Origin: a virus
IMG/VR virus record: IMGVR_UViG_3300025770_000006
Location: 96,001-160,000 of that record
Reading direction: 5' to 3' (one strand)
Length of the DNA stretch: 64,000 nucleotides
Shown here: piece after piece, positions 1-64,000 of the stretch
Layout of the letters: each line of letters opens with the position of its first letter
How positions within the stretch are numbered: the stretch's first letter is position 1
The notes under the pieces: generated by a model
What the model was told of the DNA's origin: nothing
Databases searched by the model: none
Seen by the model: only the letters and a program-made list of their open reading frames with translations
Program-made: the position numbers and the translations under genes

Positions 1-127
1 AATCAATCGGTTCAAACCCTATCTCCAAACAAGCACCTCTAATCAAATCTTCAGCCTCTTCATCAGGTAAGAGTTTGTGATACTCCCACTCAATCTTCCC
101 ATTCACTTTGCGTGTGTATCTTTTCAT
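1..127 (-). CDS. hypothetical protein, partial (runs off the left edge)
   Basis: ATG at 127 just after the stop of 130..366. Hand translation is open to the edge: MKRYTRKVNGKIEWEYHKLLPDEEAEDLIRGACLEIGF... Confidence 0.55.
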   Translation of the reverse strand, partial: MKRYTRKVNGKIEWEYHKLLPDEEAEDLIRGACLEIGFEPID

Positions 128-129
128 AA

Positions 130-366
130 TCAAGCACTCGCTCTAAAGAGCATGGTGTTAAGTGCTTGGATCTTACGCTCTACCCAAAGAACAGTCTTGA
201 GGACAAAGCTCGGTTCGTCCAGCACAGTCAGAGTATTTACCATAGCCTTATAAGCCTTCGGATCAAACTCTAGGTCATCATTATTTGGGATCTTTACATG
301 GTGTGATCCATCTCGCTCGATTATGATGATGATTGATTCTTGTAGATCTCTTTTAGTTAGACTCAT
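130..366 (-). CDS. hypothetical protein, 78 aa (paralog of 59837..60130)
   Basis: ORF track; shares IIIxxxxxG and PSFVLxxxLxxE blocks with 59837..60130. Confidence 0.7.
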   Translation of the reverse strand: MSLTKRDLQESIIIIIERDGSHHVKIPNNDDLEFDPKAYKAMVNTLTVLDEPSFVLKTVLWVERKIQALNTMLFRASA

Positions 367-438
367 GGATAAGTCCTTTTTCCTTTAAGGAGTTTGTAAG
401 TTGCCCCCAAGTCATCGTTGATGTTAGGGGGAGTATGA

Positions 439-599
439 TTGTACTTGTGGTAAAGTTTAAGGTAAGCAACTTGTTCTCCAACCTCACGCTGTTAAGTGTC
501 GGAGCGATTGTCTTTAAAAATCTCTCTAGTCGGCTTTCGCTTAACAGCGTGAGAGGAGTCTCCTTATGAGTCTTGAGGGTTGTACTTGTGGTAAAGTTT
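439..599. repeat. 20-bp direct repeat (439-458, 580-599) enclosing a 14-bp inverted repeat (483-496 / 540-553)
   Basis: TTGTACTTGTGGTAAAGTTT occurs twice; CTCACGCTGTTAAG pairs with CTTAACAGCGTGAG. Confidence 0.8.
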
Positions 600-1754
600 G
601 TTGACATAGATCGCCACCCCTCCCCAAATGCTCTGTAGTGGACAGTCAAGAGGCTTCATACAAGGCTCAACTAGACCACCAAAGTCATCGGTATGATCGC
701 ATTTGTGAGTACAGGAGATGAGAGCCTTGACATGAAACAGACAACCGTCCTTATGGTTCTTTTCTGTTTCAAAGAGTCTTACTGCTTTCAAGGCATACCT
801 AGTATAGCGACCGTCAATCTGATTAAGAGCATCAAGTCGGTCTTGATCTATATCCACAGGGATTATTACATAATCCTCTCGCTTCTTTTGGGTCAACACG
901 ATGTTTCGTGCGACCATGTCTCGGTACACCTCATAGCTACCCTTCACTTCATTTAAAGTCATCTCGATAGGGTCAAAGGAAGCACTCTTGCGAAGCTCTC
1001 TCAGATCATAGCTCGGTTGAGTGTCCTTTTCTACCTCTTGAGTCTCCATATTGCCCTCTACAGGCAGTTCGATCTCAAGGGTAGGTTCTACCACCTCTTG
1101 AACCTCAACAGGCTCTACAGGAGCAACCTCAACCTCAACCTCAACAGGCTCTTGCTCTTGCTCTGCAACAGGCTCAAGTGTAGTCGTGCTTACCTGCACA
1201 CTTGAAGTGATGTACCCATCCTCTACTTTATCAAGAGAGATGCGGTAGTCCTTAGACCCACCGACATTCTCCACCAACTCATTTGTGGTAGTGTCGATGT
1301 GGGCTTCGATGACAGCTGGGTTGTCCACCTCAACAGGGACATGAGTTTCCTCGACCTCTTGAGTTTCCTCGACCTCAAGGGTAGGCTCGACCACAGTTTC
1401 GACCACAGGCTCAACCTTTTTAGCCTTAGCCTTCTTAGCCTTAGCCTTAGCCTTAGCCTTAGCAGGGATTGTGGTAAGGTCAAAGTCGGGGTGGTAGTAC
1501 CCACGCTTATGGGTGATAAGTTCACCACTCTTTTTAAGTTCCTGTATGCAGTCATAGACCTTGACCTGTACGACAGACCAATTGTGCTTACTCTTGGTCA
1601 TGCCGAACTGATCTACGAGAACAGGATTAGCATCACAGTACAGTGTCTCTAACTGTCCTGTACTCTCGCCTGGGTTCGCCTGTACTAGAGCAGGAAGTTC
1701 AGCTCGGATACGAGTCTTGAGGTTTTCGATGTCTTGCTTTGTGTAGGTAGCCAT
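564..1754 (-). CDS. 396-aa protein: putative winged-helix N-terminus, Ala-Lys repeat, acidic E/V/P-rich linker, Cys/His-containing C-terminal domain
   Basis: Start moved to MATYTK (AAGGAG RBS, promoter motif at 1795-1810). ELKKSGELITHKRGYY is wHTH-like; AKAKAKAKAKKAKAKK repeat. Confidence 0.75.
   Translation of the reverse strand: MATYTKQDIENLKTRIRAELPALVQANPGESTGQLETLYCDANPVLVDQFGMTKSKHNWSVVQVKVYDCIQELKKSGELITHKRGYYHPDFDLTTIPAKAKAKAKAKKAKAKKVEPVVETVVEPTLEVEETQEVEETHVPVEVDNPAVIEAHIDTTTNELVENVGGSKDYRISLDKVEDGYITSSVQVSTTTLEPVAEQEQEPVEVEVEVAPVEPVEVQEVVEPTLEIELPVEGNMETQEVEKDTQPSYDLRELRKSASFDPIEMTLNEVKGSYEVYRDMVARNIVLTQKKREDYVIIPVDIDQDRLDALNQIDGRYTRYALKAVRLFETEKNHKDGCLFHVKALISCTHKCDHTDDFGGLVEPCMKPLDCPLQSIWGGVAIYVNKLYHKYNPQDS
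1420..1462 (-). repeat. TTAGCC hexamer tandem repeat encoding (AK)n
   Basis: direct reading of ttagcc units. Confidence 0.85.
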
Positions 1755-1794
1755 GTTGTTCTCCTTAGTGAGTGTGGGCTGATTACATAGAGTT

Positions 1795-1810
1795 ATAAAT
1801 AGGGGGTTAC
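1795..1810 (-). promoter_or_regulatory. early-type promoter motif GTAACCCCCTATTTAT
   Basis: one of 8 copies of GTAACCCCTTATCTAT, each upstream of and oriented toward a gene. Confidence 0.65.
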
Positions 1811-1830
1811 AGCGAAGCACCCGATGAGGA

Positions 1831-2436
1831 CTATAGGGTAGGGTTGTCAATCCCATTCACAGTCGCTGAAGCAGGGAGTTTGTACTGTCTCCATTTACGA
1901 CTGGTGAGGTCTAACTCACGACTGATAGCGTTCTTGATTTGGACATGAAGACCACTTTTAGTCTTTCTCGCATCTCCGTTGGGATCAGCCGAGAGAACAC
2001 GCTCTCCGATGATGATTCCACGAACATGGACATCACCTGTTCCATCGTGGATAGAGACACCCTTCACACCTGCTGGATGATCGCTGTAAGCCTCAAGATG
2101 AGAGTTGTCATCGTTAGACCCTGTGGCTGACTGACGGAGTGCTGTCAGCAGACCTTTCTTGCGTGGCTGATCCCCATCGAGAGCGAGATCAAAGTCAAGA
2201 TCGGTAAAGACCAACCCACGATCCTCAAGATCCACCTTGAGCTTGGCTCGATCAGCCGACTCTACCTTGACCATATCCATAGCGGCGATGGTCTTGTGGT
2301 CAGTACCCACGAGCATCGACACCTCGACAGTATGCCTCCCTCTGACAGTGCCTCCGTCTTTCTTGAGGTCAGCCTTGCCCGACTTGGTTGTAGTGAAAGT
2401 TAAAGTTGTGTTTGGTGTTGCTGTGATGTTCTGCAT
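1831..2436 (-). CDS. hypothetical protein, 201 aa (distant paralog of 3585..4106)
   Basis: ORF with AAAGGAG RBS; VRGIII and IKNAISRELDL blocks. Confidence 0.8.
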   Translation of the reverse strand: MQNITATPNTTLTFTTTKSGKADLKKDGGTVRGRHTVEVSMLVGTDHKTIAAMDMVKVESADRAKLKVDLEDRGLVFTDLDFDLALDGDQPRKKGLLTALRQSATGSNDDNSHLEAYSDHPAGVKGVSIHDGTGDVHVRGIIIGERVLSADPNGDARKTKSGLHVQIKNAISRELDLTSRKWRQYKLPASATVNGIDNPTL

Positions 2437-2523
2437 GGGAGTCTCCTTTCAAGAGATGTGGTTTGCAGTTTGAAATGATTATATGATTGCTGGTAAATGT
2501 TTCCTAGCCTCTCACACTAGGAT

Positions 2524-2539
2524 ATATTTAAGGGGTTAC
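2524..2539 (-). promoter_or_regulatory. early-type promoter motif GTAACCCCTTAAATAT
   Basis: motif copy upstream of 1831..2436. Confidence 0.6.
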
Positions 2540-2542
2540 AGC

Positions 2543-2815
2543 TTACGCTCCCCCGACTCGCTCTAACAGAGATGTTTGAGCGTTCTCGATCAGCTCTGCC
2601 TTGTTCTTCGCCTCATAAGAGTGGAGGACATCGAGTTTGTTCTCACGATTGAGAGAGGCATAGTAAGCAGACACCTTAGATCGTACTGCCTTAACTGTGG
2701 GCTTTTCCTCAGCCTCTCCCATTAAGAGAGAGAAGCTGAGAGAGCTGATGATGTCGCTGATTCTGTTAGAAGCCTCTGAGTAGGTTAAAAGTGCGTTCAT
2801 GTCTTTAGTCTCCAT
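2543..2815 (-). CDS. hypothetical protein, 90 aa
   Basis: ORF directly downstream of the promoter motif at 2854-2869. Confidence 0.7.
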   Translation of the reverse strand: METKDMNALLTYSEASNRISDIISSLSFSLLMGEAEEKPTVKAVRSKVSAYYASLNRENKLDVLHSYEAKNKAELIENAQTSLLERVGGA

Positions 2816-2853
2816 TGGGAGTTAGGGGTGAGGATCGTTCCTCATATAATGGT

Positions 2854-2927
2854 ATAGATAAGGGGTTACGCTTCAGTCAAGTATTTGATTTACTTAGCAA
2901 AAGCGTGTAGCGTAACCCCTTCTCTAT
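2854..2927. promoter_or_regulatory. back-to-back divergent early-type promoter motifs (2854-2869 minus; 2912-2927 plus)
   Basis: GTAACCCCTTATCTAT (-) and GTAACCCCTTCTCTAT (+). Confidence 0.7.
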
Positions 2928-2978
2928 TACCTAACATGAAGGCAATCAAGCCCCACCACCACTCCCAAAGGAGAAAAA

Positions 2979-3368
2979 ATGAAACCACAAACAAAGACTA
3001 GACTAGACGAGATAGAGAGTACCGACCACAAACAAAGTGGCTTCCTCTCTTGCGGGGGAGATGAGTATCAGATCTCTTGTGGAGAGGCAAAATGGGAAGT
3101 GGATAACGCTCTAGCTCTAGCACAGCTCCTCATGTTAATCGAGGAGGATGAAGAAATTCAATCATTTTCCATCTTGAGCGGAGCGAATGGCTATGACCAT
3201 GTTTTTACCCGCTCCAAGTCAGGATGGCTCATACAGGATCATCATCTGGTCAATGGGGTTTGGTTTCAAGAAACCACACGCTCTCCTGTCTCAATGCCTT
3301 TTCTCATTGACTCTTATCCCGATGATTGGGATGAGTTGGATTGGTGGTGCGAAAAAGGGGAAGCGTAA
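2979..3368 (+). CDS. hypothetical acidic protein, 129 aa
   Basis: ORF with AAAGGAG RBS and upstream promoter motif. Confidence 0.8.
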   Translation: MKPQTKTRLDEIESTDHKQSGFLSCGGDEYQISCGEAKWEVDNALALAQLLMLIEEDEEIQSFSILSGANGYDHVFTRSKSGWLIQDHHLVNGVWFQETTRSPVSMPFLIDSYPDDWDELDWWCEKGEA

Positions 3369-3380
3369 CCCCTTATCTAT
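3365..3380 (+). promoter_or_regulatory. early-type promoter motif GTAACCCCTTATCTAT
   Basis: exact consensus, followed by TAACATGAAGGCAATCAAGCCC, which also occurs at 2932-2953. Confidence 0.7.
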
Positions 3381-3428
3381 AACTTAACATGAAGGCAATC
3401 AAGCCCAACTCTCATAAAGGAGACTTTC

Positions 3429-3572
3429 ATGAAAAACTTCCCAACAAAGCATTTGAAGAAGGTCGCTAAAGCTACTCTTGTCTCACTGAGACCAGGGCCT
3501 CGCCCCAACCCTTTTATAAAGAAAGAGGAAGAGGAAATTCCTCACAGCCTTATCACCAAGATTATTAAATAA
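3429..3572 (+). CDS. small hypothetical protein, 47 aa (not in ORF track)
   Basis: AAAGGAG RBS; MKNFPTKHLKKVAKATLVSLRPGPRPNPFIKKEEEEIPHSLITKIIK. Confidence 0.6.
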   Translation: MKNFPTKHLKKVAKATLVSLRPGPRPNPFIKKEEEEIPHSLITKIIK

Positions 3573-3584
3573 AGGAGAACCACC

Positions 3585-4106
3585 ATGACTAACCACCCAA
3601 GAGTAAAACTGTCAAGAATCAACGGAGACAACAAATACTCTGTCATCCTCGACATGACCATCTCATACAAAGAGGTTCTTAACGAGCGTCTTAATCGCCT
3701 CAACGCTTTCGTTGCCGAGAACAGCCTTGAGAGTGCAACTCGCCTCATCAATGAGGCAGGTGTGGCCTGCACGACTAAGGATGTGGACAAGGTGATCTTT
3801 GGTAGCAAGGGTCTTATCCCTAGCACCATCGCTTCTCTTAATGGGAATAATACGAACCGTCCTAAGAGCTACAGTGGCAAGCTCACTCGCAGAGATGGAA
3901 GCCCCCACTTCATCGACCAAAACGGAACAGAGTTTGTCCGAGGTGTCATCGTTGATGGACACTACCCACAGAAGACTCCAACCCATCTCTTCACAGCGAT
4001 CCGAAACTGCATCGAGTCTAACTTGAACCTCCCACGCTACATCCGTCATGAGATCCAAGAGCATGACGAGACTGTGGATCGTGATGAGAACAACAACCCT
4101 CAGTAA
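3585..4106 (+). CDS. hypothetical protein, 173 aa (distant paralog of 1831..2436)
   Basis: AAAGGAG RBS; VRGVIV and IRNCIESNLNL blocks. Confidence 0.8.
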   Translation: MTNHPRVKLSRINGDNKYSVILDMTISYKEVLNERLNRLNAFVAENSLESATRLINEAGVACTTKDVDKVIFGSKGLIPSTIASLNGNNTNRPKSYSGKLTRRDGSPHFIDQNGTEFVRGVIVDGHYPQKTPTHLFTAIRNCIESNLNLPRYIRHEIQEHDETVDRDENNNPQ

Positions 4107-4180
4107 GAGAGCCACCACATGACGCTCAAGCTCATCGTACTAATGATTATCAGAACGGCTCTGCCTAAAGGAGAAGAACA

Positions 4181-4273
4181 ATGCTCTCAACGATCTTAGA
4201 CATCGCGGGTGTAGCGAGCATCTGCCTCATCGGGATTTTCATCGTCAGCTACTATCGCACGAAGAACCTGTAA
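4181..4273 (+). CDS. 30-aa single-pass membrane peptide (not in ORF track)
   Basis: AAAGGAG RBS; MLSTILDIAGVASICLIGIFIVSYYRTKNL. Confidence 0.5.
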   Translation: MLSTILDIAGVASICLIGIFIVSYYRTKNL

Positions 4274-4285
4274 CCCCTTATCTAT
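4270..4285 (+). promoter_or_regulatory. early-type promoter motif GTAACCCCTTATCTAT
   Basis: exact consensus, followed by the hairpin TGAGGA-ACGA-TCCTCA also seen at 2829-2844. Confidence 0.7.
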
Positions 4286-4329
4286 AACCATACATGAGGA
4301 ACGATCCTCAACTCTTTAAAGGAGAAACA

Positions 4330-4557
4330 ATGACCACTACTAGAACACCCCTAAGCCTTAAACTCGATAAGTTAGAGGGTACACCTCTCAAGGCGATGCT
4401 GTGGCACTTGAATGAGGCTGTTAACGGCCCATACATCACCGAAAAGAACATGAAAGGCTGTACAGACCTCGCTATCAACGAAGCTCTCAGTCTCCTCAAG
4501 AAAGAGAGCGAGTCAATGTTCGATGAAGTATCCTCGCAAATGGGAGTAAAAGCATGA
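4330..4557 (+). CDS. hypothetical protein, 75 aa
   Basis: start moved to MTTTRT after AAAGGAG. Confidence 0.7.
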   Translation: MTTTRTPLSLKLDKLEGTPLKAMLWHLNEAVNGPYITEKNMKGCTDLAINEALSLLKKESESMFDEVSSQMGVKA

Positions 4558-4730
4558 GCATCAAAAGACATCTATCAGTTCTGTTCTACCGAGAGCGTTG
4601 CCAGAGGGAGACACTGACCTCAATGCTCGAAAAGTTAAATGAGCAAGAGGCTCATGCTCTATGGAGACTACTCCAAGAGAAAGAGCAACAAGCTAACCGA
4701 GCGAAAAGTAAAGCCAATCGAGGCTGGTAA
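4554..4730 (+). CDS. small hypothetical protein, 58 aa (not in ORF track)
   Basis: ATGA overlap with the previous stop, GGAG RBS; MSIKRHLSVLFYRERCQRETLTSMLEKL... Confidence 0.55.
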   Translation: MSIKRHLSVLFYRERCQRETLTSMLEKLNEQEAHALWRLLQEKEQQANRAKSKANRGW

Positions 4731-4812
4731 AAAGTATTTAAAAGTTTTGTCCGATTCTCAATGTTCAAGTCGTTAGAGATATCAACACTACTCGTAAAGA
4801 GAGAGAACAGTT

Positions 4813-5385
4813 ATGGTAAACATCATCAAGCCAGAGTTTCTAAAGTGGAACTCAAACAATTCTAAAGAACACTTCGACATGAACTTCGACATGAACTCAT
4901 GGGAGACAGGTGGTGAGACTTTTTTCAATGTGTTCAAATCAGAGACTTTCAATCTCTGCACTTACAGTAGAGTAAAGAAAGAATATGTTCTTGAGACCGA
5001 AGGCGTAAACATCATCAGCCAAGAGCAAAAGTCTCAAGAGATGCCATTCTTCGATGACTCTGAGGATGAGATCATATCTGAACAACACGAGATCGAAATC
5101 GAATGGTTGATCACTGATCCTAAAGGTCATGTCTTTATCACTGTTGACGATAAACGAGTAGGCATCGAATGGGCTGACAGAAGGATCAAGGATCTACAAG
5201 GGAATGAAGCAAGACTGATACCTAGTGAACCGTATCGAGTAGAAGAGATCCTTACATCAGATGAACATGATACCCTCATCGAAATCAAACGACTCGCCCG
5301 TTTAAGAGATATGTCAACAGGCAAGACTCGTGAAATGTTAACCTTCAAAATTCTAGGTTTGAGTGTAATAAATGAAAGACTTTAG
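4813..5385 (+). CDS. hypothetical protein, 190 aa (tandem paralog of 5372..5956)
   Basis: ORF track; DLQGNEARL...YRVEEILT. Confidence 0.75.
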   Translation: MVNIIKPEFLKWNSNNSKEHFDMNFDMNSWETGGETFFNVFKSETFNLCTYSRVKKEYVLETEGVNIISQEQKSQEMPFFDDSEDEIISEQHEIEIEWLITDPKGHVFITVDDKRVGIEWADRRIKDLQGNEARLIPSEPYRVEEILTSDEHDTLIEIKRLARLRDMSTGKTREMLTFKILGLSVINERL

Positions 5386-5956
5386 AACCTTCGGTCGGGG
5401 TGGTTGTGAATGGGGCGATTGGGAGGAATCAGCGTTCGATTGCGACTCACCCAATGATCGAAATGGGGCGTGTGCATACTTCGATTCCTGGCCTGAGTGT
5501 TCTGCCATGCAGTTCAGAGTATGGCACATAAAAGAAGATCTACACATAGAACTCAAAGGTGAAGGGTTTAAAGTCACCGATACAAAGACCAAGTTCTTTC
5601 CAGATGATTGCGAAGGGAAAGACTGTAACTCGTACCTTACCACTATCGTCTTTCAGATTATCGAACCTCAAGGAAGGACTGAGGTCGTCATACCTTCGGA
5701 AGATATTTTCCAAGATGAGTGTGTTATCAAGTGGGATAAAAAATATCTCTATGACCTCGATGGTCAAAAAGCAAAACTCGATATAAAATCTGTTGACCAC
5801 TATAAGATCGAAGAGATCCTAACTGCTAAACAAAGAAAAAACTACGCTCTACAGGACAGAACTATCAAGCTAAAAAAGATCGTTCGCAAGATGGGCAGAT
5901 ACGACATCAGTTCTCAAATAGATATAGCAAGGATGTGTGGAGACTTTAATTTTTAG
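5372..5956 (+). CDS. hypothetical protein, 194 aa (tandem paralog of 4813..5385)
   Basis: ORF track; DLDGQKAKL...YKIEEILT. Confidence 0.75.
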   Translation: MKDFRTFGRGGCEWGDWEESAFDCDSPNDRNGACAYFDSWPECSAMQFRVWHIKEDLHIELKGEGFKVTDTKTKFFPDDCEGKDCNSYLTTIVFQIIEPQGRTEVVIPSEDIFQDECVIKWDKKYLYDLDGQKAKLDIKSVDHYKIEEILTAKQRKNYALQDRTIKLKKIVRKMGRYDISSQIDIARMCGDFNF

Positions 5957-6153
5957 TCGCCCACCATTTAAATAATAACTACCGTAAAACCCATTTCCAG
6001 ATTTTAAAACCCAAAATCTTTCTGGGTTTAATCTTAATAGTTGTTTTATTGTTTGTGTGGTAGAATGCACCACAACACACAGACCTACATACATCTTGCG
6101 TGTGTTGTAAGTCTGACAACATTAAGTTTTCTTCTAATAGGGGTTCACATAGT
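5957..6153. other. AT-rich intergenic region with repeats and hairpins at a strand-composition switch; candidate replication origin; contains the late-type motif TAGTTGTTTTAT (6038-6049)
   Basis: AAAACCC twice; ACAACACAC/GTGTGTTGT inverted repeat; plus strand looks C-rich on the left and strongly G/T-rich on the right (by eye). Confidence 0.4.
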
Positions 6154-6702
6154 ATGCCAGTACCAGGAGCAGTGAGTGGAGCGATCATGGCTTCCTCTAG
6201 TAGTAAGACCCCACAAATGGCTCAGATAGCACAGGGTGTAGAGCTTGGTTTATATCAGTGGTTATTAGCGAGTACAGTACAAGGTGTGGCTCAAGGCACA
6301 GTAGGTAGTGGTGTATGTGTAGGCTCAATGGTGGTAGTGCCTAATGCACCTTTAATGGAGACAGCCTTTAAGAGTAATCTGTTAGTGGGTGTCTTTGCAC
6401 CTGTCATGTGGGTTCCGATTATGCTTGGCATAAGTCAGCCTTATTTTTTTGGAGGTGCAGTAGCAGGTGTAGGTGTTGGTTCATTTGTAGGGGGGATAGT
6501 GGGCGACCCTATTTTATTAACACAGTTGTTAGTGAGTAGTTTCACGAGTGTTGGTATTGTAGGATTAGAAGTACCTCGTATATGTAGTGCTTTAGGGCAA
6601 GGGATCAGTTCACACTTTTTAACAACCGTAGCGAATGGTGTAGTAGCAGGAGTTCCTGGTCCCTCAGCATCAGCCACAGGATTTGTAGGGAGATTTATAT
6701 GA
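6154..6702 (+). CDS. Gly-rich hydrophobic virion-type protein, 182 aa
   Basis: start moved to MPVPG; first gene of a translationally coupled structural-looking operon. Confidence 0.65.
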   Translation: MPVPGAVSGAIMASSSSKTPQMAQIAQGVELGLYQWLLASTVQGVAQGTVGSGVCVGSMVVVPNAPLMETAFKSNLLVGVFAPVMWVPIMLGISQPYFFGGAVAGVGVGSFVGGIVGDPILLTQLLVSSFTSVGIVGLEVPRICSALGQGISSHFLTTVANGVVAGVPGPSASATGFVGRFI

Positions 6703-9700
6703 GTAAGATTATATTAGATGTTCGTAGTGGAGAGCGTAATGACAGTACTACGGGTTTATGTCTACGGGTAGTAGATGCTAGTGTGGTAGAGGTAGATGGT
6801 CGTTGGGAGCGTGTGGGTCGTGATCTATATGAGATAGGTAGTAGTTGCGGAGCAGTAGAGTCTTATGCTCTGATTTCTAGTGGGGATGGTGAGATAGGTT
6901 CGGAGAGTGTGGGGGTTAGTTTTGAGAAGTTATTTGAGGATGCGATTGATGGAGTCTATTATTACTTAACGAACAGTCGTGTATGGTTAAGTTCGGTAAG
7001 GGATGAGAATGGTGCAGTCTTAGATCATTTCTTTGGTGGGACGGTGGTTCATTCAGTTCGTTCAGATTTGGACACAGATAATTTGGAGGGTACAGGAGTA
7101 TGTGGTGGTTTATTTTGGTGGAGTCGTAATGATGTGAGTCGGACTAGGTTTTCATATGAGAACAGGGGTTGGTCATTATTGAGGGGAGGTGCTGGTAGTA
7201 TAGTTGGAGAGGTAGGTAGTGAGGACGACATTATAGCTGGGTTAGAGGGTGAGTTAAGGATAGGTGGGGGTAATGTAGCGGAAGTATCTGTTACGGTGTA
7301 TGAGATAGGCACTGAGGGAGTGTTCCCTGTGGTGTCCGAGGGATCTGAGGAAGATGCGTTTAATGGTGGTGTGGAGGGTGTAGTTTTAAACCCATCGGGC
7401 AAGGTTTTATTTAAGGAAGGGAGTGATCATGTTGGTAAGGAGATCTTGTATATATCTGGTACGCTTGGTGATTTTGAATCGAATGTTGTAGGGGAGCAGG
7501 ATTATTTATCTCCGAAGCCGAGATTGAATGAGCGACCTTTATTGCGAGTGGCTGGATATGGTTATAGCGATGTAGAGTTTGTGGCTACCGAAGCTCAATT
7601 GGTTGATGCTGAATATGGGAAAGTGAAGGTGGCGTTGGATAGTGGTCGTATTTTGTCTAGTGGGCAACCTGTGATTTATGATGGTTTGGTTTTATGTGAT
7701 GCCCCTATTGGGGTGGGTGCAGGAGTAGACGGATTAACACCCGTAGAGAAGATGGATATACCAGATGGTTCGGGATTAGAGCCTAGTGGTGTGGCGAGTT
7801 CATTTGATCCTAGTGGTGTGGGTTTAAAATGGGATTACAGATATGAGCGAATGTATGTTCGTTTAGTGGAGGCGGGTCGTACATTACCAGTGGAGCTAGT
7901 AGAGAGGCTACCTAAGAGGTTATCGGTACATCGAGGTTATTTAGTACAAGGCACAACGAGTGTTGTATTGAGTCGTGCTTGGTCTAATCAGACGAAGAAG
8001 ATTTTCGGTGGTCATGTAGCTTTAAACAGAGGGGGATTAAAGCACATGAGTATTTTGAGGCTCACAGGTACTGGTTCATTTAAGGTGGATGGTGCAGTGG
8101 TATCGTTTACAGGGGAGAATGTGGTTGGATCTGGAGTATCTGTAGTAGACGGTTATTTGGTAGTGGACTCTGGATCTATTGTAGATCATCCATCAACGAC
8201 AGAAGAGTTTGAGTCATTAAGGTCTATTGGTCTTGTGCCGAGTTCGAGTCTTGAGACAGGTCTTGAGTTTGTTCTGACTCGATCATCAGTTAAGGGTTAT
8301 TATTCTTTTGATGAGGAGAAGGTAGCGGACATAAGTGGTAGCACAGCATTTCAGTTTTTACAGTTTGAGCCTCGTGTGGATTTCTCAGGTTATGAATCTG
8401 GCAAGTTTTTCAAGATAGGAGATAAGGTACTTGGAGATACGGACATCGAGCCAGCTTTTGGTGGCAACCCAAATGGTTTCCATTGGATTGTAGGTCGTAC
8501 AGTAAGTTCTAAGGTGAACCAAGAGACATCACGCTTGGCTTTAGGTGCTGGATTAAGGGTAGGCACAACATCTATCACGATCACCCAAGAGCAGATGAAT
8601 GGTTCTATATCGACTCAGCCTTTAACAGAGGGAGTTGACTATGACTTGCCGAGTGATGGGTTAGAGGGTCAAGCTCGTTTAATCAGTCGTCTAGGTTCAG
8701 AGGTTTTATCGGGGCAAAAGGTTGGTTCATTAGTAGGTGTAGATTTAGACTTATCCGTAGGAGTGGATGCTACGCAAGTGAGACAGGGAGATTTCTTTTA
8801 TGACGGGTTAAACTATTTTAAGATCGTTGCGATTACAGGCACAGTGATCACACTTAGTTCAGCGTTGGGTATTCAGCTTGGGAGATGGAAGATTTACAGA
8901 GGTTATAGAGAGGGGTTGGAGGAAACCGAGACACCCGATCCTACAAAGGTAGTGGGAGAGATTTTAGATGACCTACCTGTGTTGGATCGTAAGGCAGTAG
9001 AGATATACAAGGTGTATGGAACGCTTGCTTTTGACAAGGTGTTGCCTAGCTCAACTTTATTTATCCGTAAGGGAGATGACTCTTATCCTCTGACAGTCTT
9101 GAGGGATGATGTGTTGTTATCCCCTTATGAGTTGAGTGGTGATCACTACACGAGTGGATCATATCGCATTAAGGTAGGAGAAATAGAATACGAAGCAGGT
9201 GTAGGCCATACCAAAGAAGGTGAGGTTGTAGAGAAGGGTTTTACAGTCACAGATAACAGGGTTGTTTTTGAAAGCCCTATGGGAGTAGCGAACAGCAGTT
9301 GGGTAGATGGTGAGGTGATCTTTGTAAGGAAACCTCGTAGTGGATTGGTTGATACAGCCGAGATGGATTTGAGTTTAACGCTGACGACCCCATTTGACCC
9401 AGACCCATTTGATGATTTCTTAGAGTTGTTAGCGAACCCAAGATTTGAAGCAACGAGTGGAGCGATTAGTTTTGAAGATCCTTTAGAGGTAGGTGTTGGT
9501 GTAGAGGTATCTTATACGCCAACAGATGATCCTGATGGGGTACGCATCATTGAAGCGATGGGATTTGTGGTAATTCAAGAAGAGGCTACAAGGGTTAATG
9601 GTTTTGAGTTTACTTACAACCCTACAGGTAAAGAGGTAGAGTTATTAGCATCACCCACAGTATTGGTTGGTCCAGAGCAGATTAACGCAGGGCTTTATAG

Positions 9701-12700
9701 TATTGGTCAAAACACAATACGATTTTCTTTTGAGGTGTCGAGTACGACATCGGTCAAAGTGTCTTATACGACCTTAACCTCTAACGGTGGAGATGGAACA
9801 GTTCGGACATCTAGTGGTATGGTGATCCCTAAATATAAGATTGATAAGGGAGCGACCTCTTTATCTGTTCAAAGAGACTTTACGAGTGTCTTAGGTGTTG
9901 GAGATTTGATTTATGTAGGCACACAGATCTTCAATGTTGGGTCAGTGAGTGCGAGTAGCATTACAGTGAGTCCACCTGCGAGGGTAAATATAGAGTCCGA
10001 GATGATTGCATATCTCAATGTGCCTTCATTCACATATGGAGCAACAACTAGCTCGTATGCCTTTAGAACGGTGAATAATGCGAACATCACGGCAAAGCCG
10101 AAGAGTCCAGACATTTTGATACAGGGAGATTACAGGGACTTTATTAAGGCTCAATCCATTGTGGTTCTTCAAGGAACTCCGTACCGAGTCAAGGTGGTAG
10201 GTCTTGATGACGCAACAGGTATGACCAAAGTTACTATAGAAGGGTTCACTTCTGGTCATGACTTTACATCTAACAACGACTTCCACATTTCTTTTAGACC
10301 TGTTCTTCTTGAGGGTGCTACGAGTCTTACTTTAAATACTGGTATTGTAGACACTGAGAGTTTTCAACTCATCAAGTACAGCCACACAGAGGGTAGGGGT
10401 CGCCTCCTAACTCCTAATGAGGACTACAAGTTCAACTCAGAAGCAGGGTTAATCAACCTCACTAATGGACATGATGTTAGACCTCAAGTCAGTTATTACT
10501 TGCTCCACACAGCTTTGAGTGGTGTCAAGCCTTTTACTCTTTTAGGTGGTCGGGTAAGTAAGCCCACATACAAAGCGATTTTCAATCAATCAACAACGCC
10601 TAAATCTTATGATGGTTTGGGGTTGAATGTCCGTTGTGTTGTTTCCTCACCAGATACATTCCAAATTCGCATAGCAGACGATGATACTTACTCATCAGAA
10701 ATCGCCAATGAGCTTCAACAGAGTCTTAATCAAGGTACAGGTTCTGGAGGTAAGTTGGTCATTTCTTCCCCTACCTCACAGGGTAAGGCGATAGGGATAT
10801 ATGACTTACTAGCGAATGATGTTGTGGCTCGATCAAGGATCAATCTTTACAATGGTTATGTTCAACCTGTGGATGACATCATCTCTACTACAACGGGTAA
10901 AGTGGTGGGCGATGCAGATGGATCATTTAAGTTTAACTTATTGAGTTCGGGTGATTGGATCGCACCAGGTATGGAGGATCACATCACAAGAGAGATTTAC
11001 CCTCGTTATGTGAGCATGGAGTATCTGACTCCTCTTAATCCATTAAACCCTTTTCCAACACCTGAAGATACTATCTTGATTGGAGGAGTACCTCCAGAGT
11101 CGGATCGGTTATCTTTGTTGTTATTACAGCAGAGGGATTTGATCGAGAATGAGATGGATGACTATGTTCTCATAGGTCAAAGGGAGAAGACATCATTCGA
11201 CTTTGGTGCAGGCATTTTAAACTTATATTTGAGATATGATTATATACCTGTCTATCGAGCCATGTGGAAAAGACATAGGTTCAGTCGGTTATTCCCAACA
11301 AGTACGAGAATGTACTCATATCGCTCACCTGGGACACTTAACACCTCAACCAATGGTAATACCATAGCCAATGTTCAAAACAACGCTCTAGGGCAAATAG
11401 AGAACATCACTTCGCTTCCTATGATTAAGCGTAGGTCAGCTAGGTTTAGGGTCTATGACTTCTCTCTTACAGGATTCCCTAGCATAGATGCAGGATCAAG
11501 TGGGAAGCCGACATTTATCCTTTCGGCTTTACCTTTAGATGAGTTCCCTATTAATAGTGCGACTGGTATTGTAGACACCGCACAGTTCATGTCTGAGGGA
11601 GGAGATCTCGCTGATGTTGTTGTGGGTAATGTTGACAGGACATTTAACGGTCTTAATCCTTTATCTAAAATTAAATTAAGTCGTAATGGTGGGGATTTCT
11701 ATCCAATCCTAAACACAGCCCGAACAGCAACTCTTGTGGACTTAGGTTTATTCCCACCTTTAGAGCAAGAAGCACCTCGTAATGCAACGGTTTCTAGTGT
11801 GTTGAAAGGTTGTTTAGTTGTTCTCAATGGGAACGCATTTACATTAAAGATTAATGGTGAGTCTTTGACTAAAAACCCACCTAAGCGTGGAGATACTATT
11901 ATTGAATCTTTCGCTCGTGATCTTGATGATGAAAGTTCACCGAACACTACATTTAGAGTTGGTTCTGATATAGGTCTTAAGAGTAGCACAGGAGAACTGG
12001 TAGATATAAGCCTCCCAAGTTTTAATGACCCCGATTGGCCTATTAAAGAGATAGTCGGTCAGACAGTGCCTAGTGGTAGATTAGCCTTAGAAGGGGTTGT
12101 TGATTTCACATATACTGAAACCACACCGTTCAGATACCCTGCTTTAGACGGAGACTCTTTAGATGACACAGGGGATGAGTCTATACCGTATATGAGCAGA
12201 TTTAATGAGAGGGACTTATTACCTCAAATACCTCCTGCTTTGAATGGACTTCAAGTACAGACCACCAATGCCATATCGGGTGTTGATGAGTATGCTTATC
12301 CAGATGAAGCTAGAGGTACAGCTAGTATCTCGAATGGGATCATCACAACAAGCGAAGATTTCTCTGCTTTGAATGGGATCTGTGAGCAAGCACCAAGACA
12401 GGGTGATCTGCTTATATTGAAGCCCGATTCAAGCGATGCTTCTACAGGTGTCCTTGAGATCGCAACTATTAATGGGTCTGAGATCTTGCCCCCAACATAC
12501 ACTACACCTGGTGCTGTGTCATGTAGGATACCAAACTTGATGGCAGACTTTAGAGAGTTCTCTAATGGTGTTTTCATCGAGGAAGATTGGCCTTTCAACG
12601 CAGTAACTGGTCTCCATGATAGATCCGAGTTGAAGATGTACTTTTTTCAACACTCGATACAAGAACTCTTTGACAACCCACAAGCTGATTTAGAGATCAC

Positions 12701-15700
12701 AGTTCACATTCATAACTTTGATGACAATGTGACAAACCCAAACATAAACGCTCACTCATTTCGTTTTAGATATGACGGAGCTAACTGGGAAGTTGCTTTA
12801 ATAAATGAGCTTACCCCCTCAGAAACTATCGTACCTAATCTCTCAGTTTCAGCTACAGCCCCTAGTGAGCTAACAATCGTTCAAGATCCCGTACCTAACC
12901 CATTCGATCCCTCTACAGAAACTTGGGCAGACTCTGCGGATATGGGATCTTGGCTTTTTGAAGATTATTGGGACGGTGTAAATCACTTCTATAATCCAAT
13001 ACCCCCTATTGGTGGGTCTACTGGATATATATTCACACAACGACAAGGGGGGTCAATGACTCCCTCAAATTATCGCATTTCTGTTAAGAGTAATGCTACG
13101 GTCTTAGATAATCGTGTGGATGTCGTGTTCCCTATGAGCCTCATTCCTCATGCGTTCATACAAGATCCTATTTATGCAGGTGGTTCTAATACAGATCAAA
13201 AACTAATCATTGATGGAACAACGCTAGGGGTTAAAGAGGAAGGCGGAGTTGGAACAGATACAATCACCTCCGATGTGAATGATGGGGATTTTTATTTCTC
13301 GTCTGTTAACGACACAACATTAAGACCACTATCTCTTGACGGTATCACACGGTCAGATGATCCAATGTCAATCTTCATTGGGTCAGAGGTAGATGAGACA
13401 GATACGATTTTACAAGGCACAGCTCGATCTGGACTTGTCAACTCAGCGGGTAATGAAGATAAAGGTAAAGGCATACTTCGTAATGTGTCCCCTACACAGG
13501 GTACAACGGCTCAAGTCCACACAGGTGATCTGCTGTATATTGAGAGTGGTCACAATGCGGGTACACATCGGGTCTTAGATGTCATAGAGACTGATATAAG
13601 CTCAGAGATCACAGAAACTTTGGGGTCAAGCCAAGTCCTACCCGTAGTGTTCCCTAAAGTTGTAAGCCTAGACACAGGCACAAAAGTTTTAACTACAGAT
13701 GTAGCTGATCTCACGCAATACTTTAGCGACCTCAATGCTGGCTCTATCTACATCATATTAAATGATAACTACACTAACACCCCCACTCCAACATTAGACT
13801 CTACTCCAGCTCTCGTTAAAGACCCAGTATTTGGTGTCTCTATTATTAAGGTCGATTACACTAACATCGCAGGGTCAGAGATCACTTTGGATTTCCCATG
13901 TGAATATGCAGATGGAACAGGTATCGCAAACGCTACTGGTTTGAATACGATCTTAGGGAGTTATAACCAAGTCATTGGCGGGGTGAATAAGATACCTTTC
14001 AACTTAGAGGCAACAGGTTTAGCAAGTAATGGTTTATCTGCCTCCTTTGGGGTAGACCTAACCTTACAGATGATCGTAGGTGGTGGTATCGCAGGTTCAG
14101 CAAGTGCTTCAAATACGCCAGCTAATCCATTCTTAGAGACTCAAGTAGTTAGAACCGATAAAGGTTTAGTCTCACACATAACACTAGATGTCAGCGATGC
14201 TAATCTCTATCCAGTCATTACAGATACAGGGAGTCAAACCTACGGTAAGTCTTTCTTATCTCCTAATGACACCATCACCTTAACTGTTAAGTTGGACGCA
14301 GGTCTTTACCTTGATACAACATTCCCTCTACTCCTTAGAGAAGACTATAATGGCACTGCACCCGTTGAGTTTGGTGATGGCACAAGCCAAGTCAGATCCC
14401 CTATACAATCTACCCTAACAAATCTACCCGCATGGGATTGGTATGAGGAAGTCACATTCACTGTTCGCAGACTCAGACGCTTCACAGATGTGTTCTCGAA
14501 GCTCATCTATGCGTTCGAGGGGTTTCGATACCTTTATGAGCAACGAGTTGGTCGAGTAGATAGTGTGGCTTACGCAAATGGTGTGATTACCCTTACACCA
14601 CTCAAGGTTGATGGTGAGGGTGTTGCTGATGTTAATGGTACAGATACACAGGTAGGGGACTTTGCAAATGTTGTGTCTGTAGGAGATCAAGTACAGTGCG
14701 TTAATGCGTCTAACCTTGAGACTCTTTATTTGAGAATCCTTGAAGTTGGTTCTACGCTCAAATGTTCCGCAATCAGAGGTTCAGTCTCCGTTGTTTCCAA
14801 CGGTGATGTTTTTAAGATCATCACTCGTGTTCCTCTTATCCCCGAACTACAAGCGTTCGATCAGTTTATTGAACATGGCTTCACAGAGGTTCATTCTACA
14901 ACGCCACAGGCTGGTATCTCTGTCGGGTTTGAGAATATACTTACAGACACTAACGCTGACTTCATCTCACTTGGTGTAGCAACAGGTGATTTCTTAGTTA
15001 TCGACCCTCAAGGAGAGTTGGCAGGTTCTAACCCGACCGAATATGGATCACCACCTAAAGGAGATAATGGAGATGGTACTGTAGGGTCATCTCATGTTCT
15101 TGATGACAATAGGGGAGCTTACAAGGTGGTATCTGTAGATGATGCTAACACACTTGCTGTTGAGTTTTATGCAGGGGATAGTGGAACTGCTAGAACAACT
15201 TATAAACTCTTGCCCTCTGTTAATGGGGATGACGCTCAACCATTGCGTGAGACTTCTAGTATAGTCGGTAGCTCCTATGCGACAACCAATCACTCGATCC
15301 ATCCATTCTCTTATCGTATCCTTAGACGGAAGACCACTCTTGGGGAGTCGCTTGCAGGTTCGTTCTTGTTCTTTAGGGAGAGGACGCTTTCATGGGTAGA
15401 GGTTATTCGTTCTTTCAACGCACTCCCTACTCAGCCATACACATGGTCGCAATATGAAACCGAGAACTTGATTGATAGCGTAGGTGTTGCAGACCTCAGT
15501 CACCCATCTAATGATCTCTTATTACAAAACATCTTAGGTAATGAAGTTCCCAATCCTTTTGAGAACAATGAAACTTGTTTATCTGTATATGATAGGCGAA
15601 TGTTGATTGAAGACCCGAAGATGGCAGAAGAGGGGTATGGGACACCCGAAGAGGGCATCCCAACGGTGCTTGAAAATGATATATCTTCTATGAACGCTAG

Positions 15701-15818
15701 AGATAATAGGTACGCATGGATTTCTGTTCGTACCGATCAAGTAAACGGCACTCTCTCTAAACTTAGTAGGGTGAATCTTAACAACCCCGATGACACAGCA
15801 TTGGAGGACATCAAATGA
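6699..15818 (+). CDS. very large virion structural protein (baseplate/tail associated), 3039 aa
   Basis: 9.1-kb uninterrupted ORF, beta-rich with recurring GD(L/F)hxI motifs; operon context. Confidence 0.75.
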   Translation: MSKIILDVRSGERNDSTTGLCLRVVDASVVEVDGRWERVGRDLYEIGSSCGAVESYALISSGDGEIGSESVGVSFEKLFEDAIDGVYYYLTNSRVWLSSVRDENGAVLDHFFGGTVVHSVRSDLDTDNLEGTGVCGGLFWWSRNDVSRTRFSYENRGWSLLRGGAGSIVGEVGSEDDIIAGLEGELRIGGGNVAEVSVTVYEIGTEGVFPVVSEGSEEDAFNGGVEGVVLNPSGKVLFKEGSDHVGKEILYISGTLGDFESNVVGEQDYLSPKPRLNERPLLRVAGYGYSDVEFVATEAQLVDAEYGKVKVALDSGRILSSGQPVIYDGLVLCDAPIGVGAGVDGLTPVEKMDIPDGSGLEPSGVASSFDPSGVGLKWDYRYERMYVRLVEAGRTLPVELVERLPKRLSVHRGYLVQGTTSVVLSRAWSNQTKKIFGGHVALNRGGLKHMSILRLTGTGSFKVDGAVVSFTGENVVGSGVSVVDGYLVVDSGSIVDHPSTTEEFESLRSIGLVPSSSLETGLEFVLTRSSVKGYYSFDEEKVADISGSTAFQFLQFEPRVDFSGYESGKFFKIGDKVLGDTDIEPAFGGNPNGFHWIVGRTVSSKVNQETSRLALGAGLRVGTTSITITQEQMNGSISTQPLTEGVDYDLPSDGLEGQARLISRLGSEVLSGQKVGSLVGVDLDLSVGVDATQVRQGDFFYDGLNYFKIVAITGTVITLSSALGIQLGRWKIYRGYREGLEETETPDPTKVVGEILDDLPVLDRKAVEIYKVYGTLAFDKVLPSSTLFIRKGDDSYPLTVLRDDVLLSPYELSGDHYTSGSYRIKVGEIEYEAGVGHTKEGEVVEKGFTVTDNRVVFESPMGVANSSWVDGEVIFVRKPRSGLVDTAEMDLSLTLTTPFDPDPFDDFLELLANPRFEATSGAISFEDPLEVGVGVEVSYTPTDDPDGVRIIEAMGFVVIQEEATRVNGFEFTYNPTGKEVELLASPTVLVGPEQINAGLYSIGQNTIRFSFEVSSTTSVKVSYTTLTSNGGDGTVRTSSGMVIPKYKIDKGATSLSVQRDFTSVLGVGDLIYVGTQIFNVGSVSASSITVSPPARVNIESEMIAYLNVPSFTYGATTSSYAFRTVNNANITAKPKSPDILIQGDYRDFIKAQSIVVLQGTPYRVKVVGLDDATGMTKVTIEGFTSGHDFTSNNDFHISFRPVLLEGATSLTLNTGIVDTESFQLIKYSHTEGRGRLLTPNEDYKFNSEAGLINLTNGHDVRPQVSYYLLHTALSGVKPFTLLGGRVSKPTYKAIFNQSTTPKSYDGLGLNVRCVVSSPDTFQIRIADDDTYSSEIANELQQSLNQGTGSGGKLVISSPTSQGKAIGIYDLLANDVVARSRINLYNGYVQPVDDIISTTTGKVVGDADGSFKFNLLSSGDWIAPGMEDHITREIYPRYVSMEYLTPLNPLNPFPTPEDTILIGGVPPESDRLSLLLLQQRDLIENEMDDYVLIGQREKTSFDFGAGILNLYLRYDYIPVYRAMWKRHRFSRLFPTSTRMYSYRSPGTLNTSTNGNTIANVQNNALGQIENITSLPMIKRRSARFRVYDFSLTGFPSIDAGSSGKPTFILSALPLDEFPINSATGIVDTAQFMSEGGDLADVVVGNVDRTFNGLNPLSKIKLSRNGGDFYPILNTARTATLVDLGLFPPLEQEAPRNATVSSVLKGCLVVLNGNAFTLKINGESLTKNPPKRGDTIIESFARDLDDESSPNTTFRVGSDIGLKSSTGELVDISLPSFNDPDWPIKEIVGQTVPSGRLALEGVVDFTYTETTPFRYPALDGDSLDDTGDESIPYMSRFNERDLLPQIPPALNGLQVQTTNAISGVDEYAYPDEARGTASISNGIITTSEDFSALNGICEQAPRQGDLLILKPDSSDASTGVLEIATINGSEILPPTYTTPGAVSCRIPNLMADFREFSNGVFIEEDWPFNAVTGLHDRSELKMYFFQHSIQELFDNPQADLEITVHIHNFDDNVTNPNINAHSFRFRYDGANWEVALINELTPSETIVPNLSVSATAPSELTIVQDPVPNPFDPSTETWADSADMGSWLFEDYWDGVNHFYNPIPPIGGSTGYIFTQRQGGSMTPSNYRISVKSNATVLDNRVDVVFPMSLIPHAFIQDPIYAGGSNTDQKLIIDGTTLGVKEEGGVGTDTITSDVNDGDFYFSSVNDTTLRPLSLDGITRSDDPMSIFIGSEVDETDTILQGTARSGLVNSAGNEDKGKGILRNVSPTQGTTAQVHTGDLLYIESGHNAGTHRVLDVIETDISSEITETLGSSQVLPVVFPKVVSLDTGTKVLTTDVADLTQYFSDLNAGSIYIILNDNYTNTPTPTLDSTPALVKDPVFGVSIIKVDYTNIAGSEITLDFPCEYADGTGIANATGLNTILGSYNQVIGGVNKIPFNLEATGLASNGLSASFGVDLTLQMIVGGGIAGSASASNTPANPFLETQVVRTDKGLVSHITLDVSDANLYPVITDTGSQTYGKSFLSPNDTITLTVKLDAGLYLDTTFPLLLREDYNGTAPVEFGDGTSQVRSPIQSTLTNLPAWDWYEEVTFTVRRLRRFTDVFSKLIYAFEGFRYLYEQRVGRVDSVAYANGVITLTPLKVDGEGVADVNGTDTQVGDFANVVSVGDQVQCVNASNLETLYLRILEVGSTLKCSAIRGSVSVVSNGDVFKIITRVPLIPELQAFDQFIEHGFTEVHSTTPQAGISVGFENILTDTNADFISLGVATGDFLVIDPQGELAGSNPTEYGSPPKGDNGDGTVGSSHVLDDNRGAYKVVSVDDANTLAVEFYAGDSGTARTTYKLLPSVNGDDAQPLRETSSIVGSSYATTNHSIHPFSYRILRRKTTLGESLAGSFLFFRERTLSWVEVIRSFNALPTQPYTWSQYETENLIDSVGVADLSHPSNDLLLQNILGNEVPNPFENNETCLSVYDRRMLIEDPKMAEEGYGTPEEGIPTVLENDISSMNARDNRYAWISVRTDQVNGTLSKLSRVNLNNPDDTALEDIK

Positions 15819-16024
15819 GTAATGAAAATAAATGGACTAGAACACCCGAAGAGCCAAACCTTAATGGCACAGAGGTAGGGAAGCTCTTAGATAACTTAAA
15901 GACGCTTCAAGCACACTACGAGGGTAAGCTACAAGGGGATTTAGGTAACTTAGCTGTTCTTGAACAAGCACTCGCTAAGTGGGAACTACAAAAAAGAAAT
16001 AGAAAGGTAGACCCCAATGGCTGA
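15815..16024 (+). CDS. small coiled-coil protein, 69 aa
   Basis: ATGA overlap, GGAGG RBS. Confidence 0.7.
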   Translation: MSNENKWTRTPEEPNLNGTEVGKLLDNLKTLQAHYEGKLQGDLGNLAVLEQALAKWELQKRNRKVDPNG

Positions 16025-18467
16025 GGACAACCCCACTTTTACCGTCAAAGCTCCAGGCTTTAACACTTGGGGTAATGTCGGTATTTCAAAAGACAACGAT
16101 TTTTATAAGCTCTTAGACGAAACCAAAGAGAAAACGGATGCTGTCTTTGAGGTCGTCAATCTTGTTTTTGATCTAGTCAACTCTGCGTTAGATTTTATTG
16201 CTTCCCTACTGATTGACTTCACTAATCCTTTGAAGCCCATCATTGAAGCAATCATCGCTTTCTTAGACTCTTTTATCTCTGACCTTCGCAACTTTGGCTG
16301 GTATCTTACTTACGATAAAAAACAGTTTAAAAACCCAGCTGAAAAACTACTCGGTGGATATCCTGCATTTGAAAGTCGAATAATTGAAAAGCTGTTAAAG
16401 ATCAAAGATCCTACTCGACCTAACTTCTCTCCCGAAAGTAAAGTGTTCGCAATGACCTTCTTTGCAGGAGCAGACGCATCATCACTAGGTGCGATTATTT
16501 CGGCTATAAAGAAGTTACTTAAACTTTTCCTCACCCTTAAAGGTCCGAGCGATAAGGCTGAAGCCCCCATCAACTTACAGGTCGGTTATTACAATGATGT
16601 TGTAGGTAGCATCGAGATACCAAATGTGTATAAACCCGATGGGGTAAGGGTTAAATGGAATCTACCTCCCCCTCCCTCAACAAATAAGATCCTGCCCAAG
16701 TCGTTCATACTACCAGATTATTTCTTATTCTCTGTGGCTACTCGACAGGCAACCGAACGAATCGCTTACATCAACAGAAAACCGAGAGATCCTTATGATG
16801 AGGTGGGTATAGACGCATTCGGACCAGAAAAGTCTACCGTTCAAGAATTAATAGGGGATCTAGACGCTAGACTATGGCCTCTCATCAAGACTGACAGTGA
16901 GTTCACTAAGCTCGATGAGTCTAAAGTTCTTGAACGACTTGATCAGATGCCCGATGGGATTGGCACTCTAGGGTCGTTCATCTTAAAGGGAGATGATGAC
17001 TATTACCTCAACAAGATTGGAGAGGAGAAAATCTCTGATGTTTATAGGTGTTTCGTATATGGAAGTGGTGGGGGAGCATTGTTTGGAGACAATGACTTCT
17101 CTTTCGACATCCCCCTAGAATCCCTAAAGATCAATGACAGTTTAGCGTCAGAGTATTTCATCACGATATATTCTCTCACAATGGAATCAAACGACTATGA
17201 CTCTATATCTAAGAAAAAGAAGGATCTGCCAAGTGGGGGGCTGAACATAAGAGTAGGCACACACGAACTAGTAGAAACAGGCGAATTTCTTATTAATAAG
17301 CCGTGGGGGAACAAATATTATCTAGGGATAGAAGCTGGAGAACTGTCTAAGCCCTCAGCCACAGTAGTAGTTAAAAGCCCATCTGAGATACGAGAAAAAT
17401 ACCTCAAAGCAGTTAAGTTTTATTTCCTCGCTCACTTATTGGCACAGCCATATATTGAAAGCCACAAAGCAAAACTTGGGTATGAAAATCCTGTGGGTAA
17501 AGAGGAAACACTCTTAAAAGAGTTCGCAGAAAGCATCGAAGGAAAACATCTCCATCAAAATAAGCAGAGTCGTAAAGTATTTGCTTTAGGTATCCAAGAA
17601 TGGCTAAGAAAGATCATGATTAGGTTTAAGGAGGGTATGCCCTCAGATGCGACTCTTAGGTCTTTATCTAATAGCCTAGATAAGATCAACAGTTTCCCTC
17701 TTGACTTGGAGGTGCTGGTAAAGAATGAGGTAGAAGGAGAGCATCATGATTTAGATCTTTATCCAGATCTTAGGTCGGTTCTAGATAGCATCAAAAACAT
17801 TGAAATAGAACAGGAACTTATAACTTCTAACTACGATGGAGTTGCACAGTTCATGTATGCAGGTACTAAACCAAAGTATAAGGCTTCAGACTTCATGCAC
17901 GATAAATGGCCAGAGAGTAAACAACCTGTGATCTTTGACGATGCCATGACTGGGTTTGTAGGTCACCTCATCTTCCACAAAGAGTTCAGAGAAACATTCA
18001 GACTCGCACAAAGAGTGGTGACCCTAAGCCCTCCTTCTGTTGGAGGAGGGGAATGGCTAAACCAACGACCTTTTAGAGACTCCGACCTAAGTGCTTTGAC
18101 TAACTTTATAGACACAGTTAAAAAGTACATGGAAGGATTTCTTAAAGGTCTTGAGGGGATTGTCGCTCAAATACTGAAGTTCATCCATATGTTGAAAACT
18201 AGGATAGCTCAAGTGCAGGCGATCATAGCGAGAATAAAAGCTCTCATAGACTTAATACTGAGCTTCAGATTTCCTGCTGGTCTATATGGCACATTCCATT
18301 TAGCTGATGGTACAGCGGGTCTTGTTTCAGCATTACAACAGTCCGAAGATAAGCCCGACATAGGTACTAGTGGTTATGGGACTGGTGTAATGGTGGTTGC
18401 AGGTGGTGTTCCTACTATACTTATTGATTTTTTGATCGCCCTTATGGGTGGAGAGGGAGAGGAATAA
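16017..18467 (+). CDS. putative virion protein, 816 aa, with amphipathic N- and C-terminal helices and an Fn3-like segment
   Basis: ORF in the structural operon; APINLQV...VRVKWNLP. Confidence 0.7.
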   Translation: MAEDNPTFTVKAPGFNTWGNVGISKDNDFYKLLDETKEKTDAVFEVVNLVFDLVNSALDFIASLLIDFTNPLKPIIEAIIAFLDSFISDLRNFGWYLTYDKKQFKNPAEKLLGGYPAFESRIIEKLLKIKDPTRPNFSPESKVFAMTFFAGADASSLGAIISAIKKLLKLFLTLKGPSDKAEAPINLQVGYYNDVVGSIEIPNVYKPDGVRVKWNLPPPPSTNKILPKSFILPDYFLFSVATRQATERIAYINRKPRDPYDEVGIDAFGPEKSTVQELIGDLDARLWPLIKTDSEFTKLDESKVLERLDQMPDGIGTLGSFILKGDDDYYLNKIGEEKISDVYRCFVYGSGGGALFGDNDFSFDIPLESLKINDSLASEYFITIYSLTMESNDYDSISKKKKDLPSGGLNIRVGTHELVETGEFLINKPWGNKYYLGIEAGELSKPSATVVVKSPSEIREKYLKAVKFYFLAHLLAQPYIESHKAKLGYENPVGKEETLLKEFAESIEGKHLHQNKQSRKVFALGIQEWLRKIMIRFKEGMPSDATLRSLSNSLDKINSFPLDLEVLVKNEVEGEHHDLDLYPDLRSVLDSIKNIEIEQELITSNYDGVAQFMYAGTKPKYKASDFMHDKWPESKQPVIFDDAMTGFVGHLIFHKEFRETFRLAQRVVTLSPPSVGGGEWLNQRPFRDSDLSALTNFIDTVKKYMEGFLKGLEGIVAQILKFIHMLKTRIAQVQAIIARIKALIDLILSFRFPAGLYGTFHLADGTAGLVSALQQSEDKPDIGTSGYGTGVMVVAGGVPTILIDFLIALMGGEGEE

Positions 18468-19435
18468 TGAGCTTCGGTTGGAACTGTATGTTTCGTAAAG
18501 GACAGTGGCTAGAGTTTAGACGCTTTGTCCTTCTTCAAAGACAGAATGTAGGTTATCGTATCAACTACATAAATAAAGAGATTAGTCATATAGGAGAAAT
18601 ACGCATCTCTTATGAAAAGGTAGGTGAAGGCGAGGATCAAAGAGTAACAGAAAAAAGAGTGGGTCTTGAAGTTGGCGTGAACTCGGTTCTCGGCAAACTC
18701 TTAAAAGCATATATCGCACAGGGTGGAAATCCTTTTGACATCTCTATGTTTTTAAAGCCAGATTCTTATCAATGGGTAGAGAGAGAGGTAGAGGCAAGTA
18801 GTGAGCAAGGTACAGTCACTGACTCTCAAGGGAACACACAAAATGTGTATAAAAGTTATGATCTGCCCTATGGTGGTACTTTGTGGCCTAGAACAGCAAC
18901 GGCTGAAGAATCCGAACAAGTAGACACATCGGGTTGGTTACCTCTACTAAAGTATCCAGGGTGGAGACTAGGTGGTAGTAATAAAAGCATTTACCCTAGA
19001 GCCGATGAGATAGGTGGGGTGATCTACCATGCTCGTAAATGGGCGACACAAGAAATATCTCATTTAAGGAACAACCTAGAAGCGAGGATCATCAAGCTCT
19101 GTGATTTAAGAGAACAACTCTTAATTGAGAGGGATGATCTCTTATTTAACGCTCTTTCTGGCACTGCGTCTAAACTAGCTCCTTATGATCCTAACATACA
19201 ACTTGATGAGGTACATCTTTCACACATCGTGACCAACATAGATCTCAACTACTTTGAGGCTATGGATCAAGAACAGATAGATCAGATTGAAGGCCCTCCT
19301 GCTCCGAACACTGTTGACCGAGTTGCTTCAAGCGTACCCGACTTTAGCAAACTGAGGGATCGAGGACCAGAACCTTATTATAAATCGTTGCTTGACGATT
19401 ATGAGAATGGTGAAGAAGATAACACAGCTCTATGA
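18467..19435 (+). CDS. putative virion protein, 322 aa
   Basis: TAATG coupling with the upstream gene. Confidence 0.7.
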   Translation: MSFGWNCMFRKGQWLEFRRFVLLQRQNVGYRINYINKEISHIGEIRISYEKVGEGEDQRVTEKRVGLEVGVNSVLGKLLKAYIAQGGNPFDISMFLKPDSYQWVEREVEASSEQGTVTDSQGNTQNVYKSYDLPYGGTLWPRTATAEESEQVDTSGWLPLLKYPGWRLGGSNKSIYPRADEIGGVIYHARKWATQEISHLRNNLEARIIKLCDLREQLLIERDDLLFNALSGTASKLAPYDPNIQLDEVHLSHIVTNIDLNYFEAMDQEQIDQIEGPPAPNTVDRVASSVPDFSKLRDRGPEPYYKSLLDDYENGEEDNTAL

Positions 19436-19752
19436 TTTCTCTTGCTACAAATAAAATCGACTTCAAAAGAGGATGGTCTGATAAAGCCTTAGATGCGTTT
19501 CAAAAAGGCAAATGTAATATGTGTCTCATGTATTTCTCTGTAGGATTAATAGAGAGTGGATTCAAAAAGAACGGAGAGTATGCTGGAATGGAGCGTTGGT
19601 ATTTAGCTGATACGGATATCTATATCTTAGTTAATACAAATACTTCCACTTGGGGATTCAATAATCATAGTCACTACCTCATAAAGGATTCTAAAGACTT
19701 CTTCGACATCATTCGGAAAGTTTGGGATGAGAGGACCAAACCTGTCGAATAG
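19432..19752 (+). CDS. hypothetical protein, 106 aa
   Basis: ATGA overlap. Confidence 0.6.
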   Translation: MISLATNKIDFKRGWSDKALDAFQKGKCNMCLMYFSVGLIESGFKKNGEYAGMERWYLADTDIYILVNTNTSTWGFNNHSHYLIKDSKDFFDIIRKVWDERTKPVE

Positions 19753-20056
19753 TTACTAATACAAGATCTCCGTTCTCTCGAAAGCGACTACGAAGAGTCC
19801 AAGCCATGTCTAGCGACTGATGGCTTTCATCATCACTGACAAATAAAACTTTACATTGAGTGTCTGTGCTAAACTTCACATAGATTAAAATTTGTCCCTT
19901 ACACCCTTTCATGATGTATTCTTTAGGTGAAGCACTTTGCGTTATAGCAAACCCACAATCCGACAACACTTCTTTAAGGTAATCCCATGAGTGTATGTGA
20001 GGATTAGGATGCTCACATTTACGCTTACCATTTATTCTCTGTGTGAACATCGCCAT
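19709..20056 (-). CDS. hypothetical protein, 115 aa
   Basis: ORF track; N-terminus (FTQRINGK...DCGF) weakly resembles the partial ORF at 1..127. Confidence 0.5.
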   Translation of the reverse strand: MAMFTQRINGKRKCEHPNPHIHSWDYLKEVLSDCGFAITQSASPKEYIMKGCKGQILIYVKFSTDTQCKVLFVSDDESHQSLDMAWTLRSRFRENGDLVLVTIRQVWSSHPKLSE

Positions 20057-20354
20057 GCCTAAAAGTCGGAGACAAGATATAAGAGAGTTCTTAGTGATAC
20101 ACTTTAAAAGTGAATCACAACCACAGACTGTGGAGAACTGTCTGAACGCTTATATCATACAGAGAGATTTGGGTGGAGACTATAAACTCAAAACCAACGA
20201 GGTTAAAACATCAAAACCCACTAGCAAAAAGTCTCGTGTTCGACTCAGAGATCAGATCGCCCAAGAGCTAGGTGTGGTGAAGCAAATGGGTTTGATATGC
20301 CGTCTAAGATATGGTGTCTATGTTAAGAAGTACCCACCTAGCAGATCACCTTAA
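20055..20354 (+). CDS. small basic protein, putative winged-helix DNA binder, 99 aa
   Basis: C-terminal GLICRLRYGVY resembles a wHTH wing. Confidence 0.5.
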   Translation: MPKSRRQDIREFLVIHFKSESQPQTVENCLNAYIIQRDLGGDYKLKTNEVKTSKPTSKKSRVRLRDQIAQELGVVKQMGLICRLRYGVYVKKYPPSRSP

Positions 20355-20897
20355 ACGCTTATTGATCTCCCTAACTAATGCAGAAGCGTCATCCTCTGGT
20401 TTAAAGTTCGTGTCTAACTCAAAGTTAAACTTCCTGTCTCTGGAACTCACAACCCAATTACCTTTAAAATCATCATACTCGATTTCGATCATTTCCGTTA
20501 GACTCAAACCCTTGCTCGGATAGATTTCGCCACGACCAATGTTTGAGTGTCCAAAAGTATAGTTTTGGAAATGGCAGTCTGTAAAAGGTTGTTTCTCTTC
20601 TAGGAGAGAAACTACTTTTTTGCCATCGTAATGAACCATCACATAGTCCTTAGTCTTAAAACGACCAGTGATTTCTACCTCCCCACTATTCCCGTCTTGC
20701 TTCTTGAACTCAACACTAGAGACATCCCAATCAACACCTGGGTTGTTCTCTTTGAGGTAACCAATCACATTTTCTTCTATTTCAGAAGCTGTCTCAAAGT
20801 ACATCTCACTAGAGATAGGTAGCAACTGAGCTGACTTTTCAAGTCTGGCGACTCTTGATTCAAGGTCATTAATGATTTCTGAAGCTGATCTTCTCAT
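20346..20897 (-). CDS. MRRSASE-leader protein 1 (183 aa), unknown cargo
   Basis: MRRSASEIINDLESRVARLEKSA. Confidence 0.85.
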   Translation of the reverse strand: MRRSASEIINDLESRVARLEKSAQLLPISSEMYFETASEIEENVIGYLKENNPGVDWDVSSVEFKKQDGNSGEVEITGRFKTKDYVMVHYDGKKVVSLLEEKQPFTDCHFQNYTFGHSNIGRGEIYPSKGLSLTEMIEIEYDDFKGNWVVSSRDRKFNFELDTNFKPEDDASALVREINKRLR

Positions 20898-20906
20898 GGG
20901 TCATTC

Positions 20907-21470
20907 TCAATTCTTTCTATACTCAGCTATAGCAGGTGTAAAATACTCCGATAAAATAACCTCTGAGACTAACCCCTTGCGTGTACTCTTGACTCGACCC
21001 AAAGTGTCTCGTAATTGTCTAATTTTTGATTCCATACAAAGACATATATTAGACCCTTTACCAAAATCTTCAGCGTCTAGCTCTAACCAGAAATCAATCT
21101 CGTATTTTATTCCCTTTATCATGAAAGAAACATCACCCCCCCCAAGTATGCTTTGAGAAATTTTCTCGTTATACATAGTCCCAATATTCATATCACTGCT
21201 GTTCATATGGAAGTTGTGTACTTTAATGTTTGTCGCACCTTTAGATTTAAGTGCTTTCATCATTTGTTTAGGGAAAGTCTTTTGTATTTCAATGTCCACA
21301 CCCCTCGCATACGATAAAAGATATTTTCTCTGTTCATTTAAGTCGCCATAGTCATAAGGATAGCCATCGTCTTCTGGATTGCCCTCCTCGTCTTCTGGAT
21401 AGGATCGTTTTTCAAGTCTAGCGACTCTAGTTTCAAGATTACGGATTATTTCTGATGCTGATCTTCTCAT
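20907..21470 (-). CDS. MRRSASE-leader protein 2 (187 aa), unknown cargo
   Basis: start moved to MRRSASEIIRNLETRVARLEKRS; late motif at 21505-21516. Confidence 0.85.
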   Translation of the reverse strand: MRRSASEIIRNLETRVARLEKRSYPEDEEGNPEDDGYPYDYGDLNEQRKYLLSYARGVDIEIQKTFPKQMMKALKSKGATNIKVHNFHMNSSDMNIGTMYNEKISQSILGGGDVSFMIKGIKYEIDFWLELDAEDFGKGSNICLCMESKIRQLRDTLGRVKSTRKGLVSEVILSEYFTPAIAEYRKN

Positions 21471-21504
21471 AATGGACACACCTTTCATCTAAAAGATGAC
21501 GACA

Positions 21505-21516
21505 ATAAATAAACTA
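21505..21516 (-). promoter_or_regulatory. late-type promoter motif TAGTTTATTTAT
   Basis: recurs upstream of the tail tube gene and leader-family genes. Confidence 0.6.
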
Positions 21517-22377
21517 CTAATCATTGGTTTCACACAAGCCCCACCTAAAACAACCGATTTCATCTCTTCCTAGTTGTTCATCTGTGAAAAGTTCTTGTAA
21601 TCCGTCTTGTTTCCCTTTAGCCCAAGATACCGCTTGCCTTATGTTTCCTTTCTTGAAGAAAGTGGCTTGACTCCCTCGCTCCTCAGATACTCTCTTCTCT
21701 AAGTTCTCTAAGTAGTCTATACGATCTGGATCTATTCTAGCCATATTACGAATGTCTGCTTTATTGGAGTATATACAAGGCCAACATCCAACTCTACTAG
21801 AACCCTTTAGATATAGAGGGTTTGGAGAAACACCGTTTTTCTGATGAATGTAAATCACATCTTCTTCTGACCATTCTAAAATAGGTCTGATTTGTGTCGC
21901 TTCGTCTTGCTCCTCTACATATCCAAAAGTAGATCTTCTGATCGACTCCCCTCTTCTAATACCTGTGATGTTAATGGGGAACTTTCGGTTCTTTAAGAAA
22001 ACCTCCACTGCGTAAGTTCGATAACTTACAAGTTTAAGCTCATTAGTACACCATTTTAAGCGTCCATTCGGGAACATTTTTTTCTGTAATACAGCACTCT
22101 CCATACCATAAGCATGATCTTGGTAGTTGAGTTTTTCATTTTGAAGTTTGACTACTTCAACCCCCAAAATATCACTAAGGGTATCTACATACTTATATGT
22201 CAAAGGGTGTTCCCACCCAGTGTCGCAAAACACTGGAGTGAAAGGTATGTTATGTGTTTTTAACAACAACCCGACTGCTGTAGAGTCTTTTCCCCCACTA
22301 CAACTTAAGATTAGAGGTCGATCTGTTTCTTTTAAGAATGCTATCGTTTCTTTTTCAGTGTTTAGTTCTAATGTCAT
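21517..22377 (-). CDS. phosphoadenosine phosphosulfate (PAPS) reductase family / DndC-like PP-loop protein
   Basis: SCSGGKDS PP-loop, DTGWEHP, GIRRGESxRR, RVGCWPC. Confidence 0.85.
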   Translation of the reverse strand: MTLELNTEKETIAFLKETDRPLILSCSGGKDSTAVGLLLKTHNIPFTPVFCDTGWEHPLTYKYVDTLSDILGVEVVKLQNEKLNYQDHAYGMESAVLQKKMFPNGRLKWCTNELKLVSYRTYAVEVFLKNRKFPINITGIRRGESIRRSTFGYVEEQDEATQIRPILEWSEEDVIYIHQKNGVSPNPLYLKGSSRVGCWPCIYSNKADIRNMARIDPDRIDYLENLEKRVSEERGSQATFFKKGNIRQAVSWAKGKQDGLQELFTDEQLGRDEIGCFRWGLCETND

Positions 22378-22397
22378 TGTTCTACCTTTTTAAGAAG

Positions 22398-22458
22398 AGG
22401 TTTAATGACATTATACTATTTAAGGTTTAATGACATTATTATACTATTTAAGGTTTAA
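22398..22458. repeat. tandem duplication (25/28 bp) AGGTTTAATGACATTA(TTA)TACTATTTA upstream of the PAPS reductase gene
   Basis: direct reading; each copy carries TATAAT on the minus strand. Confidence 0.75.
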
Positions 22459-22567
22459 AATAATCGAATAACCTTTTCCAATCAAGAGGGTGTTTTAATC
22501 TGCCGAACTAGTTGTAAGCGATCTTTTGGATCATCTGGTAGGAGATGTGACATCCAACTTGGTGGAT

Positions 22568-23482
22568 TTAATAATACAGTCTTCTCATAGGTCTAGTGAT
22601 TGGGCTTGGTCTTCTAACAAAACCATCGTCAAGTCTAGCAAATCTTTTCTTTTCAACAGGGTACTTTTTAACTTTAGCTCTGTACTTTGTACCTAACTTG
22701 CCCTCTACTTTACCTAGAACTTCACCTCTAGCGATTTCTACAGCCTTAACACCTGCTGGGTTCGCCAACTTACCATAAGCACTTGCACCCACAAAAAGAC
22801 CTGTATCTTGATCTTCCCAAAGAACAAAGAAATGGAACTGACCTGCTCTTGAACCTACTCCCTCTAAATACATTGTACCAATCTCATTATAGTTAGATAC
22901 ACCTGTTTTACTTTCAAGTGCTTGGTAAGCCGATCTGGATAACGCTTCTGTTTTTGATAAATTATCAGAAGAAATCTCGTTATCAAGTTCCTTTTGTTTC
23001 TTATAGTTCTCTCTTCTTCTTGCCTTATCTTCACCCATAGCTTTAGGTTTCGATCTTGGTTCTCTCAAAAACCACCCTTGATCTTCGGCGTGTTCAGCTT
23101 CGCCCACATAACCAGGTTTACCAGACTTTCCCCAACACTCTTTGTGGAAAACTGAAAAAGGAGCATTTTTCGCACTGCCGAGAGGTAGTCGTTTACCATT
23201 CATATTATAGTATCCGTCATAAGCCTCATCAATCTCAACTTTGCCGTTTGGGTGGACAACGACCAACTCACTCATCCATTTAGACTTATCAGACCATGCT
23301 TTAGGTTGTTTTGGAGTACGAACACCTGGGATAACAGGTAGGGGTGTTGTGTCCCATTTAAAGTGGGAAATGATAGACTTGCCACAAGCCATACATTTCC
23401 AAGAACTGAACCCTGCTGTTTTTTCAAGACGAGCGACCCTTGTTTCAAGATTATGGATAATTTCTGATGCTGATCTTCTCAT
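22568..23482 (-). CDS. MRRSASE-leader protein 3 (304 aa): Cys/His (Zn?) domain plus a WGR-like C-terminal domain
   Basis: leader...KTA|GFSSWKCMAC...HKECW; FHFFVL...AYGKL...KVKKY; late motif at 23528-23539. Confidence 0.8.
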   Translation of the reverse strand: MRRSASEIIHNLETRVARLEKTAGFSSWKCMACGKSIISHFKWDTTPLPVIPGVRTPKQPKAWSDKSKWMSELVVVHPNGKVEIDEAYDGYYNMNGKRLPLGSAKNAPFSVFHKECWGKSGKPGYVGEAEHAEDQGWFLREPRSKPKAMGEDKARRRENYKKQKELDNEISSDNLSKTEALSRSAYQALESKTGVSNYNEIGTMYLEGVGSRAGQFHFFVLWEDQDTGLFVGASAYGKLANPAGVKAVEIARGEVLGKVEGKLGTKYRAKVKKYPVEKKRFARLDDGFVRRPSPITRPMRRLYY

Positions 23483-23555
23483 AATGGTTTTCTCCTTTGG
23501 GTTTAAATCATATAAACATGGTGACCAATAAACAAATTACAAAAGGATTTGAATC

Positions 23556-23813
23556 ATGACGAGAGGTAGAAATAAAACACCCGCAGAGAGAGCGTTGGAG
23601 GTCATCTGTACTATGGCTGGTGTCTCATTTGAAGAGTTCGAGGAGCAACTTAAGAAGTCTCAAGGAAACACAGCGACTGAGAGAGCGTTTCCCGAATCCT
23701 CATATAAAATGGTCAAGACGAACTACTTTAAGAACAGTTCAATCAGCCAACAGGAATGGAAAGACCTGTATCAGCACATCACCAACCCGAAGAGCAACTT
23801 TGGGGCTAACTAA
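23556..23813 (+). CDS. hypothetical protein, 85 aa
   Basis: AAAGGA RBS. Confidence 0.7.
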   Translation: MTRGRNKTPAERALEVICTMAGVSFEEFEEQLKKSQGNTATERAFPESSYKMVKTNYFKNSSISQQEWKDLYQHITNPKSNFGAN

Positions 23814-23884
23814 TGCCTTTAATCATATAAGAAAGATATCTACAAACCACTACTGTTCCAATATGAGAAACAGGAGATGAAAAT

Positions 23885-24253
23885 ATGAGTAATAACTTTA
23901 GACCCAAGCGAGGTTCAAGTTTCTTCCTTAAATCAATGCCCCGATCACAGTATGCGTTCGGGATCTGTCTGTCCTCTAAGTCTGATGAAGATGACGAGTA
24001 TAAGATCATTCGCACAGATTTTGCAGATAATCCTTCGGAAGCTCTCAAACTCGCACTCGTACACACAGATATGTTCGACTTCCAAGACACTGACCTTTAC
24101 GGTGTGGTCGAGTGGGATAAGACGATTGTTAAATCTCTGTCCCGTAAGCAACTTTTTGGTAAAGGTCTTGAGGTTCGTTTACTCACACATGACCAAGAGC
24201 AACCCTCCCCTTTTGTCGAGGAAAGCGTAGAAACTCTCTTCATCGAGGATTAG
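23885..24253 (+). CDS. hypothetical protein, 122 aa
   Basis: AGGAG RBS. Confidence 0.7.
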   Translation: MSNNFRPKRGSSFFLKSMPRSQYAFGICLSSKSDEDDEYKIIRTDFADNPSEALKLALVHTDMFDFQDTDLYGVVEWDKTIVKSLSRKQLFGKGLEVRLLTHDQEQPSPFVEESVETLFIED

Positions 24254-24257
24254 GTTT

Positions 24258-24273
24258 GTAACCCCTTGTCTAT
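24258..24273 (+). promoter_or_regulatory. early-type promoter motif GTAACCCCTTGTCTAT
   Basis: motif copy upstream of a lipoprotein gene. Confidence 0.6.
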
Positions 24274-24295
24274 TAAGTCTTGAAAGGACAACACT

Positions 24296-24583
24296 ATGAA
24301 AACACTTACACTTTTTTTTCTTCTTCTTTCCACTGCCTGTACCGATGCTACTTGGGATAAGTACGCTGTCTTAGGGAATAAGGCAGAGGTCAAGTGCTAC
24401 TCTGGCCCCTTGCTTATCTTTCATGGGGTCAGCACAGGAAAGATAAGCAATGAGCAAAACAGCGATGGCTACTTTGCTCGATGGAATGTCATCTCTGTAG
24501 ACGGAAAATGGAAACACATCGACACTACTAAGCCTGTTAGTGCAGGTGTAAGTGGGAACTGCACAATCATCTACATCGACTAA
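24296..24583 (+). CDS. putative lipoprotein, 95 aa
   Basis: MKTLTLFFLLLSTAC signal peptide and lipobox. Confidence 0.75.
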   Translation: MKTLTLFFLLLSTACTDATWDKYAVLGNKAEVKCYSGPLLIFHGVSTGKISNEQNSDGYFARWNVISVDGKWKHIDTTKPVSAGVSGNCTIIYID

Positions 24584-24625
24584 GCAAGGATCTTATTCAT
24601 ATCACTATATAAAGGAGAACCGAAT

Positions 24626-25093
24626 ATGAACCAGCAAGCCATTGACGCAAAGATCAAAGAGACACAATCTAAGATCAAAGAGTTGCATCCCAACTCTTGC
24701 ACCTCATGTTCGGGTAGAGGTGGTCGGATAGTCCCTTCTTGGGAAGACAGTCGAGACATCGTACTATGTGGTGGGTGTGTCCTCAAAGGACTTGACCCCC
24801 TCGACATGACCAAAGATCTCATCCCCTTTGATTATGAGGGGGAGTACGGTACAGAATATATCGAGGAATGCATCCTTGATGGATATGACCCCCGTGAGGT
24901 CTCTGAAATGAATGGTCTTGAACTAGAGGATCACTATAAAAATTGCACCTCACCAACTCTAAGTGAGGGGATACTTTATGGGGCGTGGACAGGATTGCCT
25001 ACCTTAGTTCAAAATCTGCTCGACCTAAAAGAAGAGATTCATCAAATACAAAAGAGGTATGCGAACCTCGTATTATCGGAGGACATAAAATGA
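24626..25093 (+). CDS. hypothetical protein with a CxxC...CxxC zinc finger, 155 aa
   Basis: CTSCSGRGG...CGGC; AAAGGAG RBS. Confidence 0.75.
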   Translation: MNQQAIDAKIKETQSKIKELHPNSCTSCSGRGGRIVPSWEDSRDIVLCGGCVLKGLDPLDMTKDLIPFDYEGEYGTEYIEECILDGYDPREVSEMNGLELEDHYKNCTSPTLSEGILYGAWTGLPTLVQNLLDLKEEIHQIQKRYANLVLSEDIK

Positions 25094-25485
25094 AAGAGAT
25101 CAAAGCAAAAATCCAAGACATAATGGAAGCCTACCCTAACATGAACATTGAGGGTATCTCACTGCCCATATTGTACACTAAGAGGGAGTCTCCTGCTCAA
25201 CGCAAAGAACGACTCCAAATGCTTCGAGAATCTCTCTTAACTGATGTTGGGTGTGTAGAGGTGGCTACTGTCATAAAGTGGCTCAGAACCTCAAATAAGG
25301 CTCGTAGAACTAAACTGATGAACACTAAGTACAGTAGCTTTGGTCTAAAGACTTATGTAGAACAAGATATGGGTGTTGGAATCTCTAATGGTTCATTCAT
25401 CGTAGGGGCGATGATTTGTGGATGCCGAGCCGAGCAAGTAAAAGCCTCAGAGAACGCACACCTCAACTTAAGGGTTAAAGGTTAG
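25090..25485 (+). CDS. hypothetical protein, 131 aa
   Basis: start moved to MKEIK (GGAGG RBS); SFGLKxxxE...ISNGxFI block. Confidence 0.7.
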   Translation: MKEIKAKIQDIMEAYPNMNIEGISLPILYTKRESPAQRKERLQMLRESLLTDVGCVEVATVIKWLRTSNKARRTKLMNTKYSSFGLKTYVEQDMGVGISNGSFIVGAMICGCRAEQVKASENAHLNLRVKG

Positions 25486-25775
25486 CCCTCAACTCTTAGG
25501 GAGATCTCATCTCGAAGAACAGGTTCAACTAAAGCAAAGATCGCTTCATCTAAAGACTCGTGTGTGGATTTATTCTCAAGGTAGACAACAACCCACTCTG
25601 AGGCATCCCTCCTAAGCACCACACTCAAACCTCGCTCGGTAATCAATGTGATGGAGGTAGGGGAGAGGTTTAAACGCACCCTAAGAGCAGTTTCTACCCC
25701 CCCTCTAGGGAAACTACCCAATGGGGCAGAAAACAAGCTCTTAACGATTTTTATGGCTTCATTTAGTGTTCTCAT
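25482..25775 (-). CDS. hypothetical protein, 97 aa
   Basis: start moved to MRTLNE (AAGGAGGT RBS); late-type motif TAGATTATCTAT at 25804-25815. Confidence 0.65.
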   Translation of the reverse strand: MRTLNEAIKIVKSLFSAPLGSFPRGGVETALRVRLNLSPTSITLITERGLSVVLRRDASEWVVVYLENKSTHESLDEAIFALVEPVLRDEISLRVEG

Positions 25776-25834
25776 AGACACCTCCTTCATATAAGGATTG
25801 ATGATAGATAATCTATGAGGAGATAGAGTAATGT

Positions 25835-25850
25835 GTAACCCCTTATCTAT
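25835..25850 (+). promoter_or_regulatory. early-type promoter motif GTAACCCCTTATCTAT
   Basis: exact consensus; downstream CACCACTCCCAAA leader as at ~2957. Confidence 0.7.
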
Positions 25851-25904
25851 GAGATAATATAAGGGGTCGATAACCGACCACACCACTCCCAAACGGAGAA
25901 CAAA

Positions 25905-26396
25905 ATGAATACTCTAAAAACCAAAATCGCATCCAGCCTCTCAGTCACCTCAGCCATCATGCTAGTGATCATCCCGATGGTCATGGTTGTGTCTTGCATA
26001 GACACATTCAATAATGATTTGGGGGGGATCGAGGACGAGATTAGAGAGATCAACCGATCTGTCCAAGCTCAGATGTATGTCTGTGATGGTATCGAAGAGC
26101 CTGTCTACTATCGGGGGAGGAAAAGGTACAACGGGAATCACACCCGTTATCACAGGTACCAGTCAACAACGACTGGTCAAATGTATCGCCCCCGCCACAG
26201 ACCCATCTGTCAAGAGTTAGGGGAAAGACCTTTCACAGAAGATAACCTTGAGCGAATCGCACAACTCAACTCTGAGATTTGCAAGGAAGGTGACGACCTA
26301 TGGTACAGAAACTTGTGGTTCATCTGTCTTTGGGTCTTCTTCCTTGGATTCAATTTCTACCTCCATAGGGGAGATCGTAAACAACCTCGATTATAA
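25905..26396 (+). CDS. membrane protein with two TM segments, 163 aa
   Basis: hydrophobic N- and C-terminal stretches; GGAG RBS. Confidence 0.75.
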   Translation: MNTLKTKIASSLSVTSAIMLVIIPMVMVVSCIDTFNNDLGGIEDEIREINRSVQAQMYVCDGIEEPVYYRGRKRYNGNHTRYHRYQSTTTGQMYRPRHRPICQELGERPFTEDNLERIAQLNSEICKEGDDLWYRNLWFICLWVFFLGFNFYLHRGDRKQPRL

Positions 26397-26398
26397 TG

Positions 26399-28696
26399 TT
26401 AAGGGGTGATCGCTAGGTTCTGACCTCTAGGTGGGCAGAAGGTCAAGAAAGGTATCCCCAAAATTGGATGGATGTCCGACCCACATATGATAGGGCCAAC
26501 TGACGCTCCTGGCGAACCAATCACTACAGATGCTCCACTGATAGACACATTAGCGTTTCCCCTTAACGCAACCACATTAGCTGTCATCGCAATGACTGTA
26601 CCTGCTGTGGCTACAACTGCACCAGCAGGAGCAAGGAACTTAGTGCCTGTAGGATCAGTCATTTGAACAGTCGTTCCCACAACTGTTTGGTCAGACCCTG
26701 CCACAATGGTTTTAGTCTCTGTACCTACAGCAATCGTCTTAGTGTTCGTAGCAGGCCCAATGTATATTTCTGACTTACCTCCAAACGCATTGGTGTATGA
26801 GTCAGAGGGTAAACCTGCACCACCCGTTACAGGAGACTCGGTTACTGTTACTTTACGAGCTGGTGATGCCAACGCATTAAACCCTGCTGGTCCTCCACAC
26901 ACTTGCTCAAAGCTACCCATTGAGGATTGCTTAATCGTGTCTGCTGTCTGTGATAATCCTGCACCAGTATTAAACTCCATTTGATCTGACGAAGCTAACC
27001 TTACTTGACCGACCTGTGAGAAATCTACAATAGGAGCTTTGAACGCTATTGCTGTACCCGACTGTATGCTAATCCTTTTAGTTCCTTTGATGATGACTGA
27101 TACTGAAGCATCCGAACCATCTAAGGGATCTCCCTCCTCACTACCCGAACCATTGACTTCAACAGCCCCTAAAGAGCTAATGGTCGTCTTTGTTGTGGTT
27201 GCGAAGGTTGATTTATCACTCTGCACAAGCAGGTCATTATTAACCTCTAACAACGCTCCACCCTCTACTCTAGCTTCCATAGCATCTTGTGAAGGACTAG
27301 AAATGTTAGCCTTGAACTTCCCTCCTTTTGTGAAGGACACAAAAGAGTCGGCTATATTAGGTACGACAGGTGTAACTCTTAAAAGAGTAGCGGCATGATC
27401 CGAGAATGGTGTAGATTCATTCGCCACACCAAGCGTTGTTAAAGAAGGTACGACAGGTAGTCCGTAGTCCTCTTTACCCTTCGCTGAAAAAGCATCGTTG
27501 CCTACAGGTGTTCCTAACACCCACTCAATAAATGGAGGTGCGTTATTTACATCAGGTCGATTACTTGCCCTATCGGAATCAAACCCATCTGTCTGTTCTG
27601 TCACAGGCAGACTTCCATCTGCCGTGTGATTCATTTCTATACGATACTCGGTAAAGGCTAGACCGTTATTAAAAGCATTTTTACCAAACTCATTACCAAC
27701 ACGAAGGATAGACTTCCCACCATAAATGATGTCGCCTTCTCTGTTTAACTCATCATAGTTCTCATCCACAAACCCTGCGTTATACAAGAATACATACGGA
27801 TCTAAATGCGTAGGGAAATCCCCATTAAAACCAGTACGCTCTCCCTCAATGTTTACACCTAACCCGTCAAAATCTTCTCTTTGAAAAACTGGGTGGGGCT
27901 GTAGTTCTCCTTGTTCTAAAGGGTTCTTGAAACCCTCACCACCACTGAAAGGGTTATAAGGATTACCCTCAGAGTCTATCTGTATGTCGGCATCCCACTT
28001 GATCCCGTCAGAGAACATCTCTCTCGGTAGAGTTCTAGCATCTCTCTGAACCATGCCTGCGTACACCCTAGCTCCCGACATCGCATGGAACTGTTGTAAA
28101 GACCTCATCACAATCGCTTGGTCTTGATCCCTTATGATGATCTCATTGGCTCTCCTATTACTCAATAGAACGCTCTCATCAAGTACCATATCAGCCCCTT
28201 GAGATGAACTCGCTCCTATATTGCCAGGTGAGAAATGTCTCATCTTATGTCGAACACGCTGATGGAAGTTTTGGACAATCTGTCTGTTCTTATTGTCCTC
28301 TAGGACACCCTCTTGAGGATCAAACCCTTGAGTCATGTGCCAATCATGTCTAACCCAAGGTGTTGAAGGCCACCACGCTAATATCGCAGGTGTCTTACCC
28401 GCTGTACCTGCTCTCGTGTCATTCGCAAACCAACCCACAACACACTGATCCCCTATCTCTGGTATACCTCCCATAAAGTGTCGGTTGCCCATAGAGGGCA
28501 TCAATAACTCAACCCCTGTTAAAGCTCTCGTGTCCGCACCACTCCCGTTAAGGATTTCTAAAGTGCATCTCATCTCCTCCCAATGCATCTCTACAATCTG
28601 TGCAATGCACATAGAGAGAGCTGACCAACCCCTACTTGAATCAGCAGACTTACTCTCAATCGCTTTCTGTTCCCTCATTAAATTTACATCAGTCAT
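26399..28696 (-). CDS. baseplate central spike, gp5/gpV/VgrG-like (OB fold plus beta-helix)
   Basis: GGIPEIGDQCVVGW OB-fold motif; C-terminal T/V/G-rich beta-strand repeats; follows the hub gene. Confidence 0.75.
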   Translation of the reverse strand: MTDVNLMREQKAIESKSADSSRGWSALSMCIAQIVEMHWEEMRCTLEILNGSGADTRALTGVELLMPSMGNRHFMGGIPEIGDQCVVGWFANDTRAGTAGKTPAILAWWPSTPWVRHDWHMTQGFDPQEGVLEDNKNRQIVQNFHQRVRHKMRHFSPGNIGASSSQGADMVLDESVLLSNRRANEIIIRDQDQAIVMRSLQQFHAMSGARVYAGMVQRDARTLPREMFSDGIKWDADIQIDSEGNPYNPFSGGEGFKNPLEQGELQPHPVFQREDFDGLGVNIEGERTGFNGDFPTHLDPYVFLYNAGFVDENYDELNREGDIIYGGKSILRVGNEFGKNAFNNGLAFTEYRIEMNHTADGSLPVTEQTDGFDSDRASNRPDVNNAPPFIEWVLGTPVGNDAFSAKGKEDYGLPVVPSLTTLGVANESTPFSDHAATLLRVTPVVPNIADSFVSFTKGGKFKANISSPSQDAMEARVEGGALLEVNNDLLVQSDKSTFATTTKTTISSLGAVEVNGSGSEEGDPLDGSDASVSVIIKGTKRISIQSGTAIAFKAPIVDFSQVGQVRLASSDQMEFNTGAGLSQTADTIKQSSMGSFEQVCGGPAGFNALASPARKVTVTESPVTGGAGLPSDSYTNAFGGKSEIYIGPATNTKTIAVGTETKTIVAGSDQTVVGTTVQMTDPTGTKFLAPAGAVVATAGTVIAMTANVVALRGNANVSISGASVVIGSPGASVGPIICGSDIHPILGIPFLTFCPPRGQNLAITP

Positions 28697-31600
28697 TATC
28701 ATCTCCTCCTACTCGTTTTGAGGCGGCTTTAATTGCTTTTGCTTGATCACTTAGTTGATCTAAACCTGCACTTGCACTTGAAACTGCTCCTGCAAATGGA
28801 TTTCTAAACGATGTCTGTAAGGTATCTGCGTCTTCATCTACCTCAGTAAATGAAGATAGCAAGCGATTGTTACCTCGATTGTTAAAATCAAATCCATCAC
28901 CAAAACCACTTGAAGTAGCAAAACCCCCTTGACCTGGTGGCACTCTCTCGATATTTTCACCTCGTAAAGCTGTCTGATGCTCTCTCCATTCAACTGATTT
29001 CTTCTCGGTCATATTTCTAATGCCTCTCAGTGCTGGGTTCTCAATCTCTAAGAAGTTGTCTAAGTCTAATGACCCCTCCAATAAGATTGCGTCTGTGCTG
29101 TGTATTCTACATTCGCAAACCACATTCCCATCTTCACTAGGGTAAATCTCTGAAAGAGCTGAAGGGATGTTCGTAATGATCTGTTCATCACTACGAGTCA
29201 TTAACCTATTCGCTAACACACTCGCATCATCCTTGGTTATTGCGTTATCATCTGTATCTCGTTTTTCTGCGTCTAACCCTAACCCAACCCTAAGACGATC
29301 TCTATCTTCTGCTGATAGAGACATTACTCTGCGTATATACTGTTGCTTCAATCTCTTTCTAAAATCTGTTTGGTTACTGGCTTCATCTAAGTTATCCATC
29401 GCTTCATCTAACCCTTTCGGAGTCAATACCTGTGAGGGATCTTGCCTTAAAAGAGCGTCAAATAATGTGCCTCTTGAGGGGCTTAAACCACGACCATATT
29501 GATACGCCCCAAATACCTCATACCCCTTAGCATCAGAAATAGGGAAGATTGGTGTGATGGTAGGAGTCGTATCTTTTTTCGTTGTGTATGTAGTCCCACT
29601 GAGTTCTACCGTACCCAAATCTGCTGTAGGGAGGATCGTATTTGGTTTAATCGTTCTATATACAAAACCCCTCACCGCAGTTATTAACTCTTCTTGCGTT
29701 TTGACATTTGCTTCTGTGGGGTTTGCAGTTAGCTCTTTCCATTTATCTTCATTGTACGCAAGCTTTACTTTCTCTTTAGTCAACTTTCTAAGAGCATATA
29801 CGATGACGGAAGCAAAGTGGCTGGCCAACGAGTTTGTATTTGTGACTACTTTACCCGCCCGACTCCGTTTAGCAGTTGGAGGGAACTTAATGTCTAGTCC
29901 TGTACTTTTACTTTTTTTAGAAGAGGCTAAGGTTTCCGTTGTTCCTGCAAAGATCTCTGTACCATTTGCAAAGTAATCACTTGCTTCTGCACTATCCCAA
30001 TTCGCTACAGGAAAGTCGATTCTAAGAAGAGGTACTTTCAGTTTGTCTATTTTAGGGTCTGCTGATGCATTGAAGAATCTTTCAATGATAGTACCAGCCT
30101 TTGTATTTTGATTGAAGTTTTTTGCTTTAAGCAATGCACCTTTAATATGTCTATACAAACCCTCCCAATACTCAGTTCCTGGTTTATAGTTCCTTTGAAA
30201 CCAAACCTGTGAGATTTTAAGTATAGGGCCTTTTGACTTACTTACAGAGAATTGACTAGTAACTTGAAAAGACAAAGATGTGATGTCTTTAGTCGGCACA
30301 TACTCTACACCATTAGAATACATTGTTTTCGTCATCAAACCCCTAACGATCTGTCCACGAGTGGATGAATCATTGCCGAAGACAACGGTATCCCCATCTC
30401 CATCGGGTTTAGCCTTGACTACATTATCCTTAACAGTGTCGGGTACATTGTCATTGAAACGAAGTTCGGGAACTTCTCTTTGTGTGTCTATGTTGTACTC
30501 AGTCAACTCTGGACCTTGATGTTCGGGACTTGGGTGTGATGATGAATAGTATCTAAAGTAACCCTGTGCTTTCGGAACAAAGCTCGATTTCTTATCCGAG
30601 AGAGCTGACATCAAGTTCTGTAAGGGAGAGTTGCTAGGATTACGACCCTGTGGTGATTGGATAAGGTAAATAAGGTCAAGGATCGTAGCTGTATTAGATT
30701 CCCCTGTAGGGTTGGGGTTTTTCTTTGTGCCTGCTTCACCATAGACACCTGCTGTACCTACTGCCTTCTGGATGTCGCCCTGTACTGATTCCAATCTATT
30801 AGCTTCTTTTTTCCTTGCTTTTTCAACCTTCGCGGATTGACCCCCTTTCCCTATCGCCAATGCGGCATTCCCTGCGTCCTTACGAGATTTATCCGTAATC
30901 GTCTTTAACTCTGCTGTGCCTGCAATCTCACCCTTCACTAAAGGAAGCACTACTTTTCTTGGTGCAGACCCATCACTTGAAGGGACCATTAAAAACCAAG
31001 GGCCTTTACGAAGATCCACATTAGGCTCTGCATTGAGAATACCCAATCGCATACCCTCATTGATAATCATGTTCCTATAACGCACACGCTCCTTTGGTTT
31101 TTTACCTCCTATGTTATGGAAGTCTGGTGTATAGAACAACATACTTGGACTAATGTTCTGGTGGTCAAAAGCCATGACCACATTGGGGAATCCAGTGATC
31201 TTTTTATAAGCAACATCACTGTCTTGTGATTGAGCATTAATTTGTCTGCTACCCTCATCTGTTCGATCATACCTCTTGTAAATATATCTTTCGGGTAACT
31301 CGGTGCGACCTAGATCTACTGCACGAGAAGGATCATCCCTATACTTAACTGAAGCATCTCCTGGTGGAATAAACTTTTTACGCTGACAAGTTAAGGTAAG
31401 CGATGTCGTGCATGAGCCACCATAACTGAATGAATGATTGATTGATTCCACATAATAATAGCAATCGTTCTCCTCAATGTAGACAGGATATCCTGCTTTC
31501 ATTTCGGGTCTTAGAGGAATGGTCACACTACACCCCTCTGTCGTCTTATTTTGCTTGTCTAATTCTACAGCCGCCGCATAGTATGCTTGCCTTCCATTAC

Positions 31601-33077
31601 TGTAAAAAGATGAGTCAAAATCTTGACCCTTCCAACCATATTTGGCGACCAAAGCGTAGTCCACATAGACACCCTTAACACCCCATTCTCCTGTAGGGGC
31701 GACTCCATTAAAGTTCCTAAAGTGAGATCCCTTCATAGTAACATAAGTCGCTTCGGGTTCAGCATGGGTAAAACTAATGTCGATTATATCTTCTCTGTAA
31801 ATGTTATAGACTCGATCAGAAGAGGTATCCATGTTGTACATAGGGGGTTTAAATACTAAGTCTCCATCCATGTCTTGGTAGAACTCATAGCCAGTTGCTT
31901 CACATACACGATTCGCTATGCTTTTCTTACTCTCCATGTTTGACTCAAAGAAAGAGATTTGACCAAATGAACCTAAGTCGGGTACGAAAGGTTTTAGTTG
32001 GAAAACACTCAACCCTTTCTTATCTTTCTCTGTTACTTTACCTAATAACCTCGCGTCCATTGTCCTTTGAACACGACCCTGTGTTGCGTTGTTATGTTCA
32101 AACGCTATCAAACCAGCCTTAACCATTCGAGAGAAAGAAATCCCTTTACTTTTCTCTTGTGAATAAGGTTTCTGTTGTTGTTTAATTACTCCCCTAAACT
32201 CAGCCTGCTTTTCACCTTTAGTCACAGTTTTATTCGCTACGATCTGTGTCTCTATCGCTGAATACATACGACCCGATGCACCATACATACGAAGCCCATA
32301 CATACCATTCTTGAATCGTTGCTCTAAGTACCTAATCATCAATGAGTAAAGCTGAGGTCCTGTACCCGATCTCGCTTTAATGTTCGACTTCTTTGATAAA
32401 GCGAAACCAGTACCCTCTGCACTACCTCCTGAATCTAAGAACAAATCATAAATGACTTGGTGAGGGGTCATCCCTGTATATACATGACCTCTAAGATTAA
32501 CTGAACCACGAGACATCGTAGGATCAGCGGCAAAGTATCCTTGCTGTGTATTGATCTGTTGGTTATCCCAAAAAGAGAGCATATTTCTCGTGGATATAGA
32601 CACATCATACGCCCCGTCCGTTAGTGAGACATCAACTCCCGATATGACTCCATGAAAGACAGGGTAATAAGGTCGAATCTCAGTATCTGGTGCTGATAAT
32701 GTTTCTCCATTCTCTAGGTCTATATTGTCAGCTTTTAAGGCAAGCTCTTTTACTTGGAAGAATCCCCTATAATAAACGAAAACCTCAATCCCCGATACGA
32801 GGATAAACTTACCGTCTTTATATACAGAGTCTCCATAAGCCCAAGGGATCTTCAAAGATATATCACAACCGTTAGATCCATCTACCCCACCACTTGCACT
32901 CACTGTAGTGATGAATCTTGAGAAATCAATCTTGTTCCTACAAGTTGGGCAACCAGGTAATGTTGTTTCACCATTAAAAGTAACGATGGCATCGGGAGTC
33001 CATGAACGAGTCTTTCGGTACTTATTTACAAAGTCTTCTGACCAGTTTCCTGCGTATGGTCTATTACTTACTTTCAT
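28689..33077 (-). CDS. baseplate hub protein (gp27/gpD-like) with large C-terminal extension, 1462 aa
   Basis: EFYQDMDGDLVFKPP; PLRPEMKAGYPV...YYVESINHSFSYGGSCTTSLTL. Confidence 0.75.
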   Translation of the reverse strand: MKVSNRPYAGNWSEDFVNKYRKTRSWTPDAIVTFNGETTLPGCPTCRNKIDFSRFITTVSASGGVDGSNGCDISLKIPWAYGDSVYKDGKFILVSGIEVFVYYRGFFQVKELALKADNIDLENGETLSAPDTEIRPYYPVFHGVISGVDVSLTDGAYDVSISTRNMLSFWDNQQINTQQGYFAADPTMSRGSVNLRGHVYTGMTPHQVIYDLFLDSGGSAEGTGFALSKKSNIKARSGTGPQLYSLMIRYLEQRFKNGMYGLRMYGASGRMYSAIETQIVANKTVTKGEKQAEFRGVIKQQQKPYSQEKSKGISFSRMVKAGLIAFEHNNATQGRVQRTMDARLLGKVTEKDKKGLSVFQLKPFVPDLGSFGQISFFESNMESKKSIANRVCEATGYEFYQDMDGDLVFKPPMYNMDTSSDRVYNIYREDIIDISFTHAEPEATYVTMKGSHFRNFNGVAPTGEWGVKGVYVDYALVAKYGWKGQDFDSSFYSNGRQAYYAAAVELDKQNKTTEGCSVTIPLRPEMKAGYPVYIEENDCYYYVESINHSFSYGGSCTTSLTLTCQRKKFIPPGDASVKYRDDPSRAVDLGRTELPERYIYKRYDRTDEGSRQINAQSQDSDVAYKKITGFPNVVMAFDHQNISPSMLFYTPDFHNIGGKKPKERVRYRNMIINEGMRLGILNAEPNVDLRKGPWFLMVPSSDGSAPRKVVLPLVKGEIAGTAELKTITDKSRKDAGNAALAIGKGGQSAKVEKARKKEANRLESVQGDIQKAVGTAGVYGEAGTKKNPNPTGESNTATILDLIYLIQSPQGRNPSNSPLQNLMSALSDKKSSFVPKAQGYFRYYSSSHPSPEHQGPELTEYNIDTQREVPELRFNDNVPDTVKDNVVKAKPDGDGDTVVFGNDSSTRGQIVRGLMTKTMYSNGVEYVPTKDITSLSFQVTSQFSVSKSKGPILKISQVWFQRNYKPGTEYWEGLYRHIKGALLKAKNFNQNTKAGTIIERFFNASADPKIDKLKVPLLRIDFPVANWDSAEASDYFANGTEIFAGTTETLASSKKSKSTGLDIKFPPTAKRSRAGKVVTNTNSLASHFASVIVYALRKLTKEKVKLAYNEDKWKELTANPTEANVKTQEELITAVRGFVYRTIKPNTILPTADLGTVELSGTTYTTKKDTTPTITPIFPISDAKGYEVFGAYQYGRGLSPSRGTLFDALLRQDPSQVLTPKGLDEAMDNLDEASNQTDFRKRLKQQYIRRVMSLSAEDRDRLRVGLGLDAEKRDTDDNAITKDDASVLANRLMTRSDEQIITNIPSALSEIYPSEDGNVVCECRIHSTDAILLEGSLDLDNFLEIENPALRGIRNMTEKKSVEWREHQTALRGENIERVPPGQGGFATSSGFGDGFDFNNRGNNRLLSSFTEVDEDADTLQTSFRNPFAGAVSSASAGLDQLSDQAKAIKAASKRVGGDDND

Positions 33078-33086
33078 ATTAACTCC

Positions 33087-34160
33087 TTAAAAGCCACCTA
33101 GATCAACATCGCCTGCTATAGAAGATAAAGCGTCAAGGGTACTTTGACCAATCGAACTAGCACTGCTTCCTATATCACTGAGATCATCACCCATCTGACC
33201 TATGCTACCCACTTGATCGGCACTCGCTGAAGGTGGCTTCATAGGCAATAAATGAGACTTATATTCAAAGCCCTCTTGGGTGTGCTTAAACACCGTAAAG
33301 CTCATACTAAACTCAATCCCACCATGTGGTTGATCTTCGCTTAAAGAATACTCCATGCTCTTAAGACGACCTTCCCAAGTCTGTCCATCATAGTGAATAC
33401 ATTGTGTACCCACTGCATGATAAGCTCTCGACCTACCAAGAAGATCTACAATAGTCGCACTGTTCCTATATAAAGCGAGGATGGATGTTAGATTTCTGAA
33501 CGCTAAACTATCTCTGCGACTCACATATTGTAAGCCAGATATGCCTTGAATGTTCCCGTCAAAGTCTGGTACTTCTACTTTATCTCTACCTGCTATAAAT
33601 GCACCTATCGTACAGTTGATTGTGATCTCGGTTTGTTCCTCTCCCCAACGATGAAAGATAAAACCATAGCGAGTTACATCTCCATAACTCTGCCGATCTG
33701 TATAGTTAAAAGAAATAGAGTTAGGGTTGATAGCAAATACAATAGGGGGCAAGTCTAACATACGCCTGTGTTGTGCCATGATTGAACGGATCTGATCTCG
33801 GTCTGTAAACCCAGCATCTTGTCTTAACTCATTGTTCTCATCTCTTCTCGCTCCATCTATTGGTCTTAATGCGTAAGTAGGGAGATTAGGCTTGAACATC
33901 GCCACCTCTTTATTCTGCATTGAAGAAATCCTGCCCCTAGACTGACTGACACCACTAAAAGGCTGACCACTAGGGTTTTTTATATACTCACCAATGTAAG
34001 GTGGGTTTAGCCTCAATACAAAAGGAGACATGGATCTTAAATGTTCCATACGACCATGTTCTAAAGGGATCGCCCCTGGATTATCTTCGGGGAATAAAAT
34101 AAACTCTTCTGTGGTTGGTAAGTCTACAAAGGGCTTTGTGTCTACTGTTGCTTTAGCCAT
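33087..34160 (-). CDS. baseplate / tail-tube initiator-like protein, 357 aa
   Basis: AINPNSISFNY...WGEEQTEITI; paralogous to 34163..34834; lies after the tape measure gene. Confidence 0.65.
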   Translation of the reverse strand: MAKATVDTKPFVDLPTTEEFILFPEDNPGAIPLEHGRMEHLRSMSPFVLRLNPPYIGEYIKNPSGQPFSGVSQSRGRISSMQNKEVAMFKPNLPTYALRPIDGARRDENNELRQDAGFTDRDQIRSIMAQHRRMLDLPPIVFAINPNSISFNYTDRQSYGDVTRYGFIFHRWGEEQTEITINCTIGAFIAGRDKVEVPDFDGNIQGISGLQYVSRRDSLAFRNLTSILALYRNSATIVDLLGRSRAYHAVGTQCIHYDGQTWEGRLKSMEYSLSEDQPHGGIEFSMSFTVFKHTQEGFEYKSHLLPMKPPSASADQVGSIGQMGDDLSDIGSSASSIGQSTLDALSSIAGDVDLGGF

Positions 34161-34162
34161 GA

Positions 34163-34834
34163 CTAAAACCTTTCTGAAGGCATTTGAGTTCTTACTCCAT
34201 GATACTCCCTCTCCACTTGCATCGCCAAACTCACATTAAAACTGTAAGGTGTGTTTGCGTCATCTGTCACACTAAAAGACTGAAACCACCCGAACCATAC
34301 CCCTCCGTCAAAGATCATCTTGATCTTACCTTGTACGATGACCCTACCTGTCTGATCATAGATCGACCCATTGTTATGAAAGAGAGCGAGTAGGTCGAGG
34401 TACTTATCATAAGTGATTGTCTCTCGTCTTGTGCCACCTATACTTGTTCCGATAGTTGTTTCTTTAAGTGGTGGAGGACCCATGAAATCAGTGTAAGTTG
34501 TCGATGTTTGAGAGTTAGGGGGGATTGTTACTGGGCCAGTCACTGCACTTAGACCAGTATAGGGTCTGATGAAAGCACCACTAGATGCTTCAAGTGATAT
34601 GGTCGTAGGGTTATCTCCCCAATAGTATTCAATCCAACCACTCAGCGTGGGAGAAATCTCATGCTTCTTCTCGTATGAGAATGAGATGTTCTTCGGGTTT
34701 GCGTGTAAGGTCATCTTCACATCATCGGGCAACAAAGAGGTAACCCCATCGGGAGCGACTATATCAAAGACAAAAGGTCTAATACCTAGATTGGAATCGG
34801 CTATGTCTTTATGTGGTATGGGTGATTTAATCAT
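34163..34834 (-). CDS. baseplate / tail-tube initiator-like protein, 223 aa
   Basis: ANPKNISFSY...YWGDNPTTISL; GWFQSFSVTDDA. Confidence 0.65.
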   Translation of the reverse strand: MIKSPIPHKDIADSNLGIRPFVFDIVAPDGVTSLLPDDVKMTLHANPKNISFSYEKKHEISPTLSGWIEYYWGDNPTTISLEASSGAFIRPYTGLSAVTGPVTIPPNSQTSTTYTDFMGPPPLKETTIGTSIGGTRRETITYDKYLDLLALFHNNGSIYDQTGRVIVQGKIKMIFDGGVWFGWFQSFSVTDDANTPYSFNVSLAMQVEREYHGVRTQMPSERF

Positions 34835-37800
34835 CTAGTCCCTCCCATGATTTTATCTTGTGCTTTTTTGATTTCGTTCACAACTTGACGACCAGTGTCC
34901 ACAGGGTTCTTTGATCCATCAACAGTGATTGAGATGTTAAAGTTCCCACCTCCACCTCCACCTCCATATTTAGAGATGGCTTGATCTACATAGTTATTGA
35001 CAGCCCCACCTGGTTTGGTCATCGCCATTGCACCACCACCTAAAGGGGAGGGGAGATCTTGAGGGTCAATGCTCCAAAGATTGCCTCGTCCATCAAGCCA
35101 AAAGTCCTTCTTTTTTTTAGCTTTAGCTACTATTTTTTTAGCTTTAGTTTCTGCTGGAGTACCTGCTGTGTTACCTGCTGTAGTACCTGCTGGAGTACCT
35201 GCTGTGTTACCTGCTGGAGTACCTGCTGTAGGAGTTCCTGCTGTAGCAGGTGTAGAGTTAAAGCCTAATAGAGATCTTGCCGCTTGATTGCCAGTTAAAG
35301 CCCTACTATTAACCATACGCTGTATCCCCTCTTCTCCTTTTCTCTTTTGATAAGCGTCATAGACCTTTCCAGCGGAAGCCTCTTTACCTAAACCAAGCAT
35401 ATCTCGCATCTCTTGTATCTCTTTATCTTCCATTTCTTTTTGGGCCTGAATATACGCATTTTTTGCAGTTTCTTCCTCTATCTCTTGTCTTGCTTTAGCG
35501 TCTACCTTCGCTTGGTTTTGGAGGTCTGATTTCTTTAATGGAGCGTTTAACTCTGCGACTGCCTCTTTCGATAGTTCTGCATTTACATCCTTTTCACTTA
35601 TGTTTTTTCCAATCTCCTTATCCCATACATCTTCAACTAAAGTTTTATCCTTTCCTTCCTTATCCTTCCCTATTAGTTTCCTGGTAGATTGACCCATCGC
35701 CATACCCTTAGAAGAAAGATCCAATCTCATTTCATTTTGTGCCATAAATTTCAATACTTCGGGAGACATTTCTTCTCTCTTTGTAGTAGTAATATACTTC
35801 ATAAGATCACGATGCGTACCCCCTCCTATAATATCTGCGATAGGGGCAAACTGTTTAGCGATCTTATCCACTGCTTCCCCTAAAGCACCCTCCTCTTTAC
35901 CTGTCCTCGCTCTTGTTTTTAGTGCTGTGTCGCCACTCAATCTTAGCATTTCCTCTTTGGTCTGAGTTCCAACTCCTAAATGATACGAGGTGGTCTGCAA
36001 GTTCCTTAACTGTTCTCTTGATCTACCCTCTCTTGCCTTTAACTCAACTAGATCTTTTTCTTTCTGAGCTAGTGCTTTTTGGTCAGCCTCATACTTTTTC
36101 TTCTCCTTACCGTCCATTTTCTTTTTAAAAGACAAACTGTGGAGTCTTTCTTTTTCAGCCTTAATCTTAGCTTCTTCTAACTTTTTCTCCTCAGATAGAG
36201 CTTGGACTCGCTCTCCCACGAGTTCTAAGGCATCTTTTCTGTTCTGTTTCTCAGCAGGATTAGCCCCCTTACCAGAGAAGAAAGACACCATATTATATAT
36301 CCCACCCGAAATGTCATTCAAGATCCCTGCTATCGTGTTATTCAAGACATCGAATACAGAGGTAGTTGCTTTGATTCCTTCAGATAAATACTGCTCTTGG
36401 GTTTTAGCCGCTTCTTCTGGTTTGAGTCCTTCAAACTTAGCCTCGTCTTGTGCTTGCAAGTAATCAGAGAAGTTATCAACAGCCGTCTTAGTTGATAAGG
36501 AAATAAGTTTACCGTCTTTTGCTTCCAACCCTTGTTTCGCTAAGAAGGTCTTTTCCTCTGAAGTAAGTTTTCTATCGTCCTTATTAGCCACCTTAGCGAT
36601 TTCTTCGGCTTTCCTCATATCACCCTTCATTGTTGTTTGAAGTTGGGCGAACGCTTCTATTTGCTCTTTAGTGACATCAAACTTAGTTAACATTTCTTTT
36701 GTAACCACGCCTGCATCATTTAAATCCTTGTCTCCAATCCTAGACTCGATCATAGAAAACTTAGTCTTTAAGTTTGCCGAGGCCCCCTGCTCTTCTTGAG
36801 CACCTTGCACCTCTGCCGATGTCGCTTTATCTTTTGTACCTCTAGCAAGCCTTATGAACTTATATAGTTGATCGGTGAACTCTCCAGTTGCATCCTCCCC
36901 CCCTACTTCTTTCATCCTCGAAAATAAGTCCTGTCTTCCCTTATTATCAAGATGTGCTAACTTTTTGATCAGATCTGCTTCATCTTCCGCACCTAGCGTT
37001 TTATCCTCCATAAGTTTTTGCATCATGCCCCCTTTCCCAGTCTCACCCCCGAAAGACTCCTTAAAGGATTTCCCAAACTTAATCGCTTCTACCTTTAATG
37101 TCTTTTTGACTTCCTTTGACTTGGCCAGCATATTACGCTTCATTTGTTCAAGGTATCCCTCACTTCTGAACCCAGAGAACAGAGATTGTAGAGCTTTATC
37201 TAGTCCACTCTTACCAAGGACAGAAGCGAATCTAAGGAATAAAGTACCAGCTTCTTTTGTTCTGTAGTTCATGTTCTCAAGTTGGTCAGTGAGTTCTTGT
37301 ACCTTCTTGAAAAAGTTCCCTGTAGAGTAGCTTGATTGTAAAGCCATATCTCTAATGTTGGCAAAGTCTCCTGCCATTTTGCCAATAATAGAACCGTCTT
37401 TAGCAGACACCCCTAAGTCATGTGAAAACTTAGCCATGTACCCTTGGGCTTCGTCCATCGAGATACCAAGACCAAAAGCCATACCCTTAGCTGACTTCAT
37501 GGCTTCTTTCATTTTCACCATGCTTGATTCTTCACCCCCAAACTGTTTGATACCCATATTCAAACTATTAAAACCAGCCACTAGAGCCATCGTATCTGCA
37601 AGGGGTATACCCATAGCGTTGGCAAAGTCTTTATCTCTAAAGGTGTCTCTTACTTTCTCAAGATTTTTCTGTGTGTCTCCTGTCCCTAATTTAATATCGT
37701 CAATCGCCACACCACCCTCTAAGAGAGCTTTATTTGCTTCGAGGACAGTTCCCTCTACGAACTGAAAGAGCTTTACGAGCATCATGATTGAGCCACCTAT

Positions 37801-38517
37801 AACAGCAACCGTACTTACTACCTTAGACAGTCCACCGAGCATATCCGCAAACTCTTTACTTCCTTTACCTGCCCCCGCCTTTTCTTCTGCTTCACCTGCT
37901 TTCTCAGATAAAAACCCACCTAATGATTTAAGACCTCCTGCAAAAGTGTTACCCCAACTCTCAAGATCCTTAGCTCCCGAAGTGAAAGCACTAACTGACG
38001 CTTCAAACCTGTTAGAGAACTTTTCTTCTATCATAGCACCAGTTTTACCAAGTTCTTTGATACGCTCTTCTCGGTTCTCTAGCACTTTAGAGTATTGTAG
38101 GAGACTATGCTCTGCCCCCTTACCAAACTCAGCGGCATTCTTCTGCATCAGTTTAGCTTCTCTAGCCAACTTGTTTATTTCTTGATTGATTTTCCCAACG
38201 ACCTTGAGCTGTGCGTCCCTCCCTTTTGCATTACCCTCTTGATCTAATTTGAGGAGCTTTTCCTTTGCCTCTCTAAGATTGTTAGTCGCCTCAACCTGTG
38301 CTTCTTGAGCTTGCTTTGCGGCTGTAATGATACGCATTGCAGATTTCTCATCGCCTGCCCTAAGAGTCTTGTCGATGAGTTTGTCTTGTTCTTTAAGGAC
38401 AGCTTGTAGGTCTTTAATCGACCCGATTGACCCCTTTAATATGTCAGACTGACCAGACTCGTTGATCTCTTTAAGAACAGTTGAAAAAATGTCCGTTAAC
38501 TCTGTAGTGTTAGCCAT
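34831..38517 (-). CDS. tail tape measure protein, 1228 aa
   Basis: long helical A/G/K-rich protein downstream of tube and chaperones; C-terminal NISITVDG block. Confidence 0.8.
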   Translation of the reverse strand: MANTTELTDIFSTVLKEINESGQSDILKGSIGSIKDLQAVLKEQDKLIDKTLRAGDEKSAMRIITAAKQAQEAQVEATNNLREAKEKLLKLDQEGNAKGRDAQLKVVGKINQEINKLAREAKLMQKNAAEFGKGAEHSLLQYSKVLENREERIKELGKTGAMIEEKFSNRFEASVSAFTSGAKDLESWGNTFAGGLKSLGGFLSEKAGEAEEKAGAGKGSKEFADMLGGLSKVVSTVAVIGGSIMMLVKLFQFVEGTVLEANKALLEGGVAIDDIKLGTGDTQKNLEKVRDTFRDKDFANAMGIPLADTMALVAGFNSLNMGIKQFGGEESSMVKMKEAMKSAKGMAFGLGISMDEAQGYMAKFSHDLGVSAKDGSIIGKMAGDFANIRDMALQSSYSTGNFFKKVQELTDQLENMNYRTKEAGTLFLRFASVLGKSGLDKALQSLFSGFRSEGYLEQMKRNMLAKSKEVKKTLKVEAIKFGKSFKESFGGETGKGGMMQKLMEDKTLGAEDEADLIKKLAHLDNKGRQDLFSRMKEVGGEDATGEFTDQLYKFIRLARGTKDKATSAEVQGAQEEQGASANLKTKFSMIESRIGDKDLNDAGVVTKEMLTKFDVTKEQIEAFAQLQTTMKGDMRKAEEIAKVANKDDRKLTSEEKTFLAKQGLEAKDGKLISLSTKTAVDNFSDYLQAQDEAKFEGLKPEEAAKTQEQYLSEGIKATTSVFDVLNNTIAGILNDISGGIYNMVSFFSGKGANPAEKQNRKDALELVGERVQALSEEKKLEEAKIKAEKERLHSLSFKKKMDGKEKKKYEADQKALAQKEKDLVELKAREGRSREQLRNLQTTSYHLGVGTQTKEEMLRLSGDTALKTRARTGKEEGALGEAVDKIAKQFAPIADIIGGGTHRDLMKYITTTKREEMSPEVLKFMAQNEMRLDLSSKGMAMGQSTRKLIGKDKEGKDKTLVEDVWDKEIGKNISEKDVNAELSKEAVAELNAPLKKSDLQNQAKVDAKARQEIEEETAKNAYIQAQKEMEDKEIQEMRDMLGLGKEASAGKVYDAYQKRKGEEGIQRMVNSRALTGNQAARSLLGFNSTPATAGTPTAGTPAGNTAGTPAGTTAGNTAGTPAETKAKKIVAKAKKKKDFWLDGRGNLWSIDPQDLPSPLGGGAMAMTKPGGAVNNYVDQAISKYGGGGGGGNFNISITVDGSKNPVDTGRQVVNEIKKAQDKIMGGTR
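35152..35250 (-). repeat. 12-bp degenerate tandem repeat encoding (PAGT/TAGN)n in the tape measure gene
   Basis: ACCTGCTG(G/T)AGT units. Confidence 0.8.
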
Positions 38518-38521
38518 GATC

Positions 38522-39592
38522 TTACCTCTCTAACTTCGGTAAAGGTCTGTTCGCAATCTGCTCTTGCAAAGATGGCATCTTGCCACCAGGGACTTGTTGT
38601 GACTTAAAGTATCTCTTGGAAAGATGTTCAGAGTATTCTTGACCTTCATCAAAGTTAATCGTGCTTCGTTCTCTTCCTTGAGTCATCTGAGCCACCTCTT
38701 CATCTGTGTATGCTCTAATAGGTGAACTCATAGATAAACTATTCATCTCGTGAACTTGCATCGCCATTTCACGAGCTTCTTGTGCTTGACGACTAAGAAA
38801 TCCTTTTCTTTTTTCCATGTGCTCCATCACTTGGGATTTATATTCTTTCACCGCTTTATCGTGATTGTCCTCTTTACCCTCAATCCAATCCCAATACTCG
38901 CCCTGTAGCTCCTCTACCGATTTCTCGGCTTTGAGTTTTTCTTTCTTCTCATCATTTAAATCACCTTTATTCGCCTCCTCGATTAACCTCTCTCGATACT
39001 CCGATTCTTTCTTCTTTCGCCCTTCCCAATCCCTCTGTGCTTTTTGAACACCTTTAGGGTTCATTGAAGAAGCAATGAAGAACGCCCGACCCCATTCGTC
39101 TTCTATATCACCCTTCTTATCTTCTGCTTCGTTATAGGCGATCCAACTCTTTTGTAAATCGGTGAGGGGAAAGCTCTGTGCTGTAAAAGTCATCCCGAAC
39201 CGAGATGCTTGTTTCCACTCTTCCCACAAAACACGAGACTGATGTGTATAGCAAAACGCTTCAAAGGAACTCGCAAAAGAGTGAGACTCCTTCACACAAC
39301 ACCAGTAATATCTTATGACTCTCGTAGTAAAACGAGGGCAAGATAGAAAGTGTTTTAAGACCTCAAACGAGACATCTTGAGAGACATCAAACCCCCCAAT
39401 AGACTGCAAAGTCCTAGCCAAGATGAAAGAGCTTTTTTCGACCTCGTACTCAGCATAGTCATCACTACGATGTACATCTTCGAGCATAGGTAGTCGAAAC
39501 CGAAGTGTATATCCCTTTTTAACAGAGACTACTAAGCCTTGACCACCAGTCTTAATGTAGTCGTGTATGGCTTCATGGTACTTCTTTTTCAT
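38522..39592 (-). CDS. putative tail assembly chaperone 2, 356 aa
   Basis: position between tube and tape measure. Confidence 0.55.
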   Translation of the reverse strand: MKKKYHEAIHDYIKTGGQGLVVSVKKGYTLRFRLPMLEDVHRSDDYAEYEVEKSSFILARTLQSIGGFDVSQDVSFEVLKHFLSCPRFTTRVIRYYWCCVKESHSFASSFEAFCYTHQSRVLWEEWKQASRFGMTFTAQSFPLTDLQKSWIAYNEAEDKKGDIEDEWGRAFFIASSMNPKGVQKAQRDWEGRKKKESEYRERLIEEANKGDLNDEKKEKLKAEKSVEELQGEYWDWIEGKEDNHDKAVKEYKSQVMEHMEKRKGFLSRQAQEAREMAMQVHEMNSLSMSSPIRAYTDEEVAQMTQGRERSTINFDEGQEYSEHLSKRYFKSQQVPGGKMPSLQEQIANRPLPKLER

Positions 39593-40112
39593 CGTTCTCA
39601 AGATTTTCTAACTTTTGAGAAACTTCAAGGTTTTCAATACGAGCTTTCAACTGCTCTTTTTCTACCTCTGTGTCCTCAATGTTTATCTTTAAACTCTCGT
39701 CTAGTCCTTGCTCTAGCTCCTCTGATAGAAGCCCATACTGCTCGAATAACTTAGATAGTACATACTTAGACCAACTGTCCATTACTTGAACAACTGCTTC
39801 TTCTTTAGAAACCTTAACTGCTTTACCATTTGGTAATGTGTCGCCTGTCTCGATTTCTTTTAAACCACGCAAATCGAGATCACCTACTTGAATGATAGAC
39901 CGAGCAAGTGTCTCTCTACGAAAGGTGTCCGCAAACTCAACAGCAGATGAACCCTCAAGTTCGGGCAACATTTTCTGTACCTCAAGCTCCTCTTTTGGAG
40001 TGAGGTGCTTGATGAAGACCTTAATACCTTTAAGGTCTACTTCTCTTTCTCTTTGACAGAGTTGAGTAAGAGGAGACATCAACTCAAAGAGTTGTGATAA
40101 ATTGATTGTCAT
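39573..40112 (-). CDS. putative tail assembly chaperone 1, 179 aa
   Basis: position directly after the tube gene; IKHLTPKEE...LARSI. Confidence 0.6.
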   Translation of the reverse strand: MTINLSQLFELMSPLTQLCQREREVDLKGIKVFIKHLTPKEELEVQKMLPELEGSSAVEFADTFRRETLARSIIQVGDLDLRGLKEIETGDTLPNGKAVKVSKEEAVVQVMDSWSKYVLSKLFEQYGLLSEELEQGLDESLKINIEDTEVEKEQLKARIENLEVSQKLENLENDEKEVP

Positions 40113-40182
40113 TTTATTTTCATCCTGTCCGTTTATTTGTAGAGGGTACGGCTACCCTCATAGTACCATGTTAGGCTAAAGA

Positions 40183-41043
40183 TTATGCAGGTGCTTCAGG
40201 TGCTGGAGCTACACCTGAAGCAGACGCACCTGCTGAACGACCCGTAGCAGTAGCCGCTCTCTCATTGTACAGGAGTGAACTGTTCTGACCAAGTGTTGGA
40301 TCATTACCAGTAGCCATGAACTCACCATAGGTAGAGTATAGGTCATGCACATCTGTGATCTGAGCTTCGATATTCTGCTGAATGATGCCACCATCGGCTG
40401 ACATCTCACCATGATCCATCGAAGTGATCCAACAACCCTCACAATAAGTGATGAGTGCTTTGTGTATTTGTGAACCCACTGTACCAGCTTCACCCTCGGC
40501 ATTAGGTACAGCACCATCTCCTAATGCATTATTTGAATTCAATCCTCCTGTCGCATTTTGCGATGAGAAATCGACATCAACAAGGCCATTGGGGCCAGTA
40601 GCAGGTGCTTCGGTGTCAGCAAGAGTTGAGAACACAAGCTGTTGCTCAATGTCGAAAGGCCATCTGTGATGTTGTAAAGTACGAACGGGTCCATCAACAC
40701 CACCTGCAAAACCAAATGCTTGGTGAGCATTTGAGAGATAAAGAAGGGTACGAACAAATGAAGCACTGTGAGGGTCTGAAACACCAGGTACGAGTTCAGC
40801 AATCTGATCCCCGAAACCTACACCACGATATGGTTCTGCACCTCTTGAAGATCCAGAGATTGAGAATGAAGCAACCACACCGATCTGATATAGAAGTCCA
40901 TCTGTACTTCCATAAGCAGGTGTGAGAATACGACACTTTTGAGAAACAACGGCACGAGTGTTTGGGGATGAATTGAACTTATACAGGGCAGAAGTACCTG
41001 CGATACCTGCTTGTGGGTTCATATCTTTATTATTTGCTGGCAT
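40183..41043 (-). CDS. major tail tube protein, 286 aa
   Basis: RGVGFGDQIAELVPG, WPFDIEQQ, GCWITS; head of the tail operon with AGGAGG RBS. Confidence 0.75.
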   Translation of the reverse strand: MPANNKDMNPQAGIAGTSALYKFNSSPNTRAVVSQKCRILTPAYGSTDGLLYQIGVVASFSISGSSRGAEPYRGVGFGDQIAELVPGVSDPHSASFVRTLLYLSNAHQAFGFAGGVDGPVRTLQHHRWPFDIEQQLVFSTLADTEAPATGPNGLVDVDFSSQNATGGLNSNNALGDGAVPNAEGEAGTVGSQIHKALITYCEGCWITSMDHGEMSADGGIIQQNIEAQITDVHDLYSTYGEFMATGNDPTLGQNSSLLYNERAATATGRSAGASASGVAPAPEAPA

Positions 41044-41106
41044 AATGTCCTCCTAGATTGACATGAGAGCTAAGGGAAAGTTTTGTTATTCATTTATATT
41101 TGAACT

Positions 41107-41118
41107 ATAAACGAACTA
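41107..41118 (-). promoter_or_regulatory. late-type promoter motif TAGTTCGTTTAT upstream of the tail operon
   Basis: same motif as before leader-family genes. Confidence 0.6.
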
Positions 41119-41143
41119 TTAAAGACTATGTGAGGTTGTGTAT

Positions 41144-41893
41144 ATGTCATTTACATCAAATGAGAAATCTTATGGTGGGTATTCGTCTTTCTCTCCCATG
41201 CGTCACGCTGAACGAGAAGGCGATAAAAAAGAGAGAAACAAGAATGTACCCGCTTATGTTCATGATAAGGTAGAAGAGATCATGGAGAAGCAAAAAGATA
41301 AAGATGAGGGTAAGGCATGGGCTGTGGCGTGGTCGATTTATTGTAAATATAAGAAACCAGGATCGGATCACTGTAAAAAAGAGAAGGACGATTATTTCCC
41401 TAGTCGGAATAAAAAAGCCACATGGACAAAACAAGAGCAACGAGAGATCAGAAGAAGAACACTTAGGATCATGGGTAAATTAGATCAGCTCGTGAGTAAA
41501 GGTCTCCAACACATCACTAAGATCATTAAAGTGAACACGAATACAGAGCGTGAAGAACAACTTGTATGGCATATGTTAACCTACGGTAAGTTCCCTACCT
41601 ATATGTTCAAAATATCTACCGAAGCTCGTATCTTAGGTAAGATTTCTGGCCTAATGCACCACGATAAGAAGGTGTCTGACATCACTTACCAAGAAGAGAA
41701 GGTGGCTTACAAAACACTCTATAAGATTTGTAAATACTGCCACATTTATTGGTCTAGTAAAGTGTGGTCAAAAGTATGGATTGCATCGGGCGACATTCCG
41801 ATTCGTACTATTCGTGTTGAGTTTTTAACGCTTCATAATGTTGAGTTCAATGTAGAATATACAAGATTGCTTAGGTACTTATTTGATAGCTGA
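41144..41893 (+). CDS. 249-aa protein with a ChaB-like N-terminal segment
   Basis: VPAYV...DEGKAWAVAWS resembles the ChaB AxxVAW helix. Confidence 0.6.
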   Translation: MSFTSNEKSYGGYSSFSPMRHAEREGDKKERNKNVPAYVHDKVEEIMEKQKDKDEGKAWAVAWSIYCKYKKPGSDHCKKEKDDYFPSRNKKATWTKQEQREIRRRTLRIMGKLDQLVSKGLQHITKIIKVNTNTEREEQLVWHMLTYGKFPTYMFKISTEARILGKISGLMHHDKKVSDITYQEEKVAYKTLYKICKYCHIYWSSKVWSKVWIASGDIPIRTIRVEFLTLHNVEFNVEYTRLLRYLFDS

Positions 41894-41940
41894 AATCATA
41901 TAAAGTACATTCCACACCCATAAAGGAGGGGTGTACTCAT

Positions 41941-43542
41941 ATGGACAATAAGAAACTACTCGCTACGATTGAAAAGCTCAGAGAGATAAGAGTCAAAGAA
42001 GATCTTACCCCACCTGCTTGTAAGATGCTTAATACACATATGCCTAATGGTGGGGAGATAAAGCTAAGACAGTATCAGATACAAGGTGTGCTTCACCTTT
42101 TGGCAATGCCTAGATTCGTTCTAGGTGATGATACAGGACTTGGGAAAACCCTACAAGTAATCGCAACACTCGCTTATTTATGGGAAAAACGACCCGATAT
42201 ACCAGCAATCATCTGCACGACTAAGAGTGCTGTTGGTCAATGGGAATCCGAGTTCGATAAGTTCACTACAGGAGTAACGATCTTCAAATGCTTGGGGACT
42301 AAAAAGAAAAGAGCGAAAATCCATGCCGAGTTTAAAGAATTTGTGGGACCAAAAGCTATGGTCATGGGATATAGAACAGCAGTAAATGACTTTCAATACC
42401 TTCAAAGCATGACGGGTCATGTAATGGTCTTCGATGAAGCGACTGCTTTTAAAAATGATCGTGCTCAAGTTCACCAAGTCTGTCTACACCTTGCAGGTTC
42501 AGCAGAGCGTGTATGGTCTTTATCTGCAACCATCATTAAGAATAGACTCATGGAAGCATGGGCTATTTATAAGGTGACTGTCCCCCATATCTTTGGGAAT
42601 AAAACTAACTTTATGCGTGAGTATTGTATCACTAGAGATCAAACAATACCTGGTTCTCGTAGGCGTATTAAGATTGTGGTTGGACACCGTAAGCGTGATA
42701 TAGAAGCCTTTCGTGAACACATTGATCCTTACTTTTTAGGTAGACCAAAACATGAAGTCGCTAAAGAGTTACCCCCACTGACAACTAAAGTCATCCACTG
42801 TGATTTGAGTAAACCTCAAAAGAATAAGTATGCCGAAGCCCTACAAGGTCTACTTGAATACACAGACCCCGAAACTGGCGAGGTGATGGAGCGAGAAGTC
42901 ACGAAACTCACAGCAGTTACAGTTTGTCAGCAAATTGTAAACCACCCTGCACTTATCGACTGCGATGGGGAATCAGGTAAACTAGAGACTCTACTTGATG
43001 TTTTAGATAATGAACTTAACGGTGAAAAAGTGATTATCTTCTCTCGATTTAGGGGCATGATAGATATTCTTGAGGCAGAACTAGAAGCAAAGAAGATTAA
43101 AACCGTTCGTATCACTGGTACAGAGAATGGTAATCAGCGTATGGCTAGTCAAAAGGCATTTCAAGATGAGAAAGATGAGACTAAAGTTTGTCTCATTACA
43201 ATGGCGGCGGCTGAAGGTATTAATCTCCAACTCGCTAAAGCGGTTGTCTTTTATGACACCCCTTGGAGTGCTGGTGATTACTTGCAGATCATTGGTCGTA
43301 TGATTCGTATTGGATCAATTCACGAGAAGGTATTCAGTTATCATATCTGTGCTCCTAAGACCATTGATGAGCGTGTAATGAAAACCCTAAAGGCTAAGAT
43401 GGGTTTGATTGAAGCTGTCTTAGGAAAGCGTCTTAAAGAGGATGGGGAAGAAGACTCAATTCTTGAAGTCGGTCAATCCGAGATTGCTGATCTCTTTGAT
43501 GGTCTACTTGACGATGCGAGGGACATTATAAAAGTTAAGTAA
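41941..43542 (+). CDS. SNF2-family (SF2) helicase/ATPase
   Basis: LRQYQIQG, GDDTGLGKT, FDEA, SAT, EGINL, QIIGRMIRIG. Confidence 0.92.
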   Translation: MDNKKLLATIEKLREIRVKEDLTPPACKMLNTHMPNGGEIKLRQYQIQGVLHLLAMPRFVLGDDTGLGKTLQVIATLAYLWEKRPDIPAIICTTKSAVGQWESEFDKFTTGVTIFKCLGTKKKRAKIHAEFKEFVGPKAMVMGYRTAVNDFQYLQSMTGHVMVFDEATAFKNDRAQVHQVCLHLAGSAERVWSLSATIIKNRLMEAWAIYKVTVPHIFGNKTNFMREYCITRDQTIPGSRRRIKIVVGHRKRDIEAFREHIDPYFLGRPKHEVAKELPPLTTKVIHCDLSKPQKNKYAEALQGLLEYTDPETGEVMEREVTKLTAVTVCQQIVNHPALIDCDGESGKLETLLDVLDNELNGEKVIIFSRFRGMIDILEAELEAKKIKTVRITGTENGNQRMASQKAFQDEKDETKVCLITMAAAEGINLQLAKAVVFYDTPWSAGDYLQIIGRMIRIGSIHEKVFSYHICAPKTIDERVMKTLKAKMGLIEAVLGKRLKEDGEEDSILEVGQSEIADLFDGLLDDARDIIKVK

Positions 43543-43593
43543 TCTGTTCTTTATTGATCTCTTATTCATATAAGGTGTAGCAAAGGAGTCATT

Positions 43594-44292
43594 ATGGATA
43601 AATGTAAAAAATGTGGTGGTGTAGGCTACACACAAAAAGATAATGGACACATGGGTATGCCTCAAGCTATCCAATGCGATTGTGTTATTGATAAAGCCCT
43701 AGATGAACAAGCAGAGAGGGCATGGACACATTTAAGCGTAGCTCCCATTCGCAAGCGTTCTATGCTTAACGGTAAGGTTTCTAAGAACCTTGTCATCACA
43801 GCCACTACAGATCAGTTGAGATTACATCTTAGATCTGCGTTAGGAAATCTTAGGAATCCTAATGTGTTTGTCAAAGTCATTGGGGATCACACGCTCATGT
43901 CTTCTTGGCTAGGGTCTATGATGATTCAAGGGAAAGACATAGCAGACCCAGACTTTCAGAGAGACTTAAAAGTTTACTCTTTGGATGACCTTGCTGAAGC
44001 ACCGTATCTCATGGTGATAAGGCTTGGTACAAAAGTAGCACGAAATGCGGCTATGTCTGAGGTCGTTGTTGAAACGATTGAGATTCGAGAACATTTGAAG
44101 AAACCTACTTGGCTTATCATTGATCCCGACAAACCACTTGAGGAAGGGCATATTGCATGGAGTCAATTATTAGAGGACACGATTCACCCTTGGGATCGTA
44201 TAAACCTTAATGAAAATACTTCCTCAAGTCGTACCCGAACTTCAAAGAAAAGCGTATCTAATATGGGGCAACATAAGCGAGTGAAACTATGA
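43594..44292 (+). CDS. DnaC-like helicase loader (N-terminal Zn ribbon, degenerate AAA+)
   Basis: CKKCGG...CDC; directly upstream of and overlapping DnaB; no intact Walker A. Confidence 0.55.
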   Translation: MDKCKKCGGVGYTQKDNGHMGMPQAIQCDCVIDKALDEQAERAWTHLSVAPIRKRSMLNGKVSKNLVITATTDQLRLHLRSALGNLRNPNVFVKVIGDHTLMSSWLGSMMIQGKDIADPDFQRDLKVYSLDDLAEAPYLMVIRLGTKVARNAAMSEVVVETIEIREHLKKPTWLIIDPDKPLEEGHIAWSQLLEDTIHPWDRINLNENTSSSRTRTSKKSVSNMGQHKRVKL

Positions 44293-45815
44293 GTGATATT
44301 TTAAGAAGCATACTCCCAGATGAGCCAAGAGGTGATGACCCTAAGCTCATGTTTCAAAACTACTGTTCTCTTAAGGAGTCTGTCTTACGCTTTGACTTAC
44401 CCTCAGAAGTCAATGTGTTCGAGTATGTTGAGGACTTCACTCTCAAGCATGGTCATTTACCTTCGCAACAGGGAGTTAGAGAATACTTTGAAGAGAATCA
44501 ATCCTTTGATGAAGCAGATCGTATTCAACAGATCGCTAACCGACCAGTCTCTTATCGAGGTGACTTTGTATCCCTAATCGAAAGACGAGTTGAAGAAGGT
44601 CGGATGACTAAGTTAGCTTCTGTTATGGCTGACGCTAAAGTCATCGCTCGTACAGGGCTTGAGGTTAAAGAAGGTCGGACAAAGAAGATCATTAAGGGTT
44701 CAAGGGATGCGGGGAACTTCCTACTCAATGAGATTGCTAAGATAAACACCCCTACCTTTGGCTCTCGTATCGGGGGAGAAATCTTAGGTGATGGTGAAGA
44801 CTTTTGGAATGAGTATGAACGCACTTGTAATAAACAAACTGACATCCTCCCACAAACAGGGCTATCTATTATTGATAATGCTATCGGTGGGTTCAAGAGA
44901 AAAGAACTATACATCATGGCGGCTTTTACAGGTCACCTTAAATCTACCTCAAGTTTAAATTGGGTTTACAATCAGTCTGTCTATGGAGGGACTGATACAC
45001 TGTATTTCTCTCTTGAAATGCACTATACTCAATGTAGACGCATCATCTATGTCTATCATTCTATGCACCCTAAGTTCCGAGATAAGCGTATCGCTTTGGG
45101 TATACAGCAGGGTCAAACAGATGCAGGTATTGATCCAGACAAGATCAAAAAGGGAACACTTACAGAAGATGAGCGTTCTTACATGAGAGATGTCATTGAA
45201 GATCTCGACAACGGTATGAAACAAGGAAATTATGGGTCAATCCACATTGAGGTTGCCGATCCCGATGTTCTTGACTTCACAGTTGAAAACATCCGTACTA
45301 GAGCCGAGCTACTTTATCAAAAGGCCCCTTTCAAGATGATGGTGGTAGACCATGCTTTATTGGTCTCCCCTCGTAAGTGGGTAGCGTCCACTACGGATCG
45401 GTTAAATGAGGTCATCAGAGATCTTAAAAAGACATCTCTTGGATTTAATCGTGGTGAAGGTATTCCTGTCTTATGTCTGTTTCAGATCAGTCGTGAGGGT
45501 TATAAGTCAGCCGAGAAAAACGGTGGGTCTTACAACCTCACTCACTTGAGTTATGCAAATGAAGCAGAGCGTTCTGCTGATCTTGTGATCTCAAGTTGGT
45601 ATGGTGATGATAAGCGTGAGAACAGTTTGGTTAAATACCAATGCCTCAAGTCTCGTGACCAAGCCCCCTTTGAAGAGTTTGACGCACAAATCGCTTGGCC
45701 TTATGGTCGTATCCTCGATATGCCTTTACAGTTCCAAACGAACACCTCTTATAAGAGCAAAGGTAAAAAGACTGAAGTGTTTGACGATCCTTTAGACGCT
45801 CTCATGGATCTGTAA
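44289..45815 (+). CDS. dnaB: DnaB-like replicative DNA helicase
   Basis: AAFTGHLKST, YFSLEM, VVDH, FQISRE, ERSADLV. Confidence 0.85.
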   Translation: MSDILRSILPDEPRGDDPKLMFQNYCSLKESVLRFDLPSEVNVFEYVEDFTLKHGHLPSQQGVREYFEENQSFDEADRIQQIANRPVSYRGDFVSLIERRVEEGRMTKLASVMADAKVIARTGLEVKEGRTKKIIKGSRDAGNFLLNEIAKINTPTFGSRIGGEILGDGEDFWNEYERTCNKQTDILPQTGLSIIDNAIGGFKRKELYIMAAFTGHLKSTSSLNWVYNQSVYGGTDTLYFSLEMHYTQCRRIIYVYHSMHPKFRDKRIALGIQQGQTDAGIDPDKIKKGTLTEDERSYMRDVIEDLDNGMKQGNYGSIHIEVADPDVLDFTVENIRTRAELLYQKAPFKMMVVDHALLVSPRKWVASTTDRLNEVIRDLKKTSLGFNRGEGIPVLCLFQISREGYKSAEKNGGSYNLTHLSYANEAERSADLVISSWYGDDKRENSLVKYQCLKSRDQAPFEEFDAQIAWPYGRILDMPLQFQTNTSYKSKGKKTEVFDDPLDALMDL

Positions 45816-47035
45816 TGTTCTTTGAAATCGACAAACCTAAACTCCCACCCCTCAAGGAGCTGAACCTATTAGATAAGAACAACGAGTTCTCGATTCCGTC
45901 CGACCTGTGGGCTTCTATCTTAGACCAATACACGAAGCAAGAAATCATCGAGCATTTTTCGGATCTTATTGAGAACACTCCTGTGCCTTTCCCCTATAGA
46001 GTCTACGGTCTTGGAAATGTCCGTAAGGACTACCTAGAGCTTTGCTCTGATACAGTGAAATGGGAAGAAGAAAGATGGGAGGCACTAAGGACACCTAAAG
46101 ACCTTCCTATGCTCTATAAGGACAGGCCGATACACCTCGATTACATAAGTAAAAAAGGACTGTCTGTGTCGGATATGTTCACACAAGAAATACGAATGGA
46201 GTGTGGACATAAGTCAAGCCCATCGCCCACTCGACAATGGGATCGGGTTGGATATAAATCAAAAGTTAGACCCATCTTAAAAGTCTTGATGGGATTGAAC
46301 TTAAGTAGAACACTGAGGAGTGGTGTGTATAAGACTGCCATGTTTGATTGCCTCCGACTTGGTAGGTACATGGCGAGTCAGTTTAAGCCCTCTTGTGCTA
46401 AAGCTATCTACGATTTCTTTGGTGCAAAGAAAGTGTTAGACTTCAGTGCTGGTTGGGGTGATAGGCTGGTTGGCTTTCATGCCTCTGATGCCGAGTCTTA
46501 CATCGGCATAGATCCAAATACTAGACTCCACATTCAGTATAAAAAGATCTCCTCATTCTGTAACACCGATAAGGAGGTTAGGTTCATCTGCTCTCCTGCT
46601 GAAGATGCAGACTTATCTGATGTTAAAGTAGACTTCATTTTTACAAGCCCTCCTTATTTTGATACCGAGAGATATAGCCAAGAAGGAACTCAGTCGTGGA
46701 AGAGATACCCGACAATGAATGGATGGTTGAGTGGATTTCTTTACCCTACCCTCAATAAGAGTTGGGAAGCGTTAGAGGAAGGGGGTCGGATAGCAATCAA
46801 TATAACTGATGTTCTTGATGGGAGTCATTACTTAGAAATCATCAAACCGATGATTGAGTACATGGAGGGCTTAGGTGCTACTTATGAAGGAGTAGTCGGA
46901 TATAGGACGAAAAAGAGACCAGGCGAAAATCAAGGGATTGTTGGAGGGAGCGTGTTCTGCGAACCTATCTTCATTTGGTCTAAGGGGGAAGCTCTCGAAC
47001 CTAAGTGGCATCAAGATAACTACTTCGGAGTTTGA
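45815..47035 (+). CDS. DNA amino-methyltransferase (N4-C/N6-A), paralog 1
   Basis: motif I DFSAGWGDR, motif IV FTSPPYF. Confidence 0.88.
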   Translation: MFFEIDKPKLPPLKELNLLDKNNEFSIPSDLWASILDQYTKQEIIEHFSDLIENTPVPFPYRVYGLGNVRKDYLELCSDTVKWEEERWEALRTPKDLPMLYKDRPIHLDYISKKGLSVSDMFTQEIRMECGHKSSPSPTRQWDRVGYKSKVRPILKVLMGLNLSRTLRSGVYKTAMFDCLRLGRYMASQFKPSCAKAIYDFFGAKKVLDFSAGWGDRLVGFHASDAESYIGIDPNTRLHIQYKKISSFCNTDKEVRFICSPAEDADLSDVKVDFIFTSPPYFDTERYSQEGTQSWKRYPTMNGWLSGFLYPTLNKSWEALEEGGRIAINITDVLDGSHYLEIIKPMIEYMEGLGATYEGVVGYRTKKRPGENQGIVGGSVFCEPIFIWSKGEALEPKWHQDNYFGV

Positions 47036-47132
47036 CTATGAGACTCATTTATACTGTAGCCTTTATAAGTACAATACCTGTAAAGAACGCAGGGAAAGCC
47101 TGCCTCAATGCAGTCAATCTTTAGGAGAATGA

Positions 47133-48338
47133 ATGTTTTTTGATTATGAAAAAAAAGCCAAAGATAAGATAGACGAATATGAGGTTGTAAGAGGACAAGA
47201 GATCTTCATACAACCTCATCAGTGGTCAGAGATGCTTGATAAGTTTACTCGTGATGAGATCATCACTTACTTATCAACTAAGATCGAAGGGATACCATTC
47301 CCATATACTAAATATACTCCTCAAGAGGTGCATCGTGATTGGTTAGATGTTCAGTCCGACTATATGACACCAGTGGCAGGAGAGTGGGGATTACCTCGAT
47401 GTCAGTTAGAGGATGCTCATACTTACAAAGGTAGGTATCTTTACTTCGCACCTAATAACAAAGGACTCAAAGTCTCTAATCAGTTCACCGAGTTCGCAAG
47501 AGTATTAGTAGACCATCGAGAATATAAAAGTGCCATGACTCAATGGACTCGAATAGGTATGAAGGGCGATAAGAGATACTTCCTTAGACCCTTTTTCACC
47601 CTATACGACAGGTCTAAAGGGGTTAATAGGAAAATGCTCTTTAACGCTATAAATATGTCTTATTACATACCTGCTCAGTTCAAACCAACACTCTCCAAAG
47701 CCATGTATAACTTCTTCGGGGCAAAGAAGGTCTTAGATTTCTCTATGGGATGGGGTGATAGGCTAGTTGGTTTCCTCGCTTCTGACGCTCTGTCGTATGT
47801 TGGTATTGACCCTAATACAAAACTCCATGAGCCTTATGGACAAATAGATTCGTACTGTAATGCAAACAAAGAAACTAAGTTCATTTGTTCTCCAGCTGAG
47901 GATGCTGACCTAACTGATGTTAAAGTAGACTTTATCTTCACAAGCCCTCCTTACTTTGATACCGAGAAGTATAGCCAAGAAGATACTCAGAGTTGGAAGA
48001 GATACCCCAAAACAGATGACTGGCTCAATGGATTTCTTTACCCGACACTCAAGAAATGTTGGGAGGTATTAGAAGACGGAGGACGGATCTGCGTCAATAT
48101 CTCAGACAAGGTTTATGGTGATATACGAGTATGCCAACCCATGATTGAATACATGGAGTCATTAGGTGCTACTTACGAGGGAGTGATTGGTTATAGGATG
48201 TCCAAGAGACCAGGAAATCACCATTCATTGAACGAGGATCTGTCTAAGGTAAGTGTTTTTTGCGAACCTATTTTCATTTGGAGTAAGGGAGAAGCCCCCG
48301 AACCTAAATGGAATCAAGATAACTTCTTTGGGGTATAA
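47133..48338 (+). CDS. DNA amino-methyltransferase, paralog 2
   Basis: DFSMGWGDR, FTSPPYF. Confidence 0.88.
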   Translation: MFFDYEKKAKDKIDEYEVVRGQEIFIQPHQWSEMLDKFTRDEIITYLSTKIEGIPFPYTKYTPQEVHRDWLDVQSDYMTPVAGEWGLPRCQLEDAHTYKGRYLYFAPNNKGLKVSNQFTEFARVLVDHREYKSAMTQWTRIGMKGDKRYFLRPFFTLYDRSKGVNRKMLFNAINMSYYIPAQFKPTLSKAMYNFFGAKKVLDFSMGWGDRLVGFLASDALSYVGIDPNTKLHEPYGQIDSYCNANKETKFICSPAEDADLTDVKVDFIFTSPPYFDTEKYSQEDTQSWKRYPKTDDWLNGFLYPTLKKCWEVLEDGGRICVNISDKVYGDIRVCQPMIEYMESLGATYEGVIGYRMSKRPGNHHSLNEDLSKVSVFCEPIFIWSKGEAPEPKWNQDNFFGV

Positions 48339-48367
48339 TCCTATAAGGGTCTTGAAAGGATTTAAGT

Positions 48368-49600
48368 ATGTTCTTTGATTATGAAAAAACCAAAAAAGAG
48401 AACCTTGAAGAGTATGAGGTTTTGAGAGGGAATGAGATCTTTATCCCACCCCATCAGTGGCTAGAGATGGTAGATAGTTTTAGTAGAGATGAGATCACTG
48501 ATTATCTGTCTGCAAAGATTGAAGATTTACCTTACCCCTTCACTAAGTACACACCACAAGAGATCAAGAAAGATTGGTTAGAGGTTCAGTCCGATTACAT
48601 GATCCCGATTGAGGGTGCTTGGGGATTGCCACGATGTCAGTTAGACGAAGACCATACTTACAAAGGTAGGTATATTTACTTCGCACCTAATAACAAAGGA
48701 CTCAAAGTCTCTAATCAATATAGTGAACCTATGCGTTTAGAGGTAGACCATAAGCAGTTCCCAAGTGCAATGAGACAATGGACACGAACTAACCTCAAGT
48801 CCAAAAAGAGAGCGTTCCTTAGACCTTTATGGACATTGTATGATCCGTCAAAAGGTGTGAACAGCAAGATACTTGTAAACGCTATCGGTATGTCTGGTTA
48901 TATCCCAGCACAGTTCAAACCTACTTTAGCTAAGGCGATGTATAACTTCTTCGGGGCTAAAAGAGTATTGGATTTCTCTATGGGATGGGGCGATAGATTA
49001 GTTGGATTCCTATCTTCTGATGCCGAGTCCTATGTAGGATTAGACCCTAATACAAAACTCCATGAGCCTTATCAGAAGATCGCTGATTATTGTTCTACGA
49101 GTAAGACCACTAGGTTCATCTGCTCTCCTGCCGAAGATGCAGACCTGTCTGATGTTAAAGTAGACTTCGTTTTCACGAGTCCACCTTATTTCGACACCGA
49201 GAAATATAGTCAGGAGGAGACTCAATCATGGAAGCGTTATCCAGAGACTGATGATTGGCTGAATGGGTTTCTTTACCCAACCCTCAAGAAATGTTGGGAT
49301 TGCTTAGAAGAGGGAGGGAGGATATGCGTAAACATCTCTGATAAAGTCAGAGGAAACATACGAGTGTGTCAGCCCATGATTGAGTATATGGAGTCATTAG
49401 GTGCTACTTATGAAGGCGTGATTGGTTATCGGATGGCAAAGAGGCCAGGAAACCACCACTCTTTAAATGATGAGTTGTCCAAGATGGATGTTTTCTGTGA
49501 GCCGATTTTCATTTGGAGTAAGGGAGAAGCCCCCGAACCTAAATGGAATCAAGATACTTACTTTGGGGTGTGTGAGGTCGGTCATGTGGGGAAACCTTGA
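48368..49600 (+). CDS. DNA amino-methyltransferase, paralog 3
   Basis: DFSMGWGDR, FTSPPYF; very similar to paralog 2. Confidence 0.88.
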   Translation: MFFDYEKTKKENLEEYEVLRGNEIFIPPHQWLEMVDSFSRDEITDYLSAKIEDLPYPFTKYTPQEIKKDWLEVQSDYMIPIEGAWGLPRCQLDEDHTYKGRYIYFAPNNKGLKVSNQYSEPMRLEVDHKQFPSAMRQWTRTNLKSKKRAFLRPLWTLYDPSKGVNSKILVNAIGMSGYIPAQFKPTLAKAMYNFFGAKRVLDFSMGWGDRLVGFLSSDAESYVGLDPNTKLHEPYQKIADYCSTSKTTRFICSPAEDADLSDVKVDFVFTSPPYFDTEKYSQEETQSWKRYPETDDWLNGFLYPTLKKCWDCLEEGGRICVNISDKVRGNIRVCQPMIEYMESLGATYEGVIGYRMAKRPGNHHSLNDELSKMDVFCEPIFIWSKGEAPEPKWNQDTYFGVCEVGHVGKP

Positions 49601-50510
49601 TGTATCTAACTTAGATGTATTGACTCCATACATCGAGTCTGCTTTAGAGAGAAATCTCCTGTATTACAATCTCAACCCTTTTGAATTCCTAGCCTTTAAA
49701 ACAAAAGGCAACTTGTTCAAGATTGAAAACAATACCTTACATTTTGGTTGGCATGGTGTAATCGGAGCGAGGTTCTTAAAGCTCTACTTCCCCCCTATTC
49801 ACTTATACGGTGATGAAGAGATTGAAAGGGAATCTGTTTTAAAAGCTACAAATGAGGGATGCTCTTTGTGGATCGAAAAGGAGCACTCGAAGGCTTTAGG
49901 TGTCAAAGCCAAAACTATCTCGGAGTATCGAGGAGCTTATCAGCCCATATACCATAGAGACTATCAACTAGCGGGTAAGAAATATAAAAATATGAGGAGA
50001 GATAGAAATATCCTCCATTCTCTCATTGAGAGTGGTGAGTTAGAGTTTGTATTTGACTACCCCTTAAAAGGTCTTACAGGACTCAATAATGCTTGGCTAA
50101 GTCAGACTGGTCGTAAAAGGTCTGTGTTTGACTTTTGTCTTCAGAACGAAAAGCACCTCACACACAGGATCAAAAACCTAACCCTACTTAACAGAGATGG
50201 TGAGCCTATCACATCCTCTCTGTACGCTATATATTCACCAGATAAATGGCATTGTATAGGTGCGATCTCGGACTATGGGAAGATACCTATTGGTGGGTTG
50301 CAAAGACAGTCTGATCTGTATCTGTTTGAGTTGGAGGAAAAAGTCAACTTAGTGATGGTTGGTGGGTATAGCTATAAAGAGCTGAAGTTCTCTAAATTGG
50401 CATTACCACACAGTGTTTATAGGTTAGGCACACTACCTTCCAATATAACTGTGACCAAAGATATATGGGAGTCCTTTAGACCGAAGCCTCAGACCTATTT
50501 TGGAGTGTGA
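49584..50510 (+). CDS. DUF2156/MprF-C-like (GNAT-fold) aminoacyl-transferase-like protein A, 308 aa
   Basis: start moved to MWGNL (GAGGT RBS); LAGKKYKNMRRDRN and KFSKLALP match the LxGxKYxxxRxxxN and KxxxxP blocks. Confidence 0.6.
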   Translation: MWGNLDVSNLDVLTPYIESALERNLLYYNLNPFEFLAFKTKGNLFKIENNTLHFGWHGVIGARFLKLYFPPIHLYGDEEIERESVLKATNEGCSLWIEKEHSKALGVKAKTISEYRGAYQPIYHRDYQLAGKKYKNMRRDRNILHSLIESGELEFVFDYPLKGLTGLNNAWLSQTGRKRSVFDFCLQNEKHLTHRIKNLTLLNRDGEPITSSLYAIYSPDKWHCIGAISDYGKIPIGGLQRQSDLYLFELEEKVNLVMVGGYSYKELKFSKLALPHSVYRLGTLPSNITVTKDIWESFRPKPQTYFGV

Positions 50511-50511
50511 A

Positions 50512-51435
50512 ATGTGGAACTACCTAACCCCCAAAGACTTTGAGACATTGATACCTTACTTAAAGAGTGCAATACAACGAGGGTGGAAGTATTACGATCT
50601 CTGTGTGATAGATCGTATGTGGTGTTATAATAATCAAATCCTCTTCAAGATAGAGAACGACATATTATATGTGTCTAGGTTGCACCGCTTCATTAATAAC
50701 TTAATCCATAAGATGCAGTTCCCTCCAATCCACTTGTACGGTGATGAGGAACTTGAAAAGAAAGCCTTGCTAGGAGCTTTGGAAATAGGTGTGTCCGTAA
50801 ACGCCACAAAGCAAGTCGCAAAAGACCTCGGATTAAAATACACCTTAATGAGTCAATGGGATGGTGGGTGTGAAGTGGTCTATACAAAAGACCATCTCAA
50901 AATGGACGGTAAAAAATATGCAAAGCGAAGAGGTGAGTTAAACAAAATCAAAAGGTTGATTTCTAGCGGTCAACTCATGGTCAAACTCGATAGTGATTTA
51001 GATTCTTTGTACGGTCTGTTTCAAACATGGAAAAGGCAACAAGGGTACAAAACAGGGATGTATGAATACCTCCTTAAAAACAAAGAATACTTACCCTACT
51101 TAAAAGTCTTTAGTGTGCGTAACTCTGATAAGGTAGTGTTTGCATCTGTGTTCCTAAACATCGACAAATCGACTTGGATTTCCCCTTGCTCAATGACGGA
51201 TTATGAAAATACAGTTAGTGGGTTTCAAAGACTCTCTAAGATCCTCCTGTTAGATATGCAGGAAGATTTAGAAACGATCATCGAAGGTGGGTGGGTCACA
51301 GAAGAAATCAAAAGAGGAAAGACATTGATCCCTCACGAGATATGGAGGATCGCTAAAATCATAAGCCCCAAAAAGCTCTCGAAGATTGAGTGGGAGAGTT
51401 TTAAGCCAAAACCGAATACCTACTTTGGAGTTTAA
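50512..51435 (+). CDS. DUF2156/MprF-C-like aminoacyl-transferase-like protein B, 307 aa
   Basis: start moved to MWNYL; MDGKKYAKRRGELN; shares FPPIHLYGDEE with protein A. Confidence 0.6.
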   Translation: MWNYLTPKDFETLIPYLKSAIQRGWKYYDLCVIDRMWCYNNQILFKIENDILYVSRLHRFINNLIHKMQFPPIHLYGDEELEKKALLGALEIGVSVNATKQVAKDLGLKYTLMSQWDGGCEVVYTKDHLKMDGKKYAKRRGELNKIKRLISSGQLMVKLDSDLDSLYGLFQTWKRQQGYKTGMYEYLLKNKEYLPYLKVFSVRNSDKVVFASVFLNIDKSTWISPCSMTDYENTVSGFQRLSKILLLDMQEDLETIIEGGWVTEEIKRGKTLIPHEIWRIAKIISPKKLSKIEWESFKPKPNTYFGV

Positions 51436-51436
51436 T

Positions 51437-53449
51437 ATGTTATTTGAAACAACATTCAACGCTGAGAGTTTCTACAAGAAGTTTACACCAATCTTAAAAG
51501 AGATCTCTGTACCAGAAAACTTAGTGCCGTTTGCAGAGTGCTTATCCGAGTATCACGAACTAGACTTAGATATTTCCGTTGAGCCTAAAGTATTTGTAGA
51601 TCCACAAGATGGTGGCGACCAAAAAAAAGCCATCGTTCTTTTATCTGGAGGGATTGATAGTGCTTGGTGTCTCTTATGGGCTTTAGAACAAGGTCTGAAT
51701 CCACAACCTTTATTTGTGGATGGGCTGAACGCTTCTCAAAACTCTCGTGAGCGTAAAGCTGTCCAAGTCTTATGTGATAAGCTAGACCTGCCCCTCATCA
51801 CATATAAACACCCAACCCATCTCAAAAAGCTACATAAAGATCCGTCTAATATATTCAAGATACCAGAGAGCTTTGTGAAACTACAGTATGCTCTGATGGC
51901 AATCAAAGATGACATACGAAAAGAGGGCATAGCAGGGGTCATTGTCACCTGCCCTACTAACCAACCCGAATACATTGACCCTACTGCACCTAAGAAAGAA
52001 AATGGGGAACCGCTGACATGGTTTCAAGACTCAGAAGAGTCTATGGAAACTTTCTTACCGTTCCTCTCCGATTATATTGGGTGGGGTTTTAAAGGATACT
52101 ACCCTGTCACCATGAAAGAGCAGAAGATAAAAGCTCTAATGGACAAAGGGATCTTTGAAGATACCTGCTCGTGCGTATGCAATCCTATGTTCTTTTCGGG
52201 TCATCGTAAGAGATCAAAACCCAAGTATTCCAATATGTGCGGCGTGTGTTGGAAGTGCAAAGAAAACCTAGCTTTCATCAGTAAACTTAACCGAGATGAT
52301 GAAGTCGTTGAAGATGAGATGCCAGAAGAGCCTCAAATGAAACCTTGGCAAAAAGGATATGAGTTAGATTATCTTAAAAGCGTAGAGGGTCAGTTCAACG
52401 CTTTTAATGACCTGTGTATTTCCCCATTCCTACAGATGAAAAAAAATAAAGTCGCAGACCACTTACACGATGGCACTTTAATCCTTAAAGACGGATTTAG
52501 GTGCATCCTTAAAAAGTCTAAAACTAGAACGAGTATAAAAGTGTACTCGAATAGGGATCACACCCTCGCTTATAAAGATGTAGGCGAGTTCGCTATGGGT
52601 AAGTTAGTCATTGATGATGTGAGTGAGTTTAAAGAATACTGCGATAAGATTGATCAGAACATTTGGGTCATCAGCTTTGACTCGATTGAGAAAGATCTTC
52701 TCTCATGCGGGTTTGTTAAGCTAGGATATAAATACACCTCCTTTGGTGATGATCTCACTGTGTTCCTTTTGCAAAAGCAAATCGACTTTTTCGGTACGAA
52801 CACAAATAGACTAATCTTTAATGACCCTTTAGAAAGAGCTACCTGTGTGAAACTCGACTCCAACTTTGAGGTTGAGTCCATCGCAGATAAGTTAGCCGCT
52901 TACGAATTTAAGAAGCACTACTCCAACTACAATAGTGGTGGGTGGTCAGCTATCAGTCTAAGAGGGTTTAGCGATGACCCCTCCTTCATTATCAAACCAG
53001 AAGAGATGAATGATAAATGGACGGAGCAAAACTCAGAGACAGATTTCTATCTGAGAGACACCGAAGCGTATGAATATTTTAGCGAGGTAAGGGAGATCAT
53101 AAACACAGTCGCCCCAAACCAAAAGATCGAGAGGGTGAGAATAATGAAGCTCTCTGAAGGATCTGAGATTAAAAAGCATACTGATCTAGTAGATCCAGAT
53201 TGTGGTGTCGGGGTAGGAGAAACAGCAAGGTTTCATGTGCCGATTAAAACAAAAGATGCTGTCTTTGAGGTATGGGGACAAAATGGTAAAGAGTCATTCT
53301 CTTTAGAGAAGGGTTCTCTATGGTATCTCGACACAAGAAAACCACACCGAGTCATTAACCCAACCAGCGATAGATACCATCTTGTTTTTGATGTCTTTGT
53401 TGATCAAGAAATAAGAGAACTTATCAAGAGATGCTTAAATGTTCTTTGA
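51437..53449 (+). CDS. fusion of a QueC-like PP-loop ATPase, a central (GNAT-like?) domain and an Asp/Asn beta-hydroxylase-type 2OG-Fe(II) dioxygenase, 670 aa
   Basis: VLLSGGIDS, CSC...CGVCWKC; HTD...RFHVP...PHRVIN...RYHLVFD. Confidence 0.8.
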   Translation: MLFETTFNAESFYKKFTPILKEISVPENLVPFAECLSEYHELDLDISVEPKVFVDPQDGGDQKKAIVLLSGGIDSAWCLLWALEQGLNPQPLFVDGLNASQNSRERKAVQVLCDKLDLPLITYKHPTHLKKLHKDPSNIFKIPESFVKLQYALMAIKDDIRKEGIAGVIVTCPTNQPEYIDPTAPKKENGEPLTWFQDSEESMETFLPFLSDYIGWGFKGYYPVTMKEQKIKALMDKGIFEDTCSCVCNPMFFSGHRKRSKPKYSNMCGVCWKCKENLAFISKLNRDDEVVEDEMPEEPQMKPWQKGYELDYLKSVEGQFNAFNDLCISPFLQMKKNKVADHLHDGTLILKDGFRCILKKSKTRTSIKVYSNRDHTLAYKDVGEFAMGKLVIDDVSEFKEYCDKIDQNIWVISFDSIEKDLLSCGFVKLGYKYTSFGDDLTVFLLQKQIDFFGTNTNRLIFNDPLERATCVKLDSNFEVESIADKLAAYEFKKHYSNYNSGGWSAISLRGFSDDPSFIIKPEEMNDKWTEQNSETDFYLRDTEAYEYFSEVREIINTVAPNQKIERVRIMKLSEGSEIKKHTDLVDPDCGVGVGETARFHVPIKTKDAVFEVWGQNGKESFSLEKGSLWYLDTRKPHRVINPTSDRYHLVFDVFVDQEIRELIKRCLNVL

Positions 53450-54614
53450 ATATAAGACTGAACTTAACTCACTAGACGACATTGAATATATTAAAGATGG
53501 CTATCTTCACATACGCCCTAACGAATGGAGTATGCTTCGTGAGAAATATACTAAGGAAGATATCAAAGACCATATCGCACCCATCGTTGAGTCTTTACCT
53601 TATCCTTACTCTGAGTACACAACGGAGTCTGCAAAGAAGGACTTCATAAGCCTCAAAGCGAAAAAAGAGCCATTCGTATTTGATGAATGGGTAGCACCAC
53701 GCCAAGCTACTCCCCTAGAGACTACTTATCTAGGTAAGCACATTTACCTCAACAGCTATTACAAAGGTAAAGAGGTGTCTAACCTGTTCACTCAAGAACA
53801 GAGGATGAAATGTAGCTATCGCACACAAGGTAACTCACCTTATGACGAATGGGTCAACGCTAGTAAGAATAACTCGTTCCTACGATGCTTCTTCGGTATC
53901 TGTGAAAATGACATTTATGAGAGGGGTGGGGTCAATAAACAAACCCTTAGAAGAGCATTGAAGATGCACACATATATGGCTAGTCAGTTCAAAGCTGAGT
54001 CTGCTAAAGCTCTCTATGATCTGTTCCAATCTAAAAGCGTCTTAGATTTCTCAGCAGGTTGGGGTGATAGGTTAGTAGGCTTCCTAGCTTCAAATGCCGA
54101 CTCCTATATTGGGATTGATCCTAATACTAAGCTCCATGAACCATATCAGCAAATCGTCAACCTCTGTGATACAGGTAAAGAGGTTAGGTTTATTTGCTCA
54201 CCTGCTGAAAATGCTGACCTCTCTGATGTCAAAGTAGACTTTATCTTTACGAGCCCACCATACTTTGACATCGAAAGGTACAGTACAGAGTCCACACAAT
54301 CATGGAAGCGATACCCAGACCTTAAGGATTGGGTCAATGATTTCTTACTCGCTACCCTCACCAAGTGCTGGTCTGCACTTAAAGATGGTGGCCGGATAGC
54401 CATCAACATTGCGGATAAAAAAGGAGAGGACATCTGCACTCCTATGCTTGAACACATGAAGAATTTAGGGGCTACATATGAAGGGGTGATAGGATATCGA
54501 ATGTCTGAGCGTGGTGGTCAGAAAACAGATTGCCCTACTTGTGAGCCGATCTTTATTTGGAGTAAGGGTTTAACACCCGAACCTAAATGGAATTATAATG
54601 AGTATTTTTTTTGA
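53439..54614 (+). CDS. DNA amino-methyltransferase, paralog 4
   Basis: DFSAGWGDR, FTSPPYF. Confidence 0.88.
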   Translation: MFFEYKTELNSLDDIEYIKDGYLHIRPNEWSMLREKYTKEDIKDHIAPIVESLPYPYSEYTTESAKKDFISLKAKKEPFVFDEWVAPRQATPLETTYLGKHIYLNSYYKGKEVSNLFTQEQRMKCSYRTQGNSPYDEWVNASKNNSFLRCFFGICENDIYERGGVNKQTLRRALKMHTYMASQFKAESAKALYDLFQSKSVLDFSAGWGDRLVGFLASNADSYIGIDPNTKLHEPYQQIVNLCDTGKEVRFICSPAENADLSDVKVDFIFTSPPYFDIERYSTESTQSWKRYPDLKDWVNDFLLATLTKCWSALKDGGRIAINIADKKGEDICTPMLEHMKNLGATYEGVIGYRMSERGGQKTDCPTCEPIFIWSKGLTPEPKWNYNEYFF

Positions 54615-54623
54615 AGAGGTGTT

Positions 54624-55751
54624 ATGCAGTTATTTAACTACAAAAAAATAGGAGGTCAGACCCTTAAATCAAAAGTGGTCTTAGATCCTGTCGTTGAAAA
54701 AGTAGCAAGTGAGTCCGACTATAAGTTCAATGGTGAAACTTCATTTGTTGTACCTGAGTTTGATGTTCCTCCCGACTTCACATTAGGAGTGATATATGGG
54801 CCGAGTGGTTCGGGTAAGTCTACCCTCTTAAAAGAATTCGGAGAAGAAGCTGTTGGAGCATGGGATCAATCTTTAGCTATAGCTTCTCAAGTAGACCCAA
54901 ACCTACTCTTGAGACTCGGATTATCGTCTATCCCCTCTCTTTGCAGACCATATCATGTCTTAAGCACAGGTGAGAAACATAGAGCTGATATAGCTAAAAA
55001 CCTAACAAATGGATGTGTCATAGATGAGTTCACTTCTGTGTGTAATCGAGACTTCGCTCAATCAATCTCTGTGGGACTGAGGAAAGTCATAGATCATTAC
55101 GGATATAAAAATGTGGTCATCGCTACCTGCCACGAAGATGTCATAAATTGGTTAGAACCAGATTGGGTTGCTAACACATTAACGAGGCGGCTCGTAGAAG
55201 GGAGGTCGGAAAGGCGATCTTCAACTTTTAGAGTTCTACCTTGCTCAGTCGAAGTCTGGTCAATCTTCAGCGACCATCATTATCTGAGTGGAGATCTCAA
55301 CAAGGGTGCTCATTGTTGGCTACTCATCAACGAAAATAATACAATCTGTGGCTTCATGTCTGCGATTGCATTACCAGGAGGGAATGTACGCAATGCTTGG
55401 AGAACACATCGAACAGTAATCTTACCCGACTTTCAAGGTATGGGATTAGGGTCAAGACTGTCTAATGCTATAGCTAAGATGTACTACGATAAAGGATGTC
55501 GATTCTTCGGTAAAACTGCACACCCAAAGCTCGGTGAACATCGAAACAACTCTGAACTATGGAAACCCACAAGGAATAATAGAGTCAGCAACAAGAGTAT
55601 GTCCTATGAAAAAATGAAGGACTCCAAATACTCTAAAAAGTTTCTGCAAAAGCACAACAATAGAGTATGTTATGCACATGAATATATTGGCGATGGAACT
55701 ATGAACTTGAAAGGTCAAGAGCCAAAAAAAGAGCATACTCCATTCTTTTGA
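54624..55751 (+). CDS. ABC-type ATPase fused to a GNAT acetyltransferase
   Basis: GPSGSGKST, LSTGE signature, IDEFTS; RTVILPDFQGMGLG acetyl-CoA motif. Confidence 0.85.
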   Translation: MQLFNYKKIGGQTLKSKVVLDPVVEKVASESDYKFNGETSFVVPEFDVPPDFTLGVIYGPSGSGKSTLLKEFGEEAVGAWDQSLAIASQVDPNLLLRLGLSSIPSLCRPYHVLSTGEKHRADIAKNLTNGCVIDEFTSVCNRDFAQSISVGLRKVIDHYGYKNVVIATCHEDVINWLEPDWVANTLTRRLVEGRSERRSSTFRVLPCSVEVWSIFSDHHYLSGDLNKGAHCWLLINENNTICGFMSAIALPGGNVRNAWRTHRTVILPDFQGMGLGSRLSNAIAKMYYDKGCRFFGKTAHPKLGEHRNNSELWKPTRNNRVSNKSMSYEKMKDSKYSKKFLQKHNNRVCYAHEYIGDGTMNLKGQEPKKEHTPFF

Positions 55752-55781
55752 TTTCTTATAACCATAGTGAGGAGTGAGACT

Positions 55782-56129
55782 ATGAGTTTAGAAGAACTAC
55801 TAAAAAGAAATCGGGTGCAACTGCAAAAGAAGCAGGGCGACTATCTGTACTTCATCCAGTCAAGCAAAACAGGGATGATAAAGATAGGTCGATCTAAACA
55901 CCCTAAGAAGAGACTCAAACAACTTCAAACAGGGAACTCAAATACGCTCCGTATTATCGCCTCATTTGAAGGTTTAGGGTGGAGGGAACCCCACCTACAC
56001 GAAGACCTCAAAAAGTGGCGTATACGCCAAAATGGAGAGTGGTTTCACCATGATTGTGTCGGGTCGATCCCTACTGATCTATATGAGATGATCGAATGGG
56101 GAGCGTTTGATGACTGGTGGAAACCTTAA
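55782..56129 (+). CDS. GIY-YIG superfamily (T5orf172/MUG113-like) protein
   Basis: YLYFIQ...IKIGRS..PKKRLKQLQTGN...GEWF. Confidence 0.8.
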   Translation: MSLEELLKRNRVQLQKKQGDYLYFIQSSKTGMIKIGRSKHPKKRLKQLQTGNSNTLRIIASFEGLGWREPHLHEDLKKWRIRQNGEWFHHDCVGSIPTDLYEMIEWGAFDDWWKP

Positions 56130-56146
56130 CGAGTAAAAAGAAACTA

Positions 56147-56293
56147 TTAACAATGATCCTCTTCTATTAAAGGTTGCGAATCTATCTTTCTCAACATCTC
56201 CTTTGGGTCAAGCTCATCAACAGAAGAATTATTCTGCGAGATTGACCCACAAGAGAAAAGAAAAAAGAGGAATAAAGAAAAAAGAAGTCTCAT
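56147..56293 (-). CDS. small lipoprotein, 48 aa (not in ORF track)
   Basis: hand translation MRLLFSLFLFFLFSCGSISQNNSSVDELDPKEMLRKIDSQPLIEEDHC; late motif at 56336-56347. Confidence 0.55.
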   Translation of the reverse strand: MRLLFSLFLFFLFSCGSISQNNSSVDELDPKEMLRKIDSQPLIEEDHC

Positions 56294-56334
56294 GTGTTGT
56301 ACCCTAACTTATTATCAATATCTCTAAAAAAGGG

Positions 56335-56383
56335 TATAAAGAAACTACAAATCCTCGTCATATTCCTGTTGAGCGAGGATTAA
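56335..56383. repeat. short copy of the late motif plus the 3' end of the actin-like gene (matches 56843-56895 except for a 4-bp deletion)
   Basis: TATAAAGAAACTACAAAT...CCTCGTCATATTCCTGTTGAGCGAGGATTAA. Confidence 0.85.
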
Positions 56384-56796
56384 GCCTCTTTTACTTCAAT
56401 CTCTTTATGGTCATAGATAACTTGGAAAGTCATCTTATGAACATAATTTTCAACCCCAAAAAGTTGAAGTTTTCTGGGTCTATCCATCGTACACTTAACC
56501 TCAACTATTAGATCCCCAGCAAGATTAATAGATCGATACCCAAGAACTTTAATGTCTAAGTCGTCTGGTGTGTCTTCGGGAATATCAAAATCAAAAAAAC
56601 CCTCGATGCCCAAGAAAAAGTCATATAAAGCGTCTTCTACCCAGTTTGATCTAACTCTTGACCCCGATAGTTTGCTTAAATCTTTTGCTATCGTGGTGGA
56701 TAGGCTCTTGAGGGTTTCTTCCCGACTTGATTGTTTTTCAAGTCTAGCGATTCTTGACTCAAGGTTACGGATAATTTCACTAGCTGATCTTCTCAT
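56380..56796 (-). CDS. MRRSASE-leader protein 4 (138 aa)
   Basis: MRRSASEIIRNLESRIARLEKQSS; late motif at 56844-56855. Confidence 0.85.
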   Translation of the reverse strand: MRRSASEIIRNLESRIARLEKQSSREETLKSLSTTIAKDLSKLSGSRVRSNWVEDALYDFFLGIEGFFDFDIPEDTPDDLDIKVLGYRSINLAGDLIVEVKCTMDRPRKLQLFGVENYVHKMTFQVIYDHKEIEVKEA

Positions 56797-56859
56797 GGTT
56801 TACTCCAGTGGTTTAAGGTTAATGAGATCACTTATGAGAAGATATAAAGAAACTACAAA

Positions 56860-56995
56860 TCAATCCTCGTCATATTCCTGTTGAGCGAGGATTAACATAC
56901 CCTTAGAGACAGCGTGAAGCGGGTCAGAAGCATGACGAACCTCTGAGATCTCGATAGGGGAACGCTTTTTCTTAGTCTCAAAGACCTCCCTAAAG
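56860..56995 (-). pseudogene. 136-bp duplicated 3' end of the actin-like gene (copy of 57470-57605)
   Basis: 6 mismatches, 5 of them synonymous third positions in HASDPLHA. Confidence 0.85.
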
Positions 56996-57005
56996 TTATT
57001 ATTTT

Positions 57006-57395
57006 TTAACCAACAATGACAGTGTTAGGTCGATCAACCATGTTTGTTTGATACCTGTCCATTAACTCCGCATCAGTATCGAGGATGGCTTTGTTAATTT
57101 CTACTTCAACGCAAAAATGCACTTTGCTTGACGAGATTGTCTTTACATTAGAGACAATACCCATTTGCCGAAGGTTTACCATATCAGACATGAAAGAGGA
57201 AACTGCTGATTTTAGAGTAGATGGATAAAGGTGCGTGAAGCAATACTCATTAGCATGGGAGTTAAAATTCATTAAAATAACACATTCATCTCCGTCAATT
57301 ATTCTGGTATTGTATGCCGCAGTTTTACTTTTACCTTCAAGTCGTGCGATCCTAGACTCAAGATTTCTGATTACTTCACTAGCTGATCTTTTCAT
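57006..57395 (-). CDS. MRRSASE-leader protein 5 (129 aa)
   Basis: start moved to MKRSASEVIRNLESRIARLEGKSKTA; late motif at 57444-57455. Confidence 0.85.
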   Translation of the reverse strand: MKRSASEVIRNLESRIARLEGKSKTAAYNTRIIDGDECVILMNFNSHANEYCFTHLYPSTLKSAVSSFMSDMVNLRQMGIVSNVKTISSSKVHFCVEVEINKAILDTDAELMDRYQTNMVDRPNTVIVG

Positions 57396-57469
57396 TATAG
57401 TTCTCCATTTTGTTAAGGTTAAAGAGATCACTTAAGACCAATTATAAATAAACTATTAACCTTGACAGC

Positions 57470-58471
57470 TCAATCCTCGTCATATTCCTGTTGAGCGAGG
57501 ATTAACATACCCTTAGAGACAGCATGGAGAGGGTCTGACGCATGACGAACCTCTGAGATCTCGATAGGGAAACGCTTTTTCTTAGTCTCAAAGACCTCCC
57601 TAAAGAAGTCCATGAATCCACCTGCGAGACTTGTACCACCACCCACTACGATTGGAATGGGTTTGTTAAGGGTGAGGTGTCCACCTTTCATCACAAACTG
57701 CTGTGCGATGTTATCTAAAGCGTGTTCAATAAGAGCCTTATAATAGAACGAGATCGCTTCTTCTTCTCTATTCTTAGGTGCTTTAAGGTCAATGCCCTTC
57801 TCTTTTACCGCACACATTTTAGAAGCTGTTGCACCTACTGATCGAGCCGCTCCTTGATCAATCCAATCACCACCACGAGCAACGGAGAAGGATAACCCCT
57901 CAATGGTGCTGATAGCGAGAGCGATATTGGTCATACCAGAACCGAAACTAATCCCGACACCAGAAAAACCTTCCTTTGCAGTCTCTGCGAAGACGATAGC
58001 CATAGCTTCGTTGGCGGGGTGTGCAGTATATCCACATTCTTGAACGATGCGAGTGAATACACCCTTATGATAAACAACATCCATATTAGCGTCCACAGGA
58101 GCCGCAGGGATTGAGAAATAACAATGCTCTCCCTCATGGCTAGGGTCACCGAGAACATCTTTGACCATATGTCCGAGAACGGTAAGGGAGTCGATCTCAT
58201 CAGCAGAGATAAGACCTGCTTTAAGGGGTCTACGACCTTCTCTACCGAACATATTAGCTACTTCCATAGCTTCATCCCCAAGTACAAGTAGATTGTCGTC
58301 AGCTTCGATGTATGACACCGAGCCGAGTTTGAGCATCTTTTTAGCCGAAGATGGGAGATCAATAAAGAGGTCACGCATCCTTCTTAGAGTTACTTCATTT
58401 TTCTTAGCACCACTCATGCGAGCAGACACCAAGTTCATAGTTCCAATGTCAAGTCCTACACCTTTACTCAT
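57470..58471 (-). CDS. actin-like ATPase (MreB/ParM/FtsA superfamily)
   Basis: phosphate-1 GLDIGT, connect-1 NEAMA, phosphate-2 ISFGSGMT, adenosine VGGGTS. Confidence 0.85.
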   Translation of the reverse strand: MSKGVGLDIGTMNLVSARMSGAKKNEVTLRRMRDLFIDLPSSAKKMLKLGSVSYIEADDNLLVLGDEAMEVANMFGREGRRPLKAGLISADEIDSLTVLGHMVKDVLGDPSHEGEHCYFSIPAAPVDANMDVVYHKGVFTRIVQECGYTAHPANEAMAIVFAETAKEGFSGVGISFGSGMTNIALAISTIEGLSFSVARGGDWIDQGAARSVGATASKMCAVKEKGIDLKAPKNREEEAISFYYKALIEHALDNIAQQFVMKGGHLTLNKPIPIVVGGGTSLAGGFMDFFREVFETKKKRFPIEISEVRHASDPLHAVSKGMLILAQQEYDED

Positions 58472-59136
58472 TGTTTATTTGCCTTTCTTAATGCTTTCAA
58501 AGCAGAGAGAGCATCCGAGAGTTCTTCAGAACCTTCGGATTTTGTTTCATTCGCCAGAGACTCTGAGGAGGCTATGGTCTTATTAGAGATAATGTTAGAT
58601 GGGATAAAGGTCAATCCTTCATCGGCTGTTGTGTTCATATTACCCATAGGTTGATTGCTTTGAGCGTTATTGTTCACGACAACCTGTTGAGTGGGCATCT
58701 GTTTAGCGACAGCTTCAGCGATAGCTTCGGGAGAGATCATTGTCCCTAACTGTTGGATAAGGATATTAGCAAGAGCGTTCATGTCTAATTGTGGTTGCTC
58801 TGTTTGTTTCTCTACAATCACTTCCTTTTCTACTATCACTTCCTTTTCGACTATCACTTCCTTTTCGACTATCTTCTCAACCACTACAGGTCTTACTTCT
58901 TTAACTACCTTTGACTCATGAATGATTTTAAATCTGTTATTGCTGTTTACCCCTAGTCGAGAGGGAGATGGATTGCCTTTAACCTTGAGAGCGATCAATC
59001 CTGTGTTGACTAAAGTCTTTAGTTCTTGGTTTGAGTCATATTGGGATTTAGTGCAATCAAAGGTCTGCCCTTGTTTGAACTTGAGTCGAAGACTCTTAAT
59101 CTCTATATCTTTAAGGCACTGTGCTACATAAATCAT
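58468..59136 (-). CDS. hypothetical protein with (EKEVIV)n repeats, 222 aa
   Basis: ATGA-coupled to both neighbours. Confidence 0.75.
   Translation of the reverse strand: MIYVAQCLKDIEIKSLRLKFKQGQTFDCTKSQYDSNQELKTLVNTGLIALKVKGNPSPSRLGVNSNNRFKIIHESKVVKEVRPVVVEKIVEKEVIVEKEVIVEKEVIVEKQTEQPQLDMNALANILIQQLGTMISPEAIAEAVAKQMPTQQVVVNNNAQSNQPMGNMNTTADEGLTFIPSNIISNKTIASSESLANETKSEGSEELSDALSALKALRKANKQ
58809..58875 (-). repeat. 18-bp tandem repeat encoding EKEVIV
   Basis: TC(G/T)ACTATCACTTCCTTT units. Confidence 0.8.
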
Positions 59137-59705
59137 TGTTCGCCCTTGCTCATACTTTTAGTAAGAAAGAAAGTAGCCTTTCGTATAGCTTTTATTCTAC
59201 CCTTCTCAATCCCTTGCTCGATGAAGTTAAACTTATAAACTGATGGGTGTATCCATTTGTTTTCTGTTCTAAGAGGAAGATTTCTGAAAACTACTTCACC
59301 TGTTTTTGTCTTAATAGGTACGACCTTCCTTTCCATGTTAGAGTTACGAGTCAACCACCTCATTTCATAAGGATCTTTGCGTTCAAGATACTTTTTGACC
59401 CATTGCCACTCTGACTTGATCTTGATCGCCCCCCCTTTAGATATCTCATAATAAAAGGAGTCTAGGAAATCTTTGGTGCGAGGAATACCACTGCCGAGTC
59501 CTGATGCTCTTTTCGCTTCCTCTTTGATTGCCTTTATTATCTCATCCCCGAAGATCTCTATGACCTTTTTAGAGATGTCTTTGCCTCTTAGGTCAACATT
59601 CTGGAACTGATTTTTACGCACCTTATAAGTACGGAGATCCCAAGGTCTATTTGGATCTCTGTTCTTTGGTGGGTTTCTTCGTGCTCGTCTAGGGTCAAAC
59701 TTCAT
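59133..59705 (-). CDS. basic protein, possible neck/tail-completion protein, 190 aa
   Basis: WIHP...FIEQG C-terminal block; GGAGG RBS; late motif at 59736-59747. Confidence 0.55.
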   Translation of the reverse strand: MKFDPRRARRNPPKNRDPNRPWDLRTYKVRKNQFQNVDLRGKDISKKVIEIFGDEIIKAIKEEAKRASGLGSGIPRTKDFLDSFYYEISKGGAIKIKSEWQWVKKYLERKDPYEMRWLTRNSNMERKVVPIKTKTGEVVFRNLPLRTENKWIHPSVYKFNFIEQGIEKGRIKAIRKATFFLTKSMSKGEQ

Positions 59706-59836
59706 ATCTACACCTCCTCCTCCTGTAGTGTGGATATAAACAACTTACAATAGTCTATTTATATTTGGTTTTTTGATAAAAACCCCTCCCTTATTAAAAG
59801 TAAGGACGGACAGATGTTCACTTTAAGGATCAAAGC

Positions 59837-60130
59837 ATGAGTGGAGATAGTAAACCCCCCGAAGAAATAGACCCTATAGAAACAGAGATTAATCTCATCA
59901 ATGAACTTATAGGAGATAATATAATTATAGTACTCCATCAAAATGGTATGACTATTATGATGGATGAGGACATAGAATATAGGGCTGAAGAGCAACTGAA
60001 GATGTTTAGTCGTTTATATGTAGCCGCTAACCCCAGCTTTGTGTTGAGACTCTTTTTGATGCTTGAGGTGGGGATGCTTCTCGCATGGGACTACCTAGAA
60101 GATTCCTTCAATAAATATATTAAAAGATAA
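59837..60130 (+). CDS. hypothetical protein, 97 aa (paralog of 130..366)
   Basis: NPSFVLRLFLMLE; TAGTCTATTTAT motif at 59751-59762. Confidence 0.7.
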   Translation: MSGDSKPPEEIDPIETEINLINELIGDNIIIVLHQNGMTIMMDEDIEYRAEEQLKMFSRLYVAANPSFVLRLFLMLEVGMLLAWDYLEDSFNKYIKR

Positions 60131-60191
60131 TCTTATCCCCTCCTAAATTGTATAAGGTAAGTGTTCACATTAACCACAATGGAGGTCGCAC

Positions 60192-60656
60192 ATGAGCGAT
60201 AAATGGAAAGCAGGACCTGAAGTCCAAGAGCAGATTAATCATCTCATCGGAAACGCACACCCACACTTGGCTGACATCATGAATGACATTGTAGTCATCT
60301 TTAAAGAGAAGTGTTCACGCAAGGGTGGTCGCCCTATTCTCGGTAAGACCTCAAAAGCACCAGGGATCTTGTCTGTCCTTGGGGATCACGCATACGAGTT
60401 TGTCATTGAGCTTGGGGCAGACTGTTGGAACAACCTTAAAGAGAATGAGCGTATGGCTCTACTTGACCATCTTCTCTGCTTCATCGGAGGTGAAGAAGAC
60501 GAGAAATCGGGTGAGATGAAGTATTATCTCTCGACTCCCGATGTCTTTTATTTCTCTGAGGAAGTTGCTCGTAATGGGAGTTGGCGTGAGGAGATCCTAC
60601 CCGATGGTGTACCCGAAGAGGGTTCAGACGCACCTTTGTTAGACCCTATCGGTTAA
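60192..60656 (+). CDS. phage metallopeptidase-like protein with a degenerate HExxH motif
   Basis: ALLDHLLCF in place of ALxDHELxH; GGAGG RBS. Confidence 0.65.
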   Translation: MSDKWKAGPEVQEQINHLIGNAHPHLADIMNDIVVIFKEKCSRKGGRPILGKTSKAPGILSVLGDHAYEFVIELGADCWNNLKENERMALLDHLLCFIGGEEDEKSGEMKYYLSTPDVFYFSEEVARNGSWREEILPDGVPEEGSDAPLLDPIG

Positions 60657-61231
60657 AGGTCTAACCACCTTTTGAGTTCATTGCGATAGTTCTCACCCTT
60701 GTTGATGTAGTGGCTAACGATTTCATTAGACATGAACCTCATGTGGCATCCGATTGTCCAACGAAGATCACCCTTTCGATCAATCGAAGCATTTTCAAGT
60801 GTCAACATGAAATGGGGATCTTCAGACCCATCAAGAAGTGTTCCTGACTGTAGCACTCGCCGATAATCCCCACCGCTCAGTTTAAATGCCTTTCGTCTAG
60901 GGTCAAACTTTACATACTTTGGGAAAGTCTTATCAAAGGATTCTGATACGGTACCATCAGTATCGAGCTTATGTAGTGATGAAAGAATCTTCATAATATC
61001 TACAACTTCGTCATACAACTCGATATACAACTCTTGGGTAGGGGTGGTTTCTTCTTCTTGTCCAAAGTAATCATCTTTAAAAATCTTTGAGTCATCTTCA
61101 TAGTATGATCTCTCTGCGTCATACATATTAGAGTCAAAATAACCTTGTGGGTATCCTGCTGTCCTTTGGTTTTCAAGACGAGCGATTCTTGACTCAAGGT
61201 TTCTGATTACTTCTGATGCTGATCTTCTCAT
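60653..61231 (-). CDS. MRRSASE-leader protein 6 (192 aa)
   Basis: MRRSASEVIRNLESRIARLENQRTA; TAGTTTACCTAT motif at 61286-61297. Confidence 0.85.
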   Translation of the reverse strand: MRRSASEVIRNLESRIARLENQRTAGYPQGYFDSNMYDAERSYYEDDSKIFKDDYFGQEEETTPTQELYIELYDEVVDIMKILSSLHKLDTDGTVSESFDKTFPKYVKFDPRRKAFKLSGGDYRRVLQSGTLLDGSEDPHFMLTLENASIDRKGDLRWTIGCHMRFMSNEIVSHYINKGENYRNELKRWLDL

Positions 61232-61315
61232 GGGCTGTTCCTTTCATATAAGAACAATGGTATAAAAACACACCTAATGTTAATTATAGGTAAACTATTA
61301 AAAAGGAGTATTGAT

Positions 61316-61801
61316 ATGAAGTACGCAAAATTTGAAAAGATTGATGGAAAAGATCAACTTGTCGTTGTGACCCGTGATGAACTCATTCATTTGGTTGGGT
61401 CAGAAGAAGTGGATCAATACATCTTTGATAATGGGTATACAGACCACTCTGACGAGACATTCAATAACTACCAAGAGATGACCGCACAGACTGCAAAGTA
61501 CCCCCCATCTCAAGCTCTTGAGTACCTTTCACTCGGTATTGCATCTGAGGCGGGAGAGGTAGCAGGTAAGATGAAGAAATGGATTCGAGATGATTCCAAA
61601 CTTTGGGAGATTGAAAAAGAGGAGGCTAAACAAAAGTGGGTTCAAGCGATGTCATCAGAGATTGGGGATGTTCTCTGGTATTGTGCCCGACTCGCAGATG
61701 AGCTTGGTCTAAGTCTCTCTCAGATTGCAGAAGAGAATATGGAGAAGCTCTTAGATCGAAAGGCTCGTGGTGTTATCGGTGGTAGTGGGGATAACCGATG
61801 A
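61316..61801 (+). CDS. MazG-like nucleoside triphosphate pyrophosphohydrolase
   Basis: SEAGEVAGKMKK...EIGDVLWY...NxxKLxxRxxRGVIGGSGDNR; start moved after AAGGAG. Confidence 0.88.
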   Translation: MKYAKFEKIDGKDQLVVVTRDELIHLVGSEEVDQYIFDNGYTDHSDETFNNYQEMTAQTAKYPPSQALEYLSLGIASEAGEVAGKMKKWIRDDSKLWEIEKEEAKQKWVQAMSSEIGDVLWYCARLADELGLSLSQIAEENMEKLLDRKARGVIGGSGDNR

Positions 61802-61855
61802 GGTTTATAAACTGTTTATAATCTCCTTTAGTTATAAAAACTGAGGTTAGTTTAT

Positions 61856-62539
61856 ATGAGACTAGTTTGCATTTCAGACACACACAACCAGCACGATAAA
61901 CTTGAGTTGCCCGATGGGGATGTTCTAATCCACGCAGGAGATTGGACAGGTACAGGTACGCAAAAGCAAGTTATCTCATTTATAAGATGGTTTGCGAATC
62001 AGCCACATAAACATAAAGTCTTGATTGCAGGAAATCATGAGGTGACTCTTGACTCACCTTTTTATCGTACTAACTGGCCTAGATTCCACCCTCAACAACC
62101 CCACAGTTCACATGATATCTCTAACTATGTGTTGAGAGAAGAGGGCATCCACTACCTTGAGGATACAGAGGTGGTTATAGAGGGTGTTAAGTTTTACGGT
62201 AGTCCATGTCAGCCCTCTTTTGGTGGTTGGGCTTTTAATGTAGACAGGGGTTTACCGATACGATCTGTATGGGGGAATATACCCGATGACACTGATGTCT
62301 TGATAACTCATGGGCCTCCACATGGATATGGAGATAAGTTAGCTTGTGGAGAGCGTGTGGGCTGTAAAGATTTACTTGATGAGGTAACGACAAGAATCAA
62401 GCCCAAAGTCCATATTTACGGACATATACATGAAGGGTATGGCACATACGACTTAGAGGGTATAAAGCTAATTAACCCTTCTAGTTGTAATGAGCATTAT
62501 AAGATTACAAATAAGCCTATCATATATGACTTAGAATAA
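61856..62539 (+). CDS. calcineurin-like metallophosphoesterase
   Basis: SDTH, HAGD, GNHE, THGPP, GHIHE. Confidence 0.9.
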   Translation: MRLVCISDTHNQHDKLELPDGDVLIHAGDWTGTGTQKQVISFIRWFANQPHKHKVLIAGNHEVTLDSPFYRTNWPRFHPQQPHSSHDISNYVLREEGIHYLEDTEVVIEGVKFYGSPCQPSFGGWAFNVDRGLPIRSVWGNIPDDTDVLITHGPPHGYGDKLACGERVGCKDLLDEVTTRIKPKVHIYGHIHEGYGTYDLEGIKLINPSSCNEHYKITNKPIIYDLE

Positions 62540-62653
62540 CTTGTTTTCAAGTCGTGCTATTCTTGATTCGAGTCTGAAGCTGATCTTTTCATAATGGTTT
62601 CTCCATTTGGTTAAGGTTAAAGAGATCACTTAAGATCAAGTATAAATAAACTA
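62540..62653 (-). pseudogene. empty MRRSASE cassette: promoter, RBS and frameshifted leader, no cargo
   Basis: ATG AAA AGA TCA GCT TCA GA|CTC GAA TCA AGA ATA GCA CGA CTT GAA AAC; upstream region nearly identical to that of 57006..57395. Confidence 0.8.
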
Positions 62654-62659
62654 TCAAAC

Positions 62660-63670
62660 CTAGTATGGCTCTCTGAAATCTAGGTTTTCTCCCTCAAGGA
62701 GATGAGCAATAAAATTAAGCTCCTTCTTACTTAGACCTCTAAAAGTAAGAGTTGTTTCTAGGTGTCCAGACTCATTTAAGACAGCTTCTGTGAAATGATC
62801 CTCTACACCCCAAGCATATCCAGCATAAACGGAAGAACTATCTTGCTCAAGTACTATTGAAGAGGGTTTGACCTCGACAGACATTAAACCCTCTATTTCA
62901 CCAAACTCACTCTTAACTGCTTCCTCAATGTCTTCCCCCCTCAACTGACCCTTATCTTCCCAAGTAGCGATTATATCCCTATCATCCATAAGTTTGTGGG
63001 TGAGTGTGTAGGTAGTATTTATTCGAGCTGTCTTGTTTTCAAGTCGAGCGACTCTTGATTCAAGACTGTTAATTATTTCACTAGCTGATCTTCTCATCCC
63101 TGCGATCTCCATATCTTTGAGTATTCTATTTAGAACTTTCTTGACTCTACGATCTCTAGTCAAAGAGAGGGCTTTTTCAAAGTCTCCGCTCCATAGTGCG
63201 TCATATTTTTCAGACATTTCATCTCTAAACTCTGGGTCATAGATATAAAGCATTGGTTCATGCTTTTCGATAGCCTCGATTAAGAGATGTTTTACGGACG
63301 AGTGTCTTTTCATGATGTATTCACTTTGTTTGCTTGTGGATGGAAAAGGGGTTGGGTTATATTTAGCCGCCATATCAACCATCTCACGATCTTCATGTGT
63401 GAGTCTTTGTCGATACCAGTCAGAACCCATAGTGATAAGTGCATAATTAGTACGGTCTAAAGATCTCTCCATTTTAGAGAGGTGCTTAGGGATGGCTTCA
63501 AAGTTATCCCCACAACGCTTGTATACTTCTTCTGCGAGTTGCGGGTGTTCTTTGATAGCTTCTACCATCTGGTTGACATGACTACGAACAATGTGAGCTT
63601 CTACACGAGAGGCTGAGACACCTTCAGATAAAATAGACCAAGATGCTTGGCTTGAAGATTTCTTTTTCAT
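62660..63670 (-). CDS. 336-aa multi-module protein with an internal MRRSASE leader (copy 7)
   Basis: start moved to MKKKSS; internal MKRHSS (63313) and MRRSASEIINSLESRVARLENKTA (63097); motif TAGTTCTTCTAT at 63706-63717. Confidence 0.8.
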   Translation of the reverse strand: MKKKSSSQASWSILSEGVSASRVEAHIVRSHVNQMVEAIKEHPQLAEEVYKRCGDNFEAIPKHLSKMERSLDRTNYALITMGSDWYRQRLTHEDREMVDMAAKYNPTPFPSTSKQSEYIMKRHSSVKHLLIEAIEKHEPMLYIYDPEFRDEMSEKYDALWSGDFEKALSLTRDRRVKKVLNRILKDMEIAGMRRSASEIINSLESRVARLENKTARINTTYTLTHKLMDDRDIIATWEDKGQLRGEDIEEAVKSEFGEIEGLMSVEVKPSSIVLEQDSSSVYAGYAWGVEDHFTEAVLNESGHLETTLTFRGLSKKELNFIAHLLEGENLDFREPY

Positions 63671-63717
63671 TATTATCCCCCTTGTCTTTTGTTCTAACGA
63701 CAATAATAGAAGAACTA

Positions 63718-64000
63718 TTACTCAAGCTCTTCTGGTATATCGAAGCGTATCGTTCTTCTATATTTATCTCGATACCCAATTTTAGCTTCTACTTGATGCT
63801 TACAAGGGATCATCTTTCCTGTCTTGATCTTGTGTAAGATTAACTCGTAATCCATGAGATCACCAGGCAATGCCATAATGATATATGGGTTAGCTATATC
63901 AGTTGGTAGGTCTTTAGGGTCAACTACAAGCACAATCGCAGTTGGAGTAGAAATCCAACCTTTAATGTGGATCGTCTGTTTGGTAGCAAGTATTGAGGTG
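63718..64000 (-). CDS. hypothetical protein, partial (start beyond the right edge)
   Basis: frame stays open from 63933 to the window end. Confidence 0.6.
   Translation of the reverse strand, partial: TSILATKQTIHIKGWISTPTAIVLVVDPKDLPTDIANPYIIMALPGDLMDYELILHKIKTGKMIPCKHQVEAKIGYRDKYRRTIRFDIPEELE

What the first reader, a model, noticed from the sequence alone, without database searches (positions are those of the whole stretch)
20346..63097. Dispersed MRRSASE leader family: one conserved ~22-aa tag on unrelated cargo proteins, a candidate virion-packaging or delivery system
Seen: eight minus-strand copies of M(R/K)RSASE(I/V)Ix(N/D/S)LE(S/T)R(V/I)ARLE, starting at 20897, 21470, 23482, 56796, 57395, 61231, 63097 (internal) and 62592 (remnant). 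Similarity stops right after the leader and the cargo parts show no mutual similarity. Each intact leader is followed by K/R-x-A/S (KSA, KRS, KTA, KQS, KTA, RTA, KTA) and itself begins R-S-A. Each cassette, or its operon, sits behind the TAGTTxxTTTAT motif also found before the tail-tube operon. Synonymous codons vary between copies, so the peptide is what is conserved. Established: T4 internal proteins use a short N-terminal capsid-targeting sequence removed by the prohead protease. Inference: this is an analogous modular address label, an amphipathic coiled-coil docking helix plus a cleavage site. It would let the phage load a swappable set of effectors, possibly anti-defence, into the head for injection.
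Basis: partly seen in the sequence, partly recalled or inferred. Interest (0 to 1): 0.92.

Follow-up and report, generated by a model that had tools for sequence, protein, structure and literature searches.

The report
Leader-tagged swappable cassettes, jumbo phage
An uncultured ~375-kb phage puts the same 24-residue N-terminal helix on dozens of unrelated small late proteins carried in fast-swapping gene cassettes, most likely as a T4-style label for loading them into the head, but packaging has not been shown.

Summary
The window has seven intact copies and one broken copy of the leader M-R-R-S-A-S-E-[IV]-I-x-x-L-E-x-R-[IV]-A-R-L-E-[KR]-x-[AS], all on the minus strand at the stated coordinates. 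The seven cargos show no mutual similarity.

The leader is not private to this genome. It heads at least 1,109 protein clusters (50% identity) in public metagenomes. A complete 375,691-bp syntenic relative, G001, has about 30 copies.

Codon use shows selection on the peptide. An AF2 model gives helix 5-22, a floppy linker, then an independent globular domain.

Between the window and G001 the flanking genes are 75-97% identical, but the cargos differ. Homology breaks at the end of the leader.

The TAGTTNNTTTAT motif also precedes the major-capsid, portal, protease/scaffold and baseplate operons of G001, so it marks a structural (probably late) promoter class. G001 encodes a probable head-maturation protease; its link to T4 gp21 is weak.

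Two-module proteins repeat the second half of the leader at the module junction.

Best reading (about 0.5): a cleavable capsid-targeting tag, working like the T4 CTS on internal proteins but unrelated in sequence and lacking T4's cut motif. Packaging and cleavage are untested.

This scan noted the same kind of system before on other DNA (e1-5373611 and others).

The parts
20346..20897 (-). Leader-cargo gene, 183 aa. Second gene of a two-gene operon with 20907-21470.
   Evidence: AF2 gives helix 5-22, a disordered stretch 25-29, then a globular alpha/beta domain. No fold match. Homologs P0163-P0170 all keep the leader.
20907..21470 (-). Leader-cargo gene, 187 aa counted from the leader ATG at 21470.
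21505..21516 (-). Promoter motif TAGTTTATTTAT, 46 nt before the ATG at 21470.
22568..23482 (-). Leader-cargo gene, 304 aa, basic cargo with CxxC. Homology to the relative G001 resumes at 23413, the end of the leader.
23528..23539 (-). Promoter-like motif TAATTTGTTTAT (1 mismatch).
56380..56796 (-). Leader-cargo gene, 138 aa.
56844..56855 (-). Promoter motif TAGTTTCTTTAT.
56855..56995 (-). 141-nt copy (94% identical) of the 3' end of the volactin-like gene (57465-57605), displaced in front of the 56796 cassette.
57006..57395 (-). Leader-cargo gene, 129 aa from the ATG at 57395 (MKRSASE variant).
57444..57455 (-). Promoter motif TAGTTTATTTAT.
56350..56383 (-). 34-nt hairpin-forming element. It occurs three times exactly (also at 56862-56895 and 57472-57505), each time just upstream of a promoter motif.
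60653..61231 (-). Leader-cargo gene, 192 aa. Homology to G001 resumes at 61179, inside the leader.
62540..62653 (-). Empty, broken cassette. Promoter at 62642-62653, then RBS and ATG at 62592. A 13-nt deletion is followed by out-of-frame LESRIARLEN codons. No cargo.
62660..63097 (-). Leader plus cargo (145 aa) fused in frame behind the first ~200 codons of a gene that in G001 is a separate 191-aa protein without a leader.

Best explanation
SHOWN. The window belongs to an uncultured jumbo phage about 80% identical in DNA to a complete 375,691-bp IMG/VR genome (G001). In this clade a cassette recurs about 30 times per genome. Each cassette consists of an optional hairpin, the promoter TAGTTNNTTTAT, a conserved 5'UTR with a GGAG ribosome-binding site, a 24-codon leader and a variable cargo. 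The cassettes sit at fixed hot spots between conserved genes. The cargo is exchanged by recombination whose junction lies at the end of the leader. The peptide itself is under purifying selection. It is an amphipathic heptad helix joined by a floppy linker to an independent domain.

INFERRED. The leader works like the capsid-targeting sequence of T4 internal proteins. It is made late, together with head proteins. The helix would dock the precursor onto the scaffolding core of the prohead. The invariant second half, R-[IV]-A-R-L-E-[KR]-x-[AS], would be the processing site of the phage's prohead protease. The mature cargo would stay in the head and enter the host with the DNA. Two-module proteins that keep this half-motif at the junction would then be cut into two cargos. 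What the cargos do is unknown; anti-defence or host take-over is a guess by analogy with T4 IPI.
For: Scale and modularity:
- 104 distinct leader proteins occur in 69 IMG/VR loci, and 101 of them start at the leader Met.
- 1,109 clusters at 50% identity carry the leader, nearly all at residues 1-28.
- G001 has 30-31 copies.
- 240 cargos fall into 155 BLAST clusters, 105 of them singletons, with lengths of 70-396 aa.
- AF2 shows a helix, a disordered linker and a globular domain.

Selection on the peptide:
- Over 100 distinct leader DNAs, R15 uses six codons, R18 uses six, and S6 uses both codon families, while the residues stay 98-100% conserved.
- pN/pS is 0.34.
- Residues on all faces of the helix are conserved: A5, S6, E7, L12, E13, R15, A17, L19, E20. 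This fits recognition by a common partner better than a plain zipper.

Expression class:
- In G001 the motif precedes the operon 344 aa/1171 aa/protease/scaffold-like, the MCP operon, the portal operon and a baseplate-wedge gene.
- 20 of 30 leader genes carry the motif 34-55 nt before the ATG, against 45 of 418 other genes.
- No exact motif lies in the replication block of the window.

Protease:
- G001 52134-53582 matches phrog_18299 'head maturation protease' at E 4.9e-14.
- It lies directly upstream of an acidic scaffold-like gene and the MCP.
- T4 gp21 (5jbl_A; Z 4.8, rmsd 4.1, 127 aligned) ranks highest of the three listed matches that cover its N-domain.

Half-motif at module junctions:
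- It occurs in about 10 of 150 representatives and in G001_191203.
- Module 2 is elsewhere a stand-alone leader-cargo protein, aligned from leader residue ~14 in the clearest case.

Precedent:
- SPN3US head proteins gp45 and gp225 have 20-24-residue propeptides removed by a prohead protease that cuts after AXE (PMC10052503).
Against: - There are no virion proteomics or N-terminal data, and no cultured relative. A tblastn of the leader against 50,697 GenBank phage records found nothing.
- The leader has no [LI]-x-E (the T4 gp21 motif). Its only AXE is A5-S6-E7, which would remove just seven residues.
- The cut site is therefore a guess, either after E20 or after [AS]23.
- The protease call rests on one PHROG hit and on a weak structural match from a poor model (pLDDT 53).
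- The half-motif at module junctions could be a recombination scar, because cassette breakpoints cluster in the same place.
- The resemblance of the scaffold-like protein (NARVARLADNA) to the leader is short. It is only loosely conserved in the G003 homolog.
- Late expression is inferred from promoter sharing only.
- LR745208.1 has the protease family (44% identity) but not this leader.
Confidence: 0.5

Rival explanations
1. Structural docking plug. The helix anchors interchangeable small domains to a common socket on the finished virion (head decoration, fibre or baseplate hub). It would work as the conserved N-terminal anchors of exchangeable receptor-binding proteins do, with no cleavage and no injection.
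For: - The promoter class is shared with structural genes.
- The design is a conserved N-terminus with a variable C-terminus.
- The helix has a heptad pattern suited to bundling.
Against: - About 30 different cargos per genome would compete for one socket.
- The cargos are mostly 70-250 aa orphan domains. No adhesin-like, Ig-like or fibre-like family was detected.
- One cargo carries membrane helices (G001_197858).
- Repetition of the half-motif between modules has no role in this model.
Confidence: 0.15
2. Intracellular handle. The helix binds a common partner in the infected cell rather than the virion. Candidates are a host target, a chaperone, a degradation adaptor that times the proteins' lifetimes, or the phage's volactin-like filament. 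Alternatively it simply dimerises the proteins as a short leucine zipper.
For: - The a/d heptad has I/V at a and L at d, with a possible g-e' pair R15/E20 (reading from general coiled-coil rules).
- Cassettes sit directly downstream of the volactin-like gene both in the window and in G001.
Against: - Conservation covers all helix faces and the N-terminal MRRSASE stretch, which is not expected for a zipper.
- Adjacency to the filament gene holds for only 2 of 8 window copies and 1 of about 30 G001 copies.
- Promoter sharing with head and tail operons points to virion assembly.
Confidence: 0.2
3. No peptide function. The leader is kept because it belongs to a DNA/RNA unit (promoter, 5'UTR, efficient initiation region) that serves as the homology arm for cassette exchange and is homogenised by gene conversion.
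For: - Homology between the window and G001 ends at the leader's end.
- The promoter, UTR and RBS are co-conserved.
- Codons 2-4 (AGA AGA TCA), GAA7, CTT12 and CTT19 are 78-98% fixed (about 90% apart from TCA at codon 4), against 20-39% genome usage. Some constraint therefore acts on nucleotides.
- T4-type PeSL cassettes are a precedent (PMC2839356).
Against: - Synonymous change is free at A5, S6 (TCA/AGT), I8, I9, E13, R15, I16, A17, R18 and E20, while the amino acids are 87-100% conserved over 100 distinct DNAs from many genomes.
- Within one cargo family that has diverged to 43% identity, the RVARLEK half is still kept.
- Both levels can hold together, but DNA constraint alone does not explain the data.
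Confidence: 0.07
4. Ordinary paralog family. The cargos are one fast-diverging family and the leader is simply its best-conserved part.
For: Small phage proteins diverge fast. Within single cargo families the leader co-evolves with the cargo.
Against: - Cargo lengths run from 70 to 396 aa in 155 BLAST clusters.
- One cargo is a WGR domain, a family that exists without this leader.
- Cargos combine as modules in different pairings.
- A disordered linker separates the leader from the domain.
- Only one cargo was folded, so fold diversity was not tested directly.
Confidence: 0.03

Closest known systems
Capsid targeting sequence (CTS) of phage T4 internal proteins IPI, IPII, IPIII and Alt, removed by prohead protease gp21 (PMC3012670; Mullaney and Black 1996, as cited in PMC10052503)
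   Same: - A short conserved N-terminal peptide sits on otherwise unrelated, fast-changing small proteins.
- The genes lie in hypervariable loci.
- A probable prohead protease is encoded in the close relative G001; its placement in the gp21 family is weak.
- The design is a targeting part followed by a putative cut site.
   Different: - There is no sequence similarity to the T4 CTS.
- The leader has 24 residues rather than about 10.
- It has no [LI]-x-E motif.
- There are about 30 tagged genes per genome, against a handful in T4.
- Each cassette carries a structural-class promoter.
- Packaging and cleavage are untested here.
PeSL (promoter-early stem-loop) mobile regulatory cassettes of T4-type phages (PMC2839356, PMC4122927)
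   Same: - A conserved composite of stem-loop, promoter and Shine-Dalgarno sequence flanks ORFans in hyperplastic regions and acts as the site of homologous exchange.
- The phage has T4-like recombination genes: UvsX-like and Dda-like hits in G001.
   Different: - Here the conserved arm runs 72 nt into the coding sequence and encodes a selected peptide.
- The promoter belongs to the structural class, not the early sigma-70-like class.
- Mini-circle intermediates were not tested.
Propeptides of giant-phage head and ejection proteins cut by gp21-like proteases (SPN3US gp245, motif AXE; phiKZ gp175) (PMC10052503, PMC5694885)
   Same: - The setting is a jumbo phage in which many proteins may be loaded into the head.
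- Short 20-24-residue N-terminal propeptides exist there (gp45, gp225).
- Those proteases cut after Glu.
   Different: - Those propeptides are not one shared sequence spread over dozens of unrelated proteins.
- Here the only AXE is at residues 5-7.
Encapsulation peptides of bacterial microcompartments and cargo-loading peptides of encapsulins (own knowledge, not tested here)
   Same: A terminal amphipathic helix plus a flexible linker addresses diverse cargo to a protein shell.
   Different: - Those systems serve cellular compartments, not a virion.
- Their peptides are not removed.
- There is no sequence relation.

Membership tests
T4-type CTS / internal-protein system | One short N-terminal peptide shared by otherwise unrelated proteins of one phage | tested here: met
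T4-type CTS / internal-protein system | Sequence similarity of the tag to the T4 CTS, ending in the gp21 motif [LI]-x-E | tested here: not met
   The leader consensus has no [LI]-x-E. Its Glu residues follow S6, L12 and L19.
T4-type CTS / internal-protein system | A gp21-family prohead protease encoded by the phage | tested here: inconclusive
   G001 52134-53582 matches phrog_18299 at E 4.9e-14. T4 gp21 5jbl_A scores Z 4.8 (rmsd 4.1, 127 aligned) on a model with pLDDT 53. Pfam PF03420 found nothing, and its control rang nowhere. The gene lies outside the window.
T4-type CTS / internal-protein system | Tagged proteins are present in the head and the tag is removed during maturation | not testable with these tools
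   No cultured relative and no proteome.
T4-type CTS / internal-protein system | Tagged genes lie in hypervariable loci and differ between close relatives | tested here: met
PeSL-type mobile regulatory cassettes | A conserved promoter + stem-loop + SD unit flanks variable ORFs | tested here: met
   Promoter and UTR. The stem-loop was seen at the three junctions next to the volactin-like gene only.
PeSL-type mobile regulatory cassettes | Exchange junctions fall within the conserved unit | tested here: met
   Homology to G001 resumes at 23413, 56731, 57337 and 61179, that is at or inside the leader's last codons.
PeSL-type mobile regulatory cassettes | Early sigma-70-like promoter; circular excision intermediates | tested here: not met
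   The promoter motif is the one used by capsid, portal and baseplate operons. Circular intermediates were not testable.

The most novel reading that the evidence does not exclude
In a clade of marine jumbo phages the same 72 nt would serve two roles. It would be the protein address label for head loading, and also the homology arm that lets cargo genes move. That would amount to an integron-like exchange system for injected proteins, holding more than 1,100 orphan protein families, about 30 per virion, with polyprotein-like precursors cut at repeats of the half-leader.
Probability: 0.35. Interest if true: 0.85.

Novelty: new variant of a known kind. Interest (0 to 1): 0.68.

Why it matters
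- **Loading of the head.** If the tag does load proteins into the head, it gives a sequence-searchable catalogue of more than a thousand candidate injected proteins from uncultured jumbo phages. Almost all of them have no known fold or family. This is the class in which anti-defence and host take-over factors are expected.
- **Evolution of the repertoire.** It would show how such a repertoire evolves, through a tag whose coding DNA is also the exchange site.
- **Practical use.** A 24-residue tag with a defined protease could be used for loading foreign proteins, as the T4 CTS is.
- **If the tag does not address the capsid.** A peptide this widespread and this conserved would still point to an unknown common partner.

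Tried and rejected
- **Complex prediction.** Two copies of the 30-residue leader (alignment A4) gave no verdict (score 0.06 against a mark of 0.42). This is not used as evidence either way.
- **Fold searches.** The one folded cargo found nothing convincing in PDB (Foldseek) or BFVD (best E about 0.01).
- **Pfam and PHROGs on cargos.** The seven window cargos, 99 locus cargos and 142 representatives gave only one WGR domain. A weak hit to phrog_19498 (E about 0.02) covers only the leader.
- **GenBank phages.** Megablast of 20000-24000 and tblastn of the 25-residue leader against 50,697 phage records found no match.
- **Head genes of G001 by Pfam family.** PF03420, PF07068, PF03237 and PF17289 gave no match. 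For the first two the controls rang nowhere, so they say nothing.
- **PDB sequence searches.** The protease and two window tail-operon proteins gave nothing usable. The 'tail tube' label of 40183-41043 stays unverified.
- **Scaffold idea.** I considered that the scaffold-like protein carries the leader's cut motif. R[IVT]ARL occurs in it and in only one other non-leader protein of G001 (0.3 expected). It is only loosely kept in the G003 homolog, so it remains a lead only.
- **Palindrome idea.** A palindrome CTTGAATCAAG in the leader DNA depends on Ser at position 14 and is absent from most copies, so I dropped it.

Full report
**1. The observation**

A six-frame scan of the window for the leader finds eight places, all on the minus strand.
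- Seven are intact leaders, with ATG at 20897, 21470, 23482, 56796, 57395 and 61231, plus one at 63097 inside a longer ORF.
- The eighth is a broken copy with ATG at 62592.

Fourteen of the first 22 residues are invariant among the seven. After residue ~24 the proteins cannot be aligned. All seven cargos are singletons in an all-against-all BLAST at E 1e-3, and none has a Pfam family.

The broken copy keeps its promoter, RBS and first seven codons. A 13-nt gap follows, then out-of-frame LESRIARLEN codons that end against the convergent phosphoesterase gene.

The internal copy at 63097 is a fusion. The first ~200 codons of that ORF match a separate 191-aa leaderless gene in the relative G001 (68% identity). 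The leader and its cargo replace that gene's end.

**2. Selection acts on the peptide, with some nucleotide constraint**

Among the seven window copies pN/pS is 0.34. I also compared 100 distinct leader DNAs from many contigs.
- Arg15 is 100% conserved yet uses six codons.
- Arg18 uses six codons.
- Ser6 switches between TCA and AGT.
- Ala5, Ile8, Ile9, Glu13, Ala17 and Glu20 vary freely at third positions.

The protein is therefore what is kept. However, codons 2-4 (AGA AGA TCA), GAA7, CTT12 and CTT19 are 78-98% fixed (about 90% apart from TCA at codon 4), while the same codons make up 20-39% of their families in the relative's genes. Some constraint on DNA or mRNA acts too. I have no firm explanation for it.

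**3. Reach of the family**

Back-translated leader patterns pulled 69 loci from IMG/VR. A leader HMM finds 104 distinct leader proteins in them. Of these, 101 begin with Met at leader position 1, and many lie in tandem runs.

A profile of 40 leaders, searched against 1.84 billion representative proteins, finds 1,109 clusters at E <= 0.001. Nearly all carry the match at residues 1-28. None of the members looked up carries a name other than 'hypothetical protein'.

One IMG/VR record, G001 (375,691 bp, CheckV 100%), is syntenic with the window at 74-83% DNA identity. It has 30-31 leader genes spread over the whole genome. Three further large records have 11-12 each.

The 485-kb GenBank record LR745208.1 shares the volactin-like gene (61% identity) and the protease family (44% identity). 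It has no such leader.

**4. Cargo diversity**

The 240 cargos fall into 155 BLAST clusters, of which 105 are singletons. Median protein length is 141 aa, with a range of 70-396.

Pfam recognises one WGR domain among 142 representatives and nothing meaningful among 99 locus proteins. One cargo in G001 has membrane helices.

For the window protein 20346-20897 I collected eight homologs down to 43% identity. All keep the leader, and its second half is the better conserved part.

AF2 on that alignment gives a helix at residues 5-22, a disordered stretch at 25-29, then a confident alpha/beta domain (pLDDT 80-95). That domain has no convincing match in PDB or BFVD.

Over all leaders the conserved part runs to position 24, as [KR][QKS][AS][SAG].

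**5. Cassettes and hot spots**

Genes flanking the window's leader genes have orthologs in G001 at 75-97% amino-acid identity. The cargos match G001 only through the leader, at non-syntenic places. The same intergenic slots are occupied in both genomes by different cargos.

Homology with G001 resumes at 23413, 56731, 57337 and 61179. These points are at or within the last codons of the leader, and homology then continues through the RBS, promoter and the neighbouring gene.

Next to the volactin-like gene the window has two cassettes where G001 has one. The second cassette is preceded by a 141-nt copy (94% identical) of that gene's 3' end. A 34-nt hairpin from that end occurs three times without a single change, each time just before a promoter motif.

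This is the signature of duplication and exchange through the conserved junction. It resembles the PeSL cassettes of T4-type phages (PMC2839356). G001 has UvsX-like and Dda-like genes.

**6. The promoter class**

The exact motif TAGTTNNTTTAT occurs 7 times in the window against 0.26 expected, and 48 times in G001. There, 44 of the 48 lie 22-126 nt before a start codon.

With PHROGs I located the head genes of G001:
- major capsid protein, 48887-49765 (phrog_2522, E 2e-51);
- portal, 75305-76981 (phrog_16240);
- a 482-aa protein, 52134-53582, matching 'head maturation protease' (phrog_18299, E 4.9e-14);
- an acidic 513-aa EF-hand protein between the protease and the capsid operon that looks like a scaffold;
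- a baseplate wedge homolog, 249403-250443.

The motif stands before the operon that ends in protease and scaffold, before the capsid operon, before the portal operon and before the baseplate gene.

Twenty of 30 leader genes have the motif (at most one mismatch) 34-55 nt before the ATG, against 45 of 418 other genes. No exact copy lies in the replication and DNA-modification block of the window.

The cassettes therefore belong to the structural promoter class. That this class is 'late' is an inference.

**7. The protease**

The AF2 model of the 482-aa protein is poor (mean pLDDT 53). In a search of 48,161 PDB representatives, most listed rows fall on its C-terminal helices. Three rows cover its N-domain, and the T4 prohead protease gp21 ranks highest of them (5jbl_A, Z 4.8, rmsd 4.1, 127 residues aligned). 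The other two, at Z 3.7, are an HMG-CoA reductase and a designed ferredoxin-fold protein.

Alone this is weak. Together with the PHROG hit and the gene's position it makes a head-maturation protease likely, possibly gp21-like.

Proteases of that fold cut after Glu: T4 after [LI]-x-E, by established knowledge, and SPN3US gp245 after AXE (PMC10052503). The leader has invariant Glu at positions 7, 13 and 20, but no [LI]-x-E, and AXE only at 5-7.

**8. The half-motif**

In about ten of the 150 best representatives, and in one G001 protein, a second copy of only x-R-[IVT]-A-R-L-E-[KRGN]-x-[AS] lies between two domains.

The second domain is found elsewhere as a stand-alone leader-cargo protein. In the clearest case the alignment starts at leader residue 14. 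First domains likewise exist alone.

This is what a processing site in a two-cargo precursor would look like. It could also be a scar of recombination at the leader's 3' half, so I count it as moderate support.

**9. Reading**

What is shown:
- a modular, peptide-selected N-terminal helix on very many unrelated small proteins;
- its place in structural-class cassettes;
- turnover of those cassettes at hot spots.

What is inferred is its job. The closest working model is the T4 capsid-targeting sequence. T-even internal proteins are diverse, fast-changing defence-related proteins that share only the CTS, which loads them onto the scaffolding core (PMC3012670).

I give this reading about 0.5. 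The rivals are:
- a docking plug on the finished virion (0.15);
- a handle for an intracellular partner, or a zipper (0.2);
- conservation for DNA or RNA reasons only (0.07, disfavoured);
- a plain paralog family (0.03).

It is not a member of the T4 CTS family by sequence or by cut motif.

**10. Limits**

- The head genes lie outside the window and were studied in the relative.
- Only one cargo was folded.
- Only the best 150 of the 1,109 clusters could be read.
- The complex prediction gave no verdict.
- Earlier notes of this scan describe the same kind of system on other genomes. I used them as leads only.

Noticed in passing
window 57470-58471 (-), with 58468-59136 and 59133-59705 upstream: An actin-family gene matches Pfam Volactin (E 5e-75). 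It is 97% identical to its G001 ortholog and 61% to one in the 485-kb record LR745208.1. It is the last gene of a three-gene operon. The middle gene has a VEKE(V/I)I repeat.
   Followed up: partly
window codons 2-4, 7, 12 and 19 of every leader (e.g. 56785-56793): AGA AGA TCA, GAA, CTT and CTT are 78-98% fixed over 100 distinct leaders (about 90% apart from TCA at codon 4), against 20-39% genome usage. Neighbouring codons vary freely. This is an unexplained constraint at the nucleotide level inside a peptide-selected leader.
   Followed up: partly
L073:10555-12096 (-) = G001 50555-52096: An acidic 513-aa protein with an EF-hand (Pfam E 1e-7) lies between the protease and the capsid operon and is scaffold-like. 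It carries two repeats of (R/K)LADNAVQVGT(E/D)Y. One is preceded by NARVARLA, which resembles the leader's RVARLE. The repeat is only loosely kept in the G003 homolog.
   Followed up: partly
window 56147-56293 (-): A 48-aa lipoprotein-like ORF (signal ending LFSCGS) lies behind its own promoter motif and a third copy of the 34-nt hairpin. It occupies a cassette slot but has no leader.
   Followed up: no
window 21517-22377 (-): A PAPS-reductase-like gene (phrog_424, E 1e-57) sits inside the cassette island between leader genes. It is absent from the corresponding slot of G001.
   Followed up: partly
window 45815-54614 (+): Four paralogous ~400-aa proteins start MFF(E/D)(Y/I) and give weak DNA-methyltransferase PHROG hits. 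They lie in a block with a QueC-like and an acetyltransferase/ABC-like protein, which is probably a DNA-modification cluster.
   Followed up: no
window 6699-15818 (+): A 3,039-aa protein has no Pfam or PHROG hit. It is 75% identical to its G001 ortholog and lies in an operon behind the structural promoter motif at 6038.
   Followed up: no
L074:18106-19827 (+) = G001 78106-79827: A 573-aa protein next to the portal operon has the full leader at residues 303-325, followed by a WGR-domain cargo. It is a fusion of a 300-aa N-terminal part with a leader-cargo module.
   Followed up: partly
L073:7474-8385 (-) = G001 47474-48385: A LAGLIDADG homing-endonuclease homolog (phrog_11023, E 6e-20) lies two genes downstream of the major capsid gene.
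   Followed up: no

Follow-up and report, generated by a model that had tools for sequence, protein, structure and literature searches.

Does the gene run behind the DnaB gene of an uncultured marine jumbo phage (genome ~375 kb) encode one linear pathway of DNA base modification, or a set of separable enzymes? An earlier note had suggested the former, as a combination that could methylate, hydroxylate and then aminoacylate or acetylate bases. In the window, the whole 64,000-nt stretch of DNA analysed, the series from DnaB to T5orf172 lies entirely on the + strand with intergenic gaps of −17 to +97 nt, and the DnaB stop overlaps the MT1 start at the junction sequence TAATG. The island and its flank comprise:

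41941..43542, + strand, SNF2-family helicase (PF00176, E = 7e-37; PF00271), the conserved left flank
43594..44292, + strand, 232-aa Zn-ribbon protein, directly 5' of DnaB
44289..45815, + strand, DnaB-family replicative helicase (PF03796, E = 1e-15)
45815..47035, + strand, MT1, helical N-terminal domain plus SPPY amino-methyltransferase domain; tail NYFGV
47133..48338, + strand, MT2, paralog of MT1 (PF01555, 38.1 bits); tail NFFGV
48368..49600, + strand, MT3, paralog; YFGV tail plus 9 extra residues
49584..50510, + strand, DUF2156/Fem-type tandem-GNAT protein A, 308 aa, soluble; tail TYFGV
50512..51435, + strand, DUF2156/Fem-type tandem-GNAT protein B, 307 aa; tail TYFGV
51437-53449, + strand, QueC-like/middle/cupin fusion
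51437..52336, + strand, its QueC-family PP-loop ATPase domain, residues 1-300, with an acidic linker at its end
52337..53449, + strand, its middle domain and cupin 2OG/Fe(II) hydroxylase (Mid-Cupin), residues 301-670 (PF05118)
53439..54614, + strand, MT4, paralog; tail EYFF
54624..55751, + strand, ABC-ATPase/GNAT, Walker A GPSGSGKST, signature LSTGE; tail TPFF
55767..56129, + strand, T5orf172/MUG113, GIY-YIG-related (PF10544, E = 2.6e-9), the conserved right border

The gene run is real as first read, with the sole exception of the "DnaC-like" gene. This 232-aa protein has no Pfam, PHROG or NCBIfam match and no Walker A/P-loop motif, leaving the label unsupported; it is kept beside DnaB in relatives at 88-92% identity. 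The four SPPY methyltransferases (motif I DFSxGWGDR before motif IV TSPPYF; PF01555 over cut-off in three of four), the two DUF2156-like transferases (family-level PF09924 matches and fold matches), the QueC/2OG-Fe(II) fusion (PF06508, 24 bits against a cut-off of 22; PF05118, 37.2 against 22.6), the ABC-ATPase/GNAT fusion (phrog_11143, E = 1e-86; PF00583, 31.1 bits) and the terminal GIY-YIG-like gene are all recovered. Both borders are conserved: the SNF2-family helicase is 87-92% identical in L006, L008, L078 and L082, and T5orf172 is 87-94% identical at the island border in these four and L080. The island lies among DnaB, PolA and SNF2 genes.

Across the comparison set of at least 15 related loci, the interval between DnaB and T5orf172 is a hypervariable slot, not one fixed pathway. 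Its constant content is an array of two to seven paralogous methyltransferases. Modules are gained and lost independently: the DUF2156/Fem-type proteins with the cupin hydroxylase, the QueC-family PP-loop ATPase, the ABC-ATPase/GNAT and, in the closest relatives, a ThyA-like/PP-loop/PLP trio, Dam-like methylases and beta-class methylases. Among the close relatives (L006, L008, L078, L080 and L082; DnaB 88-92% identical), the slot holds three MTs with a ThyA-like/PP-loop/PLP trio in L008, four MTs with the same trio in L006, two MTs with the QueC-like gene in L082, the window's gene set without the ABC/GNAT in L080, and DUF2156-like, standalone Mid-Cupin and PALP-like genes with remnants of ABC/GNAT and T5orf172 in L078. 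The more distant L012 (DnaB 58%, T5orf172 63%) has two MTs, a Dam-like and a beta-class MT, and the ABC/GNAT. The closest relatives, with DnaB 91-92% identical, carry none of the four non-methylase genes. The arrays also hold D12 Dam-like genes, a full-length PF01555 methylase (E = 2e-41) and a thymidylate-synthase-like gene. An MT adjoins the QueC-like gene in five of six contexts, the DUF2156-like genes in all three, and the ABC/GNAT in all four within this phage lineage.

A replication-linked DNA-modification locus is thus supported and the single linear pathway is not, since each module occurs without the others and none of the four non-methylase genes is present in the closest relatives. 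The compared neighbourhoods do place these genes beside the methylases in other genomes, the co-occurrence on which the earlier note had made its reading depend.

A short C-terminal tail is common to the island's polymer-acting enzymes, ordinary DNA methylases included. Its consensus is QDNFFGV, and its usual form is QDN[FY]FGV or just [FY]FF. Among 1379 distinct ORFs, 36 show the pattern [LFYWM][FY]G[VIL]-COOH; 35 of these encode array enzymes, which come from four unrelated families (gamma-like MTs, Dam-like MTs, DUF2156-like proteins and ABC/GNAT). Beta-class MTs and MT4 have a related tail with FF at its end. Within the window, the tail is confined to cluster genes. From gene to gene the tail is written in different synonymous codons, which places the selection at the level of the peptide. 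In MT3, insertion of the DUF2156-like gene next to it cost the stop codon at the junction and so left the extra residues; its ortholog in L008 (96% identical) terminates in SYFGV. The tail resembles the beta-clamp-binding motif in sequence, one Dam-like copy terminating in QLDLFGL. Modelling lends weak support to clamp binding, and a clamp gene was not found in the relatives examined.

The reading that we favour, with confidence a little above even, is a hypervariable DNA-modification island with a methylase core, stacked accessory modules and a hub-docking tail. It would be expressed as one closely packed operon following DnaB. The core would be an array of SAM-dependent amino-methyltransferases, each paralog probably directed to a different short DNA motif, with m4C or m6A as the most likely product; methylation of many motifs would blunt many host restriction systems together. 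Onto this array, three separable accessory modules appear to be stacked in this phage. By analogy with Mom, the DUF2156/Fem-type pair may transfer an amino acid from aminoacyl-tRNA to a DNA base amine or an existing adduct. The cupin part of the fusion would hydroxylate the appended amino acid, and the QueC-family part would activate or amidate the adduct's carboxylate with ATP. The ABC-ATPase/GNAT may scan DNA and acylate a base. The aromatic tail probably docks the polymer-acting enzymes on one hub at replicating DNA. The sequences themselves show which genes and families are present, how modules are gained and lost, which genes co-occur, and the tail; that the non-methylase enzymes act on DNA, what chemistry they perform and which hub the tail docks on, we infer. 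The island is likely a system of multi-layer DNA modification in which rare add-on enzymes probably attach and tailor amino acids on phage DNA.

DUF2156-like A and B are 34% identical. Direct evidence for PF09924 is weak and limited to copy B (18.7 bits against a cut-off of 27.5, E = 1e-3); within the extended family the profile matches 16 of 30 members (best E = 1.4e-10). Foldseek on the low-confidence AF2 model of B (pLDDT 59.8) gives 2hqy, FemX, Sbb17, MprF and A-/L-PGS as top matches, and VIA-align of the same model against 2hqy gives Z = 10.0 over 198 residues. The family is tiny, with 29 representatives in 1.84 billion proteins. To our knowledge, DUF2156/Fem substrates are lipids, peptidoglycan precursors and natural products, never DNA; this and the low confidence of the model count against the favoured reading. 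The ABC/GNAT occurs in 76 phage records, in many phages without these methylases, which is a further point against it. In favour of the reading, the copy in Streptococcus prophage 315.4 adjoins ParB and ASCH genes.

The four non-methylase genes are missing from the closest relatives and hence dispensable, and they may have gathered in a recombination hot spot as unrelated cargo. Only the MTs would then modify DNA, and the DUF2156-like, QueC-cupin and ABC/GNAT genes would serve host takeover or anti-defence, their targets being proteins or lipids of the host, precursors of the cell wall or small-molecule signals; interference with QueC-family defence such as type IV CBASS or Qat would be one example. 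We regard this as unlikely, though it fits the independent gain and loss of modules, the remnants in L078 as signs of cassette turnover, the solitary ABC/GNAT copies, the non-DNA substrates of DUF2156/Fem enzymes, and the role of QueC-family proteins as protein ligases in defence (PMC13329287), with Cap9 as the best PDB match. However, the DUF2156-like and ABC/GNAT proteins bear the same tail, conserved at the protein level, as Dam-like and gamma-like DNA methylases, which is unexpected of unrelated cargo. The remaining slot occupants in relatives all come from DNA-modification families, and Mid-Cupin is independently tied to ADDT clusters.

The methyltransferases show a gamma-like motif order with the SPPY motif. 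MT2, MT3 and MT4 are 51-55% identical to MT1, the N-terminal domain being the most divergent part, and MT1 has an 88% identical ortholog in L078. The methylase beside the QueC-like gene is of the MT4 type in every locus. The family is large, uncharacterised and without a described member, comprising at least 2549 clusters, all metagenomic and on virus-sized contigs (the longest ≤375 kb); IMG/VR holds at least 537 matches in arrays of one to seven copies. The AF2 model of MT2 (pLDDT 90.6) is closest to RNA guanine-N2 methyltransferases (aTrm11, Z = 15.9; TrmN, 15.8; Trm11, 15.0; Trm14, 14.8), and generic Rossmann methyltransferases lie no more than 1 Z unit away. The best 50 fold matches include no DNA methylase, and this counts against the favoured reading, as do the JGI records that label some family members RsmD.

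These matches and labels could instead indicate action on host or phage tRNA or rRNA, by Trm11/RsmD-like N2-guanine methylases, a QueC-family enzyme, tRNA-binding DUF2156-like proteins and a TmcA-like ATPase-GNAT. TmcA combines a P-loop domain with a GNAT and acetylates tRNA cytidine (PMC13219725), and in L004 and L084 the gene after the QueC-like one encodes an RNA-repair-type HAD (HAD_SAK_1). We nevertheless judge an RNA target improbable: in the MTs Pfam detects neither THUMP nor any other RNA-binding domain, generic methyltransferases score equally well by fold, and up to seven paralogs per array suit sequence-specific DNA methylases better. The arrays are interspersed with bona fide DNA methylases (D12, full-length PF01555) and a ThyA-like gene, which have the tail in common with them; the neighbours of the island are DnaB, PolA and SNF2 genes, and the window contains no tRNA genes.

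The QueC-like part of the fusion protein carries the motifs SGGIDS and C(x)21CGVCWKC and occurs in relatives as a standalone protein of 285-293 aa. Its profile matches Cap9 at 3e-6 and QueC at 3e-5. The cupin part retains the HxD...H triad; a standalone 367-aa Mid-Cupin ortholog in L078 is 87% identical. A homolog, gp4 of Mycobacterium phage LilMcDreamy (E = 1e-25), adjoins an ADDT gene (PF18724) and a weak TET/JBP match, as do copies at two IMG/VR loci; PMC13229309 describes this cluster type as ParB-dependent T-dioxygenase. In L089, QueC-like and Mid-Cupin are separate neighbouring genes, fused in the window; no methylase lies within 8 kb of that pair, a point against the favoured reading. 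Since the hydroxylase family partners with amino-acid-attaching enzymes (ADDT in actinophages, DUF2156-like here), an amino-acid adduct is a likelier substrate than a methyl group, which suggests that Mid-Cupin tailors such an adduct and speaks against the hydroxylated methyl group proposed earlier. The earlier report of no queD, queE, folE or dpdA partners in the window holds for the 47 window ORFs scanned.

Membership of the fusion protein in a pathway to 7-deazaguanine DNA (with a derivative of dPreQ0, dADG or dCDG as product, and DpdA, FolE, QueD and QueE encoded elsewhere in the genome or host-supplied) fits the SGGxDS and Cys4 zinc signatures, the position of Cap9 and QueC as best solved relatives and the production of such DNA by phages (literature cited in PMC13329287). 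We judge it very improbable: the 47 window ORFs scanned contain no QueD, QueE, FolE or TGT match, TGT/DpdA was not found in four related viral contigs (including a 71-kb QueC-like-bearing contig and a complete 375,691-bp relative), the domain scores 16.1 bits against the NCBIfam QueC equivalog cut-off of 150.3 and matches only the first ~60 profile positions, and what consistently accompanies it is a methylase or the cupin rather than any deazaguanine gene.

Among known systems, Mom of phage Mu performs tRNA-dependent DNA aminoacylation with Gly-tRNA as donor (PMC13219725). Like the mechanism proposed for the DUF2156-like pair, it is post-replicative base aminoacylation by a phage GNAT-superfamily enzyme for restriction evasion. 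Mom is a single small GNAT of another family, whereas the island has two ~307-aa tandem-GNAT paralogs of DUF2156/Fem type, which would work together with a hydroxylase and a PP-loop ATPase. An ABC-ATPase + GNAT system was predicted earlier to acylate a DNA base (Iyer 2013, NAR gkt573, as cited in PMC7824862). The window's protein belongs to the same family (phrog_11143) and is 36% identical to the copy of Tenacibaculum phage pT24, a phage named there; unlike that system, it lies inside a methylase array, and relatives' copies bear the island tail.

In thymidine hypermodification, 5hmdU passes through a kinase and an amino acid:DNA transferase (ADDT/aGPT-Pplase) to tailoring enzymes (PMC5889632, PMC8989533, PMC13229309). 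The island as proposed resembles these clusters in modular post-replicative amino-acid decoration of bases followed by tailoring; the Mid-Cupin family directly follows ADDT there, and relatives' slots hold the ThyA-like/PP-loop/PLP trio. The window, in contrast, has no ThyA-like, TET/JBP, kinase or ADDT gene, and the island would use a tRNA-dependent GNAT to join the amino acid to an amine by an acyl bond, in contrast to the N-alkyl linkage that ADDT forms to the C5-methylene. With QueC, Cap9 and QatC (PF06508), whose chemistry is ATP-dependent carboxylate activation (PMC13329287), the island domain shares the PP-loop SGGxDS and Cys4 zinc motifs; its type is not among the clusters described in the text consulted of that survey. 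It differs in Cys spacing (C(x)21CxxCxxC against C(x)8 in QueC), a conserved ~65-aa N-terminal extension, and fusion or adjacency to a cupin hydroxylase with no deazaguanine genes alongside.

The MprF C-terminal domain, FemXAB and Sbb17/Sba18 have the tandem-GNAT fold and basic GKKYxxxR helix of the island pair, which differs in lacking a membrane domain, in its tiny family and phage DNA-modification context, and in its aromatic C-terminal tail. Bacterial proteins bind the beta-clamp through the motif QL[SD]LF, and DNMT1 binds PCNA via a PIP box. As in such clamp-tethered enzymes, a short aromatic Q-led motif is carried by DNA-acting enzymes of the island, here at the extreme C-terminus and usually as QDN[FY]FGV or [FY]FF instead of the clamp motif.

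The island lies within ten closely packed genes on the + strand (44289-56129), in which neighbours are spaced by -17 to +97 nt and several stop and start codons overlap, as in TAATG. The genes, in order, are:

first of the ten genes (+): DnaB (PF03796)
after DnaB (+): the methyltransferases MT1-MT3
after MT3 (+): two DUF2156-like proteins, copies A and B
after the DUF2156-like pair (+): a 670-aa three-part protein with a QueC-like PP-loop domain, a middle domain and a cupin hydroxylase
after the 670-aa fusion (+): the methyltransferase MT4
after MT4 (+): an ABC-ATPase/GNAT fusion
last of the ten genes (+): a T5orf172/MUG113 protein

A scan for promoter and terminator signals yields nothing above shuffled controls, so it is from gene spacing that an operon structure is read. 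The 232-aa protein preceding DnaB, described in the earlier note as DnaC-like, starts with a Zn-ribbon but has no P-loop and no family match, which leaves that name unsupported. The window contains no tRNA genes, and the island has no megablast match among 50,697 phage records. Judged from its relatives, of which one contig of 375,691 bp is rated complete, the window belongs to a lineage of marine jumbo phages.

Two features of the gene boundaries accompany this layout. At 49555-49600, the stop codon after the YFGV tail of MT3 is lost, apparently through an extra TG, and MT3 gains 9 residues by reading into the beginning of the DUF2156-like gene; the ortholog in the close relative L008, 96% identical, stops at SYFGV. 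An N-terminal start of the form M(x)[FL]F(D/E)[YF] is common to otherwise unrelated island proteins (MTs, QueC-like and ABC/GNAT) in the window and its relatives, and occurs in the window at 45815, 47133, 48368, 51437, 53439 and 54624. Its DNA form, ATGTTCTTTGAA, holds an out-of-frame TGA that ends the upstream gene at the QueC/MT4 junction. This shared start may act at the peptide level, as a signal, or as a device for translational coupling.

The island occupies a slot whose content varies. In the close relatives L006, L008, L078, L080 and L082 the flanks are conserved (SNF2 87-92%, DnaB 88-92% and T5orf172 87-94% identity), while the content between them changes, as it does in L012, a more distant relative than these five:

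L008 and L011: three MTs with thymidylate-synthase-like, Asn-synthase-like PP-loop and PLP genes
L006: four MTs between the flanks with the thymidylate-synthase-like/PP-loop/PLP trio, and two further MTs upstream of DnaB
L012: an MT, a Dam-like D12 MT, a full-length beta-class MT, an MT and ABC/GNAT
L082: MTs and a standalone QueC-like gene
L080: all that the window has except ABC/GNAT
L078: MTs, one DUF2156-like gene, remnants of ABC/GNAT and T5orf172, a standalone gene for the middle and cupin parts (Mid-Cupin), a PALP-like gene and an MT

The standalone Mid-Cupin of L078 shares 87% identity with residues 301-667 of the fusion protein. In a second lineage (L004 and L084), the array stands beside PolA, with ABC/GNAT and a standalone QueC-like gene. 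The earlier note would have counted it against a modification operon if the non-methylase genes did not accompany methylases in other genomes; they do accompany these methylases, and that objection falls. As steps of one obligatory pathway they are not borne out, since across the relatives they behave as independent modules.

Two fragments lie at L078:10968-11305: an ORF of 66 aa corresponds to the final 44 residues of ABC/GNAT, and one of 46 aa to the initial 46 residues of T5orf172, with 89% identity. These remnants precede an inserted block (Mid-Cupin, the PALP-like gene and an MT) and a second, complete T5orf172, and testify to the insertion of a cassette where ABC/GNAT meets T5orf172. The trio found inside the methylase array of the closest relatives comprises a thymidylate-synthase-like protein (PF00303), an Asn-synthase/QueC-like PP-loop protein (PF00733) and a PLP enzyme (PF00291), at these positions:

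L006, 13612-16022: trio
L008, 11210-13620: trio
L005, 7577-9997: trio

It looks like a different hypermodification module in the same slot, perhaps one based on hydroxymethyl-pyrimidine.

The methyltransferases form a family of their own. MT2-4 share 51-55% identity with MT1, with a near-invariant catalytic half and a more variable N-terminal region of about 190 residues; TSPPYF (motif IV) and the SAM-binding DFSxGWGDR (motif I) are invariant in 44 family members. Because motif I precedes motif IV, whereas the beta class has IV before I, the MTs are not beta-class despite their match to PF01555, which covers only profile positions 1-110 of 221, around the SPPY motif; the true beta-class MTs of L004 and L012 match positions 1-221. 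Clusters of the family number at least 2549 and its IMG/VR matches at least 537; an array typically holds 1-7 paralogs. All members come from metagenomes, the contigs being 375 kb or shorter, and no cultured phage has a full-length member. Sequence and profile searches of the PDB with the family give nothing significant. Matches to NCBIfam are all sub-threshold, weak CmoB-like ones at the SAM-binding motif among them.

The structural model of the MT, built from the 44-sequence alignment, is confident (pLDDT 90.6), with a mostly helical N-terminal domain. The catalytic domain is nearest in fold to RNA m2G enzymes (aTrm11 Z 15.9, TrmN 15.8, Trm11 15.0), a likeness that would suit an RNA-modification cluster, but unrelated O-methyltransferases reach 14.9, and with generic Rossmann methyltransferases within one Z unit the fold leaves the substrate unsettled. 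None of the four MTs has a Pfam match to the THUMP RNA-binding domain, and in the arrays the family is interleaved with Dam-like and beta-class MTs that carry the same C-terminal tail. RNA modification fits this context less well than modification of DNA.

The tail, [LFYWM][FY]G[VIL], ends 36 of the 1379 distinct ORFs across all loci, and 35 of these 36 belong to enzymes of the island, namely gamma-like and Dam-like MTs, DUF2156-like proteins and ABC/GNAT. Related [FY]FF ends are found in MT4-type and beta-class MTs and in the ABC/GNAT of the window itself. The tail is absent from the QueC-like and Mid-Cupin proteins and from the ThyA-like, PP-loop and PLP proteins. Within the window it is confined to cluster genes. 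The sole non-enzyme ORF with the tail is a 129-aa protein directly after a methylase (L014:11652-12041), which combines YFGV with an MRR-type N-terminal leader (MTRMRRTSAK). From gene to gene the tail is encoded by different synonymous codons, so what selection maintains is the peptide itself; such differences in nearly every gene also dispose of the tails as recombination scars or DNA-level repeats. This distribution is good evidence that the tailed enzymes have a partner or a location in common with genuine DNA methylases.

A candidate for that partner is the sliding clamp. The beta-clamp-binding motif is QL[SD]LF, which the tail consensus QDNFFGV and the QLDLFGL end of one Dam-like copy resemble. 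When the C-terminal 40 residues of MT2 are modelled in complex with the E. coli clamp, a stand-in for that of the host, the score is 0.39 against 0.00 for the best control, which lends weak support. Among 78 solved complexes, 51 attain this mark, as do 2 of 108 mismatched pairs; it is attained at or below 0.60 by only five of the 78 and by all four mismatches that passed. Contact agreement between runs is at least 82% and partner pLDDT at least 42. Since clamp-peptide complexes are already solved, the pass may reflect memory. Neither the beta clamp N-domain (PF00712) nor T4 gp45 (PF02916, searched without a positive control) is found in four related viral contigs.

Among the accessory modules, the DUF2156-like proteins are a tiny family, with four clusters in a set of 5.8 billion proteins and 29 representatives among 1.84 billion. 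Against PF09924, copy B scores 18.7 bits (cut-off 27.5) and copy A gives no match; 16 of 30 family members match, the best with E 1.4e-10, so that membership is supported transitively, through the family. A search of the PDB by sequence and profile gives nothing significant. The model is weak (pLDDT 59.8), and within residues 1-270 it adopts the two-lobed tandem-GNAT fold of 2hqy (Z 10.0, rmsd 3.9, 198 residues aligned), with further similarity to L-PGS (Z 8.3, 182 aligned) and Sbb17 (Z 9.1). The top Foldseek matches agree, and the fold relatives include L-PGS, Sbb17, FemX and MprF. By family membership, the donor would be aminoacyl-tRNA. In the 956-aa library protein P0049, a weak C-terminal PF01555 match (residues 374-419) directly precedes a weak DUF2156-like stretch (463-604); both are too weak to count as a Rosetta-stone methylase/DUF2156 fusion.

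The ABC/GNAT protein belongs to phrog_11143 (E 1e-86 over residues 14-358), a family present in 76 phage records. It carries the Walker A motif GPSGSGKST and the ABC signature LSTGE, and its GNAT domain matches PF00583 with 31.1 bits (cut-off 20.7). In Streptococcus prophage 315.4, the gene has a ParB-domain gene on one side and an ASCH gene on the other. Aravind's group has predicted that ABC/GNAT acylates a DNA base, according to PMC7824862, which cites Iyer et al. 2013.

The QueC-like domain has the PP-loop SGGIDS (SSGIDS in some members) and four invariant cysteines. These are spaced C(x)21CxxCxxC, in contrast to C(x)8 in QueC as its zinc motif is defined in PMC13329287. Cap9 and QueC are its best solved relatives, a kinship from which a cryptic 7-deazaguanine pathway might be argued. 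The domain matches only the start of the QueC profile, and it falls short of the equivalog TIGR00364 (16.1 bits, cut-off 150.3). As the earlier note had stated for the window, the partners are missing there: TGT, QueD, QueE and FolE are unmatched among 47 window ORFs scanned. TGT (PF01702) is not found in four related viral contigs either. Such a pathway fits the context less well than the tailoring of an adduct by a QueC-family ATPase.

Mid-Cupin is the most informative lead among the accessory modules. Its cupin part matches PF05118 (Asp_Arg_Hydrox) with 37.2 bits (cut-off 22.6), and the HxD...H iron triad (H-T-D and the distal His) is invariant in four homologs, including gp4 of the cultured Mycobacterium phage LilMcDreamy (E 1e-25). 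There, gp4 comes directly after a ParB-like gp1, a weak TET/JBP-like gp2 and an amino acid:DNA transferase gp3 (PF18724). This order, seen again in two IMG/VR actinophage loci, is the layout of ParB-dependent T-dioxygenase hypermodification described in PMC13229309. In locus L089, Mid-Cupin and QueC-like are separate neighbouring genes in the order opposite to the window fusion. Linked in this way to amino-acid-attaching enzymes of two unrelated kinds and to a QueC-like ATPase, Mid-Cupin points to tailoring of an amino-acid adduct. Oxidation of MT-installed N-methyl groups by the cupin is less likely, as the cupin keeps company with enzymes that attach amino acids, and MTs are missing where it occurs in L089 and in the actinophages. 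LilMcDreamy gp2 (L088:855-1787) is recorded as a queuine tRNA-ribosyltransferase and gives only a weak Pfam match to Tet_JBP (E 0.002); since gp2 with its ParB-like and ADDT neighbours resembles a ParB-dependent T-dioxygenase cluster, the annotation may be wrong.

Elsewhere in the window, several genes stand out:

21517-22377 (-): PAPS-reductase/DndC-like PP-loop protein (PF01507, E 2e-27), a candidate for another nucleic-acid modification enzyme
60192-62539: phage metallopeptidase (PF18894), MazG-like nucleotide pyrophosphohydrolase (PF03819) and calcineurin-like phosphoesterase (PF00149); a role for MazG in removing dNTPs that are canonical or unwanted is conceivable
57470-58471 (-): actin-like protein matching Pfam Volactin (E 5e-75), unexpected in a phage because the family was defined in archaea
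6699-15818 (+): 3039-aa ORF with no Pfam match, in a region where GC skew is very strong (0.29-0.43)

The best explanation of the island is a multi-layer modification of DNA, which would serve against restriction. The gene families and their co-occurrence are observed; the individual steps built on them are inferred. The MT array would methylate multiple DNA motifs; in the window phage, a tRNA-dependent amino-acid adduct would be added and then hydroxylated and amidated; a separate acylation would form a further layer. Cargo unrelated to DNA fits the context less well. A more specific scheme, which we consider rather unlikely in its entirety, is that Fem/MprF-type tandem-GNATs load tRNA-borne amino acids onto phage DNA, that the cupin and the QueC-family ATPase tailor the adduct, and that transferases, methylases and ABC/GNAT are held at the fork by the shared clamp-binding-like tail. 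As a sub-option, the Trm11-like methylases would write N2-methylguanine in DNA. If true, this scheme would provide a second, independent route of tRNA-dependent DNA hypermodification and, for phage DNA modifiers, the first set tethered to the clamp.

Research on the hypermodification of phage DNA is active, and new chemistries yield tools for sequencing, labelling and restriction-resistant DNA. Several enzyme families, all of which could be cloned from metagenome sequence, are gathered in the island: the methylases, a very large family with viruses as its only known source; possibly a second family of aminoacyl transferases that act on DNA with tRNA as donor, shortly after Mom was solved; a tailoring cupin that also occurs in actinophage thymidine-hypermodification clusters; and a new QueC-family branch. 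Related phages with differing slot content offer a natural experiment in how an anti-restriction repertoire is assembled, and from the shared tail comes a hypothesis, concrete enough to test, of how many modifiers reach newly made DNA.

In comparison with known systems, every domain family is linked to nucleic-acid modification, by knowledge or by prediction; hypermodification clusters of modular build are well known among phages, and transfer from tRNA to DNA has its precedent in Mom (PMC13219725). What is new is the uncharacterised methylase family with its arrays, the proposed DNA-modifying role of Fem/MprF-type enzymes, the Mid-Cupin/QueC-like pair and the common tail.

What the first reader, a model, noticed from the sequence alone, without database searches (positions are those of the whole stretch)
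45815..55751. Shared terminal FF/YFGV docking-like peptides on eight consecutive enzymes of four unrelated folds
Seen C-termini: QDNYFGV, QDNFFGV, QDTYFGV(+9 aa), PQTYFGV, PNTYFGV, NEYFF, HTPFF. Seen N-termini: MFFEID, MFFDYE twice, MLFET, MFFEYK, MQLFNY. An internal QIDFFG occurs in the QueC fusion. Methyltransferases and DUF2156-like proteins are not homologous, yet end in the same TYFGV. Established: sliding-clamp-binding peptides (PIP box QxxLxxFF, beta-clamp QLxLF, T4 LDFLF) are terminal aromatic pairs. Inference: a common tag recruits the modifying enzymes to one hub such as the phage clamp or helicase, coupling modification to replication. Caveat: in the two DUF2156-like genes the GGA-G codons double as the next gene's RBS, but other copies use GGG-G and the YF is not explained that way.
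Basis: partly seen in the sequence, partly recalled or inferred. Interest (0 to 1): 0.8.

Follow-up and report, generated by a model that had tools for sequence, protein, structure and literature searches.

The report
Clamp-docking tails on phage DNA-modifying enzymes
Seven of eight neighbouring DNA-modification enzymes of this giant phage carry the same short, flexible C-terminal tail ending in Tyr/Phe-Phe(-Gly-Val). The tail most likely hooks them onto the phage's own sliding clamp so that new DNA is modified as it is copied, but binding has not been measured.

Summary
Seven of the eight proteins encoded at 45815-55751 end in [YFP]F(F|GV). None of about 52 other window ORFs does.

The tail is an add-on. 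Most homologues of the methyltransferase-like family and of the P-loop+GNAT family stop at the catalytic core. The tail persists at 32-48% identity with synonymous codon changes.

In an 84-kb relative, five consecutive enzymes of four families carry it. Homologues in other lineages carry a canonical beta-clamp motif (Qxx[LM]F-COOH) at the same place. In T4-like phages they carry a copy of that phage's own DNA-polymerase tail.

Relatives collinear with the window encode a confidently predicted DnaN-type clamp. I therefore read the tails as clamp-binding peptides that couple modification to replication.

Three parts of the finding do not hold as tags:
- The N-terminal MFF is inherited family sequence in four paralogues.
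- The internal QIDFFG lies inside the cupin module.
- The QueC-cupin fusion has no tail.

Physical binding is untested, and the window's own clamp gene lies outside the 64 kb. Earlier notes of this scan describe similar tails in other phage genomes. I rate it a new variant of a known kind.

The parts
44289..45815 (+). DnaB-type replicative helicase gene. Its stop overlaps the start of g1 (TAATG). It marks the cluster as replisome-linked.
   Evidence: Pfam DnaB_C E 1e-15; junction sequence
45815..47035 (+). g1, methyltransferase-like paralogue (N-terminal domain plus SPPY methylase core). Tail ALEPKWHQDNYFGV at about 46991-47032.
47133..48338 (+). g2, methyltransferase-like paralogue. Tail APEPKWNQDNFFGV at about 48294-48335. 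AlphaFold2 places the last core strand at residues 376-384. Residues 385-401 are coil with falling confidence.
48368..49600 (+). g3, methyltransferase-like paralogue. Tail ...QDTYFGV followed by 9 extra residues. The DNA reads GTGTGTGAG where relatives stop directly after GV, so the usual stop appears shifted out of frame.
49584..50510 (+). g4, DUF2156/LPG_synthase_C-like paralogue. Tail RPKPQTYFGV at about 50478-50507.
50512..51435 (+). g5, DUF2156/LPG_synthase_C-like. Tail KPKPNTYFGV at about 51403-51432. FGV is invariant in orthologues at 32-48% identity.
51437..53449 (+). g6, QueC-like PP-loop fused to a cupin (Asp/Arg-hydroxylase-like). It has no C-terminal tail. The internal QIDFFG is part of the cupin module.
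53439..54614 (+). g7, methyltransferase-like paralogue. Tail TPEPKWNYNEYFF at about 54573-54611. Its start ATGTTCTTTGA contains the stop of g6.
54624..55751 (+). g8, P-loop plus GNAT enzyme (phrog_11143). After the family core ...HEYIG comes a 19-residue linker and tail, DGTMNLKGQEPKKEHTPFF, at about 55692-55748.

Best explanation
The block downstream of the helicase gene is a DNA-modification gene cluster of a jumbo phage. Relatives are 227-376-kb viral contigs.

Seven of its eight enzymes carry a short extension beyond the catalytic core. It consists of a Pro/Lys/Glu-rich flexible linker and a terminal motif, (Q-x-x)-[Y/F]-F-(G-V).

I read this as a clamp-binding peptide. It would insert into the hydrophobic cleft of the phage-encoded DnaN-type sliding clamp that stays on freshly replicated DNA. 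Methyltransferase-like, aminoacyl-transferase-like and P-loop/GNAT enzymes would then be concentrated on new DNA and modify it as it is made.

The tag is portable. Enzymes of unrelated folds that join the cluster acquire it, and its sequence changes with the type of clamp used by the phage lineage.

Shown here:
- the tails and their add-on nature
- their conservation
- their replacement by canonical clamp motifs in homologues
- the presence of a beta-type clamp in close relatives

Inferred: that the tails bind that clamp, and that this couples modification to replication.
For: (1) The tail is an add-on.
- Of 79 IMG/VR homologues of the methyltransferase-like family, most end at ...FCEPIWIWEKK with no tail. 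The window's clade adds EPKWxQDx[YF]FGV.
- In the P-loop+GNAT family (1387 homologues, 120 read) the core ends ...HEYIG. About half then stop. The rest add a 20-30-residue linker and a hydrophobic end.
- The AlphaFold2 model of g2 has its last core strand at 376-384 and a low-confidence coil after it.

(2) Selection acts on the peptide, not the DNA.
- Codons differ: TAC TTC GGA GTT, TTC TTT GGG GTA, TAT TTT GGA GTG.
- FGV is invariant in DUF2156-like orthologues at 32-48% identity.
- The tail is kept in methyltransferase paralogues at 39-50% identity.

(3) Unrelated enzymes share the tail within a lineage. In L119, five consecutive genes after DnaB end ...DNFFGV (MTase-like)...KQVDLFGI (Dam/D12)...QEYFF (classic N6_N4 MTase)...ENFFGV (MTase-like) and ...QDNFFGV (P-loop+GNAT). 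L005 has a Dam-like protein ending KQLDLFGL. L001 has one ending YSLLFF.

(4) The tail flavour switches to known clamp motifs in homologues.
- P-loop+GNAT relatives at 70-75% identity end QDNFFGV.
- Those at 50-65% end in the canonical beta-clamp motif Qxx[LM]F-COOH, for example QLTLF, QLNLF, QQETLF, QPSLF. Nonlabens phage P12024S ends QISLF.
- In T4-like Aeromonas phage AsFcp_2 the homologue ends SGLDFMFGI, and that phage's PolB ends TSLTDLFGDW.
- In G016, which has a gp45-type clamp, the MTase-like homologue ends SPLSKFFQ and the PolB ends SSLDNFFI.

(5) A clamp is present in relatives.
- G001, G002 and G004 encode a 401-421-aa protein. Its profile hits PDB beta clamps at E 1e-9.
- Its AlphaFold2 model has pLDDT 95.4 and matches bacterial DnaN structures at TM 0.75-0.83.
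- The window is collinear with G002 over 72% of its bases at 79% nucleotide identity.
- L116 has a homologous clamp, and its two P-loop+GNAT paralogues end QQQSLF and QQETLF.

(6) Precedent in the literature: QL(S/D)LF as the beta-clamp motif and DNMT1-PCNA (PMC9690074); T4 alpha-glucosyltransferase binds gp45 (PMC13216743).
Against: - No physical or modelled interface is established.
- The motif departs from the canonical one. Position 2 is Asp. G-V follows the aromatic pair. g4, g5, g7 and g8 have no Gln in register.
- The window's own genome is not available, so its clamp gene has not been seen. Clamp presence is transferred from relatives at 79-93% identity.
- The lineage's replicative polymerase is family A. 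Such polymerases often work without a clamp, and its C-terminus (...INALLD...ITILF) does not carry the FFGV tail.
- g6 has no tail. In relatives the thymidylate-synthase-like, PP-loop and PLP enzymes also lack a clear tail.
- In G002 only the six methyltransferase paralogues carry FFGV. In that genome the tag is therefore not demonstrably shared across folds.
- The contigs of tail-less lineages that showed no clamp are fragments, so that correlation is weak.
Confidence: 0.6

Rival explanations
1. The tails are a docking tag, but for another hub. Candidates are the DnaB-type helicase, the family-A polymerase, a single-strand-binding protein, or a dedicated scaffold that assembles a modification factory.
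For: The cluster starts with an overlapped stop/start on the helicase gene. The polymerase is family A, which classically does not need a clamp. The motif is not canonical for beta clamps. The polymerase N-terminus MF[ADS]D[FM]L resembles the MFF[DE]Y N-termini of the methyltransferases, hinting at other shared contacts.
Against: Homologues in other lineages carry canonical beta-clamp motifs or copies of the T4-type polymerase tail at exactly this position. Both kinds of motif are known clamp ligands. The lineage does encode a clamp. Nothing specific links the tail to the helicase.
Confidence: 0.17
2. The shared tail is a by-product of cassette shuffling and translational coupling. The 3' ends of methyltransferase genes, with GGAG serving as the ribosome-binding site for the next gene, were fused onto incoming genes by recombination at conserved junctions. 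On this view the peptide has no function.
For: The cluster is mosaic. L001 and L003 replace g4-g6 and g8 by thymidylate-synthase-like, PP-loop and PLP genes. L104 holds a chimeric 66-aa remnant. The cupin gene is 87% identical between contigs whose DUF2156-like genes are 34% identical. In g4 and g5 the GGAG of Gly-Val lies 8 nt upstream of the next start codon.
Against: The codons of the tail differ synonymously between copies. FGV is invariant at 32-48% identity. g1 and g2 are followed by 97-nt and 29-nt spacers with their own ribosome-binding sites. P-loop+GNAT relatives keep QDNFFGV in other gene contexts. Homologues elsewhere carry different but functional-looking motifs at the same place.
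Confidence: 0.06
3. The tail is a C-terminal degradation or timing signal, or a targeting signal (capsid packaging or a compartment), shared by enzymes that must be removed or relocated together.
For: Hydrophobic C-termini can act as degrons (general knowledge). The tag sits on a flexible linker. The phage is a jumbo phage with a cytoskeletal gene nearby (Volactin family).
Against: This does not explain why homologues carry canonical clamp motifs or copies of the polymerase tail. No protease or import-system link was found.
Confidence: 0.06
4. The tail acts within or between the enzymes themselves, for example by strand exchange for oligomerisation or as an autoinhibitory plug, rather than on a common hub.
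For: Both ends of the methyltransferase paralogues are conserved and predicted flexible. Residues 1-5 and 399-401 have pLDDT below 50.
Against: The same tail occurs on unrelated folds. It is absent from most family members with intact cores.
Confidence: 0.05

Closest known systems
Bacterial beta-clamp-binding motif clients (QL[S/D]LF pentapeptide; Pol II, IV, V, Pol III alpha and delta, MutS/MutL, Hda; review PMC9690074)
   Same: A short hydrophobic peptide with Gln and a terminal aromatic, at the extreme C-terminus on a flexible linker, shared by unrelated proteins. Homologues of g8 and Dam-like neighbours carry near-canonical versions (QLTLF, QLNLF, KQLDLFGL). A DnaN-type clamp is encoded by the lineage.
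   Different: The clients are DNA-modifying enzymes rather than polymerases or repair proteins. The local motif is Q-D-N-[F/Y]-F-G-V or just [Y/P]-F-F. The clamp is phage-encoded and divergent (12-17% identity to solved clamps). Binding is untested.
C-terminal gp45-binding epitopes of T4/RB69 gp43, gp33 and gp55 (my knowledge of the T4 literature; gp33/gp55-gp45 in PMC9690074)
   Same: A terminal acidic/aromatic peptide used by several unrelated proteins to share one clamp. T4-like homologues of both the MTase-like and the P-loop+GNAT families end in a copy of their own polymerase's tail (SPLSKFFQ against SSLDNFFI; GLDFMFGI against SLTDLFGDW). The window's DNFF core resembles SSLDNFFI.
   Different: No gp45-type clamp was found in the window's lineage. 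The clamp there is a three-domain beta type.
T4 alpha-glucosyltransferase binding to gp45 (Sommer et al. 2004, as cited and confirmed in PMC13216743)
   Same: A phage post-replicative DNA-modifying enzyme that physically binds the phage sliding clamp.
   Different: That case is a single enzyme with no defined shared terminal tag. The 2026 study found that the interaction is not the main determinant of the modification ratio. Here a whole battery of enzymes bears one portable tag.
DNMT1-PCNA (PIP-box-mediated maintenance methylation; PMC9690074)
   Same: A DNA methyltransferase tethered to the replication clamp so that new DNA is methylated behind the fork.
   Different: It is a eukaryotic, internal PIP box (Qxx[IL]xxFF). 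The PIP spacing is not met by the window's tails.

Membership tests
beta-clamp-binding motif (CBM) clients | Short linear motif Q-x-x-[L/M/F]-[F/L] at a terminus or in a disordered segment | tested here: inconclusive
   g1-g3 have Q-D-[NT]-[YF]-F, then G-V. g4/g5 (PQTYFGV, PNTYFGV), g7 (NEYFF) and g8 (HTPFF) lack Gln in register. The tail of g2 is predicted to be coil with low pLDDT. Homologues carry canonical forms.
beta-clamp-binding motif (CBM) clients | A beta-type (DnaN-fold) sliding clamp is available in the same system | tested here: inconclusive
   Found in relatives G001, G002 and G004, with which the window is collinear. No genome is held for the window itself, and the gene is not within the 64 kb.
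beta-clamp-binding motif (CBM) clients | The peptide binds the hydrophobic cleft between clamp domains II and III | not testable with these tools
   This needs a binding assay or a co-structure. The one modelling job gave no verdict (see Tried and rejected).
T4-type gp45-binding C-terminal epitopes | A trimeric gp45-type clamp encoded by the phage | tested here: not met
   PF09116 and PF02916 gave no match in G001-G005, including the 100%-complete G002. The same search does find gp45 in G016 and G017.
T4-type gp45-binding C-terminal epitopes | The tail copies the C-terminal tail of the phage's own replicative polymerase | tested here: not met
   The family-A polymerases of the lineage end ...INALLD...ITALFS or ...ITILF, not FFGV. 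The feature is met in T4-like homologues.
PCNA PIP box | Q-x-x-[ILM]-x-x-[FY]-[FY] spacing | tested here: not met
   In PKWNQDNFFGV the Gln lies 2 residues before FF instead of 5. With FF at positions 7-8, position 1 is Lys and position 4 is Gln.
N6/N4 DNA methyltransferases (Pfam PF01555) for g1-g3 and g7 | Pfam match above the gathering score, plus SAM-binding and (S/D)PPY motifs | tested here: met
   g2, g3 and g7 score 28-38 bits against a cut-off of 26.7. g1 scores 22.5 bits, below it. TSPPYF and DFSxGWGDRL are invariant in 22 paralogues. The substrate and the group transferred are untested.

The most novel reading that the evidence does not exclude
A phage-encoded beta clamp serves as a tool-belt for an interchangeable set of DNA-(hyper)modification enzymes. 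The set includes non-methylase chemistries: aminoacyl-tRNA-transferase-like DUF2156 proteins and P-loop+GNAT enzymes. The C-terminal tail acts as a plug-in adaptor that any newly acquired enzyme must gain. The adaptor co-evolves with the clamp type (Qxx[LM]F, QDNFFGV, or T4-like LxxFF). It can therefore be used to predict which uncharacterised phage enzymes act on replicating DNA.
Probability: 0.45. Interest if true: 0.75.

Novelty: new variant of a known kind. Interest (0 to 1): 0.62.

Why it matters
If the tails bind the clamp, DNA modification in these phages is physically coupled to replication. That would explain how a phage protects every new copy of a several-hundred-kb genome from nucleases in time.

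The tag would also give a sequence-only criterion for recognising enzymes that act on DNA rather than on nucleotides or other substrates. This matters for families of unknown chemistry in this cluster: DUF2156-like proteins, P-loop+GNAT (phrog_11143), and the methyltransferase-like family with an extra N-terminal domain.

It extends the known client list of bacterial-type clamps to DNA-modifying enzymes, in parallel with DNMT1-PCNA. The claim is directly testable with peptides and a purified clamp.

Tried and rejected
(1) Complex prediction. I submitted the G002 clamp (two copies, 60-row alignment) with residues 372-401 of g2 (result). The verdict was 'no answer': runs of 0.31, 0.41 and 0.31 against a mark of 0.32, with controls at 0.00-0.02. 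I use it neither for nor against binding.

(2) The 232-aa CxxC protein upstream of DnaB (43594-44292). It gave a weak DNA_pol3_beta_2 hit (E 0.003-0.04). A profile search of PDB found nothing clamp-like, and Pfam found nothing. I rejected it as a clamp. It may be a helicase loader.

(3) Internal QIDFFG of g6 as a fusion-junction remnant. Rejected, because it lies inside the cupin module, which exists as a separate gene. The 314-aa protein of L104 and the 607-aa protein of L004 are not homologues of the g6 N-terminal half.

(4) Pfam searches in G001-G005. No match for DnaN N- and C-terminal domains, gp45, PolB or Pol III alpha. The clamp was found only through a homologue noticed in L116.

(5) Close phage relatives. 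Megablast of the cluster against 50,697 phage records found no match. A pattern scan for g5 in viral contigs found nothing.

(6) Clamp presence against tail absence. Ten tail-less lineages showed no clamp, but their contigs are 16-79% complete. This is only weak support.

(7) No whole genome is held for the window. A proteome-wide scan was therefore done on the complete relative G002 instead.


Full report
**What is there**

The window is a fragment of a jumbo phage. No whole genome is held for it. It has no near match among deposited phage genomes. It is collinear with IMG/VR contigs of 227-376 kb: 72% of its bases align to the complete 375,691-bp contig G002 at 79% nucleotide identity.

Directly after a DnaB-type helicase gene (44289-45815) come eight genes on the + strand:
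- g1, g2, g3 and g7 are about 400-aa paralogues. Each has an N-terminal domain of unknown function and an N6/N4-methylase-like core with invariant DFSxGWGDRL and TSPPYF motifs.
- g4 and g5 are paralogues with weak similarity to the LPG_synthase_C/DUF2156 aminoacyl-transferase domain.
- g6 is a QueC-like PP-loop fused to an Asp/Arg-hydroxylase-type cupin.
- g8 is a P-loop plus GNAT enzyme (phrog_11143, E 1e-86).

**Check of the observation**

Seven of the eight proteins end in [Y/F/P]-F followed by F or G-V. g6 does not. None of about 52 other ORFs in the window ends this way. My Fisher arithmetic gives about 2e-8, but the seven proteins represent only three independent families.

In the complete relative G002 (435 crude ORFs) the FFGV or YFF ending is confined to six methyltransferase paralogues. 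With that proteome's residue frequencies, an unrelated protein would end in [YF]FGV with probability of about 1e-5. The identical YFGV on the DUF2156-like proteins is therefore not chance.

The similarity extends upstream of the aromatic pair:
- ...EPKWxQDx[YF]FGV on the methylase-like proteins
- ...[RK]PKPxTYFGV on g4 and g5
- ...EPKWNYNEYFF on g7
- ...QEPKKEHTPFF on g8

Two parts of the observation do not stand as tags.

First, the N-terminal MFF[DE]. It is encoded as ATGTTYTTTGA, and in two cases it overlaps the upstream stop codon. It is shared by four paralogues. It is also conserved family-wide, including in distant tail-less members that begin MYLDYF....

Second, the internal QIDFFG of g6. 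It lies about 150 residues inside the cupin module, which exists as a separate 367-aa gene, 87% identical, in L104.

**The tail is an optional add-on under selection**

Of 79 IMG/VR homologues of the methylase-like family, most end at the last core strand (...FCEPIWIWEKK). Only the window's clade (L001-L006) adds the 14-16-residue tail. A second clade (L007-L013, L016) adds a different tail ending SPL[NS]KFFx.

An AlphaFold2 model of g2 (mean pLDDT 87) places the last strand at residues 376-384. Residues 385-401 are coil with falling confidence, below 50 at 399-401.

In the P-loop+GNAT family the core ends ...C[YF]SHEYIG. About half of the 120 best homologues stop within a few residues of this. 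The rest add a 20-30-residue linker rich in K/E/Q and a hydrophobic end.

Selection is on the peptide:
- The Tyr/Phe-Phe-Gly-Val codons differ synonymously among g1-g5.
- F-G-V is invariant in DUF2156-like orthologues that are only 32-48% identical (...KNKFGV...ETFFGV).
- Methylase-like paralogues at 39-50% identity keep the tail.

The double use of GGAG as a ribosome-binding site applies only to g4 and g5. It cannot explain the rest.

**Unrelated enzymes of one lineage share the tail**

The 84-kb relative L119 repeats the finding independently. Its five consecutive genes after DnaB are:
- an MTase-like protein ending ...DNFFGV
- a Dam/D12-class protein ending ...KQVDLFGI
- a classic 238-aa N6_N4 methylase (Pfam E 1e-41) ending ...QEYFF
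- a second MTase-like protein ending ...ENFFGV
- a P-loop+GNAT protein ending ...QDNFFGV

L005 has a Dam-like protein ending KQLDLFGL. L001 has one ending YSLLFF.

Not every enzyme is tagged. In L001 and L003 the positions of g4-g6 and g8 are occupied by thymidylate-synthase-like, PP-loop and PLP enzymes without a clear tail. This would fit enzymes that act on nucleotides or small molecules rather than on DNA, but that is my inference.

**The tail flavour tracks the clamp**

P-loop+GNAT family:
- Relatives at 70-75% identity to g8 end QDNFFGV, the same tail as g2.
- Relatives at 50-65% identity end in the canonical bacterial clamp-binding motif at the extreme C-terminus: QQETLF, QLTLF, QLNLF, QPSLF, QGSLF. 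The motif is given as QL(S/D)LF in PMC9690074.
- Nonlabens phage P12024S ends QISLF.
- The homologue in the T4-like Aeromonas phage AsFcp_2 ends SGLDFMFGI. That phage's family-B polymerase ends TSLTDLFGDW.

Methylase-like family:
- The clade with the SPL[NS]KFFx tail belongs to contigs G016 and G017. These are the only ones of twelve searched that encode a gp45-type clamp.
- In the complete G016, the polymerase ends SSLDNFFI and a neighbour of the clamp loader ends SSLEGFFD.

So in two enzyme families, homologues in T4-like phages carry a copy of the polymerase's C-terminal tail. From my knowledge of T4 and RB69, that tail is the gp45-binding epitope.

**A clamp in the window's lineage**

Pfam models for DnaN and gp45 found nothing in five related contigs. 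A 402-aa protein noticed in L116, beginning MKVVVAQKDLK, has homologues in G001, G002 and G004.
- Their profile matches PDB beta clamps at E 1e-9.
- The AlphaFold2 model has mean pLDDT 95.4.
- Foldseek aligns it to bacterial DnaN structures at TM 0.75-0.83, E 1e-21.

L116, which has this clamp, carries two P-loop+GNAT paralogues ending QQQSLF and QQETLF. The lineage's polymerase is family A.

**Interpretation**

The best-supported reading is that the tails are clamp-binding peptides. They would tether post-replicative DNA-modifying enzymes to the phage's beta-type clamp.

Precedents exist: DNMT1 on PCNA (PMC9690074) and T4 alpha-glucosyltransferase on gp45 (PMC13216743). In the library I searched I found no description of a shared terminal clamp tag on a battery of phage modification enzymes. 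Earlier notes of this scan report similar tails (K-L-F, FF) on methyltransferases of other phages. Those are unchecked AI notes, but they suggest the phenomenon recurs.

**Open weaknesses**

- Binding is unmeasured. The single complex-prediction job gave no verdict (see Tried and rejected).
- The local motif is non-canonical.
- The window's own clamp gene has not been seen.
- A family-A polymerase without the tail leaves room for another hub.

I put 0.6 on the clamp reading and about 0.8 on 'a docking tag for some shared partner'.

**Side observations that may bear on the N-terminal question**

- Residues 1-5 of g2 (MFFDY) are also predicted to be flexible.
- The lineage's polymerases begin MF[ADS]D[FM]L.
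- 71 of 120 P-loop+GNAT homologues have 'LF' within their first 10 residues, against a background of 0.7% per 10-residue window.

A second, N-terminal contact is therefore possible, but nothing here tests it.

Noticed in passing
window 20346-20897, 20907-21488, 22568-23482, 56380-56796, 57006-57431, 60653-61231 (all - strand): Six small genes with unrelated bodies begin with nearly the same N-terminal leader, MRRSASE[IV]I.NLE.RIARLE. Relatives (L003, L104, L106) have more copies.
   Followed up: no
window 57470-58471 (-): An actin-like protein matches Pfam Volactin over its full length (E 5e-75). This is a cytoskeletal gene in a jumbo phage.
   Followed up: no
window 49585-49600: g3 runs 9 residues past YFGV. 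The DNA reads GTG TGT GAG..., whereas relatives read GTG followed directly by a stop. An extra TG appears to have shifted the usual stop out of frame. The extension overlaps the start of g4.
   Followed up: partly
window 6699-15818 (+): A single 3039-aa ORF sits in a region of strong positive GC skew (0.29-0.43). I did not analyse it. Other ORFs of 816-1462 aa nearby have no Pfam match.
   Followed up: no
L104:10968-11305: A 66-aa ORF begins like a methyltransferase (MFLFEYEKN) and ends like a decayed g8 tail (LKGQEPKSIKETF...). It is followed by a truncated T5orf172 fragment. These are scars of cassette turnover in the cluster.
   Followed up: no
L003:13612-16022 and L001:12635-15045: In close relatives the slots of g4-g6 and g8 are filled by a thymidylate-synthase-like, an Asn-synthase/QueC-like PP-loop and a PLP-dependent (PALP) enzyme. 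The cluster therefore swaps whole chemistries between otherwise collinear phages.
   Followed up: partly
L100-L104, L119 (family-A polymerases of the lineage): The polymerases share a conserved N-terminus, MF[ADS]D[FM]L, and about 135 residues beyond the Pfam polymerase domain, ending ...I[NT]xL[FLI]x. Either end could be the polymerase's own clamp contact.
   Followed up: no
P0005-P0124 (g8 family): 71 of 120 homologues have an N-terminal x-[DQ]-L-F motif within the first 10 residues, including many that lack any C-terminal tail. It could be an N-terminal clamp motif or a structural element.
   Followed up: partly
L121:873-1493 and 3004-3978 (G002): The phage clamp gene is flanked by a 206-aa SMC/RecF-like ATPase fragment and a PD-(D/E)XK nuclease. 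L116 has the same arrangement. This suggests a clamp-recombination module.
   Followed up: no
window 43594-44292 (+): A conserved 232-aa protein with an N-terminal CxxC...CxC motif lies between the SNF2 helicase and DnaB genes. It has no family match and may be a helicase loader.
   Followed up: partly
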